Below, piece by piece: positions 1 to 64,000 of a stretch of DNA of 64,000 bases. The translations under genes and the position numbers were made by a program. The stretch comes from a virus: positions 1 through 64,000 of the IMG/VR virus record IMGVR_UViG_3300050821_016057; one strand, given 5' to 3'. Position 1 is the first letter of the stretch; every line of letters starts with the position of its first letter. The notes beneath the pieces were generated by a model that saw only the letters and a list, made by a program, of their open reading frames with translations, made no database searches and was not told where the DNA came from.

Positions 1-325
1 GCCCAACAGCACGATGGTGTTCGCCGTCCCGACGAACACGGCCGGCAACCTCTCGGTGATGGTCGGGGGCAAGGTTCCGGCGAGCGCCACTTCGGTCGGG
101 CAGGTCTGGGCCGGCTACGTGACCAACAACGCGGGCACGTGCGCGGTGATGACGACGAACGGGACCATCTCCGCGCAGGCCGCCGTGTCCAGCACGGGGA
201 CGGTCGCCGCCACCCCGATCAGCGTGGCCCTGTCGAGCTGCAACGTCGCCGTGACCGTGACGGGGACGACCAGCACGTTCAACTGGTCGTCGTCCGTCCA
301 GTACCAGTCGTTCGGGGGCTCCTGA
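1..325 (+). CDS. 5'-truncated beta-rich hypothetical (probably virion-associated) protein
   Basis: Frame open from the window start to TGA 323-325; S/T/V/G-rich; high GC3. Confidence 0.6.
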   Translation, partial: PNSTMVFAVPTNTAGNLSVMVGGKVPASATSVGQVWAGYVTNNAGTCAVMTTNGTISAQAAVSSTGTVAATPISVALSSCNVAVTVTGTTSTFNWSSSVQYQSFGGS

Positions 326-1092
326 TGCGACGGGTCGCCCACGTGTTTCTGTTACTCGCGGTCGTGACCGTATTATTGGTCCCACGTCCACGCGAGGCTG
401 GGGCGGTGGCCGGGGTGGGCCGGTTCACCCGCACGGTCAACCCCAGTCCGGGCGACGTCTCGGACATCGTGATGTGGCTGCGCGCCGACCAGGTGGTGAG
501 CCCGTCGAACGGCGTCAAGTTCTCCCAGTGGAGAGACCTGGTGAACGGTGGGATCACCTACTCGCAGTTCACCAGCGGGAGGCAGTTCGTCTGGAACGCG
601 TCCGACTCCGCCTTCGGCGGGCAGCCCAGCGTGACGTCGAGCGCCTCGTCCGAGATGGACGCGGCGCAGTCGGTGGCGGCGCCTTTCACGTTCTACTGCG
701 TGTTCGACACCACCACCCCATCCGCCTACCAGATCCTGCTGACGGACGCGTCGGACGTGCAGGAGAGCGGGTTCACGGGGGGCGGGTACTACTACTACTC
801 GCCCAGCTCGGGGAACGGCACGGTCACGACGGGCGCGCACGCCGGCTCGTGGATCCACAACGGGACGTCGGGGAGCGCGATCTACGTCGACTCCAGCGCG
901 AGCCCGGTCGGTACGTCCGGCGTCACCACCAGCACGAACGCGGTCGTCTTCACGGTCGGGTACAACGGCGGCATCGACGGGCTGCTCGGCAACGAGGCCG
1001 AGATCATCGTGTACAAGGTGGCGCACACCGCGGCCCAGGTGGGCGCGGTATTCACGTACTTCGGGCAGCGATATGGGCAGACCTGGCACTGA
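325..1092 (+). CDS. ConA-like lectin/LamG-type domain protein with hydrophobic N-terminus
   Basis: ATG overlaps the upstream TGA; MWLRAD...SQWRD motif and G.I.EIIVY-like end typical of phage LamG-like domains. Confidence 0.6.
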   Translation: MRRVAHVFLLLAVVTVLLVPRPREAGAVAGVGRFTRTVNPSPGDVSDIVMWLRADQVVSPSNGVKFSQWRDLVNGGITYSQFTSGRQFVWNASDSAFGGQPSVTSSASSEMDAAQSVAAPFTFYCVFDTTTPSAYQILLTDASDVQESGFTGGGYYYYSPSSGNGTVTTGAHAGSWIHNGTSGSAIYVDSSASPVGTSGVTTSTNAVVFTVGYNGGIDGLLGNEAEIIVYKVAHTAAQVGAVFTYFGQRYGQTWH

Positions 1093-1105
1093 AGAGGGAC
1101 ACCAC

Positions 1106-1783
1106 ATGGCCGCGCAAGACCGTGACACCCCCATCAACCCGCACCTCGCCGCGAGTGTGACGGAAATCCACGCCGACCGAAAGAACGGCCGGGACCCGCG
1201 CGAGGACGACGAGCCGGTCGACGAGGCGATGAAGCGCGCGGTCGAGGCGGTGCCGCTGGGCAGGCGGCCGGAGGAGTACGCGCGCATGGCCGCCATCCAC
1301 AGCTACCGGTCGGCCGACAACGCGGCGGCCGCGTTCGAGCTGGCCGGCAAGGCGTTCGGGGACGCGGGCCGCGCGTACGAGACCGCGCAGAAGACGCACG
1401 GCTACCTGCTCCAGCTGGTCGACCAGAACCCTTCCATCGCCGCCCGGGTCACGCGGACGATGAGCGGCTCGATGAAGGCCGTGCTGGCCCAGCAGCCGTC
1501 CCTGCCCCCGGTCCAGATCCCGGAGAACGCCAGCAAGTCGGGCGTCCACTACACGATCCCGATGGAGAAGCTCGAGAAGCTGGAGCGGGAGATCCGCGAC
1601 CGCGAGGCGGCCGAGAAGGGCGCCAAGGAGGCGCTGGCCCAGCTGGCGGTGAGGGCGGAGGAGCAACGCAAGCGCCTGGCGTTCTGGCTGGCCGTGGTGG
1701 TGGCGGCGGCGGGCGGGATCGGCTGGGCGTCGGCCCACCTGCCCCTGGTCGCGCCGACCGTCGCCCCGGCGACCTCGCACTGA
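1106..1783 (+). CDS. Coiled-coil protein with C-terminal transmembrane helix
   Basis: GAGGG before ATG; LAFWLAVVVAAAGGIGW hydrophobic segment. Confidence 0.6.
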   Translation: MAAQDRDTPINPHLAASVTEIHADRKNGRDPREDDEPVDEAMKRAVEAVPLGRRPEEYARMAAIHSYRSADNAAAAFELAGKAFGDAGRAYETAQKTHGYLLQLVDQNPSIAARVTRTMSGSMKAVLAQQPSLPPVQIPENASKSGVHYTIPMEKLEKLEREIRDREAAEKGAKEALAQLAVRAEEQRKRLAFWLAVVVAAAGGIGWASAHLPLVAPTVAPATSH

Positions 1784-1809
1784 CATCGCGCCCCGGTGGG
1801 GTGGTCGTG

Positions 1810-1815
1810 TAGGCT
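1810..1815 (+). promoter_or_regulatory. Class I -10 element (TAGGCT), leaderless
   Basis: 7 nt before ATG 1823, no SD. Confidence 0.5.
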
Positions 1816-1822
1816 CAGCCCC

Positions 1823-2113
1823 ATGCCGCCCCGCAACCTGCTCCGCCAAGCGCGCCTGTACCTCGGCCTGGGTCTCGTCAAGCTGGGGGCCAGGGTGGCC
1901 GGGACCGAGTTCCCGGAGGCCGGGGACGAGCCGGTGGGCGTGTCGGCGGGCGTACCGGCCGTGCCGGCGACGATCGGCGAGGAGGGCAGGCGGATGCTCG
2001 AGGACGGGCGTCGGCGCGCGACGCGCCGCCCGGTCGAGCCCCCGCCCCCGCCGCTTCGCGGGAGCGCGCGGGACCAGCGCGAGCAGGCCGCGCGGCGCCA
2101 GGGAAGGGCCTAG
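1823..2113 (+). CDS. Hypothetical protein
   Basis: Fills the gap before the portal; TAGGCT 7 nt upstream. Confidence 0.55.
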   Translation: MPPRNLLRQARLYLGLGLVKLGARVAGTEFPEAGDEPVGVSAGVPAVPATIGEEGRRMLEDGRRRATRRPVEPPPPPLRGSARDQREQAARRQGRA

Positions 2114-2116
2114 CCG

Positions 2117-4297
2117 GTGTCGTTCGGGAACATGACCTCCGTGGGGAGGAACGGGCTGCTGGGCCAGTTGGAGGGGGAGGGCCCGGGCAAGGGCCGGTTC
2201 ATCCTCGACAGTGACCGGTTTAAGGTGCTGGACCGCAAGCAGCAGTACTTCGACTGCACCCAGCACGACTACAAGCGGTACGATTTCGACGGGCGGATCA
2301 TCGAGTTGGGGGGCGGGGTCGTCCAGTCGGCGCAGCCGCTGATGTCGGGCGAGAAGGCCAGCAACTACATCCCGCTGCGCGGCCGCCGGCCCTCCACCCC
2401 GTACCGGCTGGCGCGCGTCATCACCAGCTCGTTCACGTCGCTCCTGCTGGGAGACCAGCGGTTCCCGACCCTGCAGGTGCTGACCGACCCGAAGACGCAG
2501 GACTACGTGCAGACGCTTTCCCGGCTGTCGAGCCTGCCGGTCAAGATGGTCCAGGCGCGCAACCTCGGGGGCTCGACCGGGACCGCGTGCCTGTCTTGGG
2601 CGTACGTGAACGGCCGGCCGCGGGTGCGCGTGCACAATGCCAAATTCGTCCACGTGCAGTCGTGGGAGGACCGGGACGAGTTCGTGCCCCGCCACGTGAT
2701 CGAGTGCTACCAGTCGACCGAGCAGGTCTGGAGCCCGGAGAAGCGCCAGCTGGTGTCGGCCGACTTCTGGCACCGCCGCGATTGGACCCCCAACCTGGAC
2801 GTGGTGTTCATGAAGATGCCGGTCCAGCGGGGGAAGGACCCGGTGTGGATCCCGGACTGGGAGAAGTGCGTCGAGCACAACGACCGGCTCTGCCACTTCG
2901 TGTGGATCCAGAACCTCCCCGCCACCGACGCCGACGGCCAGTGCGACTACGAGGGGCTGTTCGACAACTTCGACACCCTGGACCTGCTGCTGAGCGTGAT
3001 CACCCGCGGGGCGACGCTCAACCTGGACCCGACCCTGGTGCTCAAGATGGACCCGGACGCGATCGGGAGCGGGGTCCGGAAGGGCTCGGACAACGCGATC
3101 GTCCCGGGCGTGGATGGCGACGCCCACTACCTGGAGCTGGTCGGCAGCTCGATCACGGCGGGGATCAACCTGTTCAACAAGAAGCGCGAGACCACCCTGG
3201 AGGTCGCGCAGTGCGTGCTGCCCGACCCCGACAAGGTGGCGGCGGCCGGCACCAGCTCGGTGGCGATGAAGATGATGTACGCGCCCATGATCGGGAAGGG
3301 GGACCTCTTCCGGGACCAGTACGGCGGGGGGATGCGCCGCGTGCTCGAGCCGCTGGTGATCGTCGCCCAGCGCTCGCACCGCACCAAGGTGTTCTACCTG
3401 GACGGCAACTTGAACCCGCACGAGGAGTACCGGATCCCCCGGCTGCCCCCGAAGGTCGACAAGGAGACGGGGGACGACGGGCAGGAGAAGGTGACGCTCA
3501 CCCAGCGCGAGCCCGGTCAGGGCGAGGAGGTGGACCCGGTGTGGGGCCCGTACTTCCAGGCGACCCCGAACGACAAGCAGGTCACGGCGGGCGCGCTCAG
3601 CGTGGCGACTGGCCAGAAGGCGTTCATGCCGGCGAGCAGCGCCACCGAGGAGATGGCCAAGCTGCTGGGTCGCGACCCCGACGACGAGAAGCGCAGCATG
3701 ACCGAGGAGCAGGACGAGGCCGAGGGCAAGCAGAACCAGATGTTCAGCCAGGCCGCTGCCGGCGCGCCGGGCTCGAAGGTCCAGCACTCGACCCCGACCC
3801 CGGGGGGCGGCCAGATGACCCGGACGGTTGCCCCGCAGGCCCCTCCCCCGAGCGAGAGCAGCTCGAGCGAGCCCCCGATCCCGCTCACCCCGGCGGCCGC
3901 CCAGGCGGTCATCACGGTCAACGAGGCCCGGCACTCGATGGGTCTCGACCCGATGCCGGGCCCCGACGGCATGCTGAGTCTCGCCGCTTTCCAAGCGAAA
4001 TATTCGGTGCCCATCGCGATGGCGGCGAACGCTGCACTCGGAAAAACAGGTACCAGTCCCGCGGGGGCCCCAATCGGGGCTCCTGGCGGGGGGTCGCCCA
4101 AGCCGCCCGCCCCCCCTGGCGCGGGGGCGCCCCCAGGAGGGGCTCCCGGAGCACCCCCCGCCCATCCACCGGCCGGGGCCCCGCCCGGCCCTCCCGGGGC
4201 GACGTCGGCCCCGCACCCGGCACCCGCGCCGGTCGCCCCGCCCGCACCCAAGCCGGCCCCGCCCCCGATCCCGCTGCCGCCGCCCAAGCTGAAGTAG
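2117..4297 (+). CDS. Portal protein (SPP1 gp6-like) with long Pro/Gly-rich C-terminal tail
   Basis: 726 aa; position before MuF/scaffold/capsid; TSSVAMKMMYAPM resembles the SG.ALK portal motif. Confidence 0.8.
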   Translation: MSFGNMTSVGRNGLLGQLEGEGPGKGRFILDSDRFKVLDRKQQYFDCTQHDYKRYDFDGRIIELGGGVVQSAQPLMSGEKASNYIPLRGRRPSTPYRLARVITSSFTSLLLGDQRFPTLQVLTDPKTQDYVQTLSRLSSLPVKMVQARNLGGSTGTACLSWAYVNGRPRVRVHNAKFVHVQSWEDRDEFVPRHVIECYQSTEQVWSPEKRQLVSADFWHRRDWTPNLDVVFMKMPVQRGKDPVWIPDWEKCVEHNDRLCHFVWIQNLPATDADGQCDYEGLFDNFDTLDLLLSVITRGATLNLDPTLVLKMDPDAIGSGVRKGSDNAIVPGVDGDAHYLELVGSSITAGINLFNKKRETTLEVAQCVLPDPDKVAAAGTSSVAMKMMYAPMIGKGDLFRDQYGGGMRRVLEPLVIVAQRSHRTKVFYLDGNLNPHEEYRIPRLPPKVDKETGDDGQEKVTLTQREPGQGEEVDPVWGPYFQATPNDKQVTAGALSVATGQKAFMPASSATEEMAKLLGRDPDDEKRSMTEEQDEAEGKQNQMFSQAAAGAPGSKVQHSTPTPGGGQMTRTVAPQAPPPSESSSSEPPIPLTPAAAQAVITVNEARHSMGLDPMPGPDGMLSLAAFQAKYSVPIAMAANAALGKTGTSPAGAPIGAPGGGSPKPPAPPGAGAPPGGAPGAPPAHPPAGAPPGPPGATSAPHPAPAPVAPPAPKPAPPPIPLPPPKLK

Positions 4298-4300
4298 GGA

Positions 4301-4318
4301 CCCAAACCCGGGTTTGGG
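4301..4318. repeat. 18-bp palindrome CCCAAACCCGGGTTTGGG copy 1
   Basis: Exact; symmetry extends to 26 bp (4297-4322); 3 nt after the portal stop. Confidence 0.97.
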
Positions 4319-4324
4319 TCCCGG

Positions 4325-4333
4325 TGCTAGCTT
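4325..4333 (+). promoter_or_regulatory. Class I extended -10 (TGCTAGCTT), leaderless
   Basis: 6 nt before ATG 4340. Confidence 0.5.
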
Positions 4334-4339
4334 CTCAGG

Positions 4340-4717
4340 ATGCTGACCGATCTACCGAACGGGAAGGGGCGCGGTAAGTGGCAGAGGATCTTGCTGGACG
4401 AGTTCGGAGACCATCCCAGGTGGTCGGCCATCATTCGTTGTCCGGATTGTGACATCCACCTCCCGATCCCAAACCACACAATTGCCGCGGACGGACAGGT
4501 GAGACCCTCGGTCGGCCACCTGGTCACACAATGCACTTGGCACACGTCACCCAAGTTGCTCGGTTGGTCCCCAATCCCAACCGTGCCGGAACCGAGGCCG
4601 ACACTGTCTTGTACAAGGTGCCCGGCAACAACCCGACAACTTGGAGGATGGGGGATGGCCGGAGGGTTGGTCTGTCCTGACTGCATGAAGCGGCTGCTTG
4701 GAGGTACCGGTGGCTGA
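4340..4717 (+). CDS. Small Cys/His zinc-binding protein with atypical low GC (insert)
   Basis: CPDC...PSV...CTWH, CTRC, CPDC motifs; codon usage differs from neighbours. Confidence 0.6.
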   Translation: MLTDLPNGKGRGKWQRILLDEFGDHPRWSAIIRCPDCDIHLPIPNHTIAADGQVRPSVGHLVTQCTWHTSPKLLGWSPIPTVPEPRPTLSCTRCPATTRQLGGWGMAGGLVCPDCMKRLLGGTGG

Positions 4718-5753
4718 CATGCGGGCGGCCGCGCGGGCCAAGCGGGCGCTCGACCAGAGCCGGGCAGCCGCAGTCGAGCTGGTGCGCGGGATGGGGGCGG
4801 AGAAGACGCGCGCGCTGCTGGAGCGGTCGGCGGAGGCGTTGAGGGCGCGCTTGCAGGCGGTGGCGGGGTCGCTGGGGCCGGACACGTACACGGTCGTGCA
4901 GCTGCGGGCCGCGCTCGCCCAGGTCCAGCACGTGCTGGTCACGACCACGCTGCCGGCGCTCCGGGACGCGGTCGTGGACTCGGCCGAGGAGGCGGGGCGG
5001 GCGGGCGCCCAGCACACGGTCGACTACCTGGCGGCGGCCGACCGGGCGTTCCGCGGGGCCGGGGAGCAGCCGCTGCCGCTCCGGGTGGCGGGGATGCTCC
5101 ACGAGGGGGTGAGCGGGGCCCGGGCGTCGGTGCTGCGCCGGCTGGCCAGCGAGCCCGCGCCCAGGGGCAAGCACCGGGGACCCCGGAAGAAGGTCCGGGT
5201 GGGCATCCTGGCCCGGTACGGGATCGAGACCGTGGGGGCGTTCGAGGAGGAGCTGCGGGTCGGGCTGGTGGCCAAAAAGTCTTGGACCGAGATGCGCGAG
5301 TCGATCACCAAGAGATCGCCGTTTCTGCAGGGCAAGCCGTCCCACTGGGCGCACCGGATCGTCCGGACCGAGGTGATGTCGGCGCACGGGGCGGCCGCCC
5401 ACCACTCGATCCAGCAGGCCAACCGGGACCTGGGCGGGGGGATGCTGAAGATCCTGAGCGAGACGTTCGACGACCGGACGGCCGCGGATTCTTGGGATGA
5501 TCATGGACAATGTCGGAGACCCGACGAGGACTTCGAGAACTGGTACGGGCCGTTCCCGTACCCGGCGGGTCGCCCCAACGACCGAGCAATCATTGTCCCG
5601 CATCGGCAGAGATGGCCACTTCCCGATTACCTTCAGCCTAAAACTGACGAAGAAGTTGAAGAAGCTTGGCGCCGCGAAGGGCACAAGAAGGATATGCCTT
5701 CGCGCTCACTTATTTCGACTGTGCCCGGGTTCGGCCATGATGAGGGGTTGTGA
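4710..5753 (+). CDS. MuF-like minor head protein
   Basis: RIVRTEV...DDRTAADS...HGQ...PAGRPNDR motif set; GGAGG before GTG 4710; follows portal. Confidence 0.85.
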   Translation: MADMRAAARAKRALDQSRAAAVELVRGMGAEKTRALLERSAEALRARLQAVAGSLGPDTYTVVQLRAALAQVQHVLVTTTLPALRDAVVDSAEEAGRAGAQHTVDYLAAADRAFRGAGEQPLPLRVAGMLHEGVSGARASVLRRLASEPAPRGKHRGPRKKVRVGILARYGIETVGAFEEELRVGLVAKKSWTEMRESITKRSPFLQGKPSHWAHRIVRTEVMSAHGAAAHHSIQQANRDLGGGMLKILSETFDDRTAADSWDDHGQCRRPDEDFENWYGPFPYPAGRPNDRAIIVPHRQRWPLPDYLQPKTDEEVEEAWRREGHKKDMPSRSLISTVPGFGHDEGL

Positions 5754-5824
5754 TGGCTTCCGCCTCGCTCATTCCAATCCGGAGGCGATGGTAGAAACCT
5801 TCCTTCGCGCATACGGGCAAGTAG

Positions 5825-6019
5825 TTAGTTGCGCTTCACCGCGAGGGCCAGCGGGTGGGCCTGGTAGGCCTCCACCACCTTGATCAGCTGGGCGTTCGCG
5901 CTGTCTACCTTGGCGAAGTCGTGGGACTGCCTCCAGAGCTGGACCTGCCGGAGCACGTCCAGCTCGAGCACGCGGAGGGTGGCGACCAGGTCCTGGGGTG
6001 GCTTGGGTTTGACGGGCAT
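5825..6019 (-). CDS. Small hypothetical protein (antisense insert)
   Basis: 64 aa ORF with GCGGCATAAG 6 nt upstream on the minus strand. Confidence 0.6.
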   Translation of the reverse strand: MPVKPKPPQDLVATLRVLELDVLRQVQLWRQSHDFAKVDSANAQLIKVVEAYQAHPLALAVKRN

Positions 6020-6025
6020 GACCCC

Positions 6026-6035
6026 CTTATGCCGC
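6026..6035 (-). promoter_or_regulatory. Class II motif GCGGCATAAG, leaderless
   Basis: 6 nt before minus-strand ATG 6019. Confidence 0.65.
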
Positions 6036-6080
6036 CGCGGCGTTCTTGCGCGGCCCGGGACCGGCTGTTACCTGTTGAGC

Positions 6081-6260
6081 ATGGCCAACCCGATGAGCGA
6101 CGGCGAGCGCCCCCAGCCCAAGCCACCCGTGTACCCGCCGCAGGTGCTCCCCCTGCCCAGCGAGACGGACTCGGACGGGATCATGCACTCGCCCACCATC
6201 AAGTGGCCGGCGGCGGGCGGGCCCGACGACGCCCGGCTGCCGTACAAGAACCTGCGCTGA
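6081..6260 (+). CDS. Small Pro-rich protein ending LPYKNLR
   Basis: 59 aa; shares C-terminal motif with the next gene. Confidence 0.65.
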   Translation: MANPMSDGERPQPKPPVYPPQVLPLPSETDSDGIMHSPTIKWPAAGGPDDARLPYKNLR

Positions 6261-6307
6261 CCGGCGCCCGGACTCCCTCCCCCCAAGAAAGGCAACAGGT
6301 ACCCACC

Positions 6308-6580
6308 ATGGCTACTCAGAACGGACTCCCCTCGACCAACCCGTCCGCCCCCCCCTTCGCGACCGCGGAGGGGCTGCCCGCCGTCAAGGACGGGGGCGGC
6401 GGCAAGGCGGCGATGCCTCAGGACCGCCCGCAGAGCATGGCCCGCCCGGAGGTGGTCCCGTCGGACGGCGAGATCCCCAAGGGGGGCAAGGAGCTGTACG
6501 CGGACCCGAGCGGCCAGGCGGGCAACTCGGGCACGGTCACGGGCGTCGCGGCCCCGCTCCCGTTCAAGAACCTCCGCTGA
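6308..6580 (+). CDS. Small Pro/Gly-rich protein ending LPFKNLR
   Basis: 90 aa; shares C-terminal motif with the previous gene. Confidence 0.7.
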   Translation: MATQNGLPSTNPSAPPFATAEGLPAVKDGGGGKAAMPQDRPQSMARPEVVPSDGEIPKGGKELYADPSGQAGNSGTVTGVAAPLPFKNLR

Positions 6581-6581
6581 G

Positions 6582-6995
6582 ATGTCGCAGTCGAACCTCC
6601 AGCTGCTGTTCCAGGGCAGCCTCGTCTGCGGGCCCGCCGGCTCGGGCGAGGGCGGGGTGCCCGGGGGTTCGACCGTCATCCCGTACCAGACCAACCCCAA
6701 CCCCAAGTGCCTGGCGGTGTCGACGGGCGACATGGTCGCCCAGGTCAGCAGCCCGGGCTCCTACCAGCAGCTCCGGGGCGTGGGGGACAACGTCACGCAG
6801 GCCACGTTCCTGGCCATGCTCACGACGGCCGCCATGTCGGTCCGGGTGACGACCTACAACCCCGCGGGCAACGTCCAGGCGGTCGAGGTCATCAACGGGC
6901 TGAAGGTCTCGGAGTTCGACCCGGGCGCCTACCTGGTGAAGCTGGAGGTGATGGGGACGGGCACGGTGGAGTTCTTCGCCGGGGGCCCTCAGTAA
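6582..6995 (+). CDS. Hypothetical virion protein
   Basis: 137 aa, beta-rich, in head module. Confidence 0.6.
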   Translation: MSQSNLQLLFQGSLVCGPAGSGEGGVPGGSTVIPYQTNPNPKCLAVSTGDMVAQVSSPGSYQQLRGVGDNVTQATFLAMLTTAAMSVRVTTYNPAGNVQAVEVINGLKVSEFDPGAYLVKLEVMGTGTVEFFAGGPQ

Positions 6996-7058
6996 ACAAG
7001 ACAGTCGCCAGCCGAGGGGTGTAGCTTCGGCGTCACAACCCAACCCGGAGAATTGACC

Positions 7059-7736
7059 ATGTCGCTGACGACGCTCGCTACCTCGCTCAAGAATGCCCTC
7101 AACCGCGCGCAGCCGGGTAGCCTCGCCTCCCAGCTGCAGTCGATCCTGTTCGGCGACGTGATCCGCCGCAACAACGTCCAGCTCCGCGCGGCCGTGCCGG
7201 TGCTCGACGCCTACGGGCCGGCCAGCAACACCACGGTCGTCCTGCCGGACGATGCCAAGTGCGCGACCGTCCTGCGCGCCTACGCGCGCTCGGGCACGGG
7301 CACGGTAGGCGAGCTCACCGTGGAGGCCCTGGGCGCGAGCCTGTCGGCCGGGCAGTGCGCGCCCAGCATCGATGGCAACATCATCTTCTACAGCGCGGAC
7401 GCGTGGACGTCGGTCGACGTCCTCTACACGGTCCACCACCTCCACGTGATCGAGCTGACCCTGTCGGTCGCCTCGGGCGTGGTCGCGCTCCCGGTGGGGG
7501 CGGGCGTGGCGTGCGAGCTGCTCGAGGTCCAGCGCGCCGACACCAGCACGTCCAAGCTGGTCGTGGCGGCCCCGGCCGCCGCCAACAGCACGACCGGGAC
7601 GGCCCACTTCGACCTCGCCAAGAAGAACGTGCTGCTCGACAGCGCGGACGCGGCGGTCACGGTCCGGGTCAAGCTCGGCGTGGTCGACCCGGTCGACGTC
7701 AACGCCCTGCTCGAGGCGGCCAGCACGTTCATCTGA
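7059..7736 (+). CDS. Putative head decoration/structural protein
   Basis: GGAG RBS; A/V/T-rich; head module; followed by a terminator. Confidence 0.55.
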   Translation: MSLTTLATSLKNALNRAQPGSLASQLQSILFGDVIRRNNVQLRAAVPVLDAYGPASNTTVVLPDDAKCATVLRAYARSGTGTVGELTVEALGASLSAGQCAPSIDGNIIFYSADAWTSVDVLYTVHHLHVIELTLSVASGVVALPVGAGVACELLEVQRADTSTSKLVVAAPAAANSTTGTAHFDLAKKNVLLDSADAAVTVRVKLGVVDPVDVNALLEAASTFI

Positions 7737-7759
7737 TCACCGGCACCTAGCGCGCACCC

Positions 7760-7799
7760 GCGGGCGGAGGGCAATCCAGCCCCCCGCCCGTTTTCGTTT
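7760..7799 (+). terminator. Rho-independent terminator
   Basis: CGGGCGGAGGGC/GCCCCCCGCCCG stem followed by TTTTCGTTT. Confidence 0.7.
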
Positions 7800-7817
7800 C
7801 CCAGGAGGAGAGTTCCA

Positions 7818-8678
7818 ATGCCCGATGTAGTCGACCCCAAAGCAACCCAGCCCGGCATCGTCGGGCCCGTCACCACCATCACGCCCGACGTGGTCGTCCC
7901 CCCGGCCACCCCGCCCGCGCCCCCGGCCCCGCCGGTCTCGGCCGCGCCCGTCCCCCCGGCCGCGCCCGCCTCGCCCCCCCACCCGGGCCCGGTCTCGATC
8001 GGGGACGACGGCGACATCCCGGACGACGCCGAGCTGCTCACCCTGTCGAAGAGCGCGCTCAACAAGCGCCTGGCCCGGGCGACCCGCGCCGAGCTGAAGG
8101 CGCGGTTCGGCACCGACAACCCCGACGAGATCAAGTCGAAGCTGGATCGGCTGGCCGAGTTCGAGACCAAGCAGGAGGAGCAGCGGCTGGCCAGCCTGTC
8201 CGAGCTGGAGCGCGAGCGGGAGGCCAAGGCGAAGGCCGAGGGGGAGCGGGACGAGTGGAAGAGGCAGCACGACGAGCTGAGGACGGCCAACCTGGTCCGG
8301 GGCGCGCACTCGCGCGTCAGCAGCATCTCGGGCAAGCACTTCAAGGACACGGCCCAGAAGTTCATCCAGTTCGAGTTCCAGGAGTACCTGCAGGGGCTCC
8401 CGGAGGCCGAGGTGGTGGCGATGACGGACGAGCAGATGGACAGTTGGTTCGCCGGGGAGGCCAAGACCCACCCGGAGCTGTCGCGGGGGTACACCCCGCC
8501 CGCCCCGCCCACGCCGGTCGCCCCGCTGACCAACGGCCCGCCGGCCCCCGAGGGCGCGCCCCCCCCGACGGGCGCGGGCGGCCAGCAGGCGGCCCCCAAC
8601 TTCGCGCCGTCGGCCGCCAACCCGATGAGCCGGCAGGAGGCTCGCAAGGAGGCGGCCAAGCTGGGCTACAACTACTAG
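7818..8678 (+). CDS. Capsid scaffolding protein
   Basis: AGGAGGAG RBS; Pro-rich N-terminus, KRLAR and coiled coil LSELER; immediately before major capsid. Confidence 0.8.
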   Translation: MPDVVDPKATQPGIVGPVTTITPDVVVPPATPPAPPAPPVSAAPVPPAAPASPPHPGPVSIGDDGDIPDDAELLTLSKSALNKRLARATRAELKARFGTDNPDEIKSKLDRLAEFETKQEEQRLASLSELEREREAKAKAEGERDEWKRQHDELRTANLVRGAHSRVSSISGKHFKDTAQKFIQFEFQEYLQGLPEAEVVAMTDEQMDSWFAGEAKTHPELSRGYTPPAPPTPVAPLTNGPPAPEGAPPPTGAGGQQAAPNFAPSAANPMSRQEARKEAAKLGYNY

Positions 8679-8680
8679 AC

Positions 8681-8698
8681 CCCAAACCCGGGTTTGGG
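8681..8698. repeat. 18-bp palindrome copy 2
   Basis: Exact; extends GAC..GTC; 2 nt after scaffold stop. Confidence 0.97.
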
Positions 8699-8703
8699 GT
8701 CCC

Positions 8704-8741
8704 GACCCCCCGCGGCGCGCGCCCCGGGGGGTCTGTCTTTT
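8704..8741 (+). terminator. Probable Rho-independent terminator
   Basis: GACCCCCCG/CGGGGGGTC stem followed by TGTCTTTT. Confidence 0.55.
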
Positions 8742-8948
8742 GGAGGTACTGGACAGGCGAGAATGGGTCCCGTAGGTTCTGGGGAGTCGTCGGAGCCACC
8801 CTCACCTGGGTTCAAGACCGGCGACGACATCGTCGTAGGACCCGAACACGCGGCACACCGGCGGCAACAGGTGGTACCCGGGGACGAGGACGTTGTGAGC
8901 GGTTGAGCAGGGCGATTGTGCCCAATTCCCACACAACGGAGTCTCACC

Positions 8949-10349
8949 ATGCCGGATATCATCCTGGGCGTACCGCCCGCGATCCTCGCCCTGAACCAGA
9001 AGGGCCTGATCGAGCGAGCTTTCCACGACGGTCTCTACCCCAACCTGGCGTTCCGGGCGGAGGCCATGCCCGAGGAGTGGCCCGCCAACCAGGGCACCCA
9101 GCAATTCCAGTCGCGCCCCGGGCTCCTGGCCCCGCGCGTCACCGCCATCCAGCCGGGCACCGACCCGGTCGGCCAGTCGGTCAACTACGAGCAGTGGGTG
9201 GCCCAGCTCCAGCAGTACGCGGACTCGACCGACACCCACATGCCGACCAGCGTGACCGCGTCGGCCAACCTGTTCCTCCGGAACATCAAGCAGCTCGGCC
9301 TGCAGGCCGGCCAGTCGGTCAACCGCATCGCCCGCAACGCGATGTTCGTCGCCTACTGCTCGGGCCAGACGGTCTCGCTCACCGCGATCCTCACCACGGA
9401 CACGACCGTCCGGGTGGCGAGCCTCAACGGGTTCCAGGACGTGGTCGTGCCCTCGGGCAACGTGGCCCCGCTCCCCGTCAGCCCGCAGTCGCCGCTGCCG
9501 ATCACGATCGGCACGGGCGCCGCGCAGGTCAGCGCGTCCGTCATCGGGTTCATCCCCGACGACCCCAACGACACCAACGGCCCGGGCACGCTCCAGCTGC
9601 TCGCCCAGGTCGGCTCCAGCGCGTTCACGAGCGCGCGCGTCACCGTCAAGTCGGCGTACGCGCCCCGCATCGTCCGCTCGGCCCCGGGCGACTCGGTCGA
9701 CGCGATCAGCGCGAGCGACTCGATCACGCTCCAGCAGTGCATCAACGCGACCGCGTTCCTGCGCCGCGCCAACGTGCAGCCGCACGACGACGGCTTCTAC
9801 CACGCGCACCTGTCGGCCCTGGGCAACGCGCAGTTCTTCGCGGACCCGGTGTTCCAGCGCCTCAACCAGTCCCTCCCCGAGCACGTCATCTACAAGGAGG
9901 GGTTCATCGGCACGATCGCCGGGATCATGTTCATCCTGAACAACGAGGCCCCCGAGCAGTACAACACGGGCAACCAGCTCGTGACCGCCAACAGCGGCAT
10001 CTACGGCGACGAGATCGGCGCCGAGGTGGTGAACGGGACGGGCGTGGCCATCGGCCGCGTGCTCATCACCGGGAAGGGCTCGGTCTACGAGCGCTACCTG
10101 GACGAGTCGGCGTTCGTGACCGAGGCGGGCCTGCTCGGCAAGATCGGCGAGTTCAACATCACCAACAACGGGATGCAGATCCTGACGGAGCGCATCCGCC
10201 TCATCATGCGCGCCCCGATGGACAAGCTGCAGCAGTCGGTCACGACCAGCTGGTCGGTCACCACGTCGTTCCCGACGCCCAGCGACATCACCGCGCCCAG
10301 CGGACCAGAAAGGTACAAACGGGCGGTAGTGCTTGAGTTCGCCACTTAA
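8949..10349 (+). CDS. Major capsid protein
   Basis: 466 aa after scaffold; extreme codon bias; LGLQAGQSVNRIARN and GFYHAHL...G.IG..AGI.F resemble HK97-fold capsid motifs. Confidence 0.85.
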   Translation: MPDIILGVPPAILALNQKGLIERAFHDGLYPNLAFRAEAMPEEWPANQGTQQFQSRPGLLAPRVTAIQPGTDPVGQSVNYEQWVAQLQQYADSTDTHMPTSVTASANLFLRNIKQLGLQAGQSVNRIARNAMFVAYCSGQTVSLTAILTTDTTVRVASLNGFQDVVVPSGNVAPLPVSPQSPLPITIGTGAAQVSASVIGFIPDDPNDTNGPGTLQLLAQVGSSAFTSARVTVKSAYAPRIVRSAPGDSVDAISASDSITLQQCINATAFLRRANVQPHDDGFYHAHLSALGNAQFFADPVFQRLNQSLPEHVIYKEGFIGTIAGIMFILNNEAPEQYNTGNQLVTANSGIYGDEIGAEVVNGTGVAIGRVLITGKGSVYERYLDESAFVTEAGLLGKIGEFNITNNGMQILTERIRLIMRAPMDKLQQSVTTSWSVTTSFPTPSDITAPSGPERYKRAVVLEFAT

Positions 10350-10390
10350 GCAATCAGCGACCTGTTTCGCGGGCGCGCCCGCCCCTAGCT

Positions 10391-10408
10391 CCCAAACCCG
10401 GGTTTGGG
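10391..10408. repeat. 18-bp palindrome copy 3
   Basis: Exact; extends CT..AG. Confidence 0.97.
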
Positions 10409-10460
10409 AGTGTGGCGGACCACCCGGGCCTCCTGTACGTTCCCCTGGGAGGCAATCCAC

Positions 10461-10877
10461 ATGGGTAGGAACACGGTCACGAAGAGGCAGCAGCAGGCTC
10501 CGCAGGCGCCCGCTCAGGCAGACGCACCCCCGATGCGGGGAGGGACGCCGGGCGTCCCCGGGGTGGCGACCCGGCTGACGGCCGTCCCCAGGCAGGACGG
10601 GCGGCCGACCGGCGGGGGTCGGGCCAGGCAGTACATGGTCACGGGGGGCCCGATGCAGAACGGCCGGGTGTCGGTCATGTACAACTCGTGCAAGACGGCG
10701 ATGGACGTGGGCAAGGTGGTGAGCGAGGCCAGCGTGGACGTCGAGCACCTGCGCAAGCAGGGGGTGCGCCTGCAGGAGATCCTGCCCGACCCCGAGCCGG
10801 AGCCGACCGAGCCCGCGGAGGTCGCGCCCGAGGGGGAGGAGGGCGGCGAGACCGAGGGGGAAGAGGATGCCGGCTAA
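10461..10877 (+). CDS. Hypothetical protein with acidic tail
   Basis: GGAGG RBS; follows capsid gene. Confidence 0.65.
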   Translation: MGRNTVTKRQQQAPQAPAQADAPPMRGGTPGVPGVATRLTAVPRQDGRPTGGGRARQYMVTGGPMQNGRVSVMYNSCKTAMDVGKVVSEASVDVEHLRKQGVRLQEILPDPEPEPTEPAEVAPEGEEGGETEGEEDAG

Positions 10878-10928
10878 CCACCCCGGCTGGGACTCCGACC
10901 CGCGCAACCCCAAGTACTGGAGCTGAGG

Positions 10929-11339
10929 ATGATCACCGAGGAGGAGAAAGTAAAAGCTCGCTCGCACACTGGCTACCTTAACGTGGCCGAGCAGAGCACC
11001 TACTCCCTCGGCATCCCGGCGGGCGTGCAGACCCAGTTCGTGATCGAGGGCGGGTTCAAGCGCATCCTCCCGCAGGCGGAGCCGCTGTTTCGCCGGCACC
11101 TGAAGATCCTCGACCGGTACGAGGAGCTGATCCTGGAGCAGGCCGGCAACGTCCAGGTGGAGCAACTCGGCCAGATCAAGATCAACCAGAAGGCGTTCCG
11201 GCAGCTGGTCGGGCAGTACTTCTGGTGGGTCGCCAGCCTGGCCAACATGATGGGCATCACCCCCAACCCGTTCGACCAGCGCCGCTCCCAGTGGAACGGC
11301 CTGGGTGGGACTGGGGTCAACGTAGGCGTGAGCGGTTAG
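10929..11339 (+). CDS. Putative head-tail adaptor
   Basis: MITEEEKVKARSHTGY start resembles head completion proteins; position. Confidence 0.55.
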   Translation: MITEEEKVKARSHTGYLNVAEQSTYSLGIPAGVQTQFVIEGGFKRILPQAEPLFRRHLKILDRYEELILEQAGNVQVEQLGQIKINQKAFRQLVGQYFWWVASLANMMGITPNPFDQRRSQWNGLGGTGVNVGVSG

Positions 11340-11348
11340 GAGACGACC

Positions 11349-11684
11349 ATGAGGACCATGATGATGTTCGCGGGGTTGGTGGCGGCGGCGGTGGTGGCGG
11401 GCTGCGGCAGCCAGGGGTGCGCGGCCGGCACCACCCTGACCGGGATCGAGCTGCAGATCTCGCAGGGCGACGCGGTGGTGGCGCCGATCATCGGCAACGT
11501 GTGCTCGATCGCGGAGAAGTTGGACCCCACCAGCCCGTACATCACGCTCACGTGCGACGTGCTGGACACGGCGGGCAACGTGATCGGGCAGCTGACCCAG
11601 AAGTTGCCGGCCGCCCAGGCCAACGCGATCATGGCCAAGCACGCCAAGAAGCCGGCCGCCCCCGCCGCGTCGGCGGCCAAGTAA
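11349..11684 (+). CDS. Lipoprotein
   Basis: AGGAG RBS; signal peptide with lipobox VVAG-C. Confidence 0.7.
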   Translation: MRTMMMFAGLVAAAVVAGCGSQGCAAGTTLTGIELQISQGDAVVAPIIGNVCSIAEKLDPTSPYITLTCDVLDTAGNVIGQLTQKLPAAQANAIMAKHAKKPAAPAASAAK

Positions 11685-11805
11685 GCGGATGGCCTGCACC
11701 TGCGGCAGCGTCTGCCGGGGACGCTGCCAGGCGGGCCCCGAACTCCCCCGGCAGGGGTGCGGGTGCGGATGCGGCCGGGAGGCCGGGGACTGCGCGGGGG
11801 CGGTA

Positions 11806-12405
11806 ATGCCGACCGGGTTCATGCAGTCGGTGGAGGTGAGGCCGCTGCGCCCCGGGGAGGCGGGCGAGAGCCTGGCCAGCCGGCTGTCCCCGGTCGCGGA
11901 CCGGATCCGCCAGCTCAACACCCGGTTCGGCGTGCGCCCCTACCGGGTGTTCATGACGTGGACGCTCTGGGGCGGGGCCGAGCGGGGTGAGGGCACGGAG
12001 GAGCTGAAGCAGCGGGTCGAGCTGCTACCGACCCCGCTGGTGAAGTCGCTGGACAACATCGCGTTCAGCCCGTGGCACGCCGGGACGCTCCCGGTCGGGA
12101 GCGTGCGGGTGTCGGAGGTGAGCGCGGTCGCGTACGGGGAGGACATCCTGCGCGGGCTGGACCGGCGGCTGATCCCGGGGCTGGACCTGTCGGGCGCCAA
12201 CCCGTCCATCCCGGAGCCGTGGGACTTCTTCTACGAGATCGTGGAGGACCGGCGGGGCGGGGAGTGCCCGGACCGGCCGCGGTTCCGCCTGGCCAACGTG
12301 CCGTTCCGGCTGGCGGAGACGCAGGAGTGGAACTTCACCCTGGAGCGGACCTCGCGCGAGCGGACCCGCCGGGACACGTCGGTGTTCGGCAAGGAGGAGG
12401 GGTGA
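11806..12405 (+). CDS. Putative head closure/neck protein (start may be 11689)
   Basis: Position in neck module; overlaps next gene start. Confidence 0.55.
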   Translation: MPTGFMQSVEVRPLRPGEAGESLASRLSPVADRIRQLNTRFGVRPYRVFMTWTLWGGAERGEGTEELKQRVELLPTPLVKSLDNIAFSPWHAGTLPVGSVRVSEVSAVAYGEDILRGLDRRLIPGLDLSGANPSIPEPWDFFYEIVEDRRGGECPDRPRFRLANVPFRLAETQEWNFTLERTSRERTRRDTSVFGKEEG

Positions 12406-12947
12406 TCAGCTTCGACATCAAGGACGCTGCCAGGCTGACCGAGCACCTGGGCGGGCAGATCGCGGAGGCGCGCCGGCGCGGGGTCGCCAGCGCGGGCCAG
12501 CGGCTCGTGCAGGTCATCCAGACCCGGCTGATCCCGGCCGAGGACCCGCCGCCCGTCGACCAGCGCGCGTACGCGGCCGGCTGGGACAGCCAGCCCACCC
12601 CGGAGGGGGCGGACGTGTTCAACACCGCCCCGCACGCGGGCGTGATCGAGTTCGGGGCCCGGGCCGACAACGTGAAGATCGGCCGGCGGATGATCGACGC
12701 GCTGGCCGAGTGGGTGGTCCGCAAGGGGCTGCTGGGGCGCGGGCCCGGCAGCCACCAGGGGCGGTCGCAGGAGGCGGAGGCGCAGAGCGCCGCGTGGGCG
12801 ATCGCCCGGAGCATGCAGAAGCGGGGGATCTTCAACCGGGGCGGCGGGGAGGGGCTGGGCATCGCCCGCAAGGCGGCCCGGCTGGCCCCCGGCATCGTGG
12901 CCGAGGAGATCCGGGCCGAGTTGGCCGAGCTGTCGAGGGGCCGATGA
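12402..12947 (+). CDS. HK97 gp10-like neck/tail completion protein
   Basis: PVDQRAY...VFNTAPHAGVIEFG matches the PVDTG...N..YA..VEFG motif. Confidence 0.7.
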   Translation: MISFDIKDAARLTEHLGGQIAEARRRGVASAGQRLVQVIQTRLIPAEDPPPVDQRAYAAGWDSQPTPEGADVFNTAPHAGVIEFGARADNVKIGRRMIDALAEWVVRKGLLGRGPGSHQGRSQEAEAQSAAWAIARSMQKRGIFNRGGGEGLGIARKAARLAPGIVAEEIRAELAELSRGR

Positions 12948-13726
12948 GTCGGAGGGGGCGGCTCTGGAGCGCGGTCACCCAAACGGGCACCAGCCTGTCG
13001 GGCCTGCCCGCGTCGATCGCCTCGCTCATCAAGGGGCGGATCTACGGGTCGGTGTTCCCGCCCCGACAACCGCCGGTCTCGCTGGCGCTGGACGGCCGGA
13101 CGGTGGCGCTGCAGACGCTGGCCGGGTACATCGCGTCGCTGACGTTCTACCGGGTGGGGGACAGGGGGGGACCCAACATCCCGTTCCAGATCCCGGCCGA
13201 GAACTTCTTCATCGAGATGCCGGACGACGTGCAGTCGATGCCGTTCCCGTCGATCGCGGTCGTGAACGACGTGGGCAACTACGACGTGATCGGGCTGGTC
13301 AGCTACGTGGAGGAGTCCACGCAGGACGTGTACGGGCGGGGGACGGTCGTGCAGTGGCAGTCCGAGTACGTGGAGAACATCCAGCTCGAGGTGTGGGTGA
13401 ACATGAAGGCCGAGCGCCGGGCCGTGCTGGCCGGGCTGGAGACGGTGTTCAGCCCGACCGAGCAGCAGTCGGGCATCCGGTTCCACATGCCCGCCTACTT
13501 CGACCAACTGGTCTGCTTCACCCTCAACAACCGCAAGGTGATCGACGAGCCGGACAGCCTGCGCAAGCGGCGCCGGGCCACCCTGGGGATCGAGATGCGG
13601 TTCAACATCGTCCGGCTGATCAACGTGGCGACCATGCAGCCCATCGTCACCACCCAGCTGGACGTGGACGCGGACGGCGCGCCCGTGACCCTCGCGGGGC
13701 CCAACGTGGGCCGGGTCGCCCCCTAG
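12944..13726 (+). CDS. Putative tail terminator/completion protein
   Basis: PFPSIAV motif; lies immediately before the sheath. Confidence 0.6.
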   Translation: MSRRGRLWSAVTQTGTSLSGLPASIASLIKGRIYGSVFPPRQPPVSLALDGRTVALQTLAGYIASLTFYRVGDRGGPNIPFQIPAENFFIEMPDDVQSMPFPSIAVVNDVGNYDVIGLVSYVEESTQDVYGRGTVVQWQSEYVENIQLEVWVNMKAERRAVLAGLETVFSPTEQQSGIRFHMPAYFDQLVCFTLNNRKVIDEPDSLRKRRRATLGIEMRFNIVRLINVATMQPIVTTQLDVDADGAPVTLAGPNVGRVAP

Positions 13727-13728
13727 GT

Positions 13729-13746
13729 CCCAAACCCGGGTTTGGG
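13729..13746. repeat. 18-bp palindrome copy 4
   Basis: Exact; 2 nt after stop. Confidence 0.97.
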
Positions 13747-13815
13747 AGATTGTGGACGGGAGCGGGTTCCACCCTTAGGCTCCGCGGTGAGGCTCGCCTC
13801 CAAGGAGAACCACCG

Positions 13816-16446
13816 ATGTCCGTGTACGTCCGACGATTCCTCCAGGACCCAGGTGATGCGGTCCTCCTCAACATCGAGTCGGTCAACATCCTCGACCTGG
13901 AGCCCCCCTCGACCATCCAGGGGGTGGGTACCGGGACGGTGCTGCTGGTGGGCGAGTTCGAGAACGGCCCGTACGCCAAACCCCAGCAGCTGCTGGGGAC
14001 GACCGACCTGTCCCGCACGTGGGGGACGCTCGGCTACCAGGTGGGCGGGCTGGTCGCCCAGTACCCGTCGGCGCCGGTCCGGTCGGCCGACTCGGCGGTC
14101 GTGCCCGAGTCGTGGAACGGCAACGCGTTCGTGCAGATCTCGGGGCTCCAGTTCGCCACGCTGATCATGTGCCGGGTCAACACCAGCGTGGGGATGGTGA
14201 CGTTCAGCCCGCTGGCGTTCGTGGAGGGGGCGGTCGAGTTCGCGTACTCGCTGACGAGCGGGCAGGAGCTGCAGCTGACGCTGTCCACGCTCGCGACGGC
14301 GGTCACGGCGGCCGGGTTCCTCCCGCAGGCGACGATCTCCGTGGAGAGCACGACCGGCTTCTCGGGCACGGGCACGTTCGAGGTGGACGGGCAGACCGTC
14401 TCCTACACGGGGACGACCCCGACCAGCTTCACCGGGTGCTCGGGCGGGACCGGCTTCTTCGGCATCGGGGACGTGGTGCTGGGCGGGACCCTGACCACGA
14501 CCGCCGCGACGTTCACGGGCGCGCCGGCCGTCGTGGAGGCGGTCAACACGACGGTCGCGGTGGGGTCGAACGGGACCAACCTGCCGAGCGCGGGCGTGAT
14601 CGACGTGGCCAGCACGACCGGCTTCGCGGGCGGCGGCGGGGACGTGACGGTGGACGGCCACATCGTCACCTACACGGGCGTGAGCGGCGGCAACTCGTTC
14701 ACGGGCTGCACGCGAGGCGGCGCGACCGTGCTGGCGACCGGGGACGTGGTGGTGGCCGGCCAGTGGCCGACCAGCTTCGCGGGCGGCGAGCAGCTGACGC
14801 TGGCCTTCGACGGCAACCCCAACTTCACCGTGTTCTTCCAGGCGGGCGACCAGACGCTCGCGCAGGTGATCGCGCGGATCAACGCCTACGCGGGCTACGC
14901 GATGGCCTCCTCGACCAGCTCGGTCATCCTGACGCTGACCGGTCGGCTGCCGGGCACGACCGGCTCGGTCAGCGTGGTCAGCGGCAGCTCGGGCGTGCTG
15001 GCCAAGCTGGGCCTGACGGCCGGCATCACGATCGGGACGGGCAACGTCGGGAACATCACGCAGGTGAAGTTCACCGAGGTGCAGTCGGTCGTGCAGGGCG
15101 CGATCAGCGGCGTGAAGGTGGAGCTCAACAGCTCGGGCGCGCTCCGCGTGTCCAACACGGCCACCCCGGGCGTGGGCGGCATCTACGTGGCGGGCGGGAC
15201 GACCGCGACCGGGCTCGGCCTCGCGGTCGGGGAGGCGGACGGCGCGGACCTCAACCTGGAGGGCACGCTGCCGGCGGGCACGCTGGTGTCGGACGGCGGC
15301 TCGACCCTCCTGCTGACCACGCAGGACCTGGTCATCACCCCGTACTCGGTCGGGCCGTTCTCGGTGCCGGTCCGGTTCGCGGTCGACAACGGGACGGGGG
15401 TGGGCGTCAGCGCGAACGCGATCAACACGGTCGTCAACCCGCCGTCGGTCGGGTCGTTCAGCGTGGACAACCTGCTGCCCGTCGCGAACGCGATGACGGA
15501 GGCGCAGATCGACGCCGCCTACGCGCTGGCCATCCAGTCGACCACCGACGTGAACAGCGTGGCCAAGGTGGCCAACCTGATCGTCTCGGCCCGGCAGAGC
15601 AACGCGGTCCGGAGCCAGCTCCGGCAGAACGTCCTGTTCGCCTCGGCCAACGGCTGCTTCGGCCGGATGGCGTGCCTGGGCCCGCCGCTCAACACGAGCC
15701 CGCAGGTCGCGCTCGGCCCGGCCGCGCCCGGTGTGGTGGCGACCCGGGACCAGCGGGTCATCTACTGCTACGTCGGCGCCAACACGTTCGTGCCGCTGAT
15801 CGGGCAGGTCGGCCTGGCGGGCGGGCAGGGTTTCACGGCCACGGGCAACGTGGACGTGCACTCGGACACCCTGATGGCGAGCATCCTCAGCCAGCTGCCG
15901 CCCGAGGAGAACCCCGGGCAGGAGACGACCTTCACCGCCAACGTCAACGGGCTGGAGACCGGCCCGAACGTCCAGGGCTTCGACATCACCTCCTACCAGG
16001 CGTTCAAGGCGGCCGGCATCGCCGCGCTGCGCATCGACGACGGGGTGGCGATCTTCCAGTCGGGCGTCACCTCGGTCGACCCGTCGGTGAGCCCGCAGCT
16101 GGTGCGGATCGCCAGGCGGCGCATGGCCGACTTCATCGAGGACTCGATCGCGGGCCCGACCAAGAAGTACGGCAAGCGGCTGTCCCTGCAGGCGCGCCGG
16201 AAGGCGCTCAAGGGTCAGATCCGGTCGTTCATGGTCGGGCTGCTGGCCAAGAACAACCCGGGCGCCCAGCGGATCGCCGGCTTCACGGTGACGGACTCGG
16301 ACGGGAACGACGACGTGACGCTCAGCTCCGGCATGTACCGGATCACCGTCAAGGCCAAGACCCTGCCGAGCCTCGACAGCATCGTCATCCAGGCGACGAT
16401 CGGCGACGACGTCACGGTCGACGAAGTGCTCCCCGCGGCCGCTTGA
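13816..16446 (+). CDS. Contractile tail sheath protein with inserted beta domains
   Basis: 876 aa; IQGVGTG...LVGEFENGP N-terminus; RIARRRMADFIEDSI C-terminal sheath motif. Confidence 0.88.
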   Translation: MSVYVRRFLQDPGDAVLLNIESVNILDLEPPSTIQGVGTGTVLLVGEFENGPYAKPQQLLGTTDLSRTWGTLGYQVGGLVAQYPSAPVRSADSAVVPESWNGNAFVQISGLQFATLIMCRVNTSVGMVTFSPLAFVEGAVEFAYSLTSGQELQLTLSTLATAVTAAGFLPQATISVESTTGFSGTGTFEVDGQTVSYTGTTPTSFTGCSGGTGFFGIGDVVLGGTLTTTAATFTGAPAVVEAVNTTVAVGSNGTNLPSAGVIDVASTTGFAGGGGDVTVDGHIVTYTGVSGGNSFTGCTRGGATVLATGDVVVAGQWPTSFAGGEQLTLAFDGNPNFTVFFQAGDQTLAQVIARINAYAGYAMASSTSSVILTLTGRLPGTTGSVSVVSGSSGVLAKLGLTAGITIGTGNVGNITQVKFTEVQSVVQGAISGVKVELNSSGALRVSNTATPGVGGIYVAGGTTATGLGLAVGEADGADLNLEGTLPAGTLVSDGGSTLLLTTQDLVITPYSVGPFSVPVRFAVDNGTGVGVSANAINTVVNPPSVGSFSVDNLLPVANAMTEAQIDAAYALAIQSTTDVNSVAKVANLIVSARQSNAVRSQLRQNVLFASANGCFGRMACLGPPLNTSPQVALGPAAPGVVATRDQRVIYCYVGANTFVPLIGQVGLAGGQGFTATGNVDVHSDTLMASILSQLPPEENPGQETTFTANVNGLETGPNVQGFDITSYQAFKAAGIAALRIDDGVAIFQSGVTSVDPSVSPQLVRIARRRMADFIEDSIAGPTKKYGKRLSLQARRKALKGQIRSFMVGLLAKNNPGAQRIAGFTVTDSDGNDDVTLSSGMYRITVKAKTLPSLDSIVIQATIGDDVTVDEVLPAAA

Positions 16447-16481
16447 TCGCCCACCCCAACCCGGACCCATAGGACGCCAAC

Positions 16482-16919
16482 ATGACCGCACAGCGCATCA
16501 AAGGGCAGGAGGTGAGCATCCTCATCGTCCAGGACGACGAGCTTCAGGACACCCTGACCGACATCCAGAACTTCAACCTGGAGCTGGAGTTCGAGATCAA
16601 GAGCCAGGGGTACCTGGGCGAGAAGACGAACCGGAAGGACTACATCTTCAACGGGTGCAAGTTCGACTTCGAGCTGCACGTCCACACGCAGGACTACCTG
16701 CCGTTCATCCAGGCCGTCCACGACAAGGCGCAGCGGCTCACCCCGGACACGCAGTTCAACATCTCGGGCATCTTCAGCTTCCCCAACGGGGACGAGCCCG
16801 AGCTGCTCCTGAACGACGTCAGCTGGGGGGCGATCCCCAAGACGATCGGGAGCCGGGGCGACTACGTGAAGCTGAAGATGCAGGGCGAGTGCTCGGACAT
16901 CGAGATCCAGCTGTCCTGA
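16482..16919 (+). CDS. Tail tube protein
   Basis: 145 aa directly after sheath. Confidence 0.8.
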   Translation: MTAQRIKGQEVSILIVQDDELQDTLTDIQNFNLELEFEIKSQGYLGEKTNRKDYIFNGCKFDFELHVHTQDYLPFIQAVHDKAQRLTPDTQFNISGIFSFPNGDEPELLLNDVSWGAIPKTIGSRGDYVKLKMQGECSDIEIQLS

Positions 16920-16924
16920 GCGGG

Positions 16925-17072
16925 CTAGGAGGCGCGCGCCCGTCGGCCCGGCAAAGGGGCGGCCGGGCGTCACTTGAGGGCAGGCAGCGGTGGTTGTGGC
17001 CCTTTGCCGGGCCACTGGGTGCGCCTCCTGGAAGGCCACCGTTGCCTGCCCACCCTTTGAAGGAGGCGCGCG
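16925..17072 (+). promoter_or_regulatory. Structured RNA leader with competing anti-SD pairings
   Basis: Complementary blocks 16945-58/17000-13 and 16978-93/17036-51; anti-SD 17021-29 matches both 16927-35 and 17061-69. Confidence 0.6.
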
Positions 17073-17705
17073 ATGACGACGGAGAAGCGGAGCAGGCGGG
17101 CGGCGTTCGGTGACGTGGCGAAGAGCATGATGACCCCGGCGGCGCCCGCGCCCCGGATGAGCGAGGAGGAGGCGCTGGAGGTGGAGCGGCAGGCGGACGC
17201 GGAGGAGGAGGGGGACGGCCCGACCGAGCCCGAGTCGGCCCTCGAGCAGGCGGCCGACCAGGCGGGCGAGGCCGAGCAGGGGGACCGGGTGATCCGGCAG
17301 GTGCCGGTGCCGGGCGGGCTGGTCATCCCCCCGTACGCGAACGTCGGGTACGTGATCTTCAAGCCCGGCCTGACGGGCCGCCCCGACCTCGGGTTGCGGA
17401 CGTGCGTGACGTGGGGGCTGACGGTGGCGGACGAGCGGCTGGCCCGCCAGGCGGCGCGCGGGGACAGCTCGCGCACCTACGAGGAGATGGCGAAGCGGAT
17501 GATTCGGGTGGTGGACGGGGCGAAGGCCGACTGGACGGGGGGCAACCCGAAGGTGGGGTCGGTCAACCGGTTCTGGGAGCAGATCGGGCCCAAGGCCAGG
17601 ATGCTGCTGGTCAACCAGTACATGCAGACCCACAGCCCGACCGTGGAGGAGACCGCCGATTTTTTTCTCGGTTGCTGCACTTTCCGGACTTCCTTGCCTG
17701 GGTAG
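17073..17705 (+). CDS. Tail assembly chaperone (G-like)
   Basis: Between tube and tape measure; AGGAGG RBS; slippery T7 run near the 3' end. Confidence 0.75.
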   Translation: MTTEKRSRRAAFGDVAKSMMTPAAPAPRMSEEEALEVERQADAEEEGDGPTEPESALEQAADQAGEAEQGDRVIRQVPVPGGLVIPPYANVGYVIFKPGLTGRPDLGLRTCVTWGLTVADERLARQAARGDSSRTYEEMAKRMIRVVDGAKADWTGGNPKVGSVNRFWEQIGPKARMLLVNQYMQTHSPTVEETADFFLGCCTFRTSLPG

Positions 17706-17995
17706 ACGGGTGGGACGTCCCGCACCCGGACGTCCTGCACGACCAGCTGAGGACGGTCCTGCCCACGTGGAGCGGGACCATCTTCGACGCGTGCTGGGCG
17801 AACATGCTGGTGCTGGACCCGCGGGAGCTGGAGGAGCACCGGAGGAAGCAGATCATCACGCTGGCCCGGTACGGCCGGCAGCCGATCGGCCAGTGGGACC
17901 AGGTGCCGGTGACCGAGCTGCAGGCCTGGTACCGGTCGCTGGCCGAGCTGATGAGCGAGGAGGCGGAGGCGATGCGGGTGACGGAGGACCGTTGA
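17660..17995 (+). CDS. Tail assembly chaperone -1 frameshift extension (GT-like)
   Basis: T TTT TTT at 17660-17666; -1 frame is open to 17995 with coding-like codon usage. Confidence 0.75.
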   Translation, partial: FFSRLLHFPDFLAWVDGWDVPHPDVLHDQLRTVLPTWSGTIFDACWANMLVLDPRELEEHRRKQIITLARYGRQPIGQWDQVPVTELQAWYRSLAELMSEEAEAMRVTEDR

Positions 17996-18098
17996 TAGGG
18001 TGCCGGTCAGTGTCCCCCCTGCCGACCCCTGGGTGGCGACCCGGGGGGGCGTCTCGGGGGGGCGTCTCGGGGCAACGTCGCGCGGCCGCGGCCCATCC

Positions 18099-18107
18099 TG
18101 GTAGGCT
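18099..18107 (+). promoter_or_regulatory. Class I extended -10 (TGGTAGGCT), leaderless
   Basis: 6 nt before ATG 18114. Confidence 0.6.
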
Positions 18108-18113
18108 GCCTGG

Positions 18114-20000
18114 ATGGGCGAGCCGACGGCGGAGGTCAGGGTCAGGCTGGTGGTGGACGACCAGAGCGAGGGGACGCTCGAGCGGGTCAAGGAGGGGCTG
18201 CACGAGGCGGGCGGGGAGGCGCGGGTCACCAACGACCTGCTGCGCGGCATCAGTCTGAACCTCGAGCACATCGCGCACGCGCAGGCCGAGGCGTCCAGGG
18301 GCGGGGGCGACATCGCGGGCGAGGTGGCGAAGGGCAACGTCGAGTTCGCGCTCATGAAGGCGGGGGCCGAGCTGGTGGCCGAGGGGGTCAAGCAGGCGTG
18401 GGAGTTCACCGAGAAGCTGACCGACGCGTCCCTGGAGGCGGCGGAGGCGGCGGAGGCGCAGGAGAAGCACATGGCCGGCTTCCTGTTCCTGATGGACGGG
18501 GGCAAGCACTCGATGCAGGAGCTGCGCGAGTACACGGCCGACCAGCGGGAGGAGTTCGCCAAGTTCGGGATCGAGGCGGGGGTGTCGACCAAGTCGCTGG
18601 TCGACAGCTACGACAAGCTGATCGAGAAGGGGACGATGAGTTCCGAGAAGGCCAAGGACCTGGCCGAGCAGATGGCGATCGTCGGCCGGGTGGTGCCGGG
18701 CGGGGCGGAGGCGCTCGCGCAGGGGATGAGCGGGGTCGAGATGGGGATGGTGCGGGCCCGCAACCCGATCGTCCAGCTGATCGCCGCCACCCACATGCTG
18801 CAGGGCAACGCCAAGTCGGTCGCCCAGCAGATGCAGCACATGGCGCCGACCAAGCAGATGGAGCTGGCCGAGCAGGCGATCGCCCGGCAGGCCGAGTCGC
18901 TGAAGAAGATGGGCGCGCAGGTGCCGGACATGAAGCAGCTCCGGGCGTCGTTCGGGGACGTCAAGGAGGGGTTCTTGGAGTCGATGGGCAACCCGATGAT
19001 GGAGGCGCTCGTCCCCCAGCTGGTGAAGCTGCGCGACTTCCTGGCCCAGCACATGGAGCAGATCAAGGCGTTCGGCGAGAGGGTGGGGGTGGCGGCCGGC
19101 GAGGCCATCGAGTACGTGAGCAACGTCCTGCAGGGGATCTACGAGGGGCTCCGGTTCTCGTGGGACGACTTCAAGACGACGTTCCACCAGATCTTCGGGG
19201 ACTGGGAGGCGGCGTGGGCCGAGACCCGGACGGACAGCGCGCACATCAAGAGTGAGTTCGCCGACGTGGGGATCGCGCTGACCGGCGTGTTCAAGGTGAT
19301 CGCCGGGATCATCCACGAGGCGGTGGACGCGGCGCGCAGCATCGCGGACGTGCTCCACCTGCACGCGCCCGGGACGAGCGTGGCCGGGGACAAGCAGGCC
19401 CTGCTCGAGCGGACGGCCAAGAACCCGCTGTCGGACGACAAGACGTTCGAGAAGAACATGGACGCGTACGCGAAGGCGGCCATGCACGCCGGGATGAGCT
19501 TCGCCGAGGCCCAGCGGGTGATGGACCAGGCCCGGGAGGAGCGGCAGCAAATCCGGGACGTGGGCGGGGCCGAGAAGCAGGACGTGCTCAACGACGACTG
19601 GGCGAAAGTGAACGAGGCGCTCCAGTACAACATCTCCAACCACCGGGAGGGGCTGGCCGAGTACCAGGTGGAGATGATCGCGGGGAGCAAGGACGCCCAG
19701 CAGGCGCTGCTCGACGGGAAGATCAAGATCCACGAGGGGATGGACGAGTTCATCCGGATGCTGAACGAGAAGGCGCCCGAGCTGGCGGCCAAGCTGCACG
19801 ACGCCAGCAGCACGATCGCCAAGGGCGGGGGGATCAAGCCGCAGGGGGGGAACATCAACTTCGTGAACAGCCACTTCCACATCAAGCAGGACTTCCAGGA
19901 CCAGGACCCGGACCGGGTGGCGACCGTGTTCCGCAAGGAGCTGTCCCGGTCCGCCATGTCGGCGACCGTGTCCCGGCTGTCGGGCGGGTCAGGCTTCTAA
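18114..20000 (+). CDS. Tape measure protein
   Basis: 628 aa, helical Ala/Met-rich; follows chaperones. Confidence 0.8.
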   Translation: MGEPTAEVRVRLVVDDQSEGTLERVKEGLHEAGGEARVTNDLLRGISLNLEHIAHAQAEASRGGGDIAGEVAKGNVEFALMKAGAELVAEGVKQAWEFTEKLTDASLEAAEAAEAQEKHMAGFLFLMDGGKHSMQELREYTADQREEFAKFGIEAGVSTKSLVDSYDKLIEKGTMSSEKAKDLAEQMAIVGRVVPGGAEALAQGMSGVEMGMVRARNPIVQLIAATHMLQGNAKSVAQQMQHMAPTKQMELAEQAIARQAESLKKMGAQVPDMKQLRASFGDVKEGFLESMGNPMMEALVPQLVKLRDFLAQHMEQIKAFGERVGVAAGEAIEYVSNVLQGIYEGLRFSWDDFKTTFHQIFGDWEAAWAETRTDSAHIKSEFADVGIALTGVFKVIAGIIHEAVDAARSIADVLHLHAPGTSVAGDKQALLERTAKNPLSDDKTFEKNMDAYAKAAMHAGMSFAEAQRVMDQAREERQQIRDVGGAEKQDVLNDDWAKVNEALQYNISNHREGLAEYQVEMIAGSKDAQQALLDGKIKIHEGMDEFIRMLNEKAPELAAKLHDASSTIAKGGGIKPQGGNINFVNSHFHIKQDFQDQDPDRVATVFRKELSRSAMSATVSRLSGGSGF

Positions 20001-20059
20001 GGAGCTTTGGCGCGGCCCGCGGGAGCGTGTTACGGCTCAACAGGAAGGAGTTCAGACCC

Positions 20060-20296
20060 ATGTCGTCCATGCCCAGCCTCAACCCGTTCGGTGGTTCGTC
20101 GTCCAGCGACTCGTCGTCCAGCGGGTCCAGCTCGAGCAGCTCGTCCTCGAGCAGCTCCAGCTCGTCGTCCTCGAGCAGCTCCAGCTCGTCGTCCTCGAGC
20201 AGCTCCAGCTCGAGCAGCTCGTCCAGCTCCGACGACGGCAGCGCGCTCGCCATGTGGGCACATAGAATGGGAGGGGCCGGCGCTCCCCCGATGTGA
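20060..20296 (+). CDS. Small poly-serine protein
   Basis: AGGAAGGAG RBS; long Ser run using mixed TCN/AGC codons. Confidence 0.6.
   Translation: MSSMPSLNPFGGSSSSDSSSSGSSSSSSSSSSSSSSSSSSSSSSSSSSSSSSSSSSSDDGSALAMWAHRMGGAGAPPM
20126..20230 (+). repeat. Tandem repeat (24-bp unit CAGCTCGTCGTCCTCGAGCAGCTC and derivatives)
   Basis: Visible tandem copies encoding poly-Ser. Confidence 0.8.
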
Positions 20297-20305
20297 GGCC
20301 CGCCT

Positions 20306-20323
20306 CCCAAACCCGGGTTTGGG
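20306..20323. repeat. 18-bp palindrome copy 5
   Basis: Exact; extends CT..AG. Confidence 0.97.
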
Positions 20324-20349
20324 AGTTGACCCTGCACCCGAGGTGAACC

Positions 20350-21600
20350 GTGTCCTATAGTTCGACGCTGACCATTGCCGAGCTGGACAGCTCGGGCAAC
20401 GCGACCAAGCGGGTGCTGACGCTGGTCGGCCCGTCGCTCCCGTTCATGGGCGCCGAGTGGGGGGGCAAGAACGCGCTCAAGACGACCTGGTACCCGGGCA
20501 ACGCCGACGAGGCCACCCAGCAGAACATGGGCCCGCAGGAGGTGCCCAGCTCGTGGGAGGGGGACTGGCGCCGGACCATGATGGGGTCGTGCCCGACCCC
20601 GTACGTGGACGACGCGGGCAACTCGAGCCAACTGGTCGACCCGTCGATCCTCAGGGACGCGATGGAGGGGATCTTCCGGAGCGGCCGCCGGCTCCGGGTC
20701 ACGTGGACGTGCCAGCAGCAGCCCGACGGGTCGAGCCAGAACACCTACCCGATCCAGGGCTCGGTCGTCCGGGAGGGGAGGGCGGCCAGCTGGTCTTTCC
20801 CGACCCGGACCATCCACGACATCAGCTGGAAGGTGACGTTCGACTGGGTGAGCCGGGGCGCCACCACCCCGCGGGTCACCTCGACCCGGGACGACTCGCT
20901 CGACAAGGTGGCGGCCCCGTACATCGCGGCGATCGAGCAGCTGATCGGCGCGGCGAGCGCGGCCCAGGACCTCAACACCAGCCCGACCGCGTCCACGCTG
21001 GGCCAGCTGGAGGCGGTGTCGCCCAGCCCGCTCCAGACGATGAGCGACACGGCCGCGCAGACCTCCGCCCTGCAGGACGACCTGGTGAGCATCAGCGGGA
21101 TCGGCTCGTCGCTGGACCAGCAGCCCATCCAGGTCGCGCAGATGGGGCTCAACCACGCGTCCGACGCGATCGCGCAGGCGCAGGACACGTACGGCCAGCT
21201 GAGCGCGGTGCCGGGCGAGCTGATGAGCCAGAACGTGGACGCGGTATCGGTGCTGCGCGCGTACTGCCTGTTCGGCCCCGTCCAGGACGCGGCCCTGCAG
21301 GCCGAGATCCAGGGGTACGTGTTCTACCAGGCGATGCGGCAGGCCCTGCCCCAGCAGACTTGGAGCCTGTCGGGGCGCGGGAGCGCCCGGAGCAACCCCA
21401 ACCCGGCCCGGTCGATCGTGACCGTCTACCTGGTCCGGGACGGGGACACGGCCCAGCGGATCAGCATGCGGTTCTACGGGACACCCGACCACGCGGCCGA
21501 CATCTGCCGGGCCAACGGGCTGTCGTGGCACACGAGCACGTTCCCCTCGGGCAAGCAGCTGGTGATCCCGGTGATCAGCTCGTCTACCCAGACGGTGTGA
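20350..21600 (+). CDS. Tail tube initiator/baseplate protein with C-terminal LysM domain
   Basis: YLVRDGDTAQRISMRFYG...ICRANGL...GKQLVIP LysM signature; after tape measure. Confidence 0.8.
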   Translation: MSYSSTLTIAELDSSGNATKRVLTLVGPSLPFMGAEWGGKNALKTTWYPGNADEATQQNMGPQEVPSSWEGDWRRTMMGSCPTPYVDDAGNSSQLVDPSILRDAMEGIFRSGRRLRVTWTCQQQPDGSSQNTYPIQGSVVREGRAASWSFPTRTIHDISWKVTFDWVSRGATTPRVTSTRDDSLDKVAAPYIAAIEQLIGAASAAQDLNTSPTASTLGQLEAVSPSPLQTMSDTAAQTSALQDDLVSISGIGSSLDQQPIQVAQMGLNHASDAIAQAQDTYGQLSAVPGELMSQNVDAVSVLRAYCLFGPVQDAALQAEIQGYVFYQAMRQALPQQTWSLSGRGSARSNPNPARSIVTVYLVRDGDTAQRISMRFYGTPDHAADICRANGLSWHTSTFPSGKQLVIPVISSSTQTV

Positions 21601-21832
21601 GTGTCAACATCGGGTGTTCGTAGGACCAGCTCATCGCCAGGTCGACTCCCACGCACCCGGCGCGATCGGCGTTCACCAGCGCGATCACCATCGCACGCAC
21701 CGGGGACTTGTGGAGACCCGTCCAGACGGCGGGGATCGGTGACCTGGTGGACACCGTCGCCACCCAAGCGTCCCCGTCGCGACGGATGGCGGTCCGGATG
21801 GTCTCCGGGTCGGCTCTGAATCTCACGAGCAT
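21584..21832 (-). CDS. Hypothetical protein (antisense insert, gene 2)
   Basis: ATG overlaps the TGA of the frame-corrected upstream gene (TGATG). Confidence 0.5.
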   Translation of the reverse strand: MLVRFRADPETIRTAIRRDGDAWVATVSTRSPIPAVWTGLHKSPVRAMVIALVNADRAGCVGVDLAMSWSYEHPMLTLTPSG

Positions 21833-22177
21833 CAGTTCCTCAGCAGGGTGGGGGCGACCGTGTTCACCCACGCGCGCACTTGCTCGGAGACGCTCGGCTC
21901 GTTGGTCTTCCAGGCGAGGTCGCCCCCGTCCCCGAAGTCGAACGTGAACAGGGCCAGGCGGATGCCCGGGAACGCCCCGATGAGCCGGTTGGCCTCCTCC
22001 GCGCACCTGTCCTCGACGGCCTGGCGGCGCGACGGCCTGGCGTGCGTACTGGGCCCCCGGCCTGCCCCGGACGGGCACGAACACGAAGAGCGAGAACCCG
22101 CGGGGGTGGAACACCCCCTTCAGGTGGCCGGCGACCGCGCGGAGCTGCTGCTCGTCAAAACTGACCGCTTCCGTCAT
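21832..22177 (-). pseudogene. Frameshifted hypothetical gene (antisense insert, gene 1)
   Basis: GC3-rich coding switches to the +1 frame around 22014-22050; class II motif 6 nt upstream. Confidence 0.55.
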
Positions 22178-22183
22178 CCCCCC

Positions 22184-22193
22184 CTTATGCCGC
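22184..22193 (-). promoter_or_regulatory. Class II motif GCGGCATAAG, leaderless
   Basis: 6 nt before minus-strand ATG 22177. Confidence 0.65.
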
Positions 22194-22197
22194 CCCA

Positions 22198-22215
22198 CCC
22201 AAACCCGGGTTTGGG
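22198..22215. repeat. 18-bp palindrome copy 6
   Basis: Exact; between divergent class II and class I promoter motifs. Confidence 0.97.
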
Positions 22216-22219
22216 GTTC

Positions 22220-22228
22220 TGGTAGGCT
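22220..22228 (+). promoter_or_regulatory. Class I extended -10 (TGGTAGGCT), leaderless
   Basis: 7 nt before ATG 22236. Confidence 0.6.
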
Positions 22229-22235
22229 CCGGTCG

Positions 22236-23963
22236 ATGCCGCAGCCCCCGCAGTCCTACTACCCGCGAGCCAGCCTCAACCTGATCCTGCGGTTCGACGA
22301 GTTCGGGGCGTTCCACCCGCTGAAGGCGCGCGCGCCCGCGCTGTCGACCAAGAACCTGGACGGGCTGGGGGGCTCGCGCTCCCCCCTGTCCGCGCAGGTC
22401 GACCCGACCGCGCCGGCCGGCGTGACCCGGTACGTGATCGCCCAGCCGGGCTCGGCGTCGGCGGGCGGCCCGCAGGACCAGACGAGCAGCGTCGACCCCT
22501 ACACGTTCACGGTGACCGTGATCCCCAAGACGGCCTCGTGGTCGCAGGACGGGACCAAGGAGGCGACCAAGCTGGACGCGGTGCTCAAGTACGTGGACTG
22601 CCCGATCGACCCGCGGACCATCCGGTCGGCGGCGGTCGAGTTCTACCTGGGATGCGTGCCCGAGGACGACTTCGCCGGCCAGACCCAGGGGGTGTTCGGC
22701 GGCAACTCGACCGTCATCCCCACCCGGTTCACCGGCCCGTCGGGCGAGCCGCGGACCAACCTGCGGTTCCAGGGGTTCGTGAACAAGTGGGAGACCGACT
22801 GGGGGGACAGCGAGCCGACCATCCACCTGGAGTGCCAGGACAACTCGGTGCTGCTCCACCAGCAGGAGCAACCGCCCCGCCTGGCCATCAGCATGACCAA
22901 GCCGCTCGACCAGTCGGTGGCCGACTACATGGCCAACTTCGTCCAGTTCGCGGGCCTGTCGGTCGAGTACCGGCCCTCCACCGACGTCCCGCCCGTCCTG
23001 GGCCAGTCGCTGTCCGCGACCGCGTTCCGCCCCAACATCGGCCCGCCGATCAGCCGGGCGGGGGCGGGCGGGGGCGGCAAGGCGCCCAGCGTGTGGGACT
23101 ACCTGACCGAGGTGTGCGGGGCGGTCGGGCACAACATCCGGATGGACGGGACCACGCTGATCATCCAGCGGACGCGCTCGCTGGTGGTGGGCTCGGTCGG
23201 GTCGGAGGCGGCCCGGCCCGACGACCCGTTCCGGGGCCGGAACGTGGACGGGGTGCAGTTCGGCTACCGGCGCCTCATCTACGGGCGCAACATCAAGGGG
23301 CTCAAGGTGGCGCGCAACTTCACCCGCGCGACCCCGAAGAACATCGAGCTGCGCGCGTACAATTGTGAGACCAAGAAGTGTCTGGTCGCCCGGTTCCCGC
23401 AGCTGTCGGACCGGCAGGTGTACGCGCTGCCCGGCAACGTGACCGACCAGAAGTGGGAGGTGAAGCGGTGCTCGGGCATCACCGACCTGAGGGTCCTGAC
23501 CCAGATGGCGCAGGACTACTACGAGAGCCAGGGCCGGCAGGAGCTGGCGGTGGACGTGAAGACCGACAACATGGGGAGCTTCGGGGGGAGCAACCTGGAC
23601 CCGGACATCCTCGACATGAAGGTGGGGGACACGTTCGAGATCCTGGTCAACCGGGACCCGGACGACGTGAACGACCTCACCCGGATCGAGACCGCGCTGA
23701 CCGCGCAGGGGCAGAACGCGGCGCTGATGGTGCAGCTCGGGTTCAGCCAGGCGTTCGCCAACGCGTACGCGCGGGCGTACACGAACGCGGGCCTGCTCAC
23801 CCTGTTCAAGCTGAAGTCGCTCAAGATCGACTGGGGGGAGGACGGGGTCACGCTCACGGTGGGGGGGATCAACTACATCGAGGTGCGGGCGAACGTGCAG
23901 CTGCCGCCCGGGCAGGAGACCAGCGCGACCCCCCTGCAGCCGGCCGCCGGGGGTGGCGCGTGA
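22236..23963 (+). CDS. Baseplate hub (late control D-like)
   Basis: 575 aa; FQGFV...W...IHLECQD and SVWDYL motifs; precedes spike. Confidence 0.7.
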   Translation: MPQPPQSYYPRASLNLILRFDEFGAFHPLKARAPALSTKNLDGLGGSRSPLSAQVDPTAPAGVTRYVIAQPGSASAGGPQDQTSSVDPYTFTVTVIPKTASWSQDGTKEATKLDAVLKYVDCPIDPRTIRSAAVEFYLGCVPEDDFAGQTQGVFGGNSTVIPTRFTGPSGEPRTNLRFQGFVNKWETDWGDSEPTIHLECQDNSVLLHQQEQPPRLAISMTKPLDQSVADYMANFVQFAGLSVEYRPSTDVPPVLGQSLSATAFRPNIGPPISRAGAGGGGKAPSVWDYLTEVCGAVGHNIRMDGTTLIIQRTRSLVVGSVGSEAARPDDPFRGRNVDGVQFGYRRLIYGRNIKGLKVARNFTRATPKNIELRAYNCETKKCLVARFPQLSDRQVYALPGNVTDQKWEVKRCSGITDLRVLTQMAQDYYESQGRQELAVDVKTDNMGSFGGSNLDPDILDMKVGDTFEILVNRDPDDVNDLTRIETALTAQGQNAALMVQLGFSQAFANAYARAYTNAGLLTLFKLKSLKIDWGEDGVTLTVGGINYIEVRANVQLPPGQETSATPLQPAAGGGA

Positions 23964-24949
23964 GCCTGGCCGAGCACATCCGGGACCTGGCGGGCGGCCA
24001 CGAGGGGCAGTGGTGCAGCTACGGGATCGTCGAGCCGGACGCGGGAGGCAGCCACTCGGTCCGGTTCACGGACGGGGAGGGCAACCCGCACCCGCTGGGC
24101 GTGATGGTGGACGTGAAGCTCCAGCCGACCGGCGTGGTGGTGCCGTGCCGGGTGATGAGCCAGTGCGCGGGGGCGGGCGAGGGCGAGTACCACCCGTTCA
24201 TGCCGGGCGATGAGGTGATGGTGCTGGTCCCGGAGGGCGATCACCGGGCCGGCTGCGCGATCGTGGGCCGGTTCAACCAGACCCACGACGTGTTCCCGAC
24301 CAAGGTGGGCGGGATGGACGTGACCGGCAACACGTTCGGGTTCAAGCGGATGATCGCGCCGTTCATCCTGGAGACGGCGGGCGGGTACTCGATCCGGCAC
24401 GCCGTGACCGGGGCCGCGCTGACCGTCGACCAGACCGGCCAGTGGTTCGTCACCGACGGGGACGGGTCGCAGCTGGCGCTGACCCCGGACGTCGTCATGC
24501 TGATGAGCCCGGGCGGGGCGGCGGGCATGCAGGTCAACGTGGCGGACAGCACGATGATCCTGAAGGGGGACACAGCCTCGCTGGCGCTGGACGACGCCCT
24601 GGGGAGTAAGTGGCAGAGCTCGGGCATCCTGAGTTTCAGCACGTGCGGCAACCCGGGGCTCAACCACGTGACCACCCTGGAGGGGGTGACCCAGCTGCTG
24701 ACCGGGCTGTTCACCGCGCTGGCCACGATGCTGGTCGGGCAGGGGCCGCTGCCGCTCACCGGGGCCACGCTGGGCGCGCTGTTCGCGCCGGGGGCATTCA
24801 CGCTGCTCATGAACGAGGCGCTGCTGCTGGCCGGGACGCCCGCCTGCTCGTTCGCCCCCTACCTGGGCGCGATCCAGACCGCGCTGCTCATCCCCAAGGT
24901 CCCGGCCGTCAACGCCGGGGTGTGCAGCGTCGGCCTCCTGTCCGACTGA
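23960..24949 (+). CDS. Baseplate spike (gpV/Gp5 N-terminal OB fold)
   Basis: AGAGEGEYHPFMPGDEVMVLVPEGD...IVGR motif followed by beta-repeat region. Confidence 0.8.
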   Translation: MSLAEHIRDLAGGHEGQWCSYGIVEPDAGGSHSVRFTDGEGNPHPLGVMVDVKLQPTGVVVPCRVMSQCAGAGEGEYHPFMPGDEVMVLVPEGDHRAGCAIVGRFNQTHDVFPTKVGGMDVTGNTFGFKRMIAPFILETAGGYSIRHAVTGAALTVDQTGQWFVTDGDGSQLALTPDVVMLMSPGGAAGMQVNVADSTMILKGDTASLALDDALGSKWQSSGILSFSTCGNPGLNHVTTLEGVTQLLTGLFTALATMLVGQGPLPLTGATLGALFAPGAFTLLMNEALLLAGTPACSFAPYLGAIQTALLIPKVPAVNAGVCSVGLLSD

Positions 24950-24955
24950 TAGGAT
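24947..24955 (+). promoter_or_regulatory. Class I extended -10 (TGATAGGAT), leaderless
   Basis: 7 nt before ATG 24963. Confidence 0.55.
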
Positions 24956-24962
24956 CCGCGAC

Positions 24963-26072
24963 ATGGGTTACCCGCCGCCCCCAGCAGGACCGCCCCCGCC
25001 GTTCCCGTTCGAGCAGGGCGGGGACATCGGGGCCGGGCAGGCCCAGATCGCCGCCGCACCCTCCAACGCGGTGGCGGCCGCCGCAGCCGCCCAGGCGGCC
25101 GCGCTGGCGGCGGCCCAGGCGCAGCGCGCGGTCATCATGGCCCCGGCGGTGGCCGCGCAGGCGGCGGCCACGCAGGCGGCGACCAACCTGCAGGACGCGC
25201 TCACCACCGAGACCGTGATCGCGGTGGGGGCGACCCTGCCCACCGGGAGCATCGTGGTCGCGGACGCGTCCGGGTTCGCCAGCCCGGGGACGTTCCTGGT
25301 GGGCGGGCAGTGGGTGCGGTTCACGGGGGTGTCGGGCAACACGCTGACCGGGTGCACGGGCGGGACCGGGGCGGTCAACCCGGGCGACCCGGTCCAGACG
25401 GCCGGCAACCCGTCCAACATCGCTTCCGCCCAGCAGGCGCTGGGCGTGGCGAGCGCGAACGCCACCCAGGCGAACATCACTGCCGCGCAGGCGGTGGCGG
25501 CGGCCGAGGAGGAGGCGCTGGCCGCGCTGGCGGCGGTCGCGAGCGCGCTCGCGCTGGCCGAGGCCGCCAAGCAGAAGCTGGCCGCCATCACGGGCACCAC
25601 CCCGGCGAGCGCGCTGACCGCGGGGCTGAAGGCCGAGATCGCCGCGCTCGAGGCGCAGGCCGAGGGGGCGGTCGGGTTCATCGAGACGCTCTGCGCGATC
25701 TTCGAGGCCGGGCTGACGCTCAGCCTGGGGGGTAACCCGCTCGACTTCGGGGCCACCCTGACCGCGTCGCTCAGCGCGGACGCGAGCGCGGGCGTCACCG
25801 CCACGTGCTGCGGGTTCACGCTCGACATCGAGGTCGGGTTCGTCATCAACTTCCAGCTGCCCGCCTTCGCGCTCAACCTGGAGCTGCTGCTGCCCTACAT
25901 CGGGTTCACGATCTCGTGCGACCCCGGCAAGCCGGTCAACATCTCGGCCGGGCTCCCCTACGGGGGCGGGCGGGTCAGCAATTCCGAGCCCGACCCGGAT
26001 CTTTCAGAGAACGATTACGCCTGGTGCGAGATGGGCCCGGGCGAGCGGTGGAACCGAAACCTGGCCTTCTAG
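24963..26072 (+). CDS. Baseplate-region virion protein (Ala-rich coils, shared beta module, C-terminal AWCEMGPGERWN tag)
   Basis: 369 aa between spike and wedge genes. Confidence 0.65.
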   Translation: MGYPPPPAGPPPPFPFEQGGDIGAGQAQIAAAPSNAVAAAAAAQAAALAAAQAQRAVIMAPAVAAQAAATQAATNLQDALTTETVIAVGATLPTGSIVVADASGFASPGTFLVGGQWVRFTGVSGNTLTGCTGGTGAVNPGDPVQTAGNPSNIASAQQALGVASANATQANITAAQAVAAAEEEALAALAAVASALALAEAAKQKLAAITGTTPASALTAGLKAEIAALEAQAEGAVGFIETLCAIFEAGLTLSLGGNPLDFGATLTASLSADASAGVTATCCGFTLDIEVGFVINFQLPAFALNLELLLPYIGFTISCDPGKPVNISAGLPYGGGRVSNSEPDPDLSENDYAWCEMGPGERWNRNLAF

Positions 26073-26078
26073 GATTCA

Positions 26079-26096
26079 CCCAAACCCGGGTTTGGG
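26079..26096. repeat. 18-bp palindrome copy 7
   Basis: Exact; 6 nt after stop. Confidence 0.97.
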
Positions 26097-26111
26097 TCCC
26101 CACCCCTCCCC

Positions 26112-26120
26112 TGTTAGGCT
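26112..26120 (+). promoter_or_regulatory. Class I extended -10 (TGTTAGGCT), leaderless
   Basis: 6 nt before ATG 26127. Confidence 0.6.
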
Positions 26121-26126
26121 CCACCC

Positions 26127-27026
26127 ATGAGCGGATCCGGATGGGGCGGCGCGGGCTACGGGTCGGGCGGGTGGGGCGGGCCGGCCACCACCCCGCTGTC
26201 GCTGCTCTCGGCGGTGGCGGTCGGGGAGAACGTGGTGCAGCTGACGTTCAGCGGCCCCGTCTACTTCAGCGGGCTCCTGGACGCGCCGGACGGCAGCTCC
26301 CGGAAGCGGTACCAGATCACCCCGGTCGCGGGCAGCACCGGGATGGACGGGACGGCGGCCAAGCCGATCGGGGTGGCGGCCGCGGCGGTCGCGATGGTGC
26401 CCGGGCTGCTGGTCGGGCAGGTCGTCAACCTGACGACCGACCGGCCCATGACCCCCAACCCGGCCCGGTACTCGATCGAGTGCAACGGGCTGTTCGCCGC
26501 CGACCGCGTCACCCCGCTGTCCGCGTCGGCCAACACCGCCCCGTTCACGAGCGTGTTCAAGGTGCTGCAGCCCCCCCAGCAGGAGACGCTGAGCCCGCGG
26601 GGTGACATCGCGATGCCGCAGTCGCTGGAGGCGATCCAGACGGGCGGGGTGGAGCCGTCCGGGGTCTCGCTGGGCAGCTTCGTGGTGGCGAACGGCGACT
26701 ACGCGACCCAGGGCGGGCTGGTCGAGTACAAGGAGCGCTGCTACCGGCGCATCTACACCAAGCGGGACGGGTTCCTGCACCTGGCGGGCAAGAAGTACGG
26801 GGCGGGCCTGCTCGGCTACGGCAAGGCGCTGGGGACGGCGGCCAAGCGGGCCGAGCTGCAGGGGCACATCGAGCAGCAGGTCGGGATGGAGCCGGAGACG
26901 GCCGCCGTGTCGTGCAAGACCGTGCCGAAGCCCGGCAACCCGGGCGAGATGTACATGGTCCTGCTGGCCCGGACCAAGTTCGGGACCCCGCTGAAGATCG
27001 CCGCCCCTTTCAACACCAGCACGTAG
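26127..27026 (+). CDS. Baseplate wedge protein with gp25/GPW-like C-terminal domain
   Basis: RRIYTKRDGFLHL..KYGAGL resembles the gp25 T..GE...P.YG motif; precedes baseplate J. Confidence 0.7.
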   Translation: MSGSGWGGAGYGSGGWGGPATTPLSLLSAVAVGENVVQLTFSGPVYFSGLLDAPDGSSRKRYQITPVAGSTGMDGTAAKPIGVAAAAVAMVPGLLVGQVVNLTTDRPMTPNPARYSIECNGLFAADRVTPLSASANTAPFTSVFKVLQPPQQETLSPRGDIAMPQSLEAIQTGGVEPSGVSLGSFVVANGDYATQGGLVEYKERCYRRIYTKRDGFLHLAGKKYGAGLLGYGKALGTAAKRAELQGHIEQQVGMEPETAAVSCKTVPKPGNPGEMYMVLLARTKFGTPLKIAAPFNTST

Positions 27027-27046
27027 CGGACAGGCCGGGGGGCCGC

Positions 27047-27055
27047 TGATAGGCT
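27047..27055 (+). promoter_or_regulatory. Class I extended -10 (TGATAGGCT), leaderless
   Basis: 6 nt before ATG 27062. Confidence 0.6.
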
Positions 27056-27061
27056 CCGCGC

Positions 27062-28177
27062 ATGGCCGACCTCCCCACCAGGCTCGACATCTACGCGCTC
27101 GGCCGGCAGTACCTGCTGTCGAAGGCCACCCAGATCGAGCCGTCCAAGGTCGACGTCGACGGGAGCAACTCCAACATCTTCGTGGGCTCGACCAGCGTGA
27201 TGATCGACGCGGTCACCCGGCAGCTGGGTTACTCGCTCAGCAAGACGTTCCTGGACGGGGCGGTCGGGGAGGACCTGGACCGGTGGGCGTACGACCGCTA
27301 CCAGGAGACCCGGAAGGGCGCGTCGGCCGCGCTGGGCTCGGTCCGGTTCTTCCGGTCGACCACCGGCGGCGGGGCGGGTTCGATCCCGATCGGCACCCTG
27401 CTGACCACGCTGACCGGGGTCCAGTACGAGACCACGACCACGGCCAGCTTCGGGGTGAGCGACTTCATCAGCGCGGCGAGCGTGCGCGCCACCCAGGCGG
27501 GCAAGGCGACCGAGGTGGGGGCCAACCAGATCACCCGGTTCTCCAAGCCGGCGCTCCTGTTCGACCAGACCATGCAGGTCAACAACGACCTGACGACGGC
27601 GGGCGGGGAGGACGCGGAGGACGACGACACGTTCAAGCTCCGGCTCAGGAAGTTCTGGCTGACCGCGCGGCGCGGCGTGCTCAGCGCGATCGAGCAGGGG
27701 GCGACGTCGGTGCCGGGCGTGGTGAGCGCGAGCGCGGTGGAGGCGCTGACGTCGGGCAACCTGCCCGCCCGGGTGGTGAACCTGTACATCGCGGACTCGA
27801 GCGCGGTCGCCTCGGCCGAGCTGGCCGCGCTGGTGGCGGTCCAGCTGGGCGACTACCGGGGGGGCGGGATCCCGGTCATCATCTCGACGTCGATCCCGAC
27901 GCTGGTCAACCTGTCCGTCCAGGTGGGGTTCCAGGCCGGGGTGAACACGAGCGTGCTGGCCGACCAGATCCGCGCGTCCCTGGTCTCGTACGTCAACTCG
28001 CTGGGGGTCAACCAGACGCTCGGGGTGGGGGACATCTACACGGTGCTGATCCGGTTCCGGGCGGCGGGCGTGGTGGTCACCCAGCAGTCGATCGTCCAGC
28101 CGGCCGGCGACATCGTGCCGCTCATCGGGCAGACGCTCCGCACCGTGCTGGCCAACGTGCTGGTGAACGGGTCGTGA
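27062..28177 (+). CDS. Baseplate J/gp47 family protein
   Basis: FLDGAVGEDLD, RKGASAALG, GGEDAEDDDTFKLRL, VPGVVSA motifs. Confidence 0.9.
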   Translation: MADLPTRLDIYALGRQYLLSKATQIEPSKVDVDGSNSNIFVGSTSVMIDAVTRQLGYSLSKTFLDGAVGEDLDRWAYDRYQETRKGASAALGSVRFFRSTTGGGAGSIPIGTLLTTLTGVQYETTTTASFGVSDFISAASVRATQAGKATEVGANQITRFSKPALLFDQTMQVNNDLTTAGGEDAEDDDTFKLRLRKFWLTARRGVLSAIEQGATSVPGVVSASAVEALTSGNLPARVVNLYIADSSAVASAELAALVAVQLGDYRGGGIPVIISTSIPTLVNLSVQVGFQAGVNTSVLADQIRASLVSYVNSLGVNQTLGVGDIYTVLIRFRAAGVVVTQQSIVQPAGDIVPLIGQTLRTVLANVLVNGS

Positions 28178-30330
28178 CCATCGACTCGTTCCAGGGGCCG
28201 CTGACGGCCGAGGACCTCCAGGCGATCTGGGAGGGGGCGGTCGACCGCAGCTACCGCGAGCCGCTGATCGCGGCCGGCGAGGGCGGGGGGTTCGAGGTGT
28301 ACACGCAGGCGTTCCAGCAGGCGGCGCGCCTCTCGTCCGCGGTCGACTACTCGACCCAGCAGCTCTACATCCAGCCGTGGAGCGGGCAGTCGGGCCCGCC
28401 CGCCTCGGGTCCCAGCCAGGCGACCGTTCAGCTGTCGTTCTCCCGCTCCGGGTTCAGCGAGAAGCCGCTCGTCCTGTCGGCCGGGCAGTTCGTGGACGAG
28501 GTGCAGCTGGACCACGGGCCGAGCGGGCCCGTGCCGGTCAACACGGGCCGGCGCTACCAGCTGCTCGAGAACGTGGTGTTCCCGCCGGGCGAGTCGGGCC
28601 CGTTCGAGGCGGCCGCGCAGGCCGAGCGCCCCGGGTTCGGGTACAACAACCCGCTGCCCGGCTCGATCTCGTTCGTCGAGAACGTGGGGACGCGCCTGCA
28701 CAACGTGCTGGCCACGCTGACCAGGACGGCCGGCTCGGCGCCCGGCGCGCCGGTGGGCCCCGCGCTCACCTACCAGCTGGTCGCGCTCGACGTGACCGAC
28801 ATGCCGGTCCCGGCCAACGTCGGGCAGTACGTGCTGTTCACGAGCGGGGCCAACGAGGGGGCGGTCGCGCTCGCCACCGGGTTCATCTCGCCCGACCCGG
28901 GCGCGTCCCTGGGCAGCGGGCTCGTCCTGTCGCCCGTCCTGGCGTTCGAGGGGTTCACGGTCGCGCACGCGTTCCGGGTCGGCCAGCCCGTCCAGTTCTT
29001 CGACTCCACCCCCACCCTGGTGGCGACCGGCGTGCTGCTGGGGGCGGTCCCGTACTCGGGCGGGACCAAGTGGACGGTGCTGCTCCAGCAGGGCGACCCG
29101 ACCGCGGCCGTGCAGATGGCGCAGCCGCAGGCCTCGGGGCCGACCGCCACCTCGACGATGGACGTCATCCAGCAGCACCCGCTCCTCACCCCGGAGGCGC
29201 CGAGCGGCATCCCGCTGGCGGGCGGGGCGGGTTGGCAGGTGCTCGACTGGGCTCAGGACTGGGAGCTCACCTGCACCAACGCGGCGCAGCCGGAGGGGGG
29301 GGCGCTGGGGATGCTCGACCTGATCGGGGCGGAGCGGGACCTGCCCCGGCACTTCCAGGAGGGGGACGGGCCGTACCGGGACCGCCTCTGGCAGATCGCG
29401 GACGTGGTCACCCCCAACGCGCTACGGCGGGCGCTCTACCAGGCACTGGGGACCATCCCTTGGTGCTACCGGGAGACCGGCGACAACACGCTCCCCGGCT
29501 TCTTCTACGACCGGACCGGGGACGTGAACGGCGACTTCTACGACGACAGCCTGATCCTCTGGGAGGGCACCCTCACCTCGGGGTCGTTCAGCGTCGGGGA
29601 CCCGATCGTCTACCAGCGGCAGGTGCCGGCCTCGACCGGCCCGTGGCTCGTGCAGGCCGAGGGGGTGTTCGCCGGGATGATCGGGCCGATCTCGACCCTG
29701 GTGGGCGCCCGGTCGAACGGGGTGACGCTCCCCCAGTCGATCGTCTACGTGGAGGGGCTGCTGAACGTGCCCAACCAGGGGAGCTTCACGGTCGGTGCTT
29801 CGACCGTCACCTACACGGGGGTGGACAACGTCAACCTGGCGTTCACCGGGTGCTCGGGCGGGACCGACACGCTCGCGACGGGCGAGTTCGTCCTGATCGT
29901 GGGCGACCAGATGCTCAGCCCGCGGAACAACGGCACGCTCCTGTTCTCGCCCCGGCAGGGCGCGCAGGCGTTCGAGCCGGTGGCGGGGGACCGGATCCTC
30001 AACAAGCGCAACGGGGCCGTCTTCGCCCCGGCGTCCAACCCGCCCAACGACTTCGACGTGTCCCGCCGGTGGCACGTCTACCTGAGCTACGAGGACTTCC
30101 GGGGCTACTTCTTGGTCGAGGTGCCCGCGCTGGGGTTCGGCGAGTTCGGGCTGGCGTATGACGACGGGCCGGTGGGCGCGTACGACGCGGGCCCGCTGTT
30201 CGACGACTTCTACGACGGGTTCCCGGCCGGCAACCCGCCCGTCTACCTGGGCGCGTACAACGAGCTGCTGACCAAGAAGTTGGGCGGGGTGGGGTTCGAC
30301 CTCTTCCTGACGAGCGGCCCCTGCCCTTGA
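28174..30330 (+). CDS. Baseplate wedge/tail protein I-like with inserted domains
   Basis: GTG overlaps upstream stop; LDLIGAERDLPR..EGDGPYRDRL motif. Confidence 0.7.
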   Translation: MTIDSFQGPLTAEDLQAIWEGAVDRSYREPLIAAGEGGGFEVYTQAFQQAARLSSAVDYSTQQLYIQPWSGQSGPPASGPSQATVQLSFSRSGFSEKPLVLSAGQFVDEVQLDHGPSGPVPVNTGRRYQLLENVVFPPGESGPFEAAAQAERPGFGYNNPLPGSISFVENVGTRLHNVLATLTRTAGSAPGAPVGPALTYQLVALDVTDMPVPANVGQYVLFTSGANEGAVALATGFISPDPGASLGSGLVLSPVLAFEGFTVAHAFRVGQPVQFFDSTPTLVATGVLLGAVPYSGGTKWTVLLQQGDPTAAVQMAQPQASGPTATSTMDVIQQHPLLTPEAPSGIPLAGGAGWQVLDWAQDWELTCTNAAQPEGGALGMLDLIGAERDLPRHFQEGDGPYRDRLWQIADVVTPNALRRALYQALGTIPWCYRETGDNTLPGFFYDRTGDVNGDFYDDSLILWEGTLTSGSFSVGDPIVYQRQVPASTGPWLVQAEGVFAGMIGPISTLVGARSNGVTLPQSIVYVEGLLNVPNQGSFTVGASTVTYTGVDNVNLAFTGCSGGTDTLATGEFVLIVGDQMLSPRNNGTLLFSPRQGAQAFEPVAGDRILNKRNGAVFAPASNPPNDFDVSRRWHVYLSYEDFRGYFLVEVPALGFGEFGLAYDDGPVGAYDAGPLFDDFYDGFPAGNPPVYLGAYNELLTKKLGGVGFDLFLTSGPCP

Positions 30331-30353
30331 AGTGGTGACAGCGGCCCGTCGGC

Positions 30354-30362
30354 TGATAGGCT
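30354..30362 (+). promoter_or_regulatory. Class I extended -10 (TGATAGGCT), leaderless
   Basis: 6 nt before ATG 30369. Confidence 0.6.
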
Positions 30363-30368
30363 CCCGGC

Positions 30369-32039
30369 ATGTCGAGCCGCTCAGGTAATCGGGGACTGGT
30401 CATGAACACGGCTGAGCGAGCGCTCAGCACGGACATCAACCGGCTGCAGGCCATGCAGTCGGCGGGGCTGCTCGAGTTCCTGCGGTTCATGCTGGACGTG
30501 GACGGGTCGAGCGACGACGTGAACGCGGGCGGGTACTCGGTCGAGAACGTGACGACCGGCAACCCGATGGACGGGGCGGTCATCGCCGGCATCTGCGTGA
30601 TCCCGCAGATCGGCACGCTCAACCTGGGGGTGACGGACGGGCTGGCCCTGGTGATCAACCCGGACGCCAGCCCGAGCGCGGACGACTCGGTCTACAAGTA
30701 CGTGCGGGACGGCGGCGGGATGCCGATCTGCTTCGAGACCTCGGGCGGGGGGGCGCTCGCCATGACCGCCAACGCGAGCGGGTTCCCGAGGATCGACGTG
30801 GTCGAGTGCCAGCGGGTGGACGACCCCAGCCCGGAGACGGACAGCCGGGACGTGTTCAACCCGACGACCGGGCTGTTCACGGCCACGACCGTCCAGAAGA
30901 CGGTCGACTCGACGTTCCAGTACCGGGTCCGAGCGGGCACGCCCAACGGCGGGTTCCCGGGGACGGCGAGCGGGTGGATGCCGCTCTGCGTCGCGCTGGT
31001 GCCGACCGGCTCCACGACCTGCGACTCGATGACCTTCTGGGACGTGCGCAACATGATCCGCGACCGCATCTTCGGGAGCGCGCCCGTCGAGGTGGACCTG
31101 CCCCGGCGCGGCCGGTCGCTCATGCACTCGGTGAACAAGGGGGGGGGGACCAGCCACTTCGTGGGCGGGGTGGTGGAGGTGGAGGGCGGGCAGAAGCGGA
31201 TCGGCGGGCAGATCCGCCGGGGCAGCCCGGGCACCGACTTCGGGTTGGCGCAGGTCGACTTCAGCGACGCGGCCAACCAGGACGCGACCCTGAACATCTC
31301 GGGCTCCTCCGGGCTGGCGTTCTACTACCTGGTGACCCCGTTCGGCCTGCCCCGGTGGGCCCGGTACACGGACGTGGCGGCGGGCCTGCGCGCGCCCCGG
31401 AGCCCGCGCGGCATCCACCTGCTGAGCACGGTGCCGCCCAGCCACGTCTACGGGATCGCGACCGCCCCGATCACGTTCCCGAGCGCGTTCGGGTTCAACG
31501 GCGCGACCACCACCGAGGCGGTGTGCTGGGGGGCGACCACGTACTCGTCGGGCACGCTGTCCGTGCAGTGCACGAGCGACGGCTGGACGGACCTGCAGCT
31601 GGCCACGCCGGCCGTCAACGGCTCGGCGACCGCGGTGAGCGGGACGTGGACGCTGGTCGAGAACACGCACTTCCCGGCCGGGGCGACCCGGCTCAAGGTG
31701 CAGGTCCACCTGCTGATCGGGGCGACCTCGGCCGCCGCCGCCACCTCGCTCTGCCCGGTGGGGGTGGACCTGATCACCGGGTGCGTCGGGTTCGTGACCG
31801 AGCAGTTCAGCCAGTCGACGGCCGACACCCAGATCATCACCGCGCCCGACACCAGCCAGATCCCGTTCACGCAGGACGTGTTCTGGACGCTCGAGGTCAG
31901 CCTGCCCAACGAGTACCCGAACCTGACCACCCCGCGGAGCTACACGGTCGGCTACACGCTCGCGCCGGGCGGGGTGCTGGCCACGCACTTCACGGTCAAC
32001 GCGGCCCCGACCGTCCAGGTGCTCGCCTGGAAGATGTAG
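30369..32039 (+). CDS. Tail fibre/receptor-binding protein
   Basis: ANASGFPRIDVV and GW.PL..A.VP...T...DVR motifs common at fibre N-termini; last gene of tail module. Confidence 0.65.
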   Translation: MSSRSGNRGLVMNTAERALSTDINRLQAMQSAGLLEFLRFMLDVDGSSDDVNAGGYSVENVTTGNPMDGAVIAGICVIPQIGTLNLGVTDGLALVINPDASPSADDSVYKYVRDGGGMPICFETSGGGALAMTANASGFPRIDVVECQRVDDPSPETDSRDVFNPTTGLFTATTVQKTVDSTFQYRVRAGTPNGGFPGTASGWMPLCVALVPTGSTTCDSMTFWDVRNMIRDRIFGSAPVEVDLPRRGRSLMHSVNKGGGTSHFVGGVVEVEGGQKRIGGQIRRGSPGTDFGLAQVDFSDAANQDATLNISGSSGLAFYYLVTPFGLPRWARYTDVAAGLRAPRSPRGIHLLSTVPPSHVYGIATAPITFPSAFGFNGATTTEAVCWGATTYSSGTLSVQCTSDGWTDLQLATPAVNGSATAVSGTWTLVENTHFPAGATRLKVQVHLLIGATSAAAATSLCPVGVDLITGCVGFVTEQFSQSTADTQIITAPDTSQIPFTQDVFWTLEVSLPNEYPNLTTPRSYTVGYTLAPGGVLATHFTVNAAPTVQVLAWKM

Positions 32040-32663
32040 TCACGGGCAGCAGAGGAACGTCAGGGCGATCCCGCTGACCACCTTGGGGGCCTGCCGGCAT
32101 CCCGTCAGGGAGGTCAGGAAGCGAGCCGGCGCGCCGTTGCTCCCCCCGCCGACCCACGGGGTGCCGGTGCAGTCCGGGCCCGCCGCGTACGTGGCCGGCA
32201 GCCCGGCCTCCGCGCAGGCCTGGTAGGGGAGCGACGGGTCGATCTGGACCCGACACGCCCCCCCGCACAACCCCACCCGCCCGTTGTCCCCGCAGGTCTG
32301 GTCGGTCGGGCACGCCTGGCCCTCCGCGCAGCTCTGGGCCGGGGCGGCGTCCAGCACCCACGCGGGGGCGTCCTGCTGCCCCGCAGACGCGTCCGAGGGG
32401 GGTGGGGGTAGGGCGTCCCCCGGGGGGAGGCGCGCGAGCGCGTCCTGGGGGCGGCTAGCGGCCTCGGCGGGACCGCCCGCGTCCGGCTCGGGGGCGGCGC
32501 GGGTGCCCAGGACGGTCTGGGGGGCGTCCGGAGCGGCGTCGGGCCCGGAGTCGGCCGCGACCTCGAACGCCGGCCCCCCGCAGGCGAGGGAGAGGAGGGA
32601 GAAGGCGAGCAGGATCAACATCTTGGCGCTCACGGCGCCATGCCGAATGGCCGCCGCGCTCAC
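32040..32663 (-). CDS. Cys-rich lipoprotein with DA(A/G/P) linker repeats (start may be 32633 or 32621)
   Basis: Signal peptide LILLAFSLLSLA-CGG; disordered DSGPDAAPDAP linker; Cys-rich C-terminus ending FLCCP. Confidence 0.7.
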   Translation of the reverse strand: MSAAAIRHGAVSAKMLILLAFSLLSLACGGPAFEVAADSGPDAAPDAPQTVLGTRAAPEPDAGGPAEAASRPQDALARLPPGDALPPPPSDASAGQQDAPAWVLDAAPAQSCAEGQACPTDQTCGDNGRVGLCGGACRVQIDPSLPYQACAEAGLPATYAAGPDCTGTPWVGGGSNGAPARFLTSLTGCRQAPKVVSGIALTFLCCP

Positions 32664-32795
32664 GACGTCACCTCGCCCAAACGGACGACCGCGCGGTGCT
32701 CGATAATGCGCGCCTCGAGCGCGTCCACGCAGGCGTCGCGCCAGCAGCCCTCGGAGGTAGTGGGTGCCGTTGAATGTGACGCGGTTGCCGTTCAT
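32660..32795 (-). pseudogene. Small frameshifted gene
   Basis: GGAGG RBS and ATG 32795; GC3-rich coding moves to +1 frame near 32755 and ends at TGA overlapping the next GTG. Confidence 0.45.
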
Positions 32796-32832
32796 GGTCT
32801 CTTCCTCCCGGGCGCCTCGGCGCCACCCCCTA

Positions 32833-32872
32833 CCTATGCCCCGAGCCCGGGCGTCGTGCAAGTCTTTTTATC
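32833..32872 (-). promoter_or_regulatory. Sigma70-like early promoter GATAAAAAGAC-TTGCAC-N17-CATAGG
   Basis: 16-bp block identical to 41761-41776; 17-bp spacer. Confidence 0.7.
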
Positions 32873-32876
32873 TGGA

Positions 32877-32894
32877 CCCAAACCCGGGTTTGGG
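32877..32894. repeat. 18-bp palindrome copy 8
   Basis: Exact; between divergent genes. Confidence 0.97.
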
Positions 32895-32933
32895 GAGGTG
32901 GCACGGCCGGCCGCCCCGTGAGAGGCTCCCCGG

Positions 32934-33455
32934 ATGTACAAGCTGGAGGACGTGCTGACCCTGCCGACCGGGTGCCTGGTCGTGCTGCTCGCGGTGGTGA
33001 CGCTGCTGCTGCGCCGGCTGATCGAGGCCCTGAACCCGTCGCTGTCTAAGGACACCCCGGCGACGCGCGGGCAGCGGGTGTGGGAGATGTTCTGCCTGCC
33101 GGCCCTGCCGGCCGCGCTGGGCACGCTGTTCTGCTCGGTCGTCCCGCCGCGCATGTACCCGTACCCGGCCGTCGCCATGGTGACCCCGCTCAGCCTGGCC
33201 ACGTACGGGTTTACGCTGGGCTGGTTCAGCTCGGGCGGGTACCGGGCGATCGCCGCGCTGCTCCAGCGGAAGTGGAACGTGGCCATCCCGGGGGGGAGCG
33301 ACCCCCCGCCCCCGATCCCGGCGGCCGCGCTGGGCGGGGTGCCGGTGCGGGTGTGCAGCCACTGCAAGACCTGCTGGAGCCCCCCGCCCGAGCCGTGCCC
33401 CAACTGCCACGAGGTGCCGACCCGGCGCGACCTGCCGGCCCTACCCCCGAAGTGA
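32934..33455 (+). CDS. Holin-like membrane protein with C-terminal zinc ribbon
   Basis: Three hydrophobic segments; CSHC...CPNC; TGAGAGGCT 6 nt upstream. Confidence 0.55.
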   Translation: MYKLEDVLTLPTGCLVVLLAVVTLLLRRLIEALNPSLSKDTPATRGQRVWEMFCLPALPAALGTLFCSVVPPRMYPYPAVAMVTPLSLATYGFTLGWFSSGGYRAIAALLQRKWNVAIPGGSDPPPPIPAAALGGVPVRVCSHCKTCWSPPPEPCPNCHEVPTRRDLPALPPK

Positions 33456-33575
33456 GCCCTCGCGCGCGTGCGCATTAAGATCTTAAGTATTTTAAGAGAT
33501 AGGGGTAGGTATCCCCATACCTATACCCCTTAGGTAGGGAGTGGGGTAGGGGGGTACGGGGGGGAGGGTTGGTTC
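33456..33575. other. Candidate replication origin
   Basis: Most conspicuous AT-rich patch seen; palindrome TTAAGATCTTAA; inverted repeat; G-run tract; junction of late and replication modules. Confidence 0.5.
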
Positions 33576-33679
33576 GTCGGTCCCTGGCGGGACCTCCCGC
33601 TCGCAGGCAAAGCCTGCTCGCCGCCCAGGTGTTGGTAGGTTGGAAAAGCACCGGTGCGAAAGTACTTGGAGGGTGGGGA

Positions 33680-33697
33680 CCCAAACCCGGGTTTGGG
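33680..33697. repeat. 18-bp palindrome copy 9
   Basis: Exact; 11 nt upstream of a class II motif. Confidence 0.97.
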
Positions 33698-33708
33698 TGG
33701 TCGGGTGG

Positions 33709-33718
33709 GCGGCATAAG
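33709..33718 (+). promoter_or_regulatory. Class II motif GCGGCATAAG, leaderless
   Basis: 7 nt before ATG 33726. Confidence 0.65.
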
Positions 33719-33725
33719 GTCGGGC

Positions 33726-35222
33726 ATGAGCAGGGTCCTGGTCAGGGTCGACAACCGCGTGCGAGTCCCGATCGGGGGGGAGGTCAGCGAGCGGCTGGCC
33801 TCTCACATCCGCGAGGACTTCACGCACGACAACCCGCAGCGGGAGATGCTGCGCCGGATCGGCAAGCCGTTCTGGGGCGAGCCCAAGACGATCGAGACGT
33901 GGGGGATCGGGTCGCCCTCGGGCCGGGGGGACGGGACCGACGAGCTGACCGTGCCGCGCGGCGGGATGGCGAGGGTTCGGGCCCGGCTGGAGGAGGCGGG
34001 GCTGCGCCGGCAGGTGTCGGACGAGCGGGAGCCCGGGGACCCGTCGGGCGAGTCGATGCCCGAGCACCGGGTGGAGCTGTACCCGTACCAGGAGCACGCG
34101 GTGCAGCAGGCGCTGGCCCGGGAGTGCGGGATCCTGCGCGCCCCGACAGGCTCGGGAAAAACGTGCATCGCGTTCGGGTTCATGGCGCGGGCCAAGGTCT
34201 GCACGCTCGTGATCGTGTACAACGCCGGCCTGTTCGACCAGTGGGTGAAGCGGGCCGGCAAGGAGTTGGGGCTGGGGGAGGGGGACTGCGGGGTGATCCG
34301 CGGCTCGGCGCGCCGGCTGCGCCCGTTCACGGTGGCGATGCAGCAGACGCTGTCGGCGCGCGGGGTGGACGAGCGGTTGCGCGGGTACTTCGGGGCGGTG
34401 GTGGTGGACGAGACCCACCGGGCGGCCGCCCGGACTATGTTCGCGGCGGTCGACCCGTTCCCGGCCCGCTACCGGCTGGGGATCAGCGCGGACCACCGGA
34501 GGAAGGACCAGAAGGAGTTCTTGACCGAGGACCTGTTCGGCCCGGTGATCGACGACATCAAGCGCAAGGACCTGATCAAGTCGGGGCACGTGCTGGACGT
34601 GCAGGTGCGGGTGATCCCGACCGACTTCGAGGCCGACTGGTACGGGATGCCGACCGACGACGAGCCCGACCGGGAGGTGGACACGGTGCGGCTCAACCGG
34701 GAGCTGAGCGAGGACTTCGCCCGGAACGAGCTGATCCTGTCGGCCGTGCTGGACGAGCAGCAGCGTGGCGAGCAGGTGCTGGTGTTCTCGCACCTGCGCG
34801 AGCACTGCCAGGTGCTGGACCAGCGGTTGGTCGGGCTGGGGGTCCGGACCGGGTTCCTGATCGGCGGGGCCGACTACCGGCCGGAGTTCGTGAAGACGGT
34901 GGCGGGCCTGGAGGGCGGGTCGGTGAGGGTCGGGGTGGGGACGTTCCAGGCGGTCGGGCAGGCGATCGACCTGCCCACCGTGAGCGCGGGGGTGTGCGCG
35001 ACCCCGATCGGCTCGAACCGGCAGGTGTTCAACCAGGTGAGGGGCCGGTTCTGCCGGACCAGCGCGGGCAAGACGACCGCGCGCCTCTACTACCCGTGGG
35101 ACCGGCACGTGTTCGGGCTGAAGCACCTGCAGAACATCGTGAGCTGGAACGCCGACGTGGTGGTCCGCGACGAGGACGGCGAGTGGGTGGACGGGCGCCG
35201 GTACTTGAAGCGCCCCGGGTAG
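33726..35222 (+). CDS. SF2 DExH helicase (UvsW/ResIII-like)
   Basis: LYPYQ, APTGSGKT, VVVDETH, GISA, QVRGRFCR motifs. Confidence 0.92.
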   Translation: MSRVLVRVDNRVRVPIGGEVSERLASHIREDFTHDNPQREMLRRIGKPFWGEPKTIETWGIGSPSGRGDGTDELTVPRGGMARVRARLEEAGLRRQVSDEREPGDPSGESMPEHRVELYPYQEHAVQQALARECGILRAPTGSGKTCIAFGFMARAKVCTLVIVYNAGLFDQWVKRAGKELGLGEGDCGVIRGSARRLRPFTVAMQQTLSARGVDERLRGYFGAVVVDETHRAAARTMFAAVDPFPARYRLGISADHRRKDQKEFLTEDLFGPVIDDIKRKDLIKSGHVLDVQVRVIPTDFEADWYGMPTDDEPDREVDTVRLNRELSEDFARNELILSAVLDEQQRGEQVLVFSHLREHCQVLDQRLVGLGVRTGFLIGGADYRPEFVKTVAGLEGGSVRVGVGTFQAVGQAIDLPTVSAGVCATPIGSNRQVFNQVRGRFCRTSAGKTTARLYYPWDRHVFGLKHLQNIVSWNADVVVRDEDGEWVDGRRYLKRPG

Positions 35223-35245
35223 CAGCTCGACCGGAGCAACCTCTG

Positions 35246-35255
35246 GCGGCATAAG
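35246..35255 (+). promoter_or_regulatory. Class II motif GCGGCATAAG
   Basis: Intergenic, upstream of a leadered gene. Confidence 0.6.
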
Positions 35256-35325
35256 GGGCTCCGGCAGTAGGCTTGTCGGTCCGAGTAGCACACCAGTGTC
35301 GGCACACTCTGAGGAGGCACGTCGA

Positions 35326-35724
35326 ATGAGGAAGCGGAGCGAGGTAGGCGGGGCGGAAGAGCGCGCGAACCCCAAGTACGAGGCTGGGATGGACACCCAC
35401 CAGGAGGACGCCCGGGGCCCAAACCCGGGTTTGGGTCCCACCCTGGACCCGCCCGAGCCGGGGGCGGTGGTGTTCGGGGACCGGACGTTCCGGGCCGTGT
35501 GGGGGGAGGAGAAGATCACGCCGGTGCCGGGCAGCTACTCGACCGTGACGGTGGGGCCGTTCGAGAGCCTGTTCGTGGTGGCGGCGGGCGGGGACGCGGC
35601 GCGGGCGCTCGACCACGCCAACCGGGAGCTGGCCGCGTTCGCGGAGGTGGAGCGGGAGCGCAAGGTCCAGTCGTTCCTGAACAAGACGCGCCAGGTCACC
35701 GCCGGCGCGAAGGGGGACCGCTGA
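35326..35724 (+). CDS. Hypothetical protein starting MRKRSE
   Basis: GAGGAGG RBS; stop overlaps next start. Confidence 0.65.
   Translation: MRKRSEVGGAEERANPKYEAGMDTHQEDARGPNPGLGPTLDPPEPGAVVFGDRTFRAVWGEEKITPVPGSYSTVTVGPFESLFVVAAGGDAARALDHANRELAAFAEVERERKVQSFLNKTRQVTAGAKGDR
35418..35435. repeat. 18-bp palindrome copy 10 (inside CDS)
   Basis: Exact; read as PNPGLG. Confidence 0.97.
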
Positions 35725-36212
35725 TGGCCATGCAGGCCGGGGTGACCACGTTCGCCAACACGGGGGAGTTCCTGGGGGGCCGGGGGACCAAGAAGCCCAG
35801 GGCCAAGACGCTGCCGCCCAGCGTGATGGCCAAGAGTCGGTCGATGGTGCTGAGCATGATGCGGACGGGCGACTGGTCGGGCGCGAACGGGCGCGACTAC
35901 GTGGCGCTGTTCCAGATCCTGCACGAGCGGGTGTACGGGGTGCCGGCGAGCGAGCTGGACTCGCACGGGTGCTTCTTCGCCGCCGGGATGGCCGCCCAGC
36001 TGGTGGACCGGCAGTTCGGGGGGGACCCGGGCGCGATGGTGCAGTACATGCGGTGGGTGTGGGAGCGGGAGGTGGGCCGGGAGAAGTGGCGGCGCGAGAA
36101 CCCCGACCAGTCGAGGGGCGGTAGGATTGGCTACCGGGCGCTGCTCACGGGCAGCTACTTCCTGACCGACTACCGGATCGACGCGCAGCGCAGGAAGGCG
36201 AAGGGGCTGTGA
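35724..36212 (+). CDS. Hypothetical protein (replication module)
   Basis: TGATG coupling; 162 aa. Confidence 0.65.
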   Translation: MAMQAGVTTFANTGEFLGGRGTKKPRAKTLPPSVMAKSRSMVLSMMRTGDWSGANGRDYVALFQILHERVYGVPASELDSHGCFFAAGMAAQLVDRQFGGDPGAMVQYMRWVWEREVGREKWRRENPDQSRGGRIGYRALLTGSYFLTDYRIDAQRRKAKGL

Positions 36213-36544
36213 GCGGCGAGACGGTGGGCGAGATCGTGTCCCGGACGATCGAGAGCGGCGAGACGGTGGGCGAGATCGTGGCCCAGATGGTCGAGGAAAC
36301 GGCCGACCACGCGAGGATGCACCGGCACGCGGCCGGCCGGACCCGGTGGGTGATCGAGGAGGTGTCGCCGGGCGGCAACGGTCGCGTCCTCTACGCGTAC
36401 ACGCGGGGCCGGTGGACCGCGCAGGACACCAAGCGGGTCGCCCGGGTGATGGGCCCGAGTGGCGCGTTCACCCGCCGGCTGGCCACGCCCGGCGACGCCC
36501 GGTGCGCCCATACCGAGAACCGGAAGACCGAGGTGACCACGTGA
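36209..36544 (+). CDS. Hypothetical protein with duplicated SGETVGEIV segment
   Basis: GTGA coupling; 28-bp direct repeat at 36211 and 36253. Confidence 0.55.
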   Translation: MSGETVGEIVSRTIESGETVGEIVAQMVEETADHARMHRHAAGRTRWVIEEVSPGGNGRVLYAYTRGRWTAQDTKRVARVMGPSGAFTRRLATPGDARCAHTENRKTEVTT

Positions 36545-36807
36545 GGTTCAGCATCCGGAGGCGGCACGGCCTGGCCAGCCTGGACGGGGTGTACGTGGGG
36601 CACACGGGCGGGACGTTCGAGGTGTTCGACCCGCCCTGGTGGCACGTGCGGAGGTGGTGGCGGTGGTGGCGGTCCAAGCGGGCCAAGGGGGAGGTCGAGT
36701 TCAAGACGTTGCTGACGGCCGGGGGGGAGGTGGTGCGGGTGGTGCGGGTCTGGGAGGTGGTGCCGGTCCCGCGCCGGAGGGTCGAGGACCAGTTCAGGAT
36801 TCGCTGA
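36541..36807 (+). CDS. Hypothetical Trp/Arg-rich protein
   Basis: GAGG RBS, GTGA coupling. Confidence 0.55.
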   Translation: MRFSIRRRHGLASLDGVYVGHTGGTFEVFDPPWWHVRRWWRWWRSKRAKGEVEFKTLLTAGGEVVRVVRVWEVVPVPRRRVEDQFRIR

Positions 36808-36815
36808 GGCGAGAC

Positions 36816-38339
36816 ATGCGCAAGAGGTCGGAGGAGGAGAAGGCAGAGGAGCGCCCGCGTTCGAAAGAAGCCGATATAATTCATGACATAATCAACGAGC
36901 AGGCGGTGATCGCCGCGGTGCTGGCCGACTGGGGCGGGGAGGCGGCGAAGCTGCTCGACAAGTACCAGCCGGACACGTTCCTGGCCGAGGAGCACCGGGC
37001 CGGGTGGGCGGCCCTCCAGGAGCTGCGCAGGCGCAAGCTCGAGTACGACCCGGCCGCGCTCGCCCGGTACGCGGGGCCCAAGTGCGACGTCGAGTACCTG
37101 GGCAAGCTTTCGGCGCTGCGGCCGGACGCGCTGGGGTCGGCCGACCTCGGGCACTTCGTGGACGGGCTGCTCTGGGACAAGCAGCGGGCGAGCGCGGTCA
37201 CGGGACCGATCAGCGCGCTGCTCGAGGCGGTCCGGGACCCGAGGGCCGACCAGGCCAGGGTGCGCGCGCTGGCCCGGCACGTCGGGGAGGCGTTCGAGGG
37301 CGGGACGGGCCGGGGCCGGTACCTGCACGACGGGGCCGAGCTGGTCAGGAGCCAGATGGGGGAGATCCGCAAGCGAGTGGCCGGCCACGCCACGTACAGC
37401 TACGGGATCGACGGGCTGGACACCAACCTGGAGACGGGCGAGCGGCGGATGCTCCCCGGTCCAGCGCCCGGACAGATCACCGTCTTCACCGCGGTCAGCG
37501 GAAGCGGGAAAACTACTGCGGCCGGCCGCGCCACCCTGGGGATCGCCCGGCAGAGGAAGCGGGTGCTCTACGGCGCGTACGAGATGGGCGGCGGGATGAC
37601 GCTGGAGCTGCTGGCGTGCATGAGCCTCGGGTGGAGCCGGAGCCGGCTGATGAGCGGGCAGACGCAGGACACGAGCGCGCCGGCCAAGACCCCGATGGGG
37701 GCGAGGGAGCAGATCGAGCTGGAGGAGCGGATGCACTCCATCACCCCGTGGGTGCGGTTCATGCGCAACCCGTTCCGGCAGCGGGGGGTGCAGAAGCGGT
37801 CGAACGAGCGCAACCTCGACACCATCCAGGAGCAGATTGTGGACAGCGGGTGCGAGGTGTACGTGGCCGACCTGTGGAAGCGGTGCCTGGTCGACGCCCG
37901 GCCGGAGGCCGAGGAGGACGCGCTCAACCAGCAGCAGGCGATGGCCGAGGAGACGCGCGTGCACTGCATCCTGCTCCAGCAGCAGCGACTGAAGGACGTC
38001 GAGCAGCGTCCCGACAAGCGGCCGACCCGCGAGGGGATCAAGGGGAGCAGCGCGTGGGTGGAGGTGGCGGACACGATCGTGGGCTGGCACCTGCCCAGCC
38101 TGTGGAAGAGCGTGTCGGCCGACACCATCGAGGGGTTCGTGCTCAAGCAGCGGTACGGGGTGTACCCGCAGGGGGTCGAGTTCGCGTGGTCGGCCGAGCA
38201 CGGGTCGATCACGGGCGGGACCCCGATCGAGTACAAGCACTCGCAGGAGGAGTCGGGCGGGGTGTTCGGCGGGGAGTTCCGGTCGCCCGAGCTGGGCGGG
38301 GCGGGTGGCGGTCACGGCAAGGGAAGGCGGAGGAAGTGA
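36816..38339 (+). CDS. dnaB: DnaB-like replicative helicase
   Basis: N-terminal EQAVIAAVL; Walker A TAVSGSGKT; YEM; RPT...IKGSSAWVEVAD; KQRYG. Confidence 0.88.
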   Translation: MRKRSEEEKAEERPRSKEADIIHDIINEQAVIAAVLADWGGEAAKLLDKYQPDTFLAEEHRAGWAALQELRRRKLEYDPAALARYAGPKCDVEYLGKLSALRPDALGSADLGHFVDGLLWDKQRASAVTGPISALLEAVRDPRADQARVRALARHVGEAFEGGTGRGRYLHDGAELVRSQMGEIRKRVAGHATYSYGIDGLDTNLETGERRMLPGPAPGQITVFTAVSGSGKTTAAGRATLGIARQRKRVLYGAYEMGGGMTLELLACMSLGWSRSRLMSGQTQDTSAPAKTPMGAREQIELEERMHSITPWVRFMRNPFRQRGVQKRSNERNLDTIQEQIVDSGCEVYVADLWKRCLVDARPEAEEDALNQQQAMAEETRVHCILLQQQRLKDVEQRPDKRPTREGIKGSSAWVEVADTIVGWHLPSLWKSVSADTIEGFVLKQRYGVYPQGVEFAWSAEHGSITGGTPIEYKHSQEESGGVFGGEFRSPELGGAGGGHGKGRRRK

Positions 38340-38818
38340 TGGCGAAGTTGAAGGTTTTCAAGCTGGGCCCCAACGCGCTCCAGGGGTCGGGGAACCCCCC
38401 CTACGAGAAGGAGATGTGGGGGGCGTCGGTCGAGGGGGTGGCCCTGTGTTCCCACGGAGACACGGAGGACGACGCGGTTTGCCGGTTGGCCGAGGAGTTG
38501 GGCAATTGGGTGATAGGGCACCGGTCCCGCATCGTGGAGTTGGGTCAGAAACTTGGAGAACCCCGAATGGTGTTCGAGGCCGAGGCCAAGAAGCGGGTGG
38601 AGCACTACGACAGTGGTTATTCGAGGGTCGAGGTAGACTTTCAGGGGGCTTCTGTAATTGAGGGACACCACGCGTTCATCGGTATCCAATTGGACGCGGC
38701 CGCCAGCCAGCTGGAGGAGCACCACTTCGTCCAGAAGCACGTGGTTCTGGAGGACGGCCGAACAGTCGACTTCATCCGGAAGCGGTACCGGGTGACGCTG
38801 GAGGAGATCAAGGAGTGA
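38339..38818 (+). CDS. Hypothetical protein, lower GC
   Basis: TGATG coupling. Confidence 0.55.
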   Translation: MAKLKVFKLGPNALQGSGNPPYEKEMWGASVEGVALCSHGDTEDDAVCRLAEELGNWVIGHRSRIVELGQKLGEPRMVFEAEAKKRVEHYDSGYSRVEVDFQGASVIEGHHAFIGIQLDAAASQLEEHHFVQKHVVLEDGRTVDFIRKRYRVTLEEIKE

Positions 38819-38822
38819 ATCA

Positions 38823-39296
38823 GTGAGGCGCCGGGTCACGCCGCCGAGGTCGCTGGCAGGCGGTTGGGTGGACCCGTCTAGTCTGCCCCGCGGGCCCAAC
38901 GGGCGGGCGCTCTGCCGGCGGTGCCTGCAGGAGGTGCCGGTCGGCCGGAGGACGTTCTGCTCGGGCGCCCAGATGGTCACCCGGTGGGCCGGTTACGGGA
39001 AGCCGAGGGTGCTCGTCGCCCCGGGGAGCGGGTGCGTGCACGAGCACATGGTGCGGAGCAACCCCGGGTACGCGCGCAAGTGCGTGCTGGCCCGGGACGG
39101 GGGGCGGTGCGCCGAGTGCCTGATGGTGGACCCATACTGGGAGATGGACCACGTCACCCCGGTCGCGGAGGGCGGGGGATCGTGCGGGCTCGAGAACCTG
39201 CGGACGCTCTGCCGAGTCCACCACCGGCTGGCGACCGCGGCACTAGCTAGGCGGAGGGCGGAGGCCCGAAAGGAGAACCCATGCTTATCCGGTTGA
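38823..39296 (+). CDS. HNH endonuclease
   Basis: RDGGRCAEC...DHVTPVAEGGG...ENLRTLCRVHH. Confidence 0.9.
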   Translation: MRRRVTPPRSLAGGWVDPSSLPRGPNGRALCRRCLQEVPVGRRTFCSGAQMVTRWAGYGKPRVLVAPGSGCVHEHMVRSNPGYARKCVLARDGGRCAECLMVDPYWEMDHVTPVAEGGGSCGLENLRTLCRVHHRLATAALARRRAEARKENPCLSG

Positions 39297-39303
39297 CGCA
39301 CCA

Positions 39304-39582
39304 ATGAGGCCGACACGTACGCAACTGGCACTGATTCGTATCGGGGTGCGCCAGCCGGAGCGACTGCCGCCCGTATACGGTTCTGGCGGCGGTTTCGTCG
39401 TGGCTGACCCGCGAACGATTCGGGCGCTCGTAGAGCAGGGTCTAGCGTTCCAGAAGCCGCACTTTTGTCGCGAGGACCTGAGCCAAGCGTGGCTGACTCG
39501 GGCAGCCTTTGCGCTTGTAGGGGCGCCTCCGCTGCCAGCCGACCGCGCTCATCCGTTCAAATCAGGCGAGGTGTGGCCGTGA
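39304..39582 (+). CDS. Hypothetical protein, atypical codon usage
   Basis: 92 aa ORF filling the gap. Confidence 0.4.
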   Translation: MRPTRTQLALIRIGVRQPERLPPVYGSGGGFVVADPRTIRALVEQGLAFQKPHFCREDLSQAWLTRAAFALVGAPPLPADRAHPFKSGEVWP

Positions 39583-39649
39583 AGTGTATCAACCGGATAA
39601 GCATGGGAGAACCGATGAAGCACTTGACCGAGCACGACGAGCGTAAACG

Positions 39650-40600
39650 TTGAGCCTCACCAAGCGGGCGCTCCAGAAGCTGGGGTTGGAGGTGGTGGAC
39701 AAGGGGGCGGACCGGCGCTGCTACGGGATCTGCCCGTTCCACCAGGACCGCCACCCCACCAACTGGTTTATCCGCCTCCGGGGGGAGCGGGCCGGGCAGC
39801 ATCACTGCTTCGCGTGCAAGGCCAAGGGCGGGCTGCTCGACCTGATCGCGCACCGGCGTGGCTGCTCGCTCAAGGGGGCGAGGGAGTGGCTGGACCAGCT
39901 GCGCGGGGGGGAGGAGGTGGAGGGGGTGCGGCTGCCCGAGGACGAGATCCGGCTGGTCGTGTCAGGCGTGGGCACGAGGGCGTTCCAGCTGCCTCGGGAG
40001 GTCCGGTTCGGGTCGCTGGGCAGCTGGACCCAGACGGCGCGCCGGTACGCGGAGCGGCGGCACTTGACCGAGGCCCAGGTGGCCGACTGGGGGATCGGCT
40101 ACGCGACGTCGGGCCGGCTGGCCGGTAGGATCGTGATCCCGGTGCGGGACCGGGACGGGGTCGCGTGGAGCTACATGGCCCGGACGTTCGCCGACCACCA
40201 GGCCCGGTACTACTACCCGGCCGAGCGGGAGCGGGCCGACCTGGACGTGGTCTTCGGCGAGCAGTGGTGGCCGAGGGACGGTACGCTCAGGCGGGAGACG
40301 GTCGTGGTGGCCGAGGGGGCGCTGAACGCGCTGGCGGTGGAGCGGGCGGTCGGCGGGTGGGCGTCGGTGGCCGCGCTGGGGGGCTCGGACGTGCGCCCCA
40401 TCCACGTGGGCAAGCTGGCCGCGTTCGGGACCGTGCTGGTGATGACCGACGACGACCGGGCGGGCGAGGGGGCGGCCGAGGAGCTGATGGTCGGGTTGGC
40501 CAGGCATACCCGGGTGGTGCGTGTTAGCCTGGGCGCCGGGATGGACGCGGACGACATGGACCCGGCCGAGCTGGAGGTGAGGTTGTGCCGCTCAACCTAG
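39650..40600 (+). CDS. dnaG: DNA primase (CHC2 zinc finger + TOPRIM)
   Basis: CPFHQD...CFAC; RIVIP; VAEG; DDDRAG. Confidence 0.9.
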   Translation: MSLTKRALQKLGLEVVDKGADRRCYGICPFHQDRHPTNWFIRLRGERAGQHHCFACKAKGGLLDLIAHRRGCSLKGAREWLDQLRGGEEVEGVRLPEDEIRLVVSGVGTRAFQLPREVRFGSLGSWTQTARRYAERRHLTEAQVADWGIGYATSGRLAGRIVIPVRDRDGVAWSYMARTFADHQARYYYPAERERADLDVVFGEQWWPRDGTLRRETVVVAEGALNALAVERAVGGWASVAALGGSDVRPIHVGKLAAFGTVLVMTDDDRAGEGAAEELMVGLARHTRVVRVSLGAGMDADDMDPAELEVRLCRST

Positions 40601-40809
40601 GCGGGCTCCCCCGCGAGGAGAGGCGGCGGCGGATCTTGGCCGCGCTGGAGGAGACAAGCGGGGTGGTCAGGCGGGCGGCCACCAACTTGGGGATCCACAA
40701 CACGCTGATCTGCTACCACATCCGGGAGCTGGGGATGCGCGGCGAGGTGGAGCGGATCCGGAACCGGTGGAGGCGATTCCTGCTAACCGGGCGCGATGGC
40801 GCGGCATAA
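40585..40809 (+). CDS. Stand-alone Fis-type HTH protein
   Basis: ILAALEETSGVVRRAATNLGI...L...IRELGM. Confidence 0.75.
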   Translation: MPLNLGGLPREERRRRILAALEETSGVVRRAATNLGIHNTLICYHIRELGMRGEVERIRNRWRRFLLTGRDGAA

Positions 40810-40810
40810 G
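40801..40810 (+). promoter_or_regulatory. Class II motif GCGGCATAAG
   Basis: Its TAA doubles as the stop of 40585-40809. Confidence 0.6.
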
Positions 40811-40829
40811 GGTAGGGTGGAGAACGACG

Positions 40830-41123
40830 ATGGACATCCCCGAGCTCATCAGGACGGACCCGGAGGAGGCCCGGCGGGCGCTGCGCGAGGCGTTCCTGAA
40901 GTCGGGGGCTCTGCAGCGGGAGGCGGCCCTGCTATACCAGGTGGGGCCCTGGACGTTCTGCCGGTGGGTGGCGCAGCTGGGGTTGTCGGAGGAGTTCAAG
41001 CAGCTGACCATGCGGGCGAAGCGGGAGGGTTGGATCAGCCCGGTGGACCAGCGGGGCAAGCGGGGGCCGGACCGGCAGAAGCGGGCCCCGAGGACGAAGA
41101 GGAAGGGACGGAGGACGAGGTGA
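40830..41123 (+). CDS. Fis-like HTH protein with basic tail
   Basis: LREAFLKSG..QREAALLYQVGPWTFCRWVAQLGL; GPDRQKRAPR tail. Confidence 0.65.
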   Translation: MDIPELIRTDPEEARRALREAFLKSGALQREAALLYQVGPWTFCRWVAQLGLSEEFKQLTMRAKREGWISPVDQRGKRGPDRQKRAPRTKRKGRRTR

Positions 41124-41650
41124 GCGCGGCGAGGAACCTGGAGCAGCTTTTCGCGGCGGCGAGCACGGCCAGCGCGAGCCTGATGGAGGGGCGGGACCTG
41201 GCGCGCCAGCACTCCGTCCGGGCGATCCGCGAGGTCGAGCGGCGCCTGCGTTCCGCCATCGCGGGCGACACGCTCCGCGGGATGAGCAACTTGTTCCCGG
41301 TGAGGGGGGCGATCGCCCAGCAGGCGGCGCGCGTGGTCGGCCGGGAGGGGGCGCACACCGACTTCTTCGCCCAGGCGATGCGCAAGCTGGACGAGCCGGT
41401 GCCGTTCGGCCGGTCCGCGATGGTGCTGACCAAGGAGGGGGAGCTGATGGTTTTCGAGGTCGGGGAGCGGGGCGAGTTCTCGTCCCGGCCGGCCGAGGAC
41501 GGCGAGCTGACCGCGCAGGACCTGGACGCGGTCCTGCACACCGTCCGGGCCGTGCTGGAGCGGCACGTCCAGCGGGCCGAGCGGACGGCCGCCAACTACG
41601 CGAGAATCTCCGGGATGGCCGCCCAGCTGGGCCGGCTGCTTGGCCCCTGA
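41120..41650 (+). CDS. Hypothetical protein
   Basis: GGAGG RBS, GTGA coupling. Confidence 0.65.
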   Translation: MSAARNLEQLFAAASTASASLMEGRDLARQHSVRAIREVERRLRSAIAGDTLRGMSNLFPVRGAIAQQAARVVGREGAHTDFFAQAMRKLDEPVPFGRSAMVLTKEGELMVFEVGERGEFSSRPAEDGELTAQDLDAVLHTVRAVLERHVQRAERTAANYARISGMAAQLGRLLGP

Positions 41651-41723
41651 AGCCTGCCGCCCGCGTGCCCGATCTTCCCCCGGATCGGCAGCGGGCGGTG
41701 GGGCTCCAGCGGCCGAGCGGGGA

Positions 41724-41741
41724 CCCAAACCCGGGTTTGGG
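41724..41741. repeat. 18-bp palindrome copy 11
   Basis: Exact; upstream of early promoter. Confidence 0.97.
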
Positions 41742-41760
41742 GAAAAAAGAACGAGGGGGT

Positions 41761-41800
41761 GATAAAAAGACTTGCAGCCCAAGCGGGAAGGGTCCATAAC
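41761..41800 (+). promoter_or_regulatory. Sigma70-like early promoter GATAAAAAGAC-TTGCAG-N17-CATAAC
   Basis: A-tracts upstream; twin of 32833-32872. Confidence 0.72.
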
Positions 41801-41802
41801 AA

Positions 41803-41929
41803 GGTTCGTAGGGCGGCGCTGAAAAGAGGGGCGCCACTCCACCACCTGATGGCATGCAGGTTCAGGATGGGGTACCCGTGAGGGCCCGGACGGTGCTTGT
41901 GACGCCCCTCTCTTCGACACCCTCGAACC
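41803..41929 (+). ncRNA. Structured RNA/5' leader (long rod with multi-way junction)
   Basis: 41821-37 pairs 41899-915 (15/17); 41803-13 pairs 41920-29; inner hairpins including a GUGA tetraloop. Confidence 0.5.
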
Positions 41930-41963
41930 AACACCCGCGCTGAGGCGCAGAAAGAGGAACCCC

Positions 41964-43121
41964 ATGCTTCACCACCACGGACCCGCAGGCACCTACGACG
42001 TCGCAGCATCCGAGGCCGCCACGCGCGCCCGCTCGCTCATGGAGCAGAAGATCGAGACCGGCAAGCAGTCGGCCATCCAGCTGTACGAGCGCGTGCACGC
42101 CGCGGTCCCGGTCGACGCGATCGTCCGCGGGCGCGGGCTCGCGTTCCAGTACGGGGTCGGCCCCGAGGACATGCCGGTCAGCGTCTCGGCGGGCGGCAGC
42201 CCGATGGGCATCCACCGGCACGCGCTCCAGCAGATGGCCGGCAAGGCCGGCATCCCGGGCCAGTACCTGGCCGAGTTGGTCGGCGCCCCCGAGGGGTGGA
42301 AGCGCGAGCTGGCGGCCCGGACGCTCACCGACCACTTCACCCGCACGCAGGTCGTGCAGCGCGAGGACCTGTCCGGGTCCCGCCACCTGGTGCGGGCGGT
42401 CAACGGGGAGGTGCGCGGCTTCCTGAGCGACCGGTACCGCCGGCTGGACTCGCGCCCGCTGCTCGAGGCGTTCGCCGAGGGCTGCCGGGAGCTGGGCGCG
42501 GTGCCGGTCGAGGGGACGACCACGGACGTGCGCGTGGCCCTCAAGGCGTACCTGCCGATGGTGTTCGAGCCCGTCCCCAACGAGGTGATGTGCCTGGGGG
42601 TCGAGTGGAGCAACAGCGACTTCGGGGCGGGCAAGCACGCGCTCCGCGCGTTCATCTACCGGCTCTGGTGCGCGAACGGGGCGGTCATGGAGGACGCGAT
42701 GAGCCAGGTGCACCTGGGCGGCCGGCTGGCCGACACGATCGAGTTCAGCGACCGGACCTACGCGCTCGACACGCGCGCCTCGGTCAGCGCGCTCCGGGAC
42801 GTGGTGGCGGGCACGCTCGGGCCGAAGTCGGTCAACACCCTACTGGCCACCATCCGGGCGGCCGACGAGAAGAAGGTCGAGTGGCGCTCGGTGAGCACGC
42901 TCCTCGGCAAGAAGCTCCTGAAGGAGGAGCTGAAGGCGGCCCGGGACGCGTTCGACAGCGAGGACGTGATCAACCTGCCGGCCGGCAAGTCGATCTGGCG
43001 GGTCAGCAACGCGATCAGCTGGATCGCGGGCAAGACCGAGGACCAGGACCGCAAGTTGGAGCTGCAGAGGCTGGCGGGCGCGGTCATCCACGGCAAGAGC
43101 GAGGAGGCGGTGGCGGCCTGA
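41964..43121 (+). CDS. DUF932-like protein
   Basis: RGFLSDRYRRLDS and SNSDFG.G...YRLWCANG motifs. Confidence 0.75.
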   Translation: MLHHHGPAGTYDVAASEAATRARSLMEQKIETGKQSAIQLYERVHAAVPVDAIVRGRGLAFQYGVGPEDMPVSVSAGGSPMGIHRHALQQMAGKAGIPGQYLAELVGAPEGWKRELAARTLTDHFTRTQVVQREDLSGSRHLVRAVNGEVRGFLSDRYRRLDSRPLLEAFAEGCRELGAVPVEGTTTDVRVALKAYLPMVFEPVPNEVMCLGVEWSNSDFGAGKHALRAFIYRLWCANGAVMEDAMSQVHLGGRLADTIEFSDRTYALDTRASVSALRDVVAGTLGPKSVNTLLATIRAADEKKVEWRSVSTLLGKKLLKEELKAARDAFDSEDVINLPAGKSIWRVSNAISWIAGKTEDQDRKLELQRLAGAVIHGKSEEAVAA

Positions 43122-43140
43122 GTCGAGGGGGGTGGGAGAC

Positions 43141-43228
43141 CGCCCCCGCACCGCCTGATCGGCATCGCGCTCGCAACCCCTAGGCAGGGGCGGAGGGGCG
43201 CGCCGGGGTTCGACTCCCCGGGGGGCGA
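43141..43228 (+). ncRNA. tRNA-like RNA (acceptor stem + T-arm, non-canonical core)
   Basis: CGCCCCC/GGGGGCG 7-bp stem; CGGGG-TTCGACT-CCCCG T-arm; no canonical anticodon arm, no encoded CCA. Confidence 0.65.
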
Positions 43229-43290
43229 CGAAGTTGCAGTGCGGGCGCTGAGGCGCCCGAGGTGAAGGACAACCGAGGACGGTGACCAGG

Positions 43291-43938
43291 ATGGCGAGAG
43301 AGATCGAAGGGCCGGCGTTCCGCTTGAGGGACGGTCGGAGCACGTACGGCGAGTTCGCCCGGGAGACCCGGGAGCGCTGGGTGGCGATGGCCCGGTGGTT
43401 GATGCGGCGGTGGCGGGTGCCGGGTTGGGTGGACGTCGAGGACGTCGTCCAGGAGCTGATGATCGGGGCGTGGCGGGGGTGCTTCGAGTACCAGGAGGGC
43501 CGGGGGACGAGGTCGCTGGGCGGGCACGTCGAGTACGTGGCCACCGACAAGGCGAAGAAGCGGATGCACAAGTGGCGGGGCGCGCTCCTGCACGGCAACC
43601 CGGACGCCGAGGACGGGCATATGGACGTCCCGTTCTGCGTGGTCGAGGACGGGGACGGTTGGGTGGACACGCTGTCGAACGTGCCGCCCGGGCAGGAGGA
43701 CGCGCTGATGCGCCGGCAGAGCGGGCGGGCGGTGCTCCGGCAGTGCCAGTCGATCGAGGAGCTGCTGGTCGTGCAGGCGCTGGCCGAAACCGAGAGCTTC
43801 ATCGGGTCGGCCGCCCTGATCTACGGGGACGAGGACTCGCGGCAGCTGCTCGAGCTTAGGAGCGAGGAGCACGCCGCGCAGGTGGTGGTGAGGACCGCGT
43901 ACGCGGTGGTGGACAGGATTCAACTCGAGGCAGCATGA
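43291..43938 (+). CDS. Sigma70 region 2-like (ECF-type) factor
   Basis: MARWLMRRW...DVEDVVQELMIGAWR...Y..GRG resembles region 2; region 4 not recognisable. Confidence 0.65.
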   Translation: MAREIEGPAFRLRDGRSTYGEFARETRERWVAMARWLMRRWRVPGWVDVEDVVQELMIGAWRGCFEYQEGRGTRSLGGHVEYVATDKAKKRMHKWRGALLHGNPDAEDGHMDVPFCVVEDGDGWVDTLSNVPPGQEDALMRRQSGRAVLRQCQSIEELLVVQALAETESFIGSAALIYGDEDSRQLLELRSEEHAAQVVVRTAYAVVDRIQLEAA

Positions 43939-43949
43939 GGGAGACGACC

Positions 43950-45107
43950 ATGGAGACGAGCAAGCAGAAGACGAACGCGACGACGGGGATCATCTTGGCG
44001 ATGCTGGACCGGCCCCGGATGCTGAAGGCCGCCAACGCGGCGGGGCTGATGACCGAGGGCAAGTCGGACGAGCAGCTGAGCGTGGCCCTCTTCGCCCACT
44101 ACCTGAAGGGGGTGGGGAACGACTCGGCCAAGCTGGTCGAGTGCGACATGTGCCTGGGGCGCTCGCCCGAGGCGCTGGAGGGGTGCCCGTACTGCCTGGA
44201 GGACCCGGCGGCGGGCGCGAAGGGGTCGCCGAAGGCGGCCGAGACTGGTAAGGGTCAACACCCCAAGGAGAAGGCGCACATGAACAAGACGACGACGAAG
44301 GAAGAGGCCCCGCAGAAGTCGCTGATGCTGGCCGGCGGCACCGGGCTGGCGACCGTCACCCCGATCGGCAAGGACTTGTCGAAGCTGACCGAGAAGACGC
44401 TCGACCACGCGGTTAAAGAGGTGCAGGTCGCCAAGGCGGAGGCGAGCGGCTCGATGTGGAAGCTGGGCGGGAAGATCGCCGCCATCTACGACGGGCAGCT
44501 CTGGAAGCTCCGCAGCGAGGACGGCAAGCCGCGCTACAAGACGCCGGACGCGTTCTGCGTGGCCGAGCTGGGGATGTCGGTCACCCACGCGTGGTCGCTG
44601 ATGGACCTGCACAAGAAGTTCACCGAGGCCGAGGTGGCCAAGTTCGGGACCAGCAAGCTGGGCCTGCTCCTGCAGGCGCCCGAGGCGGCCCGCCCGGCCA
44701 TCCGGGAGTCGATCGAGAAGGGGGCGACCAAGCAGGCGGTGGCCGCCGAGGTCAAGCGCGCCAACCAGGGCAAGGAGACGGTCCAGCGCCGGGACGGCAA
44801 GGAGCAGAAGAGTTCCGCCCCGACCCGCGCCAAGAACCGCGCTGAGGGCAAGAAGGAGAAGCCGGCCCTGAGGGCGGGCCGCGCCACCATCACGATCGCC
44901 AACATGACGGGTAGCCAGACGATCCCGATGTGGAAGAAGGCGAGCATGGTCGGGGACGACAAGAAGGAGTGGGTGCGCGCCAAGCGGATCGCGGACGTGC
45001 CGACCTGCCGGATGGAGCTGGCCAACGACGTCGTGCAGGACTTCACGCTGGTCGAGCACACGGACGGCACGCTCAAGCTGAAGATCGTCACCGCGCGCGC
45101 CGAGTAG
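43950..45107 (+). CDS. Lys-rich putative DNA-binding protein (Zn knuckle + DUF3102-like HTH)
   Basis: CDMC...CPYC; WKLGGKIAAI...LWK...YKT..AFC..ELGMS...AWSLM; possible internal start at 44280. Confidence 0.6.
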   Translation: METSKQKTNATTGIILAMLDRPRMLKAANAAGLMTEGKSDEQLSVALFAHYLKGVGNDSAKLVECDMCLGRSPEALEGCPYCLEDPAAGAKGSPKAAETGKGQHPKEKAHMNKTTTKEEAPQKSLMLAGGTGLATVTPIGKDLSKLTEKTLDHAVKEVQVAKAEASGSMWKLGGKIAAIYDGQLWKLRSEDGKPRYKTPDAFCVAELGMSVTHAWSLMDLHKKFTEAEVAKFGTSKLGLLLQAPEAARPAIRESIEKGATKQAVAAEVKRANQGKETVQRRDGKEQKSSAPTRAKNRAEGKKEKPALRAGRATITIANMTGSQTIPMWKKASMVGDDKKEWVRAKRIADVPTCRMELANDVVQDFTLVEHTDGTLKLKIVTARAE

Positions 45108-45109
45108 GA

Positions 45110-45127
45110 CCCAAACCCGGGTTTGGG
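45110..45127. repeat. 18-bp palindrome copy 12
   Basis: Exact; 2 nt after stop, 6 nt before class II motif. Confidence 0.97.
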
Positions 45128-45133
45128 GGGCGG

Positions 45134-45143
45134 GCGGCATAAG
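45134..45143 (+). promoter_or_regulatory. Class II motif GCGGCATAAG
   Basis: Upstream of polB. Confidence 0.6.
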
Positions 45144-45145
45144 AG

Positions 45146-45184
45146 AAGGGCTCCACCCATTGGGGGTGGGGCCTTTTCTCGTTT
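45146..45184 (+). terminator. Rho-independent terminator
   Basis: GGCTCCACCC/GGGTGGGGCC stem then TTTTCTCGTTT. Confidence 0.7.
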
Positions 45185-45201
45185 CGTGCGATGGAGCCCG
45201 G

Positions 45202-48200
45202 ATGGCGAAGGACAGGGAGTACGTGAACGCGTTCGTGGACGGGCAGGACCTGGTCCGGCTGTTCCGGGAGCCGGGCGGTCAGGTGATGGCGGTCCGGAAG
45301 CCGGCCGAGTGGAGCGGGTTCATCCGCAGGGACGAGGTGGCGCCCGAGCTGGTCCGGGAGCTGAGGACGAGCGCGGTCATCCGGGGGATCCGGGAGGAGG
45401 GCGCGCACCTGCGGCTGACGTGGACGAGCCCGGAGGTGCGCCGGCAGTATTGCACCCACCCCGAGTCGCCGCTCCAGAAGGGCGGGGTGACCGTCTACGA
45501 GGGGGACGTGGACCCGGTGCGCCGGCACTTCACCGACACCGAATCGAGGATCGCCCGGCCGCGCCGCTGCTACCTGGATATCGAGACCGACAGCCGGGTG
45601 CCGTTCAGCCGGAAGGAGGAGATGCGCCTGCTCAGCTGGGCGGTGGTCGACCACGACACGGGCGAGCGGTGGAGCGGGGTGCTGGGCGAGTGGAGCGACC
45701 GGTCGGAGCGGGAGCTGCTCAAGGGGATGTGGGCCGCGCTGGGGCCGTTCGACCAGGTGTGCGGGTGGTACCTGGACGGGTTCGACGCGCCGGTCGTCTT
45801 CGCTCGGTCGGCGCTCCACAAGCTGCCGACGGACGCGCGGCGGTGGCTGTGGTTGGACCACCTGGAGGTGTTCCGGAAGATGAACCAGCACTCGGCCGAG
45901 TCTGGTGATGAGAAGCGGAGCATGCGCCTGGAGGACATCGGCCAGTCGGTGACCAAGCGGGGCAAGCTCAAGACCCCCGACTGGGTGGTGGCCCGGTTCG
46001 GGGACCGGAGCATGGGCGAGCTGTCCTACCAGCTCTGGGAGGCGGGGGGCGAGTTCCGGGACCTGCTGGTCCGGTACAACGAGGAGGACACGGACCTGCT
46101 CCGGCTGATCGAGCTGGAGACCGGGTACCTGGACCTGTTCGGGACGCTCTGCGAGGCGTGCCGGCTGTTCGCCGACACCCGGAGCCTCAACCCGACCCAG
46201 CAGATGGACGGGTTCATGCTGCGCCTCGGGTCGCGGCGGGACTACCGGTTCCCGACCAAGCTGTTCAATAACGCGGGCGTGAAGTTCAAGGGCGCGTTCG
46301 TCATGCAGCCCACCGTGCTCGACAAGGGCTGGAGGGACGAGCACGGGATGCGGGACGGGATCCTTCGCAACGTGCACGTGTGCGACTACTCGGCCATGTA
46401 CCCGTCGATCATCCTGACTTGGAACATGAGCCCGGACACCAAGGTGTGGAGCGGGCCGGCCAACGGGCCGATCCCGGAGGGGATGTGCCGGGCGCCGCTC
46501 ACCGGGATCTGCTTCCGGACCGGGGTGGAGGGGATCCTGCCCACCGCGATCAAGGAGATGCTCCGACTGCGGAAGTACTGGAACGACTTGAAGGCGAGCC
46601 TGCCGCCCGGGACGCCCGAGTGGCATGACGCCGACCGGAGGAGCACCGCCTACAAGGTGGCGGTGAACGCGTTCTACGGGGTGGTGGGGAGCCCGTTCAG
46701 CCGGTTCTTCGACAAGCAGATCGCCGAGTCGGTCACGCAGTGCGGGGTGTGGCTGCTGAAGCGGACCTTGCACGAGGCCGAGCAGCGCGGGTTCCAGGCC
46801 GTGTACGGGGACACCGACTCGGGTTTCGTGGCCGGGGTGGACCGGCTGGTGTTCGCCGAGTTCGTCCGGTGGTGCAACGACGAGCTGTACCCGGGGATGC
46901 TGGCCGGCCAGCAGTGCACCGAGAACCACGTCAAGCTCGCGTACGAGAAGGAGTTCGACCGGATCGTGTTCACGTCGGCCAAGAGATATTGTGGTAATTT
47001 CCGACATTATAAGTGGTCGACCACCTGCACGTGCGACGTGACCAAGAAGGGCAAGACCCAGCCGGGCGCGCTCGACGTCAAGACGATGACCTGCAAGGAC
47101 TGCGGGACCCGGCACGACGTCCTGCCCCCGATCCGGAGCGAGCCGGAGATCAAGGGGATCGAGTACAAGCGGGGGGACGTGCTCAAGATGGCGGCCGACC
47201 TGCAGGCGGTGGCGATCGACATGCTGGTGGGGGGGCTGCAACGGTCGGAGTCGGGCGTGACCGAGCGGATGGAGGACTACCACGGGGTGCTGAGCCGGAT
47301 CCGGCAGCGCGTGCTCGAGCACCCGCTCGAGCTGGGGGACGTCAAGCTGTCCAAGGGGCTCAGCAAGCCGCTCAAGGAGTACGTGGCCAAGAAGAAGCAG
47401 GACGGGGAGGACGCGGGCCAGCCCCCGCACGTGGTGGTGGCCCACTTGCTGAAGCAGCGCGGGCAGGACGTGCAGCCCGGGACGCGCATCGACTACTTCG
47501 TGCAGGACGGGGCGGCGAGCCCGATGCGGGTGTTGCCGGCCGAGGACTGGAAGGGGGAGTGCGACCGGTACTACCTGTGGGAGTCGCTCGTGTACCCGCC
47601 GACCCAGCGGCTGCTGGAGGCGGCGTTCCCGGACCGGGGGTGGGACGAGTGGGCGAAGGTCCGCCCCAAGAAGCCGACGAGGGCCGAGCTGAAGGCGGCC
47701 GCCCAGCCCGACCTATTCGCGCCCAAACCCAAGGCCTCGGCGACCCCCGGGAGGGCTCTGGCGACCCGGAGGCGCCCTACCCCCCAGGTGGAGCTGCCGG
47801 AGGCTCCTAGGGTCATCCAGGCGCCAGCAGCGGGCCCGCCGGCTGCCGCCGATCGCCCCGTACTGGCCGAGGTGCTGCCGGCTGAGTCGTTGCTGCCTAC
47901 TGAGCGGGAGATGTTCCAGGCGCTGAGGGACGCGCCGATCCCGACCTTTCGGGAGCTGTATCACCTACCGGAGCCGTACGTGCTCCGGGTGGACGAGGCG
48001 TCGCTGGGGGACAGCCCGGTCGCGTACGAGAGCATGCTGCTGTCGCTGCGGGCGGTCTTGCTCCGCCACCCTGGCGAGCATCCTTTGGACCTGGTTCTGC
48101 GCCTTCGGTCGGGCGCGGAGGCGGTGCTGTCGCTGCCCTACCGGGTTCGGGTGTCGCCCGTGCTGGAAGACGAGCTGTCTGGGTACCGGGCGCGGCATAA

Positions 48201-48264
48201 GGGTACTCATGAAGAAGCGGAGCGAGGTGGGAAAGGCGCTGGAGGGGGCTCAGAAGCTGGTTGA
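45202..48264 (+). CDS. polB: Family B DNA polymerase with C-terminal extension
   Basis: Exo I DIETD; DYSAMYPSI; KVAVNAFYG; YGDTDS; KRY; KGIE. Confidence 0.95.
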   Translation: MAKDREYVNAFVDGQDLVRLFREPGGQVMAVRKPAEWSGFIRRDEVAPELVRELRTSAVIRGIREEGAHLRLTWTSPEVRRQYCTHPESPLQKGGVTVYEGDVDPVRRHFTDTESRIARPRRCYLDIETDSRVPFSRKEEMRLLSWAVVDHDTGERWSGVLGEWSDRSERELLKGMWAALGPFDQVCGWYLDGFDAPVVFARSALHKLPTDARRWLWLDHLEVFRKMNQHSAESGDEKRSMRLEDIGQSVTKRGKLKTPDWVVARFGDRSMGELSYQLWEAGGEFRDLLVRYNEEDTDLLRLIELETGYLDLFGTLCEACRLFADTRSLNPTQQMDGFMLRLGSRRDYRFPTKLFNNAGVKFKGAFVMQPTVLDKGWRDEHGMRDGILRNVHVCDYSAMYPSIILTWNMSPDTKVWSGPANGPIPEGMCRAPLTGICFRTGVEGILPTAIKEMLRLRKYWNDLKASLPPGTPEWHDADRRSTAYKVAVNAFYGVVGSPFSRFFDKQIAESVTQCGVWLLKRTLHEAEQRGFQAVYGDTDSGFVAGVDRLVFAEFVRWCNDELYPGMLAGQQCTENHVKLAYEKEFDRIVFTSAKRYCGNFRHYKWSTTCTCDVTKKGKTQPGALDVKTMTCKDCGTRHDVLPPIRSEPEIKGIEYKRGDVLKMAADLQAVAIDMLVGGLQRSESGVTERMEDYHGVLSRIRQRVLEHPLELGDVKLSKGLSKPLKEYVAKKKQDGEDAGQPPHVVVAHLLKQRGQDVQPGTRIDYFVQDGAASPMRVLPAEDWKGECDRYYLWESLVYPPTQRLLEAAFPDRGWDEWAKVRPKKPTRAELKAAAQPDLFAPKPKASATPGRALATRRRPTPQVELPEAPRVIQAPAAGPPAAADRPVLAEVLPAESLLPTEREMFQALRDAPIPTFRELYHLPEPYVLRVDEASLGDSPVAYESMLLSLRAVLLRHPGEHPLDLVLRLRSGAEAVLSLPYRVRVSPVLEDELSGYRARHKGTHEEAERGGKGAGGGSEAG
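48192..48201 (+). promoter_or_regulatory. Class II motif GCGGCATAAG, leaderless
   Basis: 7 nt before ATG 48209, inside polB 3' end. Confidence 0.65.
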
Positions 48265-48805
48265 GGAGACGTCGGGGGTGGTGGTGGACCGGAAGGTGGA
48301 GGCTAAGCAGCACCCGGTCGAGTTCCCGTCGGCCAACCGGGCCCGGGAGGTGCCGCTGGAGCCCCAGTTCGAGTGGGTGCTCGAGCAGGTGTTCGTCAAG
48401 GACATCCGGGGCGCGTACCAGCGGGTGATCGAGTTCGTGAACCGGAAGGGGGGGCGGACCAAGCTGGACGTGGACGAGGCCAACACACTGCTCAGGAAGG
48501 CGCACGACCTCCTGATGACGGCCAGGCGCGAGCGGTACCGTTGGGAGCTCGACAACAAGGTCGTGTTCGCGGCCTGCTACGAGCGGGCGGTGCTGGACCT
48601 GCAGCGCGAGAAGGCCTCGGGCGAGCGGTCCAAGCAGATCACGGACGCCGACACCGAGAACCGGTTCGCGCTCATGTACCCGGACGAGTGGCGCCACCAG
48701 GAGCTGAAGAAGCGGGAGGTGAAGATCCTGGAGGAGTCGATGGCCAATCTCGTCCAGGTCATGGAGCAGACGTGCAGGAACATGGGCTTGACGGTCAAGC
48801 CGTAG
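48209..48805 (+). CDS. Helical protein, possibly UvsY-like recombination mediator
   Basis: KQITDAD.E motif; lies before SSB and RecA. Confidence 0.5.
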   Translation: MKKRSEVGKALEGAQKLVEETSGVVVDRKVEAKQHPVEFPSANRAREVPLEPQFEWVLEQVFVKDIRGAYQRVIEFVNRKGGRTKLDVDEANTLLRKAHDLLMTARRERYRWELDNKVVFAACYERAVLDLQREKASGERSKQITDADTENRFALMYPDEWRHQELKKREVKILEESMANLVQVMEQTCRNMGLTVKP

Positions 48806-48819
48806 GGCAAACGAAGGAA

Positions 48820-48837
48820 CCCAAACCCGGGTTTGGG
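48820..48837. repeat. 18-bp palindrome copy 13
   Basis: Exact; intergenic. Confidence 0.97.
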
Positions 48838-48852
48838 AGAAAGACGACAGAC

Positions 48853-50280
48853 ATGGGTATCGACGATTTCCTCTCGCACCGGTCCAGCGACCGGGGCGCC
48901 TACCTGACCAAGTGGAAGGATGACGGGAAGGTGAACACGTGGATGCACTGCGAGCGGCTGCCGATGGCGGTGTGGCGGCACGGCGGCATCCCCAAGGTGG
49001 TGGTGCTGGAGGACAAGAAGACGGGCGAGTCGGTCCGGCACGTCTGGTCGGGCGAGTACGTGTGCCACGAGGACGAGAGCGTGCTCAAGAAGCAGTACAA
49101 GCTGAACCCGGACGGGTCGCGCGAGGTGCCGCCCGAGTACTGCCCGGACTGCCGGCTGGCCGACTACGCGCGGCGCCTGGTGGGGAGCGGGCGCAAGAGC
49201 TGGATGGACCCGCTGTTTGAGTGGGAGGCGGACGACCCCAAGGAGAACCTGACGCTCACGGCGGGCGGGATCTTCATGTCCAGGAAGGCGTTCGACGAGC
49301 TGGAGCTGGACGAGGACGACACGAAGGAGATGCGGAAGCGGGGCATCGTCATCAAGGACATGTGGAAGCAGAACGTGTTCGCGAAGATGAGCTACCTGTT
49401 CTGCGTGGTGGATGACGCCCACCCGGAGTCGGGCGTCCAGAAGGCGTTCAATCCGCAGTCGCTCGGGGACGCGGTCAAGGACGTGATCGCGGACCGGAGG
49501 GAGTCGCTCGGCCTGGAGGAGGGGGACCCGACTCTCAACCCGTACTGCATCCAGTGGCAGTACCGGGAGAAGGAGAAGAACTTCAAGGACAAGTACCACG
49601 CGCTCGTGATGGAGAAGATCAAGCTGACGAGCGCGGTCGAGCGGCTGATCACCGGGCCGGCCCCCGACATCTCGCGGGACACCCAGCCGTTCAACATCGT
49701 CGAGCACCGGGCGTTCCTGGAGGAGGCGGCGGCGGTCAAGCTGCCGTGGGACCAGATCTTCGACGTCAAGAAGCGGGTGGTCCGGGAGGCCGAGGAGGAG
49801 CCGCGCCCGCCTCGCGCGTCTAAGGCGAAGCCAAAGGAAGACGAGCCCGAGCCCCGGCCGTCCAAGCAGGTGAAGGGGAAGAAGCGGTCGCCTATCCCGG
49901 ATGAGGACGATGAGAACGCGGTGGCGTGCGAGGCCCCGATGGAGAACGGGGAGGAGTGCGGCCGGCCTATGTGGGCGGACGACCTGGACTGCCCGCACTG
50001 CGGGGCCCACTACGACGAGTCGGGTAAGCTGATCGAGAAGGAGAAGCCGAGGGGCAAGCTTCGCAAGCGGAGCGAGGCGGCGGAACCCGAGGAGGAGAAG
50101 CCGGCTGCCAGGGCGTCCAAGAAGGCCAAGCCGGCGCCCGATCCCGAGCCGAGCAAGCCCATGCGCGAGCCCGGGGACGACTCGGAGGAGGACGACGATC
50201 CGTTGCCTTTTGCTTGGTGTGAGGTCGGCCCCGGGGAACGTTGGAATGCGGAGCGGTTGCCGCGGTGGTTGCGCGGATGA
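48853..50280 (+). CDS. gp32-like single-stranded DNA-binding protein
   Basis: H...C...CPDC zinc site; charged disordered C-terminal half; DSEEDDDPLPF acidic motif; before recA. Confidence 0.65.
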   Translation: MGIDDFLSHRSSDRGAYLTKWKDDGKVNTWMHCERLPMAVWRHGGIPKVVVLEDKKTGESVRHVWSGEYVCHEDESVLKKQYKLNPDGSREVPPEYCPDCRLADYARRLVGSGRKSWMDPLFEWEADDPKENLTLTAGGIFMSRKAFDELELDEDDTKEMRKRGIVIKDMWKQNVFAKMSYLFCVVDDAHPESGVQKAFNPQSLGDAVKDVIADRRESLGLEEGDPTLNPYCIQWQYREKEKNFKDKYHALVMEKIKLTSAVERLITGPAPDISRDTQPFNIVEHRAFLEEAAAVKLPWDQIFDVKKRVVREAEEEPRPPRASKAKPKEDEPEPRPSKQVKGKKRSPIPDEDDENAVACEAPMENGEECGRPMWADDLDCPHCGAHYDESGKLIEKEKPRGKLRKRSEAAEPEEEKPAARASKKAKPAPDPEPSKPMREPGDDSEEDDDPLPFAWCEVGPGERWNAERLPRWLRG

Positions 50281-50323
50281 AGTGCTGTCCCGCGCACCAC
50301 GGGCTCCACCATCGAAAGAAGTA

Positions 50324-50333
50324 GCGGCATAAG
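50324..50333 (+). promoter_or_regulatory. Class II motif GCGGCATAAG
   Basis: Upstream of recA-like gene. Confidence 0.6.
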
Positions 50334-50356
50334 GGGCTGAACCGAGGGAGACGAGA

Positions 50357-51529
50357 ATGGCCAGGAAGCCGGTGCGGTCGAGCAAGAGGGGGGCGCGGGA
50401 GTTGACCGCGCTTCAGGAGGTCAGGCAGGCGTTCGCCGGGTTCCGCCCGGCGAGCGAGGTGCTGACCGAGGTCAGGGCCGTCCCGACTTGCTTCATCCAG
50501 GTCGACCACGCGCTCAAGGTCGGCGGCTGGCCGATCGAGCGGTTCACGCTCGTCCACGGCCCGAGCAACCACGGCAAGACCCTCTTCTGCGCCGGGCTGG
50601 TGATGTCGTTCCTGCGCCGCGGCGGGCAGGCGCTCTGGCTGGACGCGGAGCGGACCAGCCCGATCACGTGGTTTCGCACGCTGATGGGCGAGTGGGCGGA
50701 CTCGGCCGACTTCCACGCGCAGCGGCCCGACACCTACGAGGGGGTGATCGCGGACGTGCGCAACTACCTGAACGCGGTCATCCGGCTGAAGCAGGAGGGG
50801 AAGATGGACCGGGACCGACCGGTCATCCTGGTGTGCGACAGCCTGAGGAAGCTGGTGCCCAAGAACATGATGAAGGAGATCCTGGAGGCCGAGAAGCAGG
50901 CGACCGAGTCCGGGATCAAGGGCGGTCAGGACCGGTCGGGACAGCTGCGGGCCAAGATGAACGCGGCGTGGATGGACGAGCTGGTGCCGCTGCTCGAGAA
51001 GGCGGGCGGGGTGATGGTGGCGATCGCCAGGGAGATGCAGGACCCGGACGCCGACCCGATGAGCCGGAAGTGGGGGAACGACTACAAGATCGGCGGGGGC
51101 GGGGCGATCTACTTCGACAGCTCGGTGGTGGCCCGGGTCGAGCGGGCCTCGTTCGTCAGCCACGGCGAGCAGAAGGACAAGCGGGTCTACGGGGAGCGCC
51201 ACCGGGTGACGATCAAGAAGACCAAGGTGGCGGCCAAGGACGACAAGGTGCAGGTGGGGTACTTCCACTCGAGCAACGGCAAGCTGGTGCCCGAGGGGTT
51301 CGACCGGGCCCGGGACGTGCTCGAGCTGGCGATCCGGTTCGGGATCGTCCGGCTGGCGGGCGCCAACTACTCGCATGCTGGGAGGAAGATCGCGTCGGGC
51401 GCGCACAACGCGGTCGTGCAGCTGACCGACAGCCCGGACTGGCTGGACGAGATCGAGGCGGAGGCGCGCGAGCAGCTGGGCGCGCACAAGCCGCCCGAGG
51501 AGAACGAAGTCACCGGGGAGGTGGAGTGA
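50357..51529 (+). CDS. recA: RecA/UvsX recombinase
   Basis: LKVGGWP, GPSNHGKT, LDAE, VCDS, GGGAIYFDSS, KKTKV. Confidence 0.92.
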   Translation: MARKPVRSSKRGARELTALQEVRQAFAGFRPASEVLTEVRAVPTCFIQVDHALKVGGWPIERFTLVHGPSNHGKTLFCAGLVMSFLRRGGQALWLDAERTSPITWFRTLMGEWADSADFHAQRPDTYEGVIADVRNYLNAVIRLKQEGKMDRDRPVILVCDSLRKLVPKNMMKEILEAEKQATESGIKGGQDRSGQLRAKMNAAWMDELVPLLEKAGGVMVAIAREMQDPDADPMSRKWGNDYKIGGGGAIYFDSSVVARVERASFVSHGEQKDKRVYGERHRVTIKKTKVAAKDDKVQVGYFHSSNGKLVPEGFDRARDVLELAIRFGIVRLAGANYSHAGRKIASGAHNAVVQLTDSPDWLDEIEAEAREQLGAHKPPEENEVTGEVE

Positions 51530-52269
51530 TGAAGATGCTCCTCACCTCCGACTGGCACGCCGACGCCAAAACCCTGGGCAGGTCCAGGTTCGGGGACGTG
51601 GACCGGGCGGTCCGGCAGACCGTGGACGCGGCGATCGAGCGGCGGGTGGACTGCTGGTGCTTCCTGGGCGACCTCTGCGACCCGGACAGCGGGAGTGCGG
51701 CGTTCCGGTCGGTCGAGCTGGCGGTGAGCACGGCGATGGAGTTGAGCCGGGCCGGCATCATCAACATCTGGGTGGCGGGTAACCACGACGTGATCGAGGA
51801 CGGGTCGGGCGACACGACGCTGAGCCCGCTGCGCCCGCTTTACATGGAGGGGTCGTTCACCAAGCTGTTCGAGCGGCCCGGCCACCACATGCTCGCACCC
51901 GGCTACCCGGAAGGGGTGACCGTGCACGCGCTCCCCTACACGGCGACCAGCCACCCCTACAGCCCGGCCGGGGAGTTCGACGGGGTGGACCTGCGCAGGG
52001 GCAGGCACGTCGTGCTCGCCCACCTGATGGTCCGGGGGGTGGAGCCGGGCGAGGAGACGAACGAGATGCCGCGGGGCCGGGACGTCGTGTTCCCGCGGGA
52101 CCTGTTCCCGACCGACATGTCGTGCGTCCAACTGGCGAACGGGCACTACCACCGCCAGCAGGTCCACGAGGTGTCGGGGCGGCGGCCCGTCCTGATCCCG
52201 GGGGCGGCGGCCCGGTTCACGTTCGGGGAGGGGCAGAACCTACCCGGCTACATGATCGTGGAGGTCTGA
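51529..52269 (+). CDS. SbcD/Mre11-like metallophosphoesterase
   Basis: SDWH, GDL, GNHD, LAHL, GHYH. Confidence 0.9.
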   Translation: MKMLLTSDWHADAKTLGRSRFGDVDRAVRQTVDAAIERRVDCWCFLGDLCDPDSGSAAFRSVELAVSTAMELSRAGIINIWVAGNHDVIEDGSGDTTLSPLRPLYMEGSFTKLFERPGHHMLAPGYPEGVTVHALPYTATSHPYSPAGEFDGVDLRRGRHVVLAHLMVRGVEPGEETNEMPRGRDVVFPRDLFPTDMSCVQLANGHYHRQQVHEVSGRRPVLIPGAAARFTFGEGQNLPGYMIVEV

Positions 52270-52270
52270 G

Positions 52271-52768
52271 GTGGCGAGGAAGAAGAAGGACTTGGGCCCG
52301 ATAAAGATCCGGCCGTTCGGGGACTTGGTTATCGCAGCTGAAGTGCCGTTCCCAAACCCGGGTTTGGGGGCGAGAGTTCCCGCGTGGGGAGCGTTCGAGC
52401 TGGTGGGGTTTGACACCCCGCTCGCGCTGACGATCGGGAAGGACAGCGTGATGTGGGTCGATTCCGAGTCGTGGCTGTCGACCCCCCCGAGTCTCGGTGG
52501 CGCGTACGTGAGGATCGACCCGCCCGCATGGGCGACCGACGAGCAGGTGGAGCGGGCCCGGTTCCTGGTCGCGCAGGCCGGGGCGTGCGCGGTGAGGGTG
52601 CTGCCCCGCCCCAGGGCGGCCCCGATGGTCCGGGAGGCCCGGGAGCCCGCCCGGGCCCGGGAGACCCTCAGGGAGGCCGTCCTGGCGGTCAGCGGGGGGG
52701 TGGCGTCGAGCGACCGGGCCGCGCTGGACCGGGTGGTCGAGGGAGTGCTGGGAAAGGTGGGTCTTTAA
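52271..52768 (+). CDS. Putative detached SbcD C-terminal region
   Basis: GAYVRI...AGA.AV.V... pattern between sbcD and sbcC. Confidence 0.5.
   Translation: MARKKKDLGPIKIRPFGDLVIAAEVPFPNPGLGARVPAWGAFELVGFDTPLALTIGKDSVMWVDSESWLSTPPSLGGAYVRIDPPAWATDEQVERARFLVAQAGACAVRVLPRPRAAPMVREAREPARARETLREAVLAVSGGVASSDRAALDRVVEGVLGKVGL
52351..52368. repeat. 18-bp palindrome copy 14 (inside ORF)
   Basis: Exact; read as PNPGLG. Confidence 0.97.
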
Positions 52769-52769
52769 G

Positions 52770-54716
52770 GTGCATGTGTCGCTGCTGCGGTTCTCGAACT
52801 GGAAGTGCTTCGCGGGTGAGCAGGAGGTCCGGCTGAAGCCGCTCGCCTACTCGGTGGTGGCCCGCCGGGTCGGGGAGGAGGAGCGGTCGAACTGGGGCGG
52901 CAAGACCACGTTCCTCCGGGGCGTCCACTTCCTGCTGTTCGGCGAGCACGGGGAGGCGACCGAAGACGGGTGGATCACGCGCGGGGAGGACGCGGGCGAG
53001 GTGGCCGGGCAGCTGTCGGACGGGTCCAGGCAGCTGTTCGTCCAGCGGCAGAGACGGCGGGGCAAGAGCACACAGTTGTTGGTCCGCGAGCTGCCGGACG
53101 GTCCGCCCATGAAGGGGGACGAGGCGCAGCGGTTCCTGGACGGGTTGGTGGGGATGGGCCGGGAGGACTTCCAGGCCACCTGCTACTTCGAGCAGCGGCA
53201 GATGGCCCGGCTGGTGCTGGCCCGCCCGCAGGAGCGGATGGACGTGATCGCGGCGTGGATGCGCCTCGGGCAGCTGGTCGAGGGCGAGGAGCTGGTGCGC
53301 AAGGAGCTGGGGGACGCCAGCTACGCGCTGCTTACTGAGCGGTCACGGCTGCAGGACGAGGAGCGGAAGATCGCCAACCTGCTGGGAGAGCGGGACCGCA
53401 CCCAGCTGGTCGGGGAGTCGGGGTTGGCGGACGTGGGGCTGCTCCGCGCGCGGGACGAGTACGAGGAGGCGCTGCAGCGGGCGGAGGCGGGCCGGCTGGC
53501 GGCGGGCACGCGGGTCCGGGTGGAGAGCTACGAGCGGATCGCCCGGGAGGGGAGGGAGCTGGCCGAGCGGCTCAAGGGGATGGACCTCGAGCAGCTGGCC
53601 CGGGCCGAGCAGCAGATCGAGGGATTGGTCAGGGCGGCGGCGGCCGACCTGGGCTCGGCCAAGCAGGAGGCGACGGAGCGGCGCAGGGTCGCGCTCGGTC
53701 AGTTCGACGGCCGGTGCCCGGTCGCGGGGGTGACGTGCCCGGTCAAGGACGACATCAACAACCAGGGGGTGCGGTCCAGGAAGGCGCTGGAGGTGGCGGC
53801 CCAGAACGTGGCCAGGGAGGAGGGCGCGTACAACGAGGTGGTGGCCCGGCTGACCCCGGCGAAGGCGGCCCACCAGGAGGCGCTGCGGCTCAAGGCGAGG
53901 ATCGACACGCTGCGCGAGCAGATCGAGCCGTTCCACCGCGAGTACCGGAGGGCGAGGGAGCAGACGCCGGTCGACATGGAGGCGCTCAACCGGGAGGTGA
54001 GCGGTTGCCTCCAGCGGGTGTCCGAGGCCGAGCGGGTGGTGGGCGCGCTCCAGCGCGGGCTGGCCGAGCTGGACCGGGCGCTGGCCGAGCGGGAGCGACT
54101 GCGGGGCGTGGTGGCCGGGATGGAGGCGGCGTGCGCCACCCACCGGGAGGCCGCGCTGGTGTTCGGCAAGCAGGGGGCGCAGCGGAGGGTGGCCGAGCTG
54201 GCGCTGCGCGGCATCGAGGACGGGGCGAACGCGATGCTGCGCGAGTGCGGGATCGACCTGTCGGTGGAGGTCCGTTGGAGCCGGGAGGGGCAGGGGCTGG
54301 CCAAGGCGTGCGACGCGTGCGGGAGCCCGTTCCCGGCGAGCGCCCGGGTGAAGCGGTGCGAGCGGTGCGGGGCCGAGCGCGGCCAGCTGACCGTGAACCG
54401 GCTGGAGCTCGACTTGTCCGACCGGAGCGGGGCGGCCGAGGACCTGGCGGGCGCGGCCATCCAGCTGTCGGCCAGCGCGTGGCTGCGGGGCGAGCGGGCG
54501 AGCGGCTGGGGGACGGCGCTGCTGGACGAGCCTTTCGGCCAGTTGGACGCGGCGAACCGGCGGGCGTTCGCCACCCACCTGGCGGCGATGCTGCGGGGCC
54601 GGTACGGGTTCGAGCAGGCGCTGGTGGTCAGCCATACCGCCGACACCACCCACATGCTGCCCGGTCGAATCGAGATCACCAACGACGGGGGGCGCGCTAC
54701 CGTCAGGGTGGCATGA
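52770..54716 (+). CDS. SbcC/Rad50-like SMC ATPase
   Basis: NWKCF, SNWGGKTT, coiled coil with central CPV...C, RSGA signature, LLDEPFGQLD, VVSH. Confidence 0.92.
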   Translation: MHVSLLRFSNWKCFAGEQEVRLKPLAYSVVARRVGEEERSNWGGKTTFLRGVHFLLFGEHGEATEDGWITRGEDAGEVAGQLSDGSRQLFVQRQRRRGKSTQLLVRELPDGPPMKGDEAQRFLDGLVGMGREDFQATCYFEQRQMARLVLARPQERMDVIAAWMRLGQLVEGEELVRKELGDASYALLTERSRLQDEERKIANLLGERDRTQLVGESGLADVGLLRARDEYEEALQRAEAGRLAAGTRVRVESYERIAREGRELAERLKGMDLEQLARAEQQIEGLVRAAAADLGSAKQEATERRRVALGQFDGRCPVAGVTCPVKDDINNQGVRSRKALEVAAQNVAREEGAYNEVVARLTPAKAAHQEALRLKARIDTLREQIEPFHREYRRAREQTPVDMEALNREVSGCLQRVSEAERVVGALQRGLAELDRALAERERLRGVVAGMEAACATHREAALVFGKQGAQRRVAELALRGIEDGANAMLRECGIDLSVEVRWSREGQGLAKACDACGSPFPASARVKRCERCGAERGQLTVNRLELDLSDRSGAAEDLAGAAIQLSASAWLRGERASGWGTALLDEPFGQLDAANRRAFATHLAAMLRGRYGFEQALVVSHTADTTHMLPGRIEITNDGGRATVRVA

Positions 54717-54940
54717 CCACCCACGACTGGTACGGGATCGCCGTCTACTGCGTGGTGTTCGTCGTGCACTTCTACTCGTGGGCGGACGGGGCCAAGAAGG
54801 GGTACCGGCTGGCGCTCAAGCACGTGGGCGACGAGCACGCGCGCGACCTGCGGGGCATGTTCCGGTGGGAGGTGCCCCGGACCCCCTGGGAGATCGTGGA
54901 GAAGTTGATGGCCGAAGACCTCGTGGACCGTGGGCGATGA
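54713..54940 (+). CDS. Small membrane protein
   Basis: ATGA coupling; N-terminal hydrophobic helix. Confidence 0.55.
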   Translation: MTTHDWYGIAVYCVVFVVHFYSWADGAKKGYRLALKHVGDEHARDLRGMFRWEVPRTPWEIVEKLMAEDLVDRGR

Positions 54941-55547
54941 GTTCGACCCGGATTGCCCCGAGGACCGGGTGGACGGCGGCGCCTGGTACGGGTGGTGGGC
55001 GGTGAGGGGACCCAAACCCGGGTTTGGGGTCGGGCCGGCCGTGCTGGGCCTGGACCTGTCGCTGCGCGGGGCGGGGGCGGTGGTGCTGCCGGGCTGCTGG
55101 GACCCGTCCCGCCCCAACGCCGGGGTGGTGGCGCACCGGTTCACCGAGGAGGGTCGGCTGGAGGGGAGGGAGCGGCAGGCGGCGATCGTCCGGGGGGTGT
55201 GGCGGCTGGCCGTCCAGCAGGCGGTCAAGTGGGCGTTCGTGGAGGAGCACTCGTTCAGCAAGGGGCTGATGAAGCACGCGTACGCGCGGGCCGAGCTGGT
55301 GGGGGCGGTCAAGAACGACCTCTGGTCGCAGCTGGGGATCGAGGTCGTGCCCGTGGTGGCGAGCAGCGCGCGCAAGCTCCTGTTCGGCCCGCAGCGGCGG
55401 ATGACTTCCCGTGAGTGGAAACAGTTCATCCAGGCCGGCTTCGGGGACATGGGGCTCGACCTGCCCGACGAGGACACCCGGGACGCGATGGTGGTGGCGA
55501 ACGCGGGCCGGCACGTCCGCGGACTGGTCTGCCTGTCCGCGGGGTGA
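54930..55547 (+). CDS. RuvC-like Holliday junction resolvase (true start may be downstream)
   Basis: LGLDLSL..AG, FVEE, AELVGAVK, SARK, DEDTRDA. Confidence 0.85.
   Translation: MGDEFDPDCPEDRVDGGAWYGWWAVRGPKPGFGVGPAVLGLDLSLRGAGAVVLPGCWDPSRPNAGVVAHRFTEEGRLEGRERQAAIVRGVWRLAVQQAVKWAFVEEHSFSKGLMKHAYARAELVGAVKNDLWSQLGIEVVPVVASSARKLLFGPQRRMTSREWKQFIQAGFGDMGLDLPDEDTRDAMVVANAGRHVRGLVCLSAG
55011..55028. repeat. 18-bp palindrome copy 15
   Basis: Exact; read as PKPGFG in the ORF. Confidence 0.97.
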
Positions 55548-55602
55548 CGGGAGACTCGCGCGGGCGAGTTTGGTGACATAAGGTTCTTGCTGGAGGAACG
55601 CG

Positions 55603-56154
55603 ATGGCTAAGTCGGGACTGTCGATGTGGGCTGAGCGCGGTGGATACTCCGCCGAGGATCGTCGCGTCGGTTCCAGGATGCGCGCGGGCATCCAGCGGGA
55701 GGAGCGGGAGGCCGCCGCCAGGGACGCGTCCGGGGAGAAACCCAAGGAACCCACCCCGCAGGAGCGGGCGGATAAACACGCCGCGGAGTCCAACAGGCTG
55801 CGGGGCATCGCCGCGGCCAAGTTGGCCTCGGGCGGCAAATACGCGGAGGAGGACAGCGAGAACGTGAACCGGCTGGCCCACGAGGAGAGGCAGAAGGCGG
55901 AGGCCTGGAAGTCAACGGTCGCGGCGAACAGCGCCAGCGAGAAGGCCCGCGACAGTGGCACCCGGGACGACCACGCGAGCGCGGCGGCCGCGCACGACAC
56001 CGCCAAGTCCCAGCACGCTCAGTTGAACACGACTGCGCCGGCCAGCGCGCAGCAGGAGAAGGTCCACAGGCAGGCGGCGGCCGAGCACCGCGCCAAGTCC
56101 GCGGGCGGGGACGACCACCCGCGGGACGACCACGGGCGGTTCGCCGCCAAGTAG
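55603..56154 (+). CDS. Ala/His-rich protein ending HPRDDHGRFAAK
   Basis: GGAGG RBS; H..AA..H repeats; HPRDxxGRF motif. Confidence 0.7.
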   Translation: MAKSGLSMWAERGGYSAEDRRVGSRMRAGIQREEREAAARDASGEKPKEPTPQERADKHAAESNRLRGIAAAKLASGGKYAEEDSENVNRLAHEERQKAEAWKSTVAANSASEKARDSGTRDDHASAAAAHDTAKSQHAQLNTTAPASAQQEKVHRQAAAEHRAKSAGGDDHPRDDHGRFAAK

Positions 56155-56190
56155 TCAAAGCGTGTTAGAGCTTGTGCCTCGGAGGCGCGA

Positions 56191-57624
56191 GTGAGGAAGA
56201 CCAAGGCGGCGGTGCCCACCGGGCACGAGCGGGTGGAGAAGCCGTTCATCCGAAAGTTCAACTCGGCGAACAGGAAGGCCCGCCCGGGCAAGCCGTCGCC
56301 CACCATGATCAGCAACGCGCCGGACACCGCCCCTCTCGTCCGAGAGGGGCCCATCGCGGGCGACGGCGCGTACGCGGGGCTGCTGTCGCGCGAGCTGCCC
56401 CGGGAGGCGCCCGCGGCCCGCGGGATGACGCTGGCCAGCTTCTTCTGCTGCGGGGGCGGGATCGACCTGGGTTTCCGCTCGGCCGGCTTCCGGACCGCGT
56501 TCGCCAACGACATCCACCAGGCGGCGGCCGACACGTTCGCCGACAACCTGGGCCACCGGCCGCTCCTGCGGACAATCCGCGAGGTCGGCCCGGCCGACTA
56601 CCCGGGGGGGCCGGTGGACGTGGTGACGGGCGGGTTCCCGTGCGTGACGTTCAGCATGGCGGGCCGGCGGGCCGGCGTGACCGACGACGAGAACGGCAAG
56701 CTGTACCTGGAGCTCTGCCGGGTCATCCGCGAGCTGAACCCCAGGTACTTCGTGGCCGAGAACGTGAAGGGGATGCTGAGCGCGAACGGCGGGCAGGCGG
56801 TCAAGCTGGTGCTGGCCGCGTTCCTGCGACTCGGATACCGGACCCAATACGAGATGGTCAACATGGCCGAGCACGGGGTGCCGCAGACGCGCGAGAGGGT
56901 GATCTTCGTCGGGGTGAGGGTCGACCAGTGGCGGGGCTCGTTCCTGTTCCCGCGGAGGACGCACCGGCTGCGGGACGACAGGCGCGCCAAGATGTGGCTG
57001 CCGGTGGCGAGGACGCTGGCGGAGGCGGTGGGCGACCTGGGCCCGCCCGGCGAGCGGCTAAGGGGGATGATGCACGCGGACGCGGCCGCCAAGGTGGGCA
57101 AAGTGGGGATCACCAACGGGTTCCAGAACAGCCGGCCTAGGAGCCCGGTGGACCCGTCTCACTCGCAGACCAGCTCGGGGGCCAACGTGCTGATCGTGGA
57201 CGCCAACCACGCGCGCAACGACGAGCCGGTCAGCGCCACCTACGCGATGAGCAAGCGGGTGGCCAGGCGTGGGCGACCGTCACCCACGCTCGTGAGCGAG
57301 GCCGCCAACGTGCAGCCCTTCATCAGGGACGGCCGCGACGTCGTCGCGGCGAGGAACCCCGACTTCCACAACCCGCTGCGGGCGGCCAGCGGTCCGTCGC
57401 CGACCATGACCTCGGGCGGGCAGACCGAGGTGGTGGAGCGGTCGGGCGGGATGCGCAGGATGACGGCCCGCGAGTGCGCGCGCGTGCAGAGTTTCCCGGA
57501 CTGGTACGAGTTCGCGGGCAGCCAGGCCGACCAGTACAGGATCATCGGGAACGCCGTGCCCCCGCTCTACGCGAAGGCCCTGGCGCTGGCGCTCATCGAG
57601 TACGACGGAAGGGAAAAGGCGTGA
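56191..57624 (+). CDS. DNA cytosine-5 methyltransferase
   Basis: FCCGGG, GFPC, ENV, QTRER, RECARVQSFP, IGNAVPP. Confidence 0.95.
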   Translation: MRKTKAAVPTGHERVEKPFIRKFNSANRKARPGKPSPTMISNAPDTAPLVREGPIAGDGAYAGLLSRELPREAPAARGMTLASFFCCGGGIDLGFRSAGFRTAFANDIHQAAADTFADNLGHRPLLRTIREVGPADYPGGPVDVVTGGFPCVTFSMAGRRAGVTDDENGKLYLELCRVIRELNPRYFVAENVKGMLSANGGQAVKLVLAAFLRLGYRTQYEMVNMAEHGVPQTRERVIFVGVRVDQWRGSFLFPRRTHRLRDDRRAKMWLPVARTLAEAVGDLGPPGERLRGMMHADAAAKVGKVGITNGFQNSRPRSPVDPSHSQTSSGANVLIVDANHARNDEPVSATYAMSKRVARRGRPSPTLVSEAANVQPFIRDGRDVVAARNPDFHNPLRAASGPSPTMTSGGQTEVVERSGGMRRMTARECARVQSFPDWYEFAGSQADQYRIIGNAVPPLYAKALALALIEYDGREKA

Positions 57625-58412
57625 TGGCTACCAAGAAGGTGAGGCAGAAGGTGTCGGCGTCGAAGCCGGAGGGGCTCAAGGTGCCGGTCCCCCAGCAGGT
57701 CAAGCTGGCCGATCTGCAGTTCGCCCCCTACAACCCACGCAGCATCTCCCGGGAGGTGATGGGGGCGCTCAAGGCCAGCCTGCGGAAGCACGGGATGGTC
57801 CTGACGCTGGTGGTGCAGAAGCTGAGCGGGGCCCACGGGCCGATGGTGCTGATCGGCGGGCACCAGCGGGTGCGGGCCATGCGGGAGCTCTGCGCGGCCG
57901 AGGGGTGGCCGGAGCCGGCCGAGGTGTCGGCGGTCGTGCTGGACGTGGGGGACGCGGAGGCCAAGCAGCTCAACGTGTCGCTCAACAACATCGAGGGGGA
58001 GTTCGACCCCTACAAGCTGGGCGAGATGTTCCGCGACATCCGCCCCGCCATGACCATGGACGACGTGCTGGCCACCGGGTTCGCCCCGGTGGAGATCGAC
58101 GAGATGATCAACCTGCTGGCGAGCCCGGACGACGCGGCGCGCCTGCTCGAGGAGAACATCGGCGACCTGGGCGGGTTCGGTTCCAGCATCACGCTGAGCA
58201 TCGAGTTCGCGACCGTGGAGTCCAGGGACGAGGCCAAGTCGATTCTGAAGGCGGCCGCCCAGCACTCGGGCAAGAAGCCCGGGGACCTGATGCTCCGGGC
58301 GGTGAAGGCGTCGGACGTGCTCGGCAAGCTGGGCGGCCCGCGGCATAAGGGTGGGGATGGCAAGTCGAAGGCGAAGGGCGCCCCTAGGGCAGCAGCACCT
58401 CAGCGAGCGTAG
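57624..58412 (+). CDS. ParB N-terminal (CTPase-fold) domain protein with possible C-terminal RHH
   Basis: L..APYNPR...LKASL..HG...LIGGHQR. Confidence 0.85.
   Translation: MATKKVRQKVSASKPEGLKVPVPQQVKLADLQFAPYNPRSISREVMGALKASLRKHGMVLTLVVQKLSGAHGPMVLIGGHQRVRAMRELCAAEGWPEPAEVSAVVLDVGDAEAKQLNVSLNNIEGEFDPYKLGEMFRDIRPAMTMDDVLATGFAPVEIDEMINLLASPDDAARLLEENIGDLGGFGSSITLSIEFATVESRDEAKSILKAAAQHSGKKPGDLMLRAVKASDVLGKLGGPRHKGGDGKSKAKGAPRAAAPQRA
58340..58349 (+). promoter_or_regulatory. Class II motif GCGGCATAAG, leaderless
   Basis: 7 nt before ATG 58357. Confidence 0.65.
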
Positions 58413-58863
58413 CCGGCCCCGGGCGGTGCTGGTCGACGAGGACAACCCGTACTCAACGGACCCGCGGTACGCCCTGTACCCGTACCCGGTCAACAGCGCG
58501 GGTCACCGCCTGCAGAGCAAGGTCATGGGCGCGTCGCTGTCCGACTATCTGGCCATGGGTCGGGAGAACCTCTGCCTGAGCAGGTGGTCGACGGCCGGCG
58601 CCAGGGATGGGGTGGCGCGCGTCGTCGGTGCGTACCACCCCGACGCGCCGCTGGTGCTGCTGGGGGTGAAGGTGGCGAGGGCGTTCGGGCTCCGCGGGGC
58701 GCCGTTCACGTGGGGGTGCCACCCCGTGCCCGCCGCGGGCGGCCCCGAGCGGAGGGTGGTGGTGTTCCTCCCGCACCCGAGCGGCAGGTGTCGGGCGTGG
58801 AACGACCCCGACTCCTACGAGTCGGCCAGGCGCGCCCTCAGGGGGGCCGGGGTGGTTGATTGA
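58357..58863 (+). CDS. Uracil-DNA glycosylase superfamily-like protein
   Basis: LVDE.NP...SAGHRL...NL...VLLG..VA.AFG...LPHPSGR...WN. Confidence 0.7.
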   Translation: MASRRRRAPLGQQHLSERSRPRAVLVDEDNPYSTDPRYALYPYPVNSAGHRLQSKVMGASLSDYLAMGRENLCLSRWSTAGARDGVARVVGAYHPDAPLVLLGVKVARAFGLRGAPFTWGCHPVPAAGGPERRVVVFLPHPSGRCRAWNDPDSYESARRALRGAGVVD

Positions 58864-59264
58864 CACCCTTCGGCAGGATGGTTCGCCGGCTGCTCGAGCG
58901 GGCGGCGGGGGCGCTGGACGACGGGCCGGAGGCGCCGGCCCGCCTGGGCGAGATGGTGATCGCGTACGCGAACAGCGCCCCGCACGCGACCCGGGCCGAG
59001 TGGATCGCGTACGCGATGGCGCACTCGGCCGAGTGCTACCGGTCCGGCTACCGGCGGGGGCGCGAGGAGGCGGAGCGGCCCGAGCTGGACCCGGACCGGG
59101 TGGCGGACGAGCTGGACCCGGACTGGCGGTGGTCGCCCGACATCCGGCTGGTCGGGGACGCGGGCGTGGTGGTGATGGAGGAGAACGACCAGGGGGAGCT
59201 TGAGAGGCGGGAGATAGACGGTTACCAGTCTTGGGTGCAGTGGCGGAACAGGAGGCGAGGATGA
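58860..59264 (+). CDS. Hypothetical protein
   Basis: Overlapping start/stop chain, high GC3. Confidence 0.6.
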   Translation: MTPFGRMVRRLLERAAGALDDGPEAPARLGEMVIAYANSAPHATRAEWIAYAMAHSAECYRSGYRRGREEAERPELDPDRVADELDPDWRWSPDIRLVGDAGVVVMEENDQGELERREIDGYQSWVQWRNRRRG

Positions 59265-59704
59265 CTGACGAGCAGATGCCGGACACCGAACCGGAGTCGA
59301 AGTACCAGTGGGCGGAGGACCTGGCCGAGCAGAAGGCGTGGGTGCTTCACACGCCTTCCCGGGCGGTGTCCCGGGTCAAGGCGTTCTATGACGGGGTCGC
59401 GCGCGTGATGGTTTCGGAGATCAACCGGCTGCCCGTGAAGGGGCCGGTGGTCGAGCTGGAGGACGGGAACACGTTCGTGGCCGAGCAGCGGTGCTTCGTC
59501 GCCATGGAGCCGCGCGAGGTCGACTACTACCAGGCCGCGCAGAAGACGGTCGGGCTGGCCGCGAAGGCGGCGGCCGAGAACGCGGCCGCGCGCGGGATCC
59601 CGAAGACGACCGCGCTGATGCTGCTCGGGGTGGCGCTGCGCGCGACCGCCCGGGTGACCGACGTGGTCTCGGCCGCACCCTCGACGATGCCCAGGGGGTC
59701 GTGA
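59261..59704 (+). CDS. Hypothetical protein
   Basis: AGGAGG RBS, ATGA coupling. Confidence 0.65.
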   Translation: MTDEQMPDTEPESKYQWAEDLAEQKAWVLHTPSRAVSRVKAFYDGVARVMVSEINRLPVKGPVVELEDGNTFVAEQRCFVAMEPREVDYYQAAQKTVGLAAKAAAENAAARGIPKTTALMLLGVALRATARVTDVVSAAPSTMPRGS

Positions 59705-60102
59705 TGGACCAGCAACCCACCCCACCGATCTCGACGTTGTCGGCGGCCGCCGCCCACAGCACCGTGATCGCGATGGCCAACATGTACTCGGGGGTGATCG
59801 CCGACTACGAGCGGCAGCTGCAGATGATGCAGGCGATGGTCCGGGCCACCAAGGCGGGCGAGCAGGCGGCCGACCAGAAGATCAAGGAGCTGGAGGGGAT
59901 CATGAGGGAAGGCCGGACGGCCAACTCGGCGCTGGTCGACCGGCTGAACGCCAGGGCGCCGGCCGGGATCCCGGACGCGCTGGCCAGCCGGCTGATGGCG
60001 CTCCTGCCCGCCGGGGAGACGGGGGTGCTGATCTGCTCGGACGAGGAGCTGGTCGAGCGGCTGGAGGCGCTGGTGCGCCCGCGGGTGGGGCACGGGGGAT
60101 GA
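59704..60102 (+). CDS. Coiled-coil hypothetical protein
   Basis: TGATG coupling. Confidence 0.6.
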   Translation: MDQQPTPPISTLSAAAAHSTVIAMANMYSGVIADYERQLQMMQAMVRATKAGEQAADQKIKELEGIMREGRTANSALVDRLNARAPAGIPDALASRLMALLPAGETGVLICSDEELVERLEALVRPRVGHGG

Positions 60103-60437
60103 GGAGGCGCCGCGACATCCTGGTGGACGAGCCGCTGGCCGTGTCCCGGCTGCTCGACCCCGAGGAGGTGATCAAGCGGGACGGGCCCAAGGCGTCGGCG
60201 TGGCTGGTGGCCCGGTACCGCCGAAAGCTGCGCCGGGAGGGGGAGGCGCAGTTCCACATCGACGTGAACGCCCGCACGCCGCCGTGGTTCATGGTGGCGG
60301 TCGAGTTCCTGAAGCGGCGGGTGGGCTGGCAGGTGGTGGTGCTCGAGCAAGCGGGCCGGCGCACCTACCGGGTAGTGTGGTTGGGCAAGGTGAGGTTCGG
60401 CAGGCAGAAGGAGGTCAGGCTATGGCGGAGGAACTGA
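60099..60437 (+). CDS. Hypothetical protein
   Basis: ATGA coupling. Confidence 0.55.
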   Translation: MRRRRDILVDEPLAVSRLLDPEEVIKRDGPKASAWLVARYRRKLRREGEAQFHIDVNARTPPWFMVAVEFLKRRVGWQVVVLEQAGRRTYRVVWLGKVRFGRQKEVRLWRRN

Positions 60438-60682
60438 GCGGTTGGCAGGAGTACGTGCCCCGGTACGCCGAGCACGTGAAGGGCCGGTACACGCGGGTGA
60501 CGGTCGAGGACGGCAGGCGCCAACCCCAGCTCGTCGAGGCCCGGTGCGAGCGGTGCGGGGCCTGGTACCGGAACGAGTGCCGGCAGGGCAGGCCGCGCCA
60601 GCACGTGGCGCTGTTCGCCCGGCAGCACCTGCACCCGGCCGGGCTCCAGGACAAGCGGGCCAACTTGCCGGTGCCCAGGTGA
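60422..60682 (+). CDS. Small zinc-finger protein
   Basis: AGGAGG RBS; CERC...C...H.H. Confidence 0.6.
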   Translation: MAEELSGWQEYVPRYAEHVKGRYTRVTVEDGRRQPQLVEARCERCGAWYRNECRQGRPRQHVALFARQHLHPAGLQDKRANLPVPR

Positions 60683-61032
60683 GCGGCGAGGCGAAGAGGG
60701 TGCCGGTGGACTTCCGGTACGACGCCCTGAACCCGGCGTTCCTGAAGTGGATGGCGCGGATCGGGTCCTACGCGGCCGACAAGTACGGCTCGTGGGAGCA
60801 GTACCGGGAGACCCGGCTGGTGGGCGAGAAGTCGCCCGTCAACCACATGTACGAGCACCTCCGGCAGTACCAGGTGGGCGAGCCGCACGACCACTTCGAC
60901 GGGGACGTGCGCTGGCACCTGGTGGCCGTCGCGTACAACGCGATGATGGAGTTCTACTACTGCACCCGGTGGGGCCACCCCGAGCACCCGCTGGAGGTCC
61001 CAAACCCGGGTTTGGGAGACGGGGCGGCATAA
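60679..61032 (+). CDS. dATP/dGTP diphosphohydrolase-like (DUF5664) protein
   Basis: RYDAL...MARI..YAADKYG...H...HL...GE..D...HL.AVAYNAMM. Confidence 0.7.
   Translation: MSGEAKRVPVDFRYDALNPAFLKWMARIGSYAADKYGSWEQYRETRLVGEKSPVNHMYEHLRQYQVGEPHDHFDGDVRWHLVAVAYNAMMEFYYCTRWGHPEHPLEVPNPGLGDGAA
60999..61016. repeat. 18-bp palindrome copy 16 (inside CDS 3' end)
   Basis: Exact; 7 nt before class II motif. Confidence 0.97.
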
Positions 61033-61033
61033 G
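61024..61033 (+). promoter_or_regulatory. Class II motif GCGGCATAAG
   Basis: Its TAA doubles as a stop codon. Confidence 0.6.
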
Positions 61034-61051
61034 GTCGTCGGAGGTGACGCG

Positions 61052-61246
61052 ATGGACCGAGACGGGGCGAAGAAGAAGGAGGCGACGACCAAGTACCTGC
61101 GGGCCGTGTTCGGGCTGGAGTCGGCCGTGAAGGCGGCCGAGCTGCCGAGCAACCAGCACAACCACCACGCTGAGCAGCTGGTGCGGGCGAGCCGGGAGCT
61201 GGTAGACATCCTGATCGCTGACCTGGAGAGGGAGCCTCGCCGATGA
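61052..61246 (+). CDS. Hypothetical protein
   Basis: GGAGG RBS. Confidence 0.6.
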   Translation: MDRDGAKKKEATTKYLRAVFGLESAVKAAELPSNQHNHHAEQLVRASRELVDILIADLEREPRR

Positions 61247-61521
61247 ACGACGTGATGGTGGGAGGGGAGCGGCTGCCGACCGACCTGGGGTGGCTGGGGA
61301 GCCGGCGGCAGGTGGACGAATGGGTGACCCGGTACGCGCCGCACATGCTGGTCGAGTTCGGGAACGCGCTGAGGAAGTACGAGCTGGCCGGCCAGGTGAT
61401 GGTGCCGATCGGCCTCCAGGTGAACGTGGAGGGGGAGTGGCGGTTGCTGGCCGTGGAGCTGCTGGGCGGGGGCGGCCGGGCGGTGGCCTCGTCGCAGCGC
61501 GCGATCAGGTTGCCCGAGTGA
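61243..61521 (+). CDS. Hypothetical protein
   Basis: ATGA coupling. Confidence 0.6.
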   Translation: MNDVMVGGERLPTDLGWLGSRRQVDEWVTRYAPHMLVEFGNALRKYELAGQVMVPIGLQVNVEGEWRLLAVELLGGGGRAVASSQRAIRLPE

Positions 61522-61967
61522 GCCGCCGGGACGACTGGACGCAGGCGCTCTGCGTGGCGCTCGTGAAGGACCGCGGTGTGACGGCCGCGGACGCGCTGCG
61601 CGTGCTCGAGCTGGCGGCCGCGCTGCCCGACGACAGCTTCCCCGAGATGACCGCGGCCGGGGTGGTGGCGTTCGTCCAGCACGGGCTGCGGGAGGGCGCG
61701 GCGCCCGGGTGGGTGGCGGAGGTCCGGGAGGGGGAGGCGCGGAACATCCGGGTGACGTCCACCGGGACGGCGTCGTCGAACTGGACGCTGGCGGCCCGCC
61801 AGCTCTACGACGAGCTGCCCGAGGTGTTCCACCCGCTGTTCGTCGGCAATTCGATGGTCCGGTTGACCAGGGACGAGTGGGACGAGCTGGTGGCCTGGGT
61901 GCGCGGGGTGCCGGGCTGGCAGCAGGGCGATGCGCCCTTCATCGCGATCGCGGAGCGCAAGCCGTGA
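61518..61967 (+). CDS. Hypothetical protein
   Basis: GTGA coupling. Confidence 0.55.
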   Translation: MSRRDDWTQALCVALVKDRGVTAADALRVLELAAALPDDSFPEMTAAGVVAFVQHGLREGAAPGWVAEVREGEARNIRVTSTGTASSNWTLAARQLYDELPEVFHPLFVGNSMVRLTRDEWDELVAWVRGVPGWQQGDAPFIAIAERKP

Positions 61968-62635
61968 GGGACAGCTCGCTGGGCAAGCTGGTCAGGCTCT
62001 CGGAGAAGGAGGACCGGGACGCCGAGGACCTGGCGTTCGACCCGACCGTCAAGCGGCTCTGCGACCGGGACGGGTGCCAGAACGACGGCGAGCTGCGCCC
62101 CGTGCTGCTGCTCCAGCCGGGCCGCGACTACACGGGCAAGCCGATGAGGGTGCCGCTCGGCATCGTGGTGTGCCCCACCCACGCGGAGCGGTCGCCCGAC
62201 CGCTACATGAGCGACGAGATGTGGCAGGACATCGTCGGCGGGTTCAAGGCGCGGGACCTCGCCCCCCCGCACCGGTCGAGCACCCGGCTGGACTTCGACC
62301 CGCACCCCGGGTCGGTGGTGGCGGCGTCGGAGGGGGAGCGCTCGCCCGAGCGACTGGCCATGGAGGCGACGGTCGACTACGTGGCCGGGGACGCGACGGT
62401 GTCGAACGCGCCGGCCGGGCTGACCCTGGAGGAGCGGAGGGTCGAGGTGCGCAGGCTGGGGCTCCAGCAGGCGGTGGAGAAGATGCGGCGGGTGATGCCC
62501 CGGGGCGGGTTCACGGTCGTGGACACGACGACCGACCAGGAGATCGACCAGGGGAAGTTCAAGTGCCGGGTCCAGTCGGAGACGGTGGGCGGGCCGGGCG
62601 TGATCGTCCCGGTGGCCCGCGGCAAGACCGACTGA
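61964..62635 (+). CDS. Hypothetical protein with CxxxxC...CxxH zinc site
   Basis: GTGA coupling; CDRDGC...CPTH. Confidence 0.6.
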   Translation: MRDSSLGKLVRLSEKEDRDAEDLAFDPTVKRLCDRDGCQNDGELRPVLLLQPGRDYTGKPMRVPLGIVVCPTHAERSPDRYMSDEMWQDIVGGFKARDLAPPHRSSTRLDFDPHPGSVVAASEGERSPERLAMEATVDYVAGDATVSNAPAGLTLEERRVEVRRLGLQQAVEKMRRVMPRGGFTVVDTTTDQEIDQGKFKCRVQSETVGGPGVIVPVARGKTD

Positions 62636-62659
62636 CGGGCCTGTGGTAGCTTCCCGGGC

Positions 62660-63055
62660 ATGGCGCGAGTCTGCCCTGCTAGCCGAACCGTCCCGGGCGA
62701 GTGCTGGTGCGCCAGGCACCGGAGCGGGGACGCGGTCGAGGACCGCCACCGGCAGCAGGTCGGGGAGGCCCGTTGGGAGTTCAAGGGCGGGGAGGCGCTC
62801 CACGTGTTCGTATCGTCCAAGCAGGGCGGGGAGGTCAGCCTGTGCAACCTCCGGCAGGCCGCGCCCGAGGAGGCGGCCCTGCGCCGCCGGCAGGGGCACC
62901 CGGACCCGACCGACCGCTGCCTGCAGTGCCGCCGGACCCTGACCAGCCGGGTGCCCAACGCCCGGATGCGCCGGTACCTGGCGGAGGCGGCCAGCCGCCC
63001 CCAGGAGCGGTCGGGGGTGAGGATGAGGACGATCGGGCGGTCGGGGGTCGGCTAG
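62660..63055 (+). CDS. Hypothetical Cys-containing protein
   Basis: TGGTAGCTT 7 nt before ATG. Confidence 0.55.
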   Translation: MARVCPASRTVPGECWCARHRSGDAVEDRHRQQVGEARWEFKGGEALHVFVSSKQGGEVSLCNLRQAAPEEAALRRRQGHPDPTDRCLQCRRTLTSRVPNARMRRYLAEAASRPQERSGVRMRTIGRSGVG

Positions 63056-63077
63056 CCCTTCCTGGGGTGACGTCGCG

Positions 63078-63087
63078 GCGGCATAAG
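63078..63087 (+). promoter_or_regulatory. Class II motif GCGGCATAAG, leaderless
   Basis: 7 nt before ATG 63095. Confidence 0.65.
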
Positions 63088-63094
63088 GGGTCCC

Positions 63095-63373
63095 ATGGGA
63101 AGGCGAGAGAGGAGGCAGGCGACCGCGCTGGCCCGGAAGCACCCGGACCGGTTCGAGGCCCGGCAGTTCCGGTCGACGTGCTGGGCGTGCGGGCGGTTCA
63201 GGACCTTGTTCGCGGAGGGCGGGCAGATCCGGCTCAGGAACGACTGCGCGTGCCTGCCCGAGGGGGGGCGGGACGGGACCTGCCCGACGTGCGACGTCGT
63301 GGGGGGCCACGCGCACCTCTGCCCCAAGGTGGCCAAACCCAAGGGAGACGCAGGTGGACCTTCGGGAGGGTGA
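63095..63373 (+). CDS. Small zinc-finger protein
   Basis: CWAC, CAC, CPTC...H...CP. Confidence 0.6.
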   Translation: MGRRERRQATALARKHPDRFEARQFRSTCWACGRFRTLFAEGGQIRLRNDCACLPEGGRDGTCPTCDVVGGHAHLCPKVAKPKGDAGGPSGG

Positions 63374-63376
63374 GGA

Positions 63377-63394
63377 CCCAAACCCGGGTTTGGG
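63377..63394. repeat. 18-bp palindrome copy 17
   Basis: Exact; extends GGA..TCC; 3 nt after stop. Confidence 0.97.
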
Positions 63395-63403
63395 TCCCGG
63401 GTG

Positions 63404-63413
63404 GCGGCATAAT
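63404..63413 (+). promoter_or_regulatory. Class II motif variant GCGGCATAAT
   Basis: Upstream of helicase gene. Confidence 0.55.
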
Positions 63414-63446
63414 GTGGGCGGGGCTGAGGCCCCGGAGGAGACCGAG

Positions 63447-64000
63447 ATGGGCGAATACGTGCCGAACGAGGAGCAGCAGGCGGTCCACGACGACGTGGAG
63501 TCGGGCGAGGGCAACACGGTGGTGAGCGCGCGGGCCGGGGTGGGCAAGACCGCCACGATCAAGAGCGCGCTCCACCTGGTGGACACCGACCGGGAGTCGA
63601 CCATCCTGGTGGCGTTTAGCTCGGACATACAAGTGGCGCTCTCGAGGGGACTGCCGCCGAAGGTGGAGTGCCGGACCCTGCACTCACTCGGGCTGGGCGC
63701 CTGCTACAAGGCGTTCGGGGGCTCGTTCAAGGGGGTGGACAAGGAGCGGGGGCTTCGGATCGCCCGGGAGGTGAGCGGGGCCGACCAGAGCCAGCGGGGG
63801 CGCGACTACGCGTGGTCGCTCAAGGAGGTGGTGTCGAGGTGCAAGGCCACCCTGTCCCGGACGCCCGGCGACGTGGACGACGTGATCCGGCTGATGCTGC
63901 CCGACCACCCCGAGGACCCGTCCTGGGTGATGCAGTGCGCGACGTGCGACCGGCAGGAGCCGATGGTCAACGACGCGTACGCGCCGACGCCGGGTAGGGA
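63447..64000 (+). CDS. UvrD/REP-like SF1 helicase, 3'-truncated
   Basis: GGAGGAG RBS; NEEQQA...VSARAGVGKT...LVAF...CRTLHSLG read from sequence. Confidence 0.85.
   Translation, partial: MGEYVPNEEQQAVHDDVESGEGNTVVSARAGVGKTATIKSALHLVDTDRESTILVAFSSDIQVALSRGLPPKVECRTLHSLGLGACYKAFGGSFKGVDKERGLRIAREVSGADQSQRGRDYAWSLKEVVSRCKATLSRTPGDVDDVIRLMLPDHPEDPSWVMQCATCDRQEPMVNDAYAPTPGR

Follow-up and report, generated by a model that had tools for sequence, protein, structure and literature searches.

Genome-wide invariant palindromes in a soil phage and its relatives: candidate duplex-DNA sites for a phage-encoded dimeric protein

Repeats of a similar kind are already known from other phages. The closest precedents are the 17-bp repeats of Cluster O mycobacteriophages, the stoperators of Cluster A phages and the operators of KorB. 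The Cluster O repeat, 5'-TGTTCGGNNNCCGAACA, is a 17-bp dyad with invariant inverted-repeat arms and occurs in more than 30 copies per genome. Distributed genome-wide, these copies often lie in short intergenic gaps and in some cases within open reading frames (ORFs); none are found in host genomes, and binding by a dimeric protein was suggested by the authors (PMC4351075). Stoperators, as in L5 and Bxb1, are 20-30 near-identical sites spread over the genome, mostly away from promoters (PMC6550527, PMC9283540). They are asymmetric, co-oriented with transcription and bound by the monomeric immunity repressor of temperate phages. Binding blocks transcription, and the consensus is lineage-specific, diverging together with the phage-encoded binding protein (PMC6550527, PMC9283540). 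KorB is a global transcriptional repressor with sites at varied distances from promoters (PMC11790492). The original prediction for the locus described here assumed that operators normally vary in sequence and cluster at one gene class, a premise contradicted by stoperators (PMC6550527), the Cluster O repeats (PMC4351075) and the KorB operators, O_B (PMC11790492).

The array in the focal genome

The window, i.e. the whole stretch of 64,000 nucleotides that was analysed, comes from an uncultured soil phage of about 100 kb. The phage is lytic-looking, and neither a tyrosine nor a serine integrase was detected in it. Seventeen exact copies of the palindrome CCCAAACCCGGGTTTGGG were found in the window, each where the original prediction had placed it. 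The copies and adjoining elements are as follows, with the strand given where one applies.

4301..4318: copy 1, 3 nt past a stop codon, with a TAGCTT -10-like box and the ATG at 4340 downstream
8681..8698: copy 2, 2 nt past the TAG stop of the gene at 7818-8678
8704..8741, plus strand: terminator-like GC hairpin (8704-8733) and T-run (8734-8741), separate, canonical and directly after copy 2, as read from the flanks
10391..10408: copy 3, 41 nt past the major head gene (8949-10349)
13729..13746: copy 4, 2 nt past a stop codon, with a TAGGCT box about 30 nt downstream
20306..20323: copy 5, 26 nt upstream of the gene at 20350-21600
22198..22215: copy 6, at the midpoint of two divergent leaderless starts, about 29 bp from each
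about 22183-22194, minus strand: GGCGGCATAAGG box on the leftward side of copy 6, with its ATG at 22177
22223-22228: TAGGCT on the rightward side of copy 6, with its ATG at 22236
26079..26096: copy 7, 6 nt past a stop codon, followed by TAGGCT (26115-26120) and a leaderless ATG at 26127
32857-32871: leftward sigma70-type promoter motif at copy 8, driving the minus-strand gene at 32040-32795
32877..32894: copy 8, flanked by that leftward promoter and by a rightward leaderless start at 32934, in a divergent promoter region
33680..33697: copy 9, 11 nt upstream of a GCGGCATAAG box (33709-33718), with the leaderless ATG of a helicase at 33726
35418..35435: copy 10, residues 31-37 (PNPGLG) of the predicted ORF 35326-35724
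41724..41741: copy 11, 20 nt upstream of a sigma70-type promoter motif
41762-41776: that sigma70-type promoter motif, heading the operon of a sigma-like protein and g50
45110..45127: copy 12, 2 nt past the g50 stop and 6 nt upstream of a GCGGCATAAG box (45134-45143), with PolB (45202-48264) next
48820..48837: copy 13, 14 nt past a stop codon and 15 nt ahead of the ATG at 48853
52351..52368: copy 14, intergenic or at the N-terminal edge of an ORF, by the start chosen (52271 or 52403)
55011..55028: copy 15, residues 28-33 (PKPGFG) of the predicted ORF 54930-55547
60999..61016: copy 16, last 10 codons of the ORF 60679-61032, 7 nt upstream of a GCGGCATAAG box (61024-61033)
63377..63394: copy 17, 9 nt upstream of a GCGGCATAAT box (63404-63413), with a weakly predicted minus-strand ORF on its left

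Gaps between copies in the window range from 803 to 6798 bp, in agreement with the 0.8-6.8 kb first given. No variant with one to three mismatches occurs in the window, and the whole phage record (99,861 bp) holds 26 copies, all identical, and no variant with one or two mismatches. Shuffling of the window gave a chance expectation of 0.02 matches. The original prediction was right that such an array needs a sequence-specific reader and forms a genome-wide system acting in cis.

Two origins raised in the original prediction were ruled out. Independent assemblies of two soil-metagenome runs, from two studies, contain contigs that span the copies at 32877, 35418, 41724 and 48820 without a single difference, which excludes an assembly artefact. 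A host REP-like element is excluded by the rarity of CCCAAACCCGGGTTTGGG in 596 Gb of genomes (four isolated matches); none of 185,579 species genomes carries it as a repeat, and the phage lacks the RAYT (Y1_Tnp) transposase expected with a REP/BIME element, a repeat that is abundant in the host chromosome.

The typical site is a gene boundary, 1-3 nt past a stop codon (10 copies) and upstream of promoter-like boxes, which bears out the placement first noticed. Each of the three sigma70-type promoters has a palindrome 5-20 nt ahead of its UP-like element, 7 of 18 GCGG[C/T]ATAA boxes follow a palindrome at a distance of 3-11 nt, and divergent promoters flank the copies at 22198 and 32877. The four copies originally assigned to ORFs do overlap predicted ORFs, but at their edges, namely within residues 27-37 at 35418, 52351 and 55011 and in the last 10 codons at 60999, and the assignment at 52351 depends on the start chosen. 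No homologue alignment spans any of these four.

Lineage-specific palindromes in the relatives

That each of nine complete relatives carries its own lineage-specific perfect palindrome is new here. The PolB proteins of these relatives are 39-50% identical to that of the focal phage. Their palindromes measure 12-24 bp and occur in 7-29 copies, and the word repeated most often in each of the ten complete genomes is such a palindrome, with the centre N-CG-N' (CCGG, TCGA, GCGC or ACGT). Each lineage has altered its site sequence at all copies together, and only some of the junctions that carry copies are common to relatives, which indicates turnover.

When set against a random model, as originally proposed, the spacing was more even than chance in 10 of 10 genomes (CV 0.34-0.61 versus about 0.9; P<=0.02 in nine of them). 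Regular spacing is what would be required if the palindromes were places for a ParB/Noc-like protein to load onto or anchor to the replicating DNA, which it would coat, compact, position or protect, with gene boundaries merely tolerating an 18-bp insert. The presence of copies in structural and replication modules alike agrees with this, as does the use by intragenic copies of only two frames, both yielding Pro/Gly linker peptides, as if these copies were tolerated rather than required. The association with promoters and the symmetric position between divergent starts point instead to transcription, and a purely organizational role is considered improbable.

A transcribed copy could also act as RNA. 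It would form a short intercistronic hairpin, in the focal genome with a 7-bp stem and a CCGG loop (-8.1 kcal/mol), and would attenuate or terminate transcription, stabilise the 3' end or be a site of processing. A sequence-specific nuclease or RNA-binding protein encoded by the phage would maintain its sequence identity. The RNase III sites of T7 and the CRISPR repeats read by Cas6 are analogous. Palindromes 0-6 nt past stop codons occur in all ten genomes, a tight coupling that fits an RNA 3'-end or intercistronic element as well as a DNA site; in G007 the palindrome contains the stop codon. With almost all genes on one strand, almost every copy is transcribed in sense. In G004, many copies lie 1-5 nt ahead of a Shine-Dalgarno sequence. 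At a minority of the relatives' copies, especially in G006, compensatory pairs particular to the copy lengthen the stem by 7-12 bp, in some cases with T-runs, which indicates real selection for hairpins at those copies; such extensions or T-runs are seen at some copies of G006, G001, G005 and G008.

Several observations argue against recognition as RNA. The two-fold symmetry passes through the centre without a spacer. From lineage to lineage, the bases beside the central CG change symmetrically, even though a hairpin would leave them unpaired in a tetraloop. Certain invariant cores fold too weakly, with -0.9 kcal/mol for the 12-mer of G001 and about -6 for G002, G003 and G007. All 20 copies in G001 keep the 12-bp core unchanged, whereas their outer arms become progressively more degenerate, a pattern that a binding-energy profile would produce, and the arm variants are A.C rather than G.U mismatches on the transcribed (sense) strand. 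When junctions were pooled, palindromes occupied 7 of 35 divergent, 133 of 1203 tandem and 1 of 35 convergent junctions, the opposite of a terminator pattern.

The absence of a U-tail noted in the original prediction holds for every focal-genome copy; no T-run follows any of them, and a consensus terminator scan flags none. A stable GC hairpin with a U-tract, the mark of an intrinsic terminator, was found at a few G006 copies alone. The separate canonical hairpin and T-run after copy 2 suggest that the palindrome itself is not the terminator at 8681. Rfam 15, at the gathering score, gave no matches in the window.

Symmetry does extend into the flanks of 9 of 17 copies, up to 26 bp, as first described. 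The further claim of covarying flanks did not reach significance in the focal genome (total extension 21 versus 14.2 +/- 4.7 in cross-copy controls, p=0.10; copies with at least one extra flanking pair, p=0.04) and is clear only in a minority of relatives' copies. For the copy-specific extensions seen at some copies of G006, G001, G005 and G008, the total was 369 versus 325 +/- 12, a value reached by 1 of 5000 permutations. At most copies, the flanks pair no more than in cross-copy controls. On balance, an RNA-level element appears rather unlikely.

L049 is the single asymmetric lineage. One base change is fixed in nine of nine sites, all in one orientation. It affects only the loop-closing pair and would be tolerable in a hairpin, which still reaches -6.8 kcal/mol. 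Copying explains such a uniform change more easily than nine parallel mutations, as would apply if the palindromes were recombination boundaries or self-propagating repeats without a dedicated reader, shuffling modules via RecA/UvsX and SbcCD and homogenised by gene conversion. The promoter/stem-loop cassettes of T4-type phages are a parallel. Copies do lie at gene-module borders with turnover between relatives, RecA/UvsX-like and SbcCD-like genes are core, and repeat-to-repeat recombination and indels are documented in Cluster O (PMC4351075). Such an origin leaves the perfect palindrome in every lineage and the even spacing unaccounted for, and none of 34 internal homology breakpoints between related genomes fell within 40 nt of a palindrome, in a test of low power; it seems very improbable.

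Candidate binding proteins and the favoured reading

Symmetric-dimer recognition of duplex DNA is favoured over an RNA hairpin because of the symmetry through the centre, the weak hairpins of some cores, the copies at divergent promoters, their rarity at convergent ends and the lack of U-tracts. DNA- and RNA-level options had been listed side by side in the original prediction; the evidence leans to duplex DNA near promoters. The genes that bear on the identity of the reader are the following.

43282..43938, plus strand: g49, a sigma-70 region-2-like protein, with gene order relative to g50 conserved in relatives
43935..45107, plus strand: g50, candidate palindrome-binding protein, found in all nine relatives, with PolB in each case immediately downstream
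57621..58412, plus strand: g62, a ParB_N-domain protein and rival candidate binder, adjoining a C5 DNA methyltransferase (56191-57624)

The best candidate for the binding protein is g50, which is not recognised by Pfam or PHROGs. It is predicted to consist of a zinc ribbon, a disordered linker, a ParB/KorB-like helical DNA-binding domain (aa 148-280) and a C-terminal beta domain. At 52 loci it always lies between the sigma-like gene, in which region 4 was not detected in the focal g49, and PolB. The modelled central domain matched the ParB-parS complex 6s6h (Z 9.6, rmsd 3.6, 114 aligned), Spo0J 1vz0 (Z 9.0) and the KorB-operator complex 1r71 (Z 7.1), although Z of 7-10 for a helical domain is in the range that the tool warns may reflect a common arrangement; Foldseek likewise placed these three at the top. 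A homodimer was predicted with a score of 0.77 versus 0.00 for the best control (contacts agreeing to at least 79%, pLDDT 74). Of 30 known homodimers, 20 attained this mark, as did 1 of 23 single chains.

Other results speak against g50 specifically. Palindrome distance correlated with the distance of the g50 DNA-binding domain no better than with that of PolB (r 0.26 in both cases; partial r 0.14, p=0.07), so that co-variation was not significant. The same 18-bp palindrome is found in L027 and L032 despite different recognition helices, and L061 and L027 have nearly the same recognition helix with different palindromes.

A parS-like role, one of the original suggestions, draws indirect support from the even spacing and from the ParB/KorB-type fold predicted in a core protein; g62 is a further ParB-related protein encoded by the phage. 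However, no ParB_N (CTPase) domain was matched in g50, which lacks the clamp needed for ParB-type spreading, and g62 was found in 7 of 10 palindrome-bearing relatives searched and not detected in the other three. Only one of the nine relatives, G006, has a homologue of the adjoining methyltransferase, a weak one (28% identity), which places the enzyme outside the clade-wide system.

We favour an explanation, with the likelihood judged about evenly balanced, in which the palindromes are high-affinity duplex-DNA sites for a phage-encoded, homodimeric, sequence-specific protein with a transcriptional output. A two-fold-symmetric protein would bind the sites as double-stranded DNA, beside promoters and where genes or operons meet, regularly spaced along the whole genome. 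Once bound, it would most likely act on transcription, either from operators that abut the -35 region or UP element of promoters, or by separating transcription units as a boundary or roadblock. The binder would be g50, with its zinc ribbon and ParB/KorB-type domain and its coding alongside a phage sigma factor, and each lineage would have swapped its site sequence at all copies together. The original interpretation was partly supported.

Comparison with known systems

Intrinsic terminators and REP elements are, like the focal copies, GC-rich inverted repeats just past stop codons, and in relatives a few copies form the tip of a real terminator-like hairpin that has a T-run. The focal copies differ in being identical in sequence, and not just in structure, and in having no U-tract.

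The site number of stoperators is matched here, with 26 identical copies in 99.9 kb. Asymmetry and orientation are not, since the focal site is a perfect palindrome and only L049 has one asymmetric position, with its nine sites co-oriented. Stoperator phages are temperate, with an immunity repressor and an integrase or parABS, whereas no repressor was identified here and no integrase was detected.

Like the focal array, the Cluster O repeats are numerous, genome-wide and invariant in their arms, lie between and sometimes within ORFs, and are absent from hosts. Their 7-bp arms (TGTTCGG/CCGAACA) flank a variable 3-bp spacer, in contrast to the spacerless palindromes of the focal clade. The sequences are unrelated, so that the resemblance is one of kind and not of homology. 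In Cluster O, 14 of 34 sites are intergenic and one motif serves all five phages (PMC4351075), versus about 73% intergenic sites and a different motif per lineage here. Even spacing and a candidate binder are given here and were not reported for Cluster O.

The O_B sites of KorB (RK2), parS and the Noc-binding sites (NBS) are, like the focal sites, short, perfect, CG-centred palindromes that are multiple and dispersed (PDB 1r71, 6s6h, 6y93). Sites of these systems measure 13-16 bp and are bound by dimers whose DNA-binding fold, the ParB-type HTH domain, the modelled g50 resembles. There are 12 O_B sites on RK2, and Noc recognises ATTTCCCGGGAAAT. ParB-type proteins have an N-terminal CTPase domain where g50 has a zinc ribbon, so a sliding clamp would not be expected of g50. 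The sites of KorB, ParB and Noc are on plasmids or chromosomes, whereas those described here are in a lytic-looking phage.

The palindrome array in the phage and its relatives

The perfect, spacer-less 18-bp palindrome CCCAAACCCGGGTTTGGG is present at all 17 window positions at which the original prediction had placed it, and the window holds no copies with one to three mismatches; dinucleotide-preserving shuffles give an expectation of 0.02 matches. The full record (99,861 bp, 70% G+C, 100% complete by CheckV), of which the window is the first 64 kb, carries 26 exact copies and none with one or two mismatches. A host repeat was considered as an alternative. Four isolated single matches were found in 185,579 species genomes (one per species, 596 Gb), so the palindrome is not a host repeat, and an exact-motif scan found it in no other IMG/VR contig. 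The phage itself was found in two soil-metagenome DNA runs belonging to two studies. Contigs built independently from these runs cross copies 32877, 35418, 41724 and 48820 (named by window start) with zero differences, and the array is therefore not an assembly artefact. No RNA run containing the phage was found among public runs. Outside the motif, CCCGGG is neither avoided nor enriched (176 observed, 184 expected).

At the two ends of the record (window 1-12 and genome 99850-99861), the final 10 bases (GCCCAACAGC) are identical to the opening 10, and the ORF 1..1092 runs open at the 5' end. The IMG/VR class of the record is linear, but the assembly may have been closed into a circle or be permuted.

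The phage is without a cultured relative: megablast matched 10 kb of the window to no cultured phage, and the best capsid match was Streptomyces phage Kromp at 32% identity. A PolB profile search recovered about 95 loci from metagenomes and IMG/VR, and nine complete relatives were assembled (86-100 kb, PolB 39-50% identical). In all ten complete genomes the top repeated word is a lineage-specific perfect palindrome with CG as its central dinucleotide. Each of the nine complete relatives has a palindrome array of its own.

Lineage-specific palindromes of the focal phage (G000) and its nine complete relatives
G000: CCCAAACCCGGGTTTGGG, 26 copies
G001: GAACCCGGGTTC, 20 copies
G002: TGGAACTCGAGTTCCA, 24 copies
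G003: CGAAAAGCGCTTTTCG, 13 copies
G004: CCGCAACACGTGTTGCGG, 29 copies
G005: CCGACATCGATGTCGG, 19 copies
G006: CCGCACGGCGCCGTGCGG, 26 copies
G007: GAACATCGATGTTC, 7 copies
G008: CGGATGATCGATCATCCG, 17 copies
G010: AGACAGATCGATCTGTCT, 8 copies

Spacing was more even than random placement in 10 of 10 genomes, whether that placement was uniform or restricted to gene ends (gap CV 0.34-0.61, with about 0.9 expected; 9 of the 10 genomes reach P<=0.02). Intergenic copies make up 138 of the 189 in the ten genomes, with a modal gap of 0-6 nt past the stop codon. Some junctions bear a site repeatedly, such as the one where the structural module ends and the helicase follows (7/7 syntenic relatives), and many other site-bearing junctions are lineage-specific. 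The single asymmetric lineage (loci L014, L049 and L069) has all nine sites in the same orientation. Two further loci, L027 and L032, align at the DNA level over just ~3 kb of 22 kb (73% identity) and share the identical 18-bp palindrome CCGCAAACCGGTTTGCGG at the very high density of 12 and 19 copies in 22 kb.

Gene boundaries and promoter-like elements

GC3-based gene calling gave about 140 genes in the focal genome, nearly all on the + strand, and some 90% of the genome is coding. The non-coding fraction of about 10% holds 18-19 of the 26 copies, and ten copies begin 1-3 nt past a stop codon. Seven 'intragenic' copies fall at the margins of ORFs, within residues 27-37 or in the final 4-10 codons, bar one in the middle of an ORF that lacks homology support. 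The intragenic copies are read in just two frames, both encoding Pro/Gly linkers (PNPGLG, PKPGFG), and no homologue alignment spans any of them. In G000, G004, G005 and G006, genes directly 5' of a palindrome have TAG or TAA as their stop codon much more often than other genes do; in G000, TAG closes 7/11 such genes versus 15% elsewhere.

A GCGGCATAAG box and a sigma-like gene (g49) occur along with the array, and promoter-like elements of three kinds stand downstream of its copies.

Promoter-like elements
18 positions, + strand: GCGG[C/T]ATAA box, in most cases followed after 5-7 nt by a leaderless ATG
Downstream of copies: -10 boxes of the TAGGCT type, followed after 6-7 nt by a leaderless ATG
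41762-41830; 32796-32871 (minus strand); genome 84104-84180: three sigma70-type promoters that are nearly identical (ATAAAAAGACTTGCA, 18 nt, CATAAC-like -10), built of an UP-like element rich in A, CTTGCA, 18 nt of spacer and a -10 resembling CATAAC, ahead of a conserved leader hairpin, SD and ATG

At 7 of the 18 + strand boxes a palindrome ends 3-11 nt upstream. The sigma-like protein has region 2 alone detectable, region 4 not having been detected, and the GCGG[C/T]ATAAG boxes therefore look like -10-only promoters. These boxes are limited to the non-structural part of the genome, running from window 33709-63413 onwards with 18 + strand copies to 96055, and stand on the minus strand at 6027 and 22185; relatives G004 and G006 have the box in common, and it is absent from the others. 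A palindrome lies 5-20 nt upstream of each of the three sigma70-type promoters, which are probably early promoters used by the host RNAP. Two of these promoters have in common the leader hairpin GGCGC(T/C)GAGGCGCC, with a GGGAGGA SD and an ATG after it.

Two copies lie between divergent starts. Copy 22198 is flanked by two divergent leaderless starts, each ~29 bp away, and copy 32877 has a leftward sigma70-type promoter on one side and a rightward leaderless start on the other. The ~580 bp at window 21601-22177 have no normal coding signal (best-frame GC3 0.75-0.79, against about 0.95 in genes) and contain an open minus-strand frame of 197 codons that starts at a perfect promoter-box-plus-ATG arrangement; the stretch could have been acquired as a gene in the recent past, or could yield a transcript that is non-coding.

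Duplex DNA or RNA hairpin

On balance, the palindromes more likely than not act at the level of DNA. Overall, the chances of a transcriptional role are about even, and an organisational role is distinctly improbable. The main rival reading, that each copy is an RNA-level element folding as a hairpin, is rather unlikely. In its favour is the proximity of copies to stop codons in the ten genomes. In G007 the first bases of the palindrome are the TGA stop itself, and in G004 copies often stand directly 5' of a Shine-Dalgarno sequence. In a minority of copies, mainly those of G006, the stem is also lengthened by 7-12 bp through compensatory pairs particular to the copy, in some cases with a T-run, and a pooled stem-extension test gave 369 against 325 +/- 12, a value reached by 1 of 5000 permutations. 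However, flank pairing of most copies is no greater than in cross-copy controls. The flank covariation reported in the original prediction was numerically correct as a count, but does not clearly exceed those controls in the focal genome (total extension p=0.10).

The form of the motif likewise argues against a hairpin. In every lineage the two-fold symmetry extends across the centre, which favours a duplex bound by a symmetric dimer, and the bases beside the central CG, which would be an unpaired tetraloop in RNA, show compensated changes between lineages. Some invariant cores would fold very weakly (-0.9 kcal/mol in G001, about -6 in several others), and the outer variable positions of G001 give A.C rather than G.U on the transcribed strand. 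Copies 32877 and 22198, between divergent starts, are also awkward for an RNA element, and pooled junction occupancy (divergent 20%, tandem 11%, convergent 3%) is the reverse of a terminator pattern. No U-tracts were found at copies in the focal genome, where a consensus terminator scan flagged none; copy 8681 is followed by a GC hairpin and T-run of its own. The asymmetric L049 motif was dropped as a discriminator, because the odd base of L014, L049 and L069 is a loop-closing pair, which a hairpin tolerates. That the palindromes are repeats at recombination boundaries is very improbable: none of 34 homology breakpoints fell at a palindrome, in a comparison of low power.

Candidate binding proteins and known systems

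If the sites act as duplex DNA, a protein would be expected to read them, and several encoded proteins are candidates.

Candidate DNA-binding and modifying proteins
43282-43938: g49, sigma-70 region-2-only protein
43935-45107: g50, zinc-ribbon protein between g49 and PolB
56191-57624: C5 cytosine DNA methyltransferase (Pfam E 1e-62)
57621-58412: g62, ParB_N protein, detected in 7/10 relatives searched
68165-68416: g79, XRE-type HTH protein

As a universal binder g62 was ruled out, being undetected in 3/10 relatives, and g79 was excluded with no homologue in any relative. The methyltransferase, which is translationally coupled to g62 (window 56191-58412), was rejected as a part of the system on a single weak homologue (28% identity, G006) in the nine relatives. 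A GntR match from a bulk Pfam scan (E 8e-5) was not relocated by genome search, and the phage encodes no integrase or RAYT.

Of the core genes with no assigned function, g50 is the conspicuous one, present in all nine relatives and 52 loci and invariably located between the sigma-like gene and PolB. It is fast-evolving (24-35% identity) and consists, from N to C terminus, of a CxxC...CPxC zinc ribbon, a disordered linker, a helical domain and a C-terminal beta domain. The linker is extremely variable and of low complexity across orthologues, with a long Glu/Ser-rich acidic run in G004 (L117:4080-5342) and Pro/Ala/Lys-rich runs in G008. The helical domain (aa 148-280) was modelled confidently (pLDDT 80-91) and resembles ParB-parS 6s6h (Z 9.6, rmsd 3.6, 114 aligned), Spo0J 1vz0 (Z 9.0) and KorB-operator 1r71 (Z 7.1), with Z scores in a range where, by the tool's own warning, a match between helical domains may be generic. 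The same three structures lead in Foldseek with weak E-values, and Atlas neighbours include DUF3102 and plasmid-partition clusters. A profile search against PDB sequences matched the zinc ribbon alone, and a homologue search returned unnamed proteins only; closer relatives exist (g50 52-58% identical), and a viral-contig scan with P0005 found none. A homodimer was predicted at 0.77 against 0.00 for the best control (contacts agreeing >=79%, pLDDT 74), a mark that 20 of 30 known homodimers attained, as did 1 of 23 single chains. Copies also flank the g50 operon, 41724 lying upstream of its promoter and 45110 lying 2 nt past the g50 stop.

It is possible, at somewhat unfavourable odds, that g50 reads the palindromes. 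It is a candidate lead and not a finding, because of the possibly generic Z scores and two further results: palindrome distance correlates no better with distance in the g50 DNA-binding domain (r=0.26) than with PolB distance (r=0.26 as well; partial r=0.14, p=0.07; Mantel and partial Mantel tests), and L027 and L032 have differing g50 recognition helices with an identical palindrome. No 'code' linking recognition helix to half-site was visible in g50.

A fuller proposal, speculative and rather doubtful as a whole, is a self-contained 'genome punctuation' system conserved clade-wide in these uncultured, ~90-100-kb lytic phages. A CTPase-less, ParB/KorB-type zinc-ribbon homodimer, co-expressed with a region-2-only sigma, would bind evenly spaced, lineage-specific palindromes at gene boundaries, insulate transcription units and switch promoter classes during infection, with site and protein co-evolving by lineage. 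The system offers testable handles: at least 10 natural site variants, a specific candidate protein whose DNA-binding fold is recognisable, and defined contexts of promoters, among them three of the sigma70 type and two that are symmetric and divergent. Should a protein be confirmed as the cognate partner of its site, the lineage pairs would reveal the concerted change of a DNA-binding specificity and dozens of dispersed sites, and regulators orthogonal to one another would become available together with their operators.

Among published cases the repeat of Cluster O mycobacteriophages comes closest, with 34 copies, invariant 7-bp arms and a 3-bp spacer, for which binding by a dimeric protein was suggested and the array left without an explained function (PMC4351075). 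Arrays of identical dyad repeats spanning the genome are known in phages and unexplained; here they are a conserved trait of a large uncultured environmental clade, and wholesale motif replacement per lineage with regular spacing turns a curiosity into a comparative system. Nearest by mechanism are stoperators, which number 20-30, are lineage-specific and diverge along with their repressor (PMC6550527). Stoperators are asymmetric and occur in temperate phages, whereas the present array is palindromic and in a lytic-type genome. The O_B sites of KorB, a global repressor (PMC11790492), and the sites of ParB-parS and Noc are palindromes too, and the proteins that bind them have the fold to which g50 is similar. 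If true, 'genome punctuation' would be a lytic-phage counterpart of KorB or stoperator networks. The array differs from all of these systems in its perfect spacer-less palindromes, its regular spacing, its lytic-type genome and the complete exchange of the motif from lineage to lineage within a broad clade of uncultured phages.

Follow-up and report, generated by a model that had tools for sequence, protein, structure and literature searches.

A 12-residue peptide added behind the acidic C-termini of a predicted gp32-type SSB and a baseplate-module protein of one soil phage

Why should two unrelated proteins of one phage, one encoded next to recombination genes and the other in the baseplate module, carry nearly the same 12-residue peptide close to their C-termini? 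The source is an uncultured soil phage whose 99,861-bp genome (70% GC) is a single virus record and 100% complete according to CheckV. The window, meaning the whole stretch of DNA that was analysed here, is the first 64 kb of that record. The original prediction had placed the peptide on two unrelated proteins, and both copies are indeed in frame at the 3' ends of their open reading frames (ORFs), on the plus strand. Copy 1, AWCEVGPGERWN (50212..50247), belongs to the SSB ORF at 48853-50280, the C-terminus of which reads ...DDSEEDDDPLPF-AWCEVGPGERWN-AERLPRWLRG. Copy 2, AWCEMGPGERWN (26019..26054), belongs to a 369-aa ORF at 24963-26072 that ends in ...SEPDPDLSENDY-AWCEMGPGERWN-RNLAF. The residues behind the peptide are encoded on the plus strand at 50248..50277 in the SSB gene and, according to the ORF translation, at 26055..26069 in the 369-aa gene. 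A regular-expression search and a small HMM, both covering all six frames of the whole genome, returned these two copies and no others. Among 93 plausible ORFs, the 12-mer is the sole long peptide common to non-overlapping ORFs when translations of an 18-bp palindrome are set aside; other common words of seven or eight residues are mostly such palindrome translations, and the remainder stay within the counts of shuffled proteins. The region 26019-26054 has zero differences in Logan contigs from three soil runs (X1, which extends to 26048, X2, and X4), and no polymorphism of the tag region was seen in these contigs. An assembly error is excluded because copy 2 recurs in the three runs and an independent homologue of the SSB, P0001, has the same extension. 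The SSB reading frame contains neither a frameshift nor an early stop at the Pro-Phe of its acidic tip.

The two copies were compared at the codon level. Copy 1 is encoded by GCT TGG TGT GAG GTC GGC CCC GGG GAA CGT TGG AAT, and copy 2 by GCC TGG TGC GAG ATG GGC CCG GGC GAG CGG TGG AAC. Eleven of the 12 residues are identical, with seven synonymous codon differences and one V/M codon. According to the Nei-Gojobori method, copy 1 versus copy 2 gives 7.5 synonymous differences over 7 sites and 1.5 non-synonymous differences over 29 sites (binomial P = 1.5e-5). At the DNA level, the copies are identical over no more than about 5-6 nt in a row, which rules out recent copying as well as a function of the DNA itself; their flanks cannot be aligned. 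Because 11 of 12 residues are identical at saturated synonymous divergence, selection on the 12-mer acts on the peptide and not on the DNA, which confirms what had been predicted.

The first carrier is, as judged from its modelled core, a T4 gp32-type SSB, in line with the SSB identity guessed originally. Its gene (48853..50280, plus strand) most likely starts with the ATG at 48853 and encodes 475 aa, composed of an OB/Zn core, a disordered linker with a Zn-ribbon, an acidic tail, and the tag. Searches of Pfam, PHROGs, and the PDB gave no sequence-level match beyond a Zn-ribbon. The core, modelled by AF2 with pLDDT >90, is an OB fold with a Zn-binding subdomain. VIA-align matched it to the gp32 cores of T4/RB69 over ~180-196 residues, with Z scores of 8.3 for 1gpc (188 aligned, rmsd 4.9), 8.2 for 2a1k_B, 7.5 for 2atq_B, and 7.1 for 8gme_A, the next unrelated rows being at Z 4.8 or lower. 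Foldseek aligned the core with 8gme_A at a prob of 0.96 and a weak E-value of 8.7e-3. The assignment follows from these structural matches together with the genes downstream, which are, in order, a UvsX/RecA-like recombinase (50357..51529, plus strand; PF00154 RecA E = 7e-11, phrog_97 UvsX-like E = 2e-36), an Mre11-like gene (51526-52266; Metallophos match), and a Rad50-like gene (52770-54716; SbcC/Rad50 Walker B match, below Pfam's cut-off). SSB tails act as hubs that recruit replication, recombination, and repair proteins, and phage SSBs are sensed by some defence systems; the UvsX/RecA-like recombinase is a possible partner of the tail described here. The tail contains an RKRSE motif, the acidic tip DDSEEDDDPLPF (50176..50211, plus strand), and the tag. 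The tip is of the SSB-Ct type, namely an acidic run ending in [IL]-P-F (EEDDDPLPF). The AF2 pLDDT is <50 for the tail and 53-69 for the tag. Codon usage at this end of the gene is a separate observation. The PLPF tip and copy 1 use A/T-ending codons (GAT, CCT, TTT, GCT, TGT, GAA, CGT, AAT), and GC3 is locally 0.67 at the SSB tail and tag versus 0.93 for the whole SSB gene; copy 2 has the normal G/C-ending codons. The 3' end of the SSB gene could come from a lower-GC relative, or the two copies could be kept unlike at the DNA level.

The second carrier, encoded at 24963..26072 on the plus strand, has a Pro-rich N-terminus, long Ala-rich helices, a Cys-rich hydrophobic C-terminal region, the acidic tail SEPDPDLSENDY (25983..26018, plus strand), and the tag. 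Its family has five invariant Cys residues. The AF2 model has a pLDDT of 41.6 and is unusable, and the ESM Atlas gave nothing useful for this protein. The gene lies directly behind a gpV/Mu gp45-like central spike gene (23957..24949, plus strand), which has the typical GDEVMVLVPEGD motif and matches the Phage_base_V OB domain with E = 0.002, below Pfam's cut-off. A 299-aa gene and then Baseplate_J follow. The order of spike gene and 369-aa gene also occurs in an IMG/VR relative (L004). For most head and tail genes, Pfam and PHROGs returned no match, and no prohead protease was recognised.

We then inspected where the relatives of both carriers end. Of 35 SSB homologues, 25 stop exactly at ...PF and three carry 1-2 residues beyond it; the last residue is a different aromatic one in three more, two (including a fragment) fit none of these classes, and two, P0001 and P0021, have a long extension. 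One more SSB relative from IMG/VR, L003, also has 1-2 residues behind PF. P459 and F460 of the phage SSB are nearly invariant in the alignment of 34 homologues (A1). Hence, the tip is terminal in most relatives, and it is buried here, as had been claimed, by the 22 residues behind its Phe. P0001 is the sister of the phage SSB in the tree (support 100/99), with a core that is 77% identical. Its C-terminus reads ...DPIPF-AWCEMDPGERWN-FSKSPKWLRG, in which the tag is identical at 10 of 12 positions and P[RK]WLRG still closes the chain, although the linker ahead of the tag has drifted. P0021 is a distant SSB that ends in ...NLPF-ASSVVDPLDPSERWNR, a weaker version (...DPSERWN) reduced to the P-x-E-R-W-N core, which lies about as far behind PF as in the other tagged SSBs, and lacking the Cys and the first Trp. 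In the SSB tree, the extension must have been gained or lost at least twice. All four copies share the core [GD]-P-[GS]-E-R-W-N, and at each of the four junctions an aromatic residue is followed by Ala (PF|A, DY|A, PF|A, and PF|A). None of the three tagged SSBs has lost the [LI]PF tip. The extreme ends behind the tag differ (WLRG, NLAF, and WNR).

The five relatives of the 369-aa protein all end at the acidic tail, with ...DENNC, ...DENSC (P0038, the same protein as L006), ...NEESP, ...DESYP, and ...SENAY, and the family tail is a conserved acidic ...EPDPD-x-x-E-N-x-x. The last of these, L008, ends in ...SNSEPDPDLSENAY (or ...GGGRVSNSEPDPDLSENAY), stopping exactly where the tag of the phage protein begins. 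Read-through of conserved downstream DNA was rejected as the origin of the tag, the DNA behind the L008 stop codon being unlike it. Because SSB homologues end at PF (25/35) and the 369-aa relatives at the acidic tail, the 12-mer is a lineage-restricted add-on placed directly behind the natural acidic ends of two unrelated proteins. The check that the original prediction had set, whether homologues end where the tag begins, thus came out in its favour. Its remark that both tags follow an acidic run with a terminal aromatic residue holds for this phage, and the acidic ends are natural and conserved, but an aromatic end is not a feature of the 369-aa family, the relatives of which end in C, P, or Y.

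How widely the peptide occurs was examined at several levels of stringency. The DNA pattern for W-C-E-x-G-P-G-E-R-W-N had 0 matches in IMG/VR, and W-C-E-x-x-P-G-E-R-W-N had 0 in JGI metagenome contigs and 0 in 185,579 prokaryote genomes (one per species). The looser E-x-[GDE]-P-G-E-R-W-N gave two chance matches in IMG/VR, neither of them C-terminal. The same looser pattern gave 49 matches in the 185,579 prokaryote genomes, which were random frames and an internal PLEFEPGERWNYSN motif, with no look-alike tail on a cellular protein; we take this internal motif to be that of serine beta-lactamases/esterases. A profile of the two tails, searched against 1.84 billion protein-cluster representatives, found only the window's own protein and satellite-repeat artefacts. 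A word-based search with the tails in 5.8 billion proteins likewise found only the window's own protein, and is weak in that it missed P0001. Neither carrier had a tblastn match in 50,697 GenBank phages. The search that had been suggested for further copies therefore yielded none, either in the rest of the genome or in large protein, viral, and prokaryote sets, and the tag is confined to a very narrow lineage. The term portable, used for it originally, suits its presence on two proteins of this phage, on the sister SSB, and in divergent form on a distant SSB, but nothing else in very large databases bears it out. A sorting signal with a C-terminal anchor (LPXTG, PEP-CTERM, or MYXO-CTERM) was considered and rejected, since only 5-10 mostly polar residues follow the motif and no hydrophobic anchor is present.

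What the peptide does can be read from these features in several ways. The one we tentatively prefer, plausible if short of probable, is that the 12-mer serves as a short linear motif, recognised by one partner common to both carriers, and that it stays on the protein. The two acidic tails would be disordered handles, and this lineage would have grafted the motif behind their natural ends. The common add-on would make the SSB and 369-aa tails ligands of a single reader, either a phage or a host protein, and the handle would be extended or re-addressed rather than chemically altered. One factor probably handles both tails; that the reader is single and shared and that the peptide is not removed are the parts of this reading that we infer. 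As the extreme ends vary, the reader would recognise an internal stretch, in the manner of a linear motif within a disordered tail. P0021 keeps the P-x-E-R-W-N core without Cys, a pattern that suits a recognition motif and speaks against Cys chemistry. A docking handle also fits both the linear-motif character of the peptide and the natural occurrence of 1-2 residues after PF. The peptide-level selection, the placement at a natural end in both proteins, and the conservation in P0001 count in its favour as well, and T7 gp2.5, the acidic tail of which docks on DNA polymerase, provides a precedent (PMC12339929).

Three points stand against a recognition motif. The first one is that the code of tags consists of two proteins only, a very small sample. 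The second is that a partner common to a structural-module protein and a replication protein has no obvious rationale. The third concerns the tip. In the SSB-Ct pockets known so far, what is bound is the free carboxylate of the terminal Phe (PMC5872125), and T7 gp2.5 docks on DNA polymerase via its acidic tail with an essential terminal Phe (PMC12339929; PMC2781589 as cited there). An extension that is not cleaved should for these reasons block classical binding of the SSB tip by disabling the Phe-carboxylate mode, and the retention of [LI]PF fits a removable cap at least equally well.

Such a cap, i.e., a C-terminal propeptide, is possible but rather unlikely in our judgement. It would mask both acidic tails until a protease cuts at [F/Y]|A and frees ...PLPF and ...ENDY, the kind of ends that relatives possess without any cleavage. 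The add-on begins exactly at the natural terminus of both proteins, although this junction is also expected from any insertion that replaces a stop codon. The aromatic-Ala pattern at four of four junctions, the PF tip in every tagged SSB, and the need of canonical SSB-tip pockets for a terminal Phe carboxylate (PMC5872125) are all consistent with removal. The phage also encodes, outside the window, an HslV-family peptidase with an N-terminal Thr (genome 80086-80679; phrog_1040 E = 4e-28; the ORF starts M-T-T). However, HslV-like genes are widespread in unrelated, untagged IMG/VR phages (42 unrelated contigs), and masking an SSB that is needed early in infection requires a rationale. Moreover, a strictly free Phe, which the original prediction took as necessary, may not be essential, because three SSB homologues and L003 have 1-2 residues after PF.

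An engagement tag or degron is improbable. An AAA+ unfoldase, acting alone or together with the HslV-like peptidase, would read the peptide and bring about timed unfolding, extraction, or degradation of its carrier. The candidate machine is an 872-aa AAA+ protein of the classical clade, encoded outside the window (genome 65332-67950), whose single AAA domain is of the classical type and has K-F-V-G as its pore loop. It matches Cdc48 (E = 2.7e-72) and VAT (1.5e-70), with Cdc48 D1 and D2 both aligning to the same single domain. The HslV-family peptidase is encoded as well, and the tags end long disordered tails, which AAA+ machines need to start. On the other hand, recognition of known degrons of this type usually hinges on the very last residues, in which the copies differ, and it is hard to see what would be gained by destroying a baseplate-module protein at a given time. 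Neither the AAA+ nor the HslV-like gene was found in two related IMG/VR fragments, which are 30-47% complete and thus uninformative. The same machinery could be invoked for a full circuit of capping and release, in which the AAA+ protein and/or the HslV-like peptidase would strip the mask from both tails, timing partner binding or hiding the SSB tip from host sensors. The masked proteins would be an early replication protein and a spike-associated, probably injected, one; as a whole, this circuit has in our view a slim chance of being correct.

Two proposals fare worse. It is very unlikely that the tag is a signal for virion incorporation or co-delivery, by which it would bind a tail or baseplate component so that the SSB is packaged and injected with the spike-adjacent protein. 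Phages do package and inject accessory proteins, and the gene of one carrier sits beside the spike gene in the baseplate module; however, the relatives of the 369-aa protein lack the tag, which is therefore not needed for their incorporation, and we know of no packaged gp32-type SSB. Least likely are a functionless recombination scar, for which the low GC3 of the SSB tail (0.67) could mark foreign DNA but which conflicts with strong purifying selection in both copies and P0001, and a modified, RiPP-like peptide, which the Trp and Cys content had originally suggested but which is weakened by the core [GD]P[GS]ERWN persisting in P0021 without the Cys or the first Trp and by Pfam/PHROGs naming no modification enzyme among the ~45 ORFs submitted, a part of the proteome.

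Two options are left for the tip: either it need not be free in this family of SSBs, or the phage controls it by hiding and exposing it. Under either option, one protein of the infection apparatus is predicted to be physically linked to the replication machinery. The 12-mer is short enough for direct use as a bait or a transferable tag.

Known systems resemble these tails to different degrees. Like ssrA-type AAA+ degrons, the peptide is a short tag ending a disordered tail, in a genome with an AAA+ unfoldase and an HslV-like peptidase, but its extreme C-terminal residues are not conserved. In toxin-antitoxin-chaperone systems, a dedicated SecB-like chaperone recognises the ChAD elements, which are short, transferable extensions of the C-terminus that show an aromatic pattern (bioRxiv 10.1101/2024.02.24.581848). 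The present peptide is likewise a short C-terminal extension with an aromatic pattern, whereas the carriers of ChAD are antitoxins and the sequences are not similar; no SecB-like chaperone was found among the ~45 ORFs submitted to Pfam/PHROGs. With the bacterial SSB-Ct (...DDDIPF), the phage SSB shares an acidic run followed by [LI]-P-F, which is the extreme terminus in 25 of 35 homologues, but it has the T4 gp32 fold instead of the bacterial SSB fold, and 22 residues stand after the Phe. In T4, it is well established that proteins dock through C-terminal tails that they have in common. The gp32-like fold and a tail acting as a hub, here with the RKRSE motif, tip, and tag, recall the C-terminal (A) domain of T4 gp32 and the clamp-binding tails, to which there is no sequence similarity and in contrast to which the phage motif is not at the extreme terminus. 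In T7, the tail of gp4 is similar to that of gp2.5. As in that pair, two different proteins of one phage have look-alike, disordered, acidic tails with aromatic ends; unlike in that pair, the element common to both is a further 12-mer behind the acidic/aromatic end, and the second carrier is from the baseplate module and not the replisome. The T7 tails dock on one partner, DNA polymerase, whereas a shared partner is here proposed from sequence. The closest known principle is that of the shared acidic C-terminal tails of phage replisome proteins (T7 and T4) together with the bacterial SSB-Ct, and the phage described here departs from known shared tails in three respects: the common element lies behind the tip, the normally terminal Phe is buried, and the second carrier comes from the infection apparatus.

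The tag AWCE(M/V)GPGERWN, a 12-residue peptide, occurs at 50212-50247 in the gp32-type SSB gene (48853-50280, plus strand) and at 26019-26054 in the gene of a 369-residue baseplate-module protein (24963-26072, plus strand). The two copies differ in their codon context. Towards the 3' end of the SSB gene, over its final 30 codons (50173-50277), GC3 falls locally to 0.67-0.8, compared with 0.93 for the gene overall, and codons ending in A or T extend across both the acidic PLPF tip and the tag. Unlike the SSB copy, the tag copy in the 369-residue protein's gene has normal codon usage. The SSB also carries a four-cysteine Zn-ribbon (49900-50040; residues ~366-390, numbered from 48832), which is embedded in the disordered linker that joins the gp32-like core to the acidic tail. 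Its cysteines, Cys366, Cys376, Cys387, and Cys390, are invariant in 34 homologues, and the ribbon bears a weak likeness to those of the ribosomal protein L32 type (E about 0.03).

The 369-residue protein (24963-26018 ahead of the tag) has relatives at four other loci (L004, L006, L007, and L008). All members begin with an invariant M-G-Y-P-P-P and share five invariant cysteines, including a C-C-G-F pair, as well as a conserved acidic tail, G-G-G-R-x-x-N-x-x-P-D-P-D; no protein family could be assigned to them. A central spike gene always precedes the family gene, and in the window only 13 nt separate the two. In the spike-like protein, the C-terminal third (24700-24949) is strongly hydrophobic, rich in Gly and Ala, and membrane-like. 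An 18-bp palindrome lies directly 3' of the 369-residue protein's gene (26079-26096), and another copy is found just upstream of the SSB start (48820-48837); its in-frame translation gives the words PKPGFG and PNPGLG, which are common to several ORFs. The region 24900-26200 recurs with zero differences in Logan contigs from three 2018 soil-metagenome runs belonging to different studies, and a 158-nt piece of it is also present in one wastewater run.

The string F-[ED]-P-G-E-R-W-N-Y-S-N appears repeatedly in bacterial proteins (L011, L012, L021, L023, L040, L042, L048, L051, and L052), where it probably corresponds to the Y-x-N region in hydrolases of the serine beta-lactamase-like type. It was rejected as a relative of the tag, with whose second half it overlaps by chance.

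Beyond the window, the same phage encodes an HslV-family peptidase (genome 80086-80679; L001:16086-16676; phrog_1040, E = 4e-28). As the protein starts with M-T-T-V, its N-terminal threonine is predicted to be the likely nucleophile, and relatives sharing this N-terminus are present on 42 IMG/VR contigs of many sizes. The phage also encodes an 872-residue AAA protein (genome 65332-67950; L001:1332-3947), whose ~460 N-terminal residues gave no match. Its single, classical-clade AAA domain is split by an insertion of ~60 residues and has the pore loop K-F-V-G. Such a protein unfoldase seems uncommon for a phage; the protein matches both ATPase domains of Cdc48 and archaeal VAT (E = 2.7e-72 and 1.5e-70).
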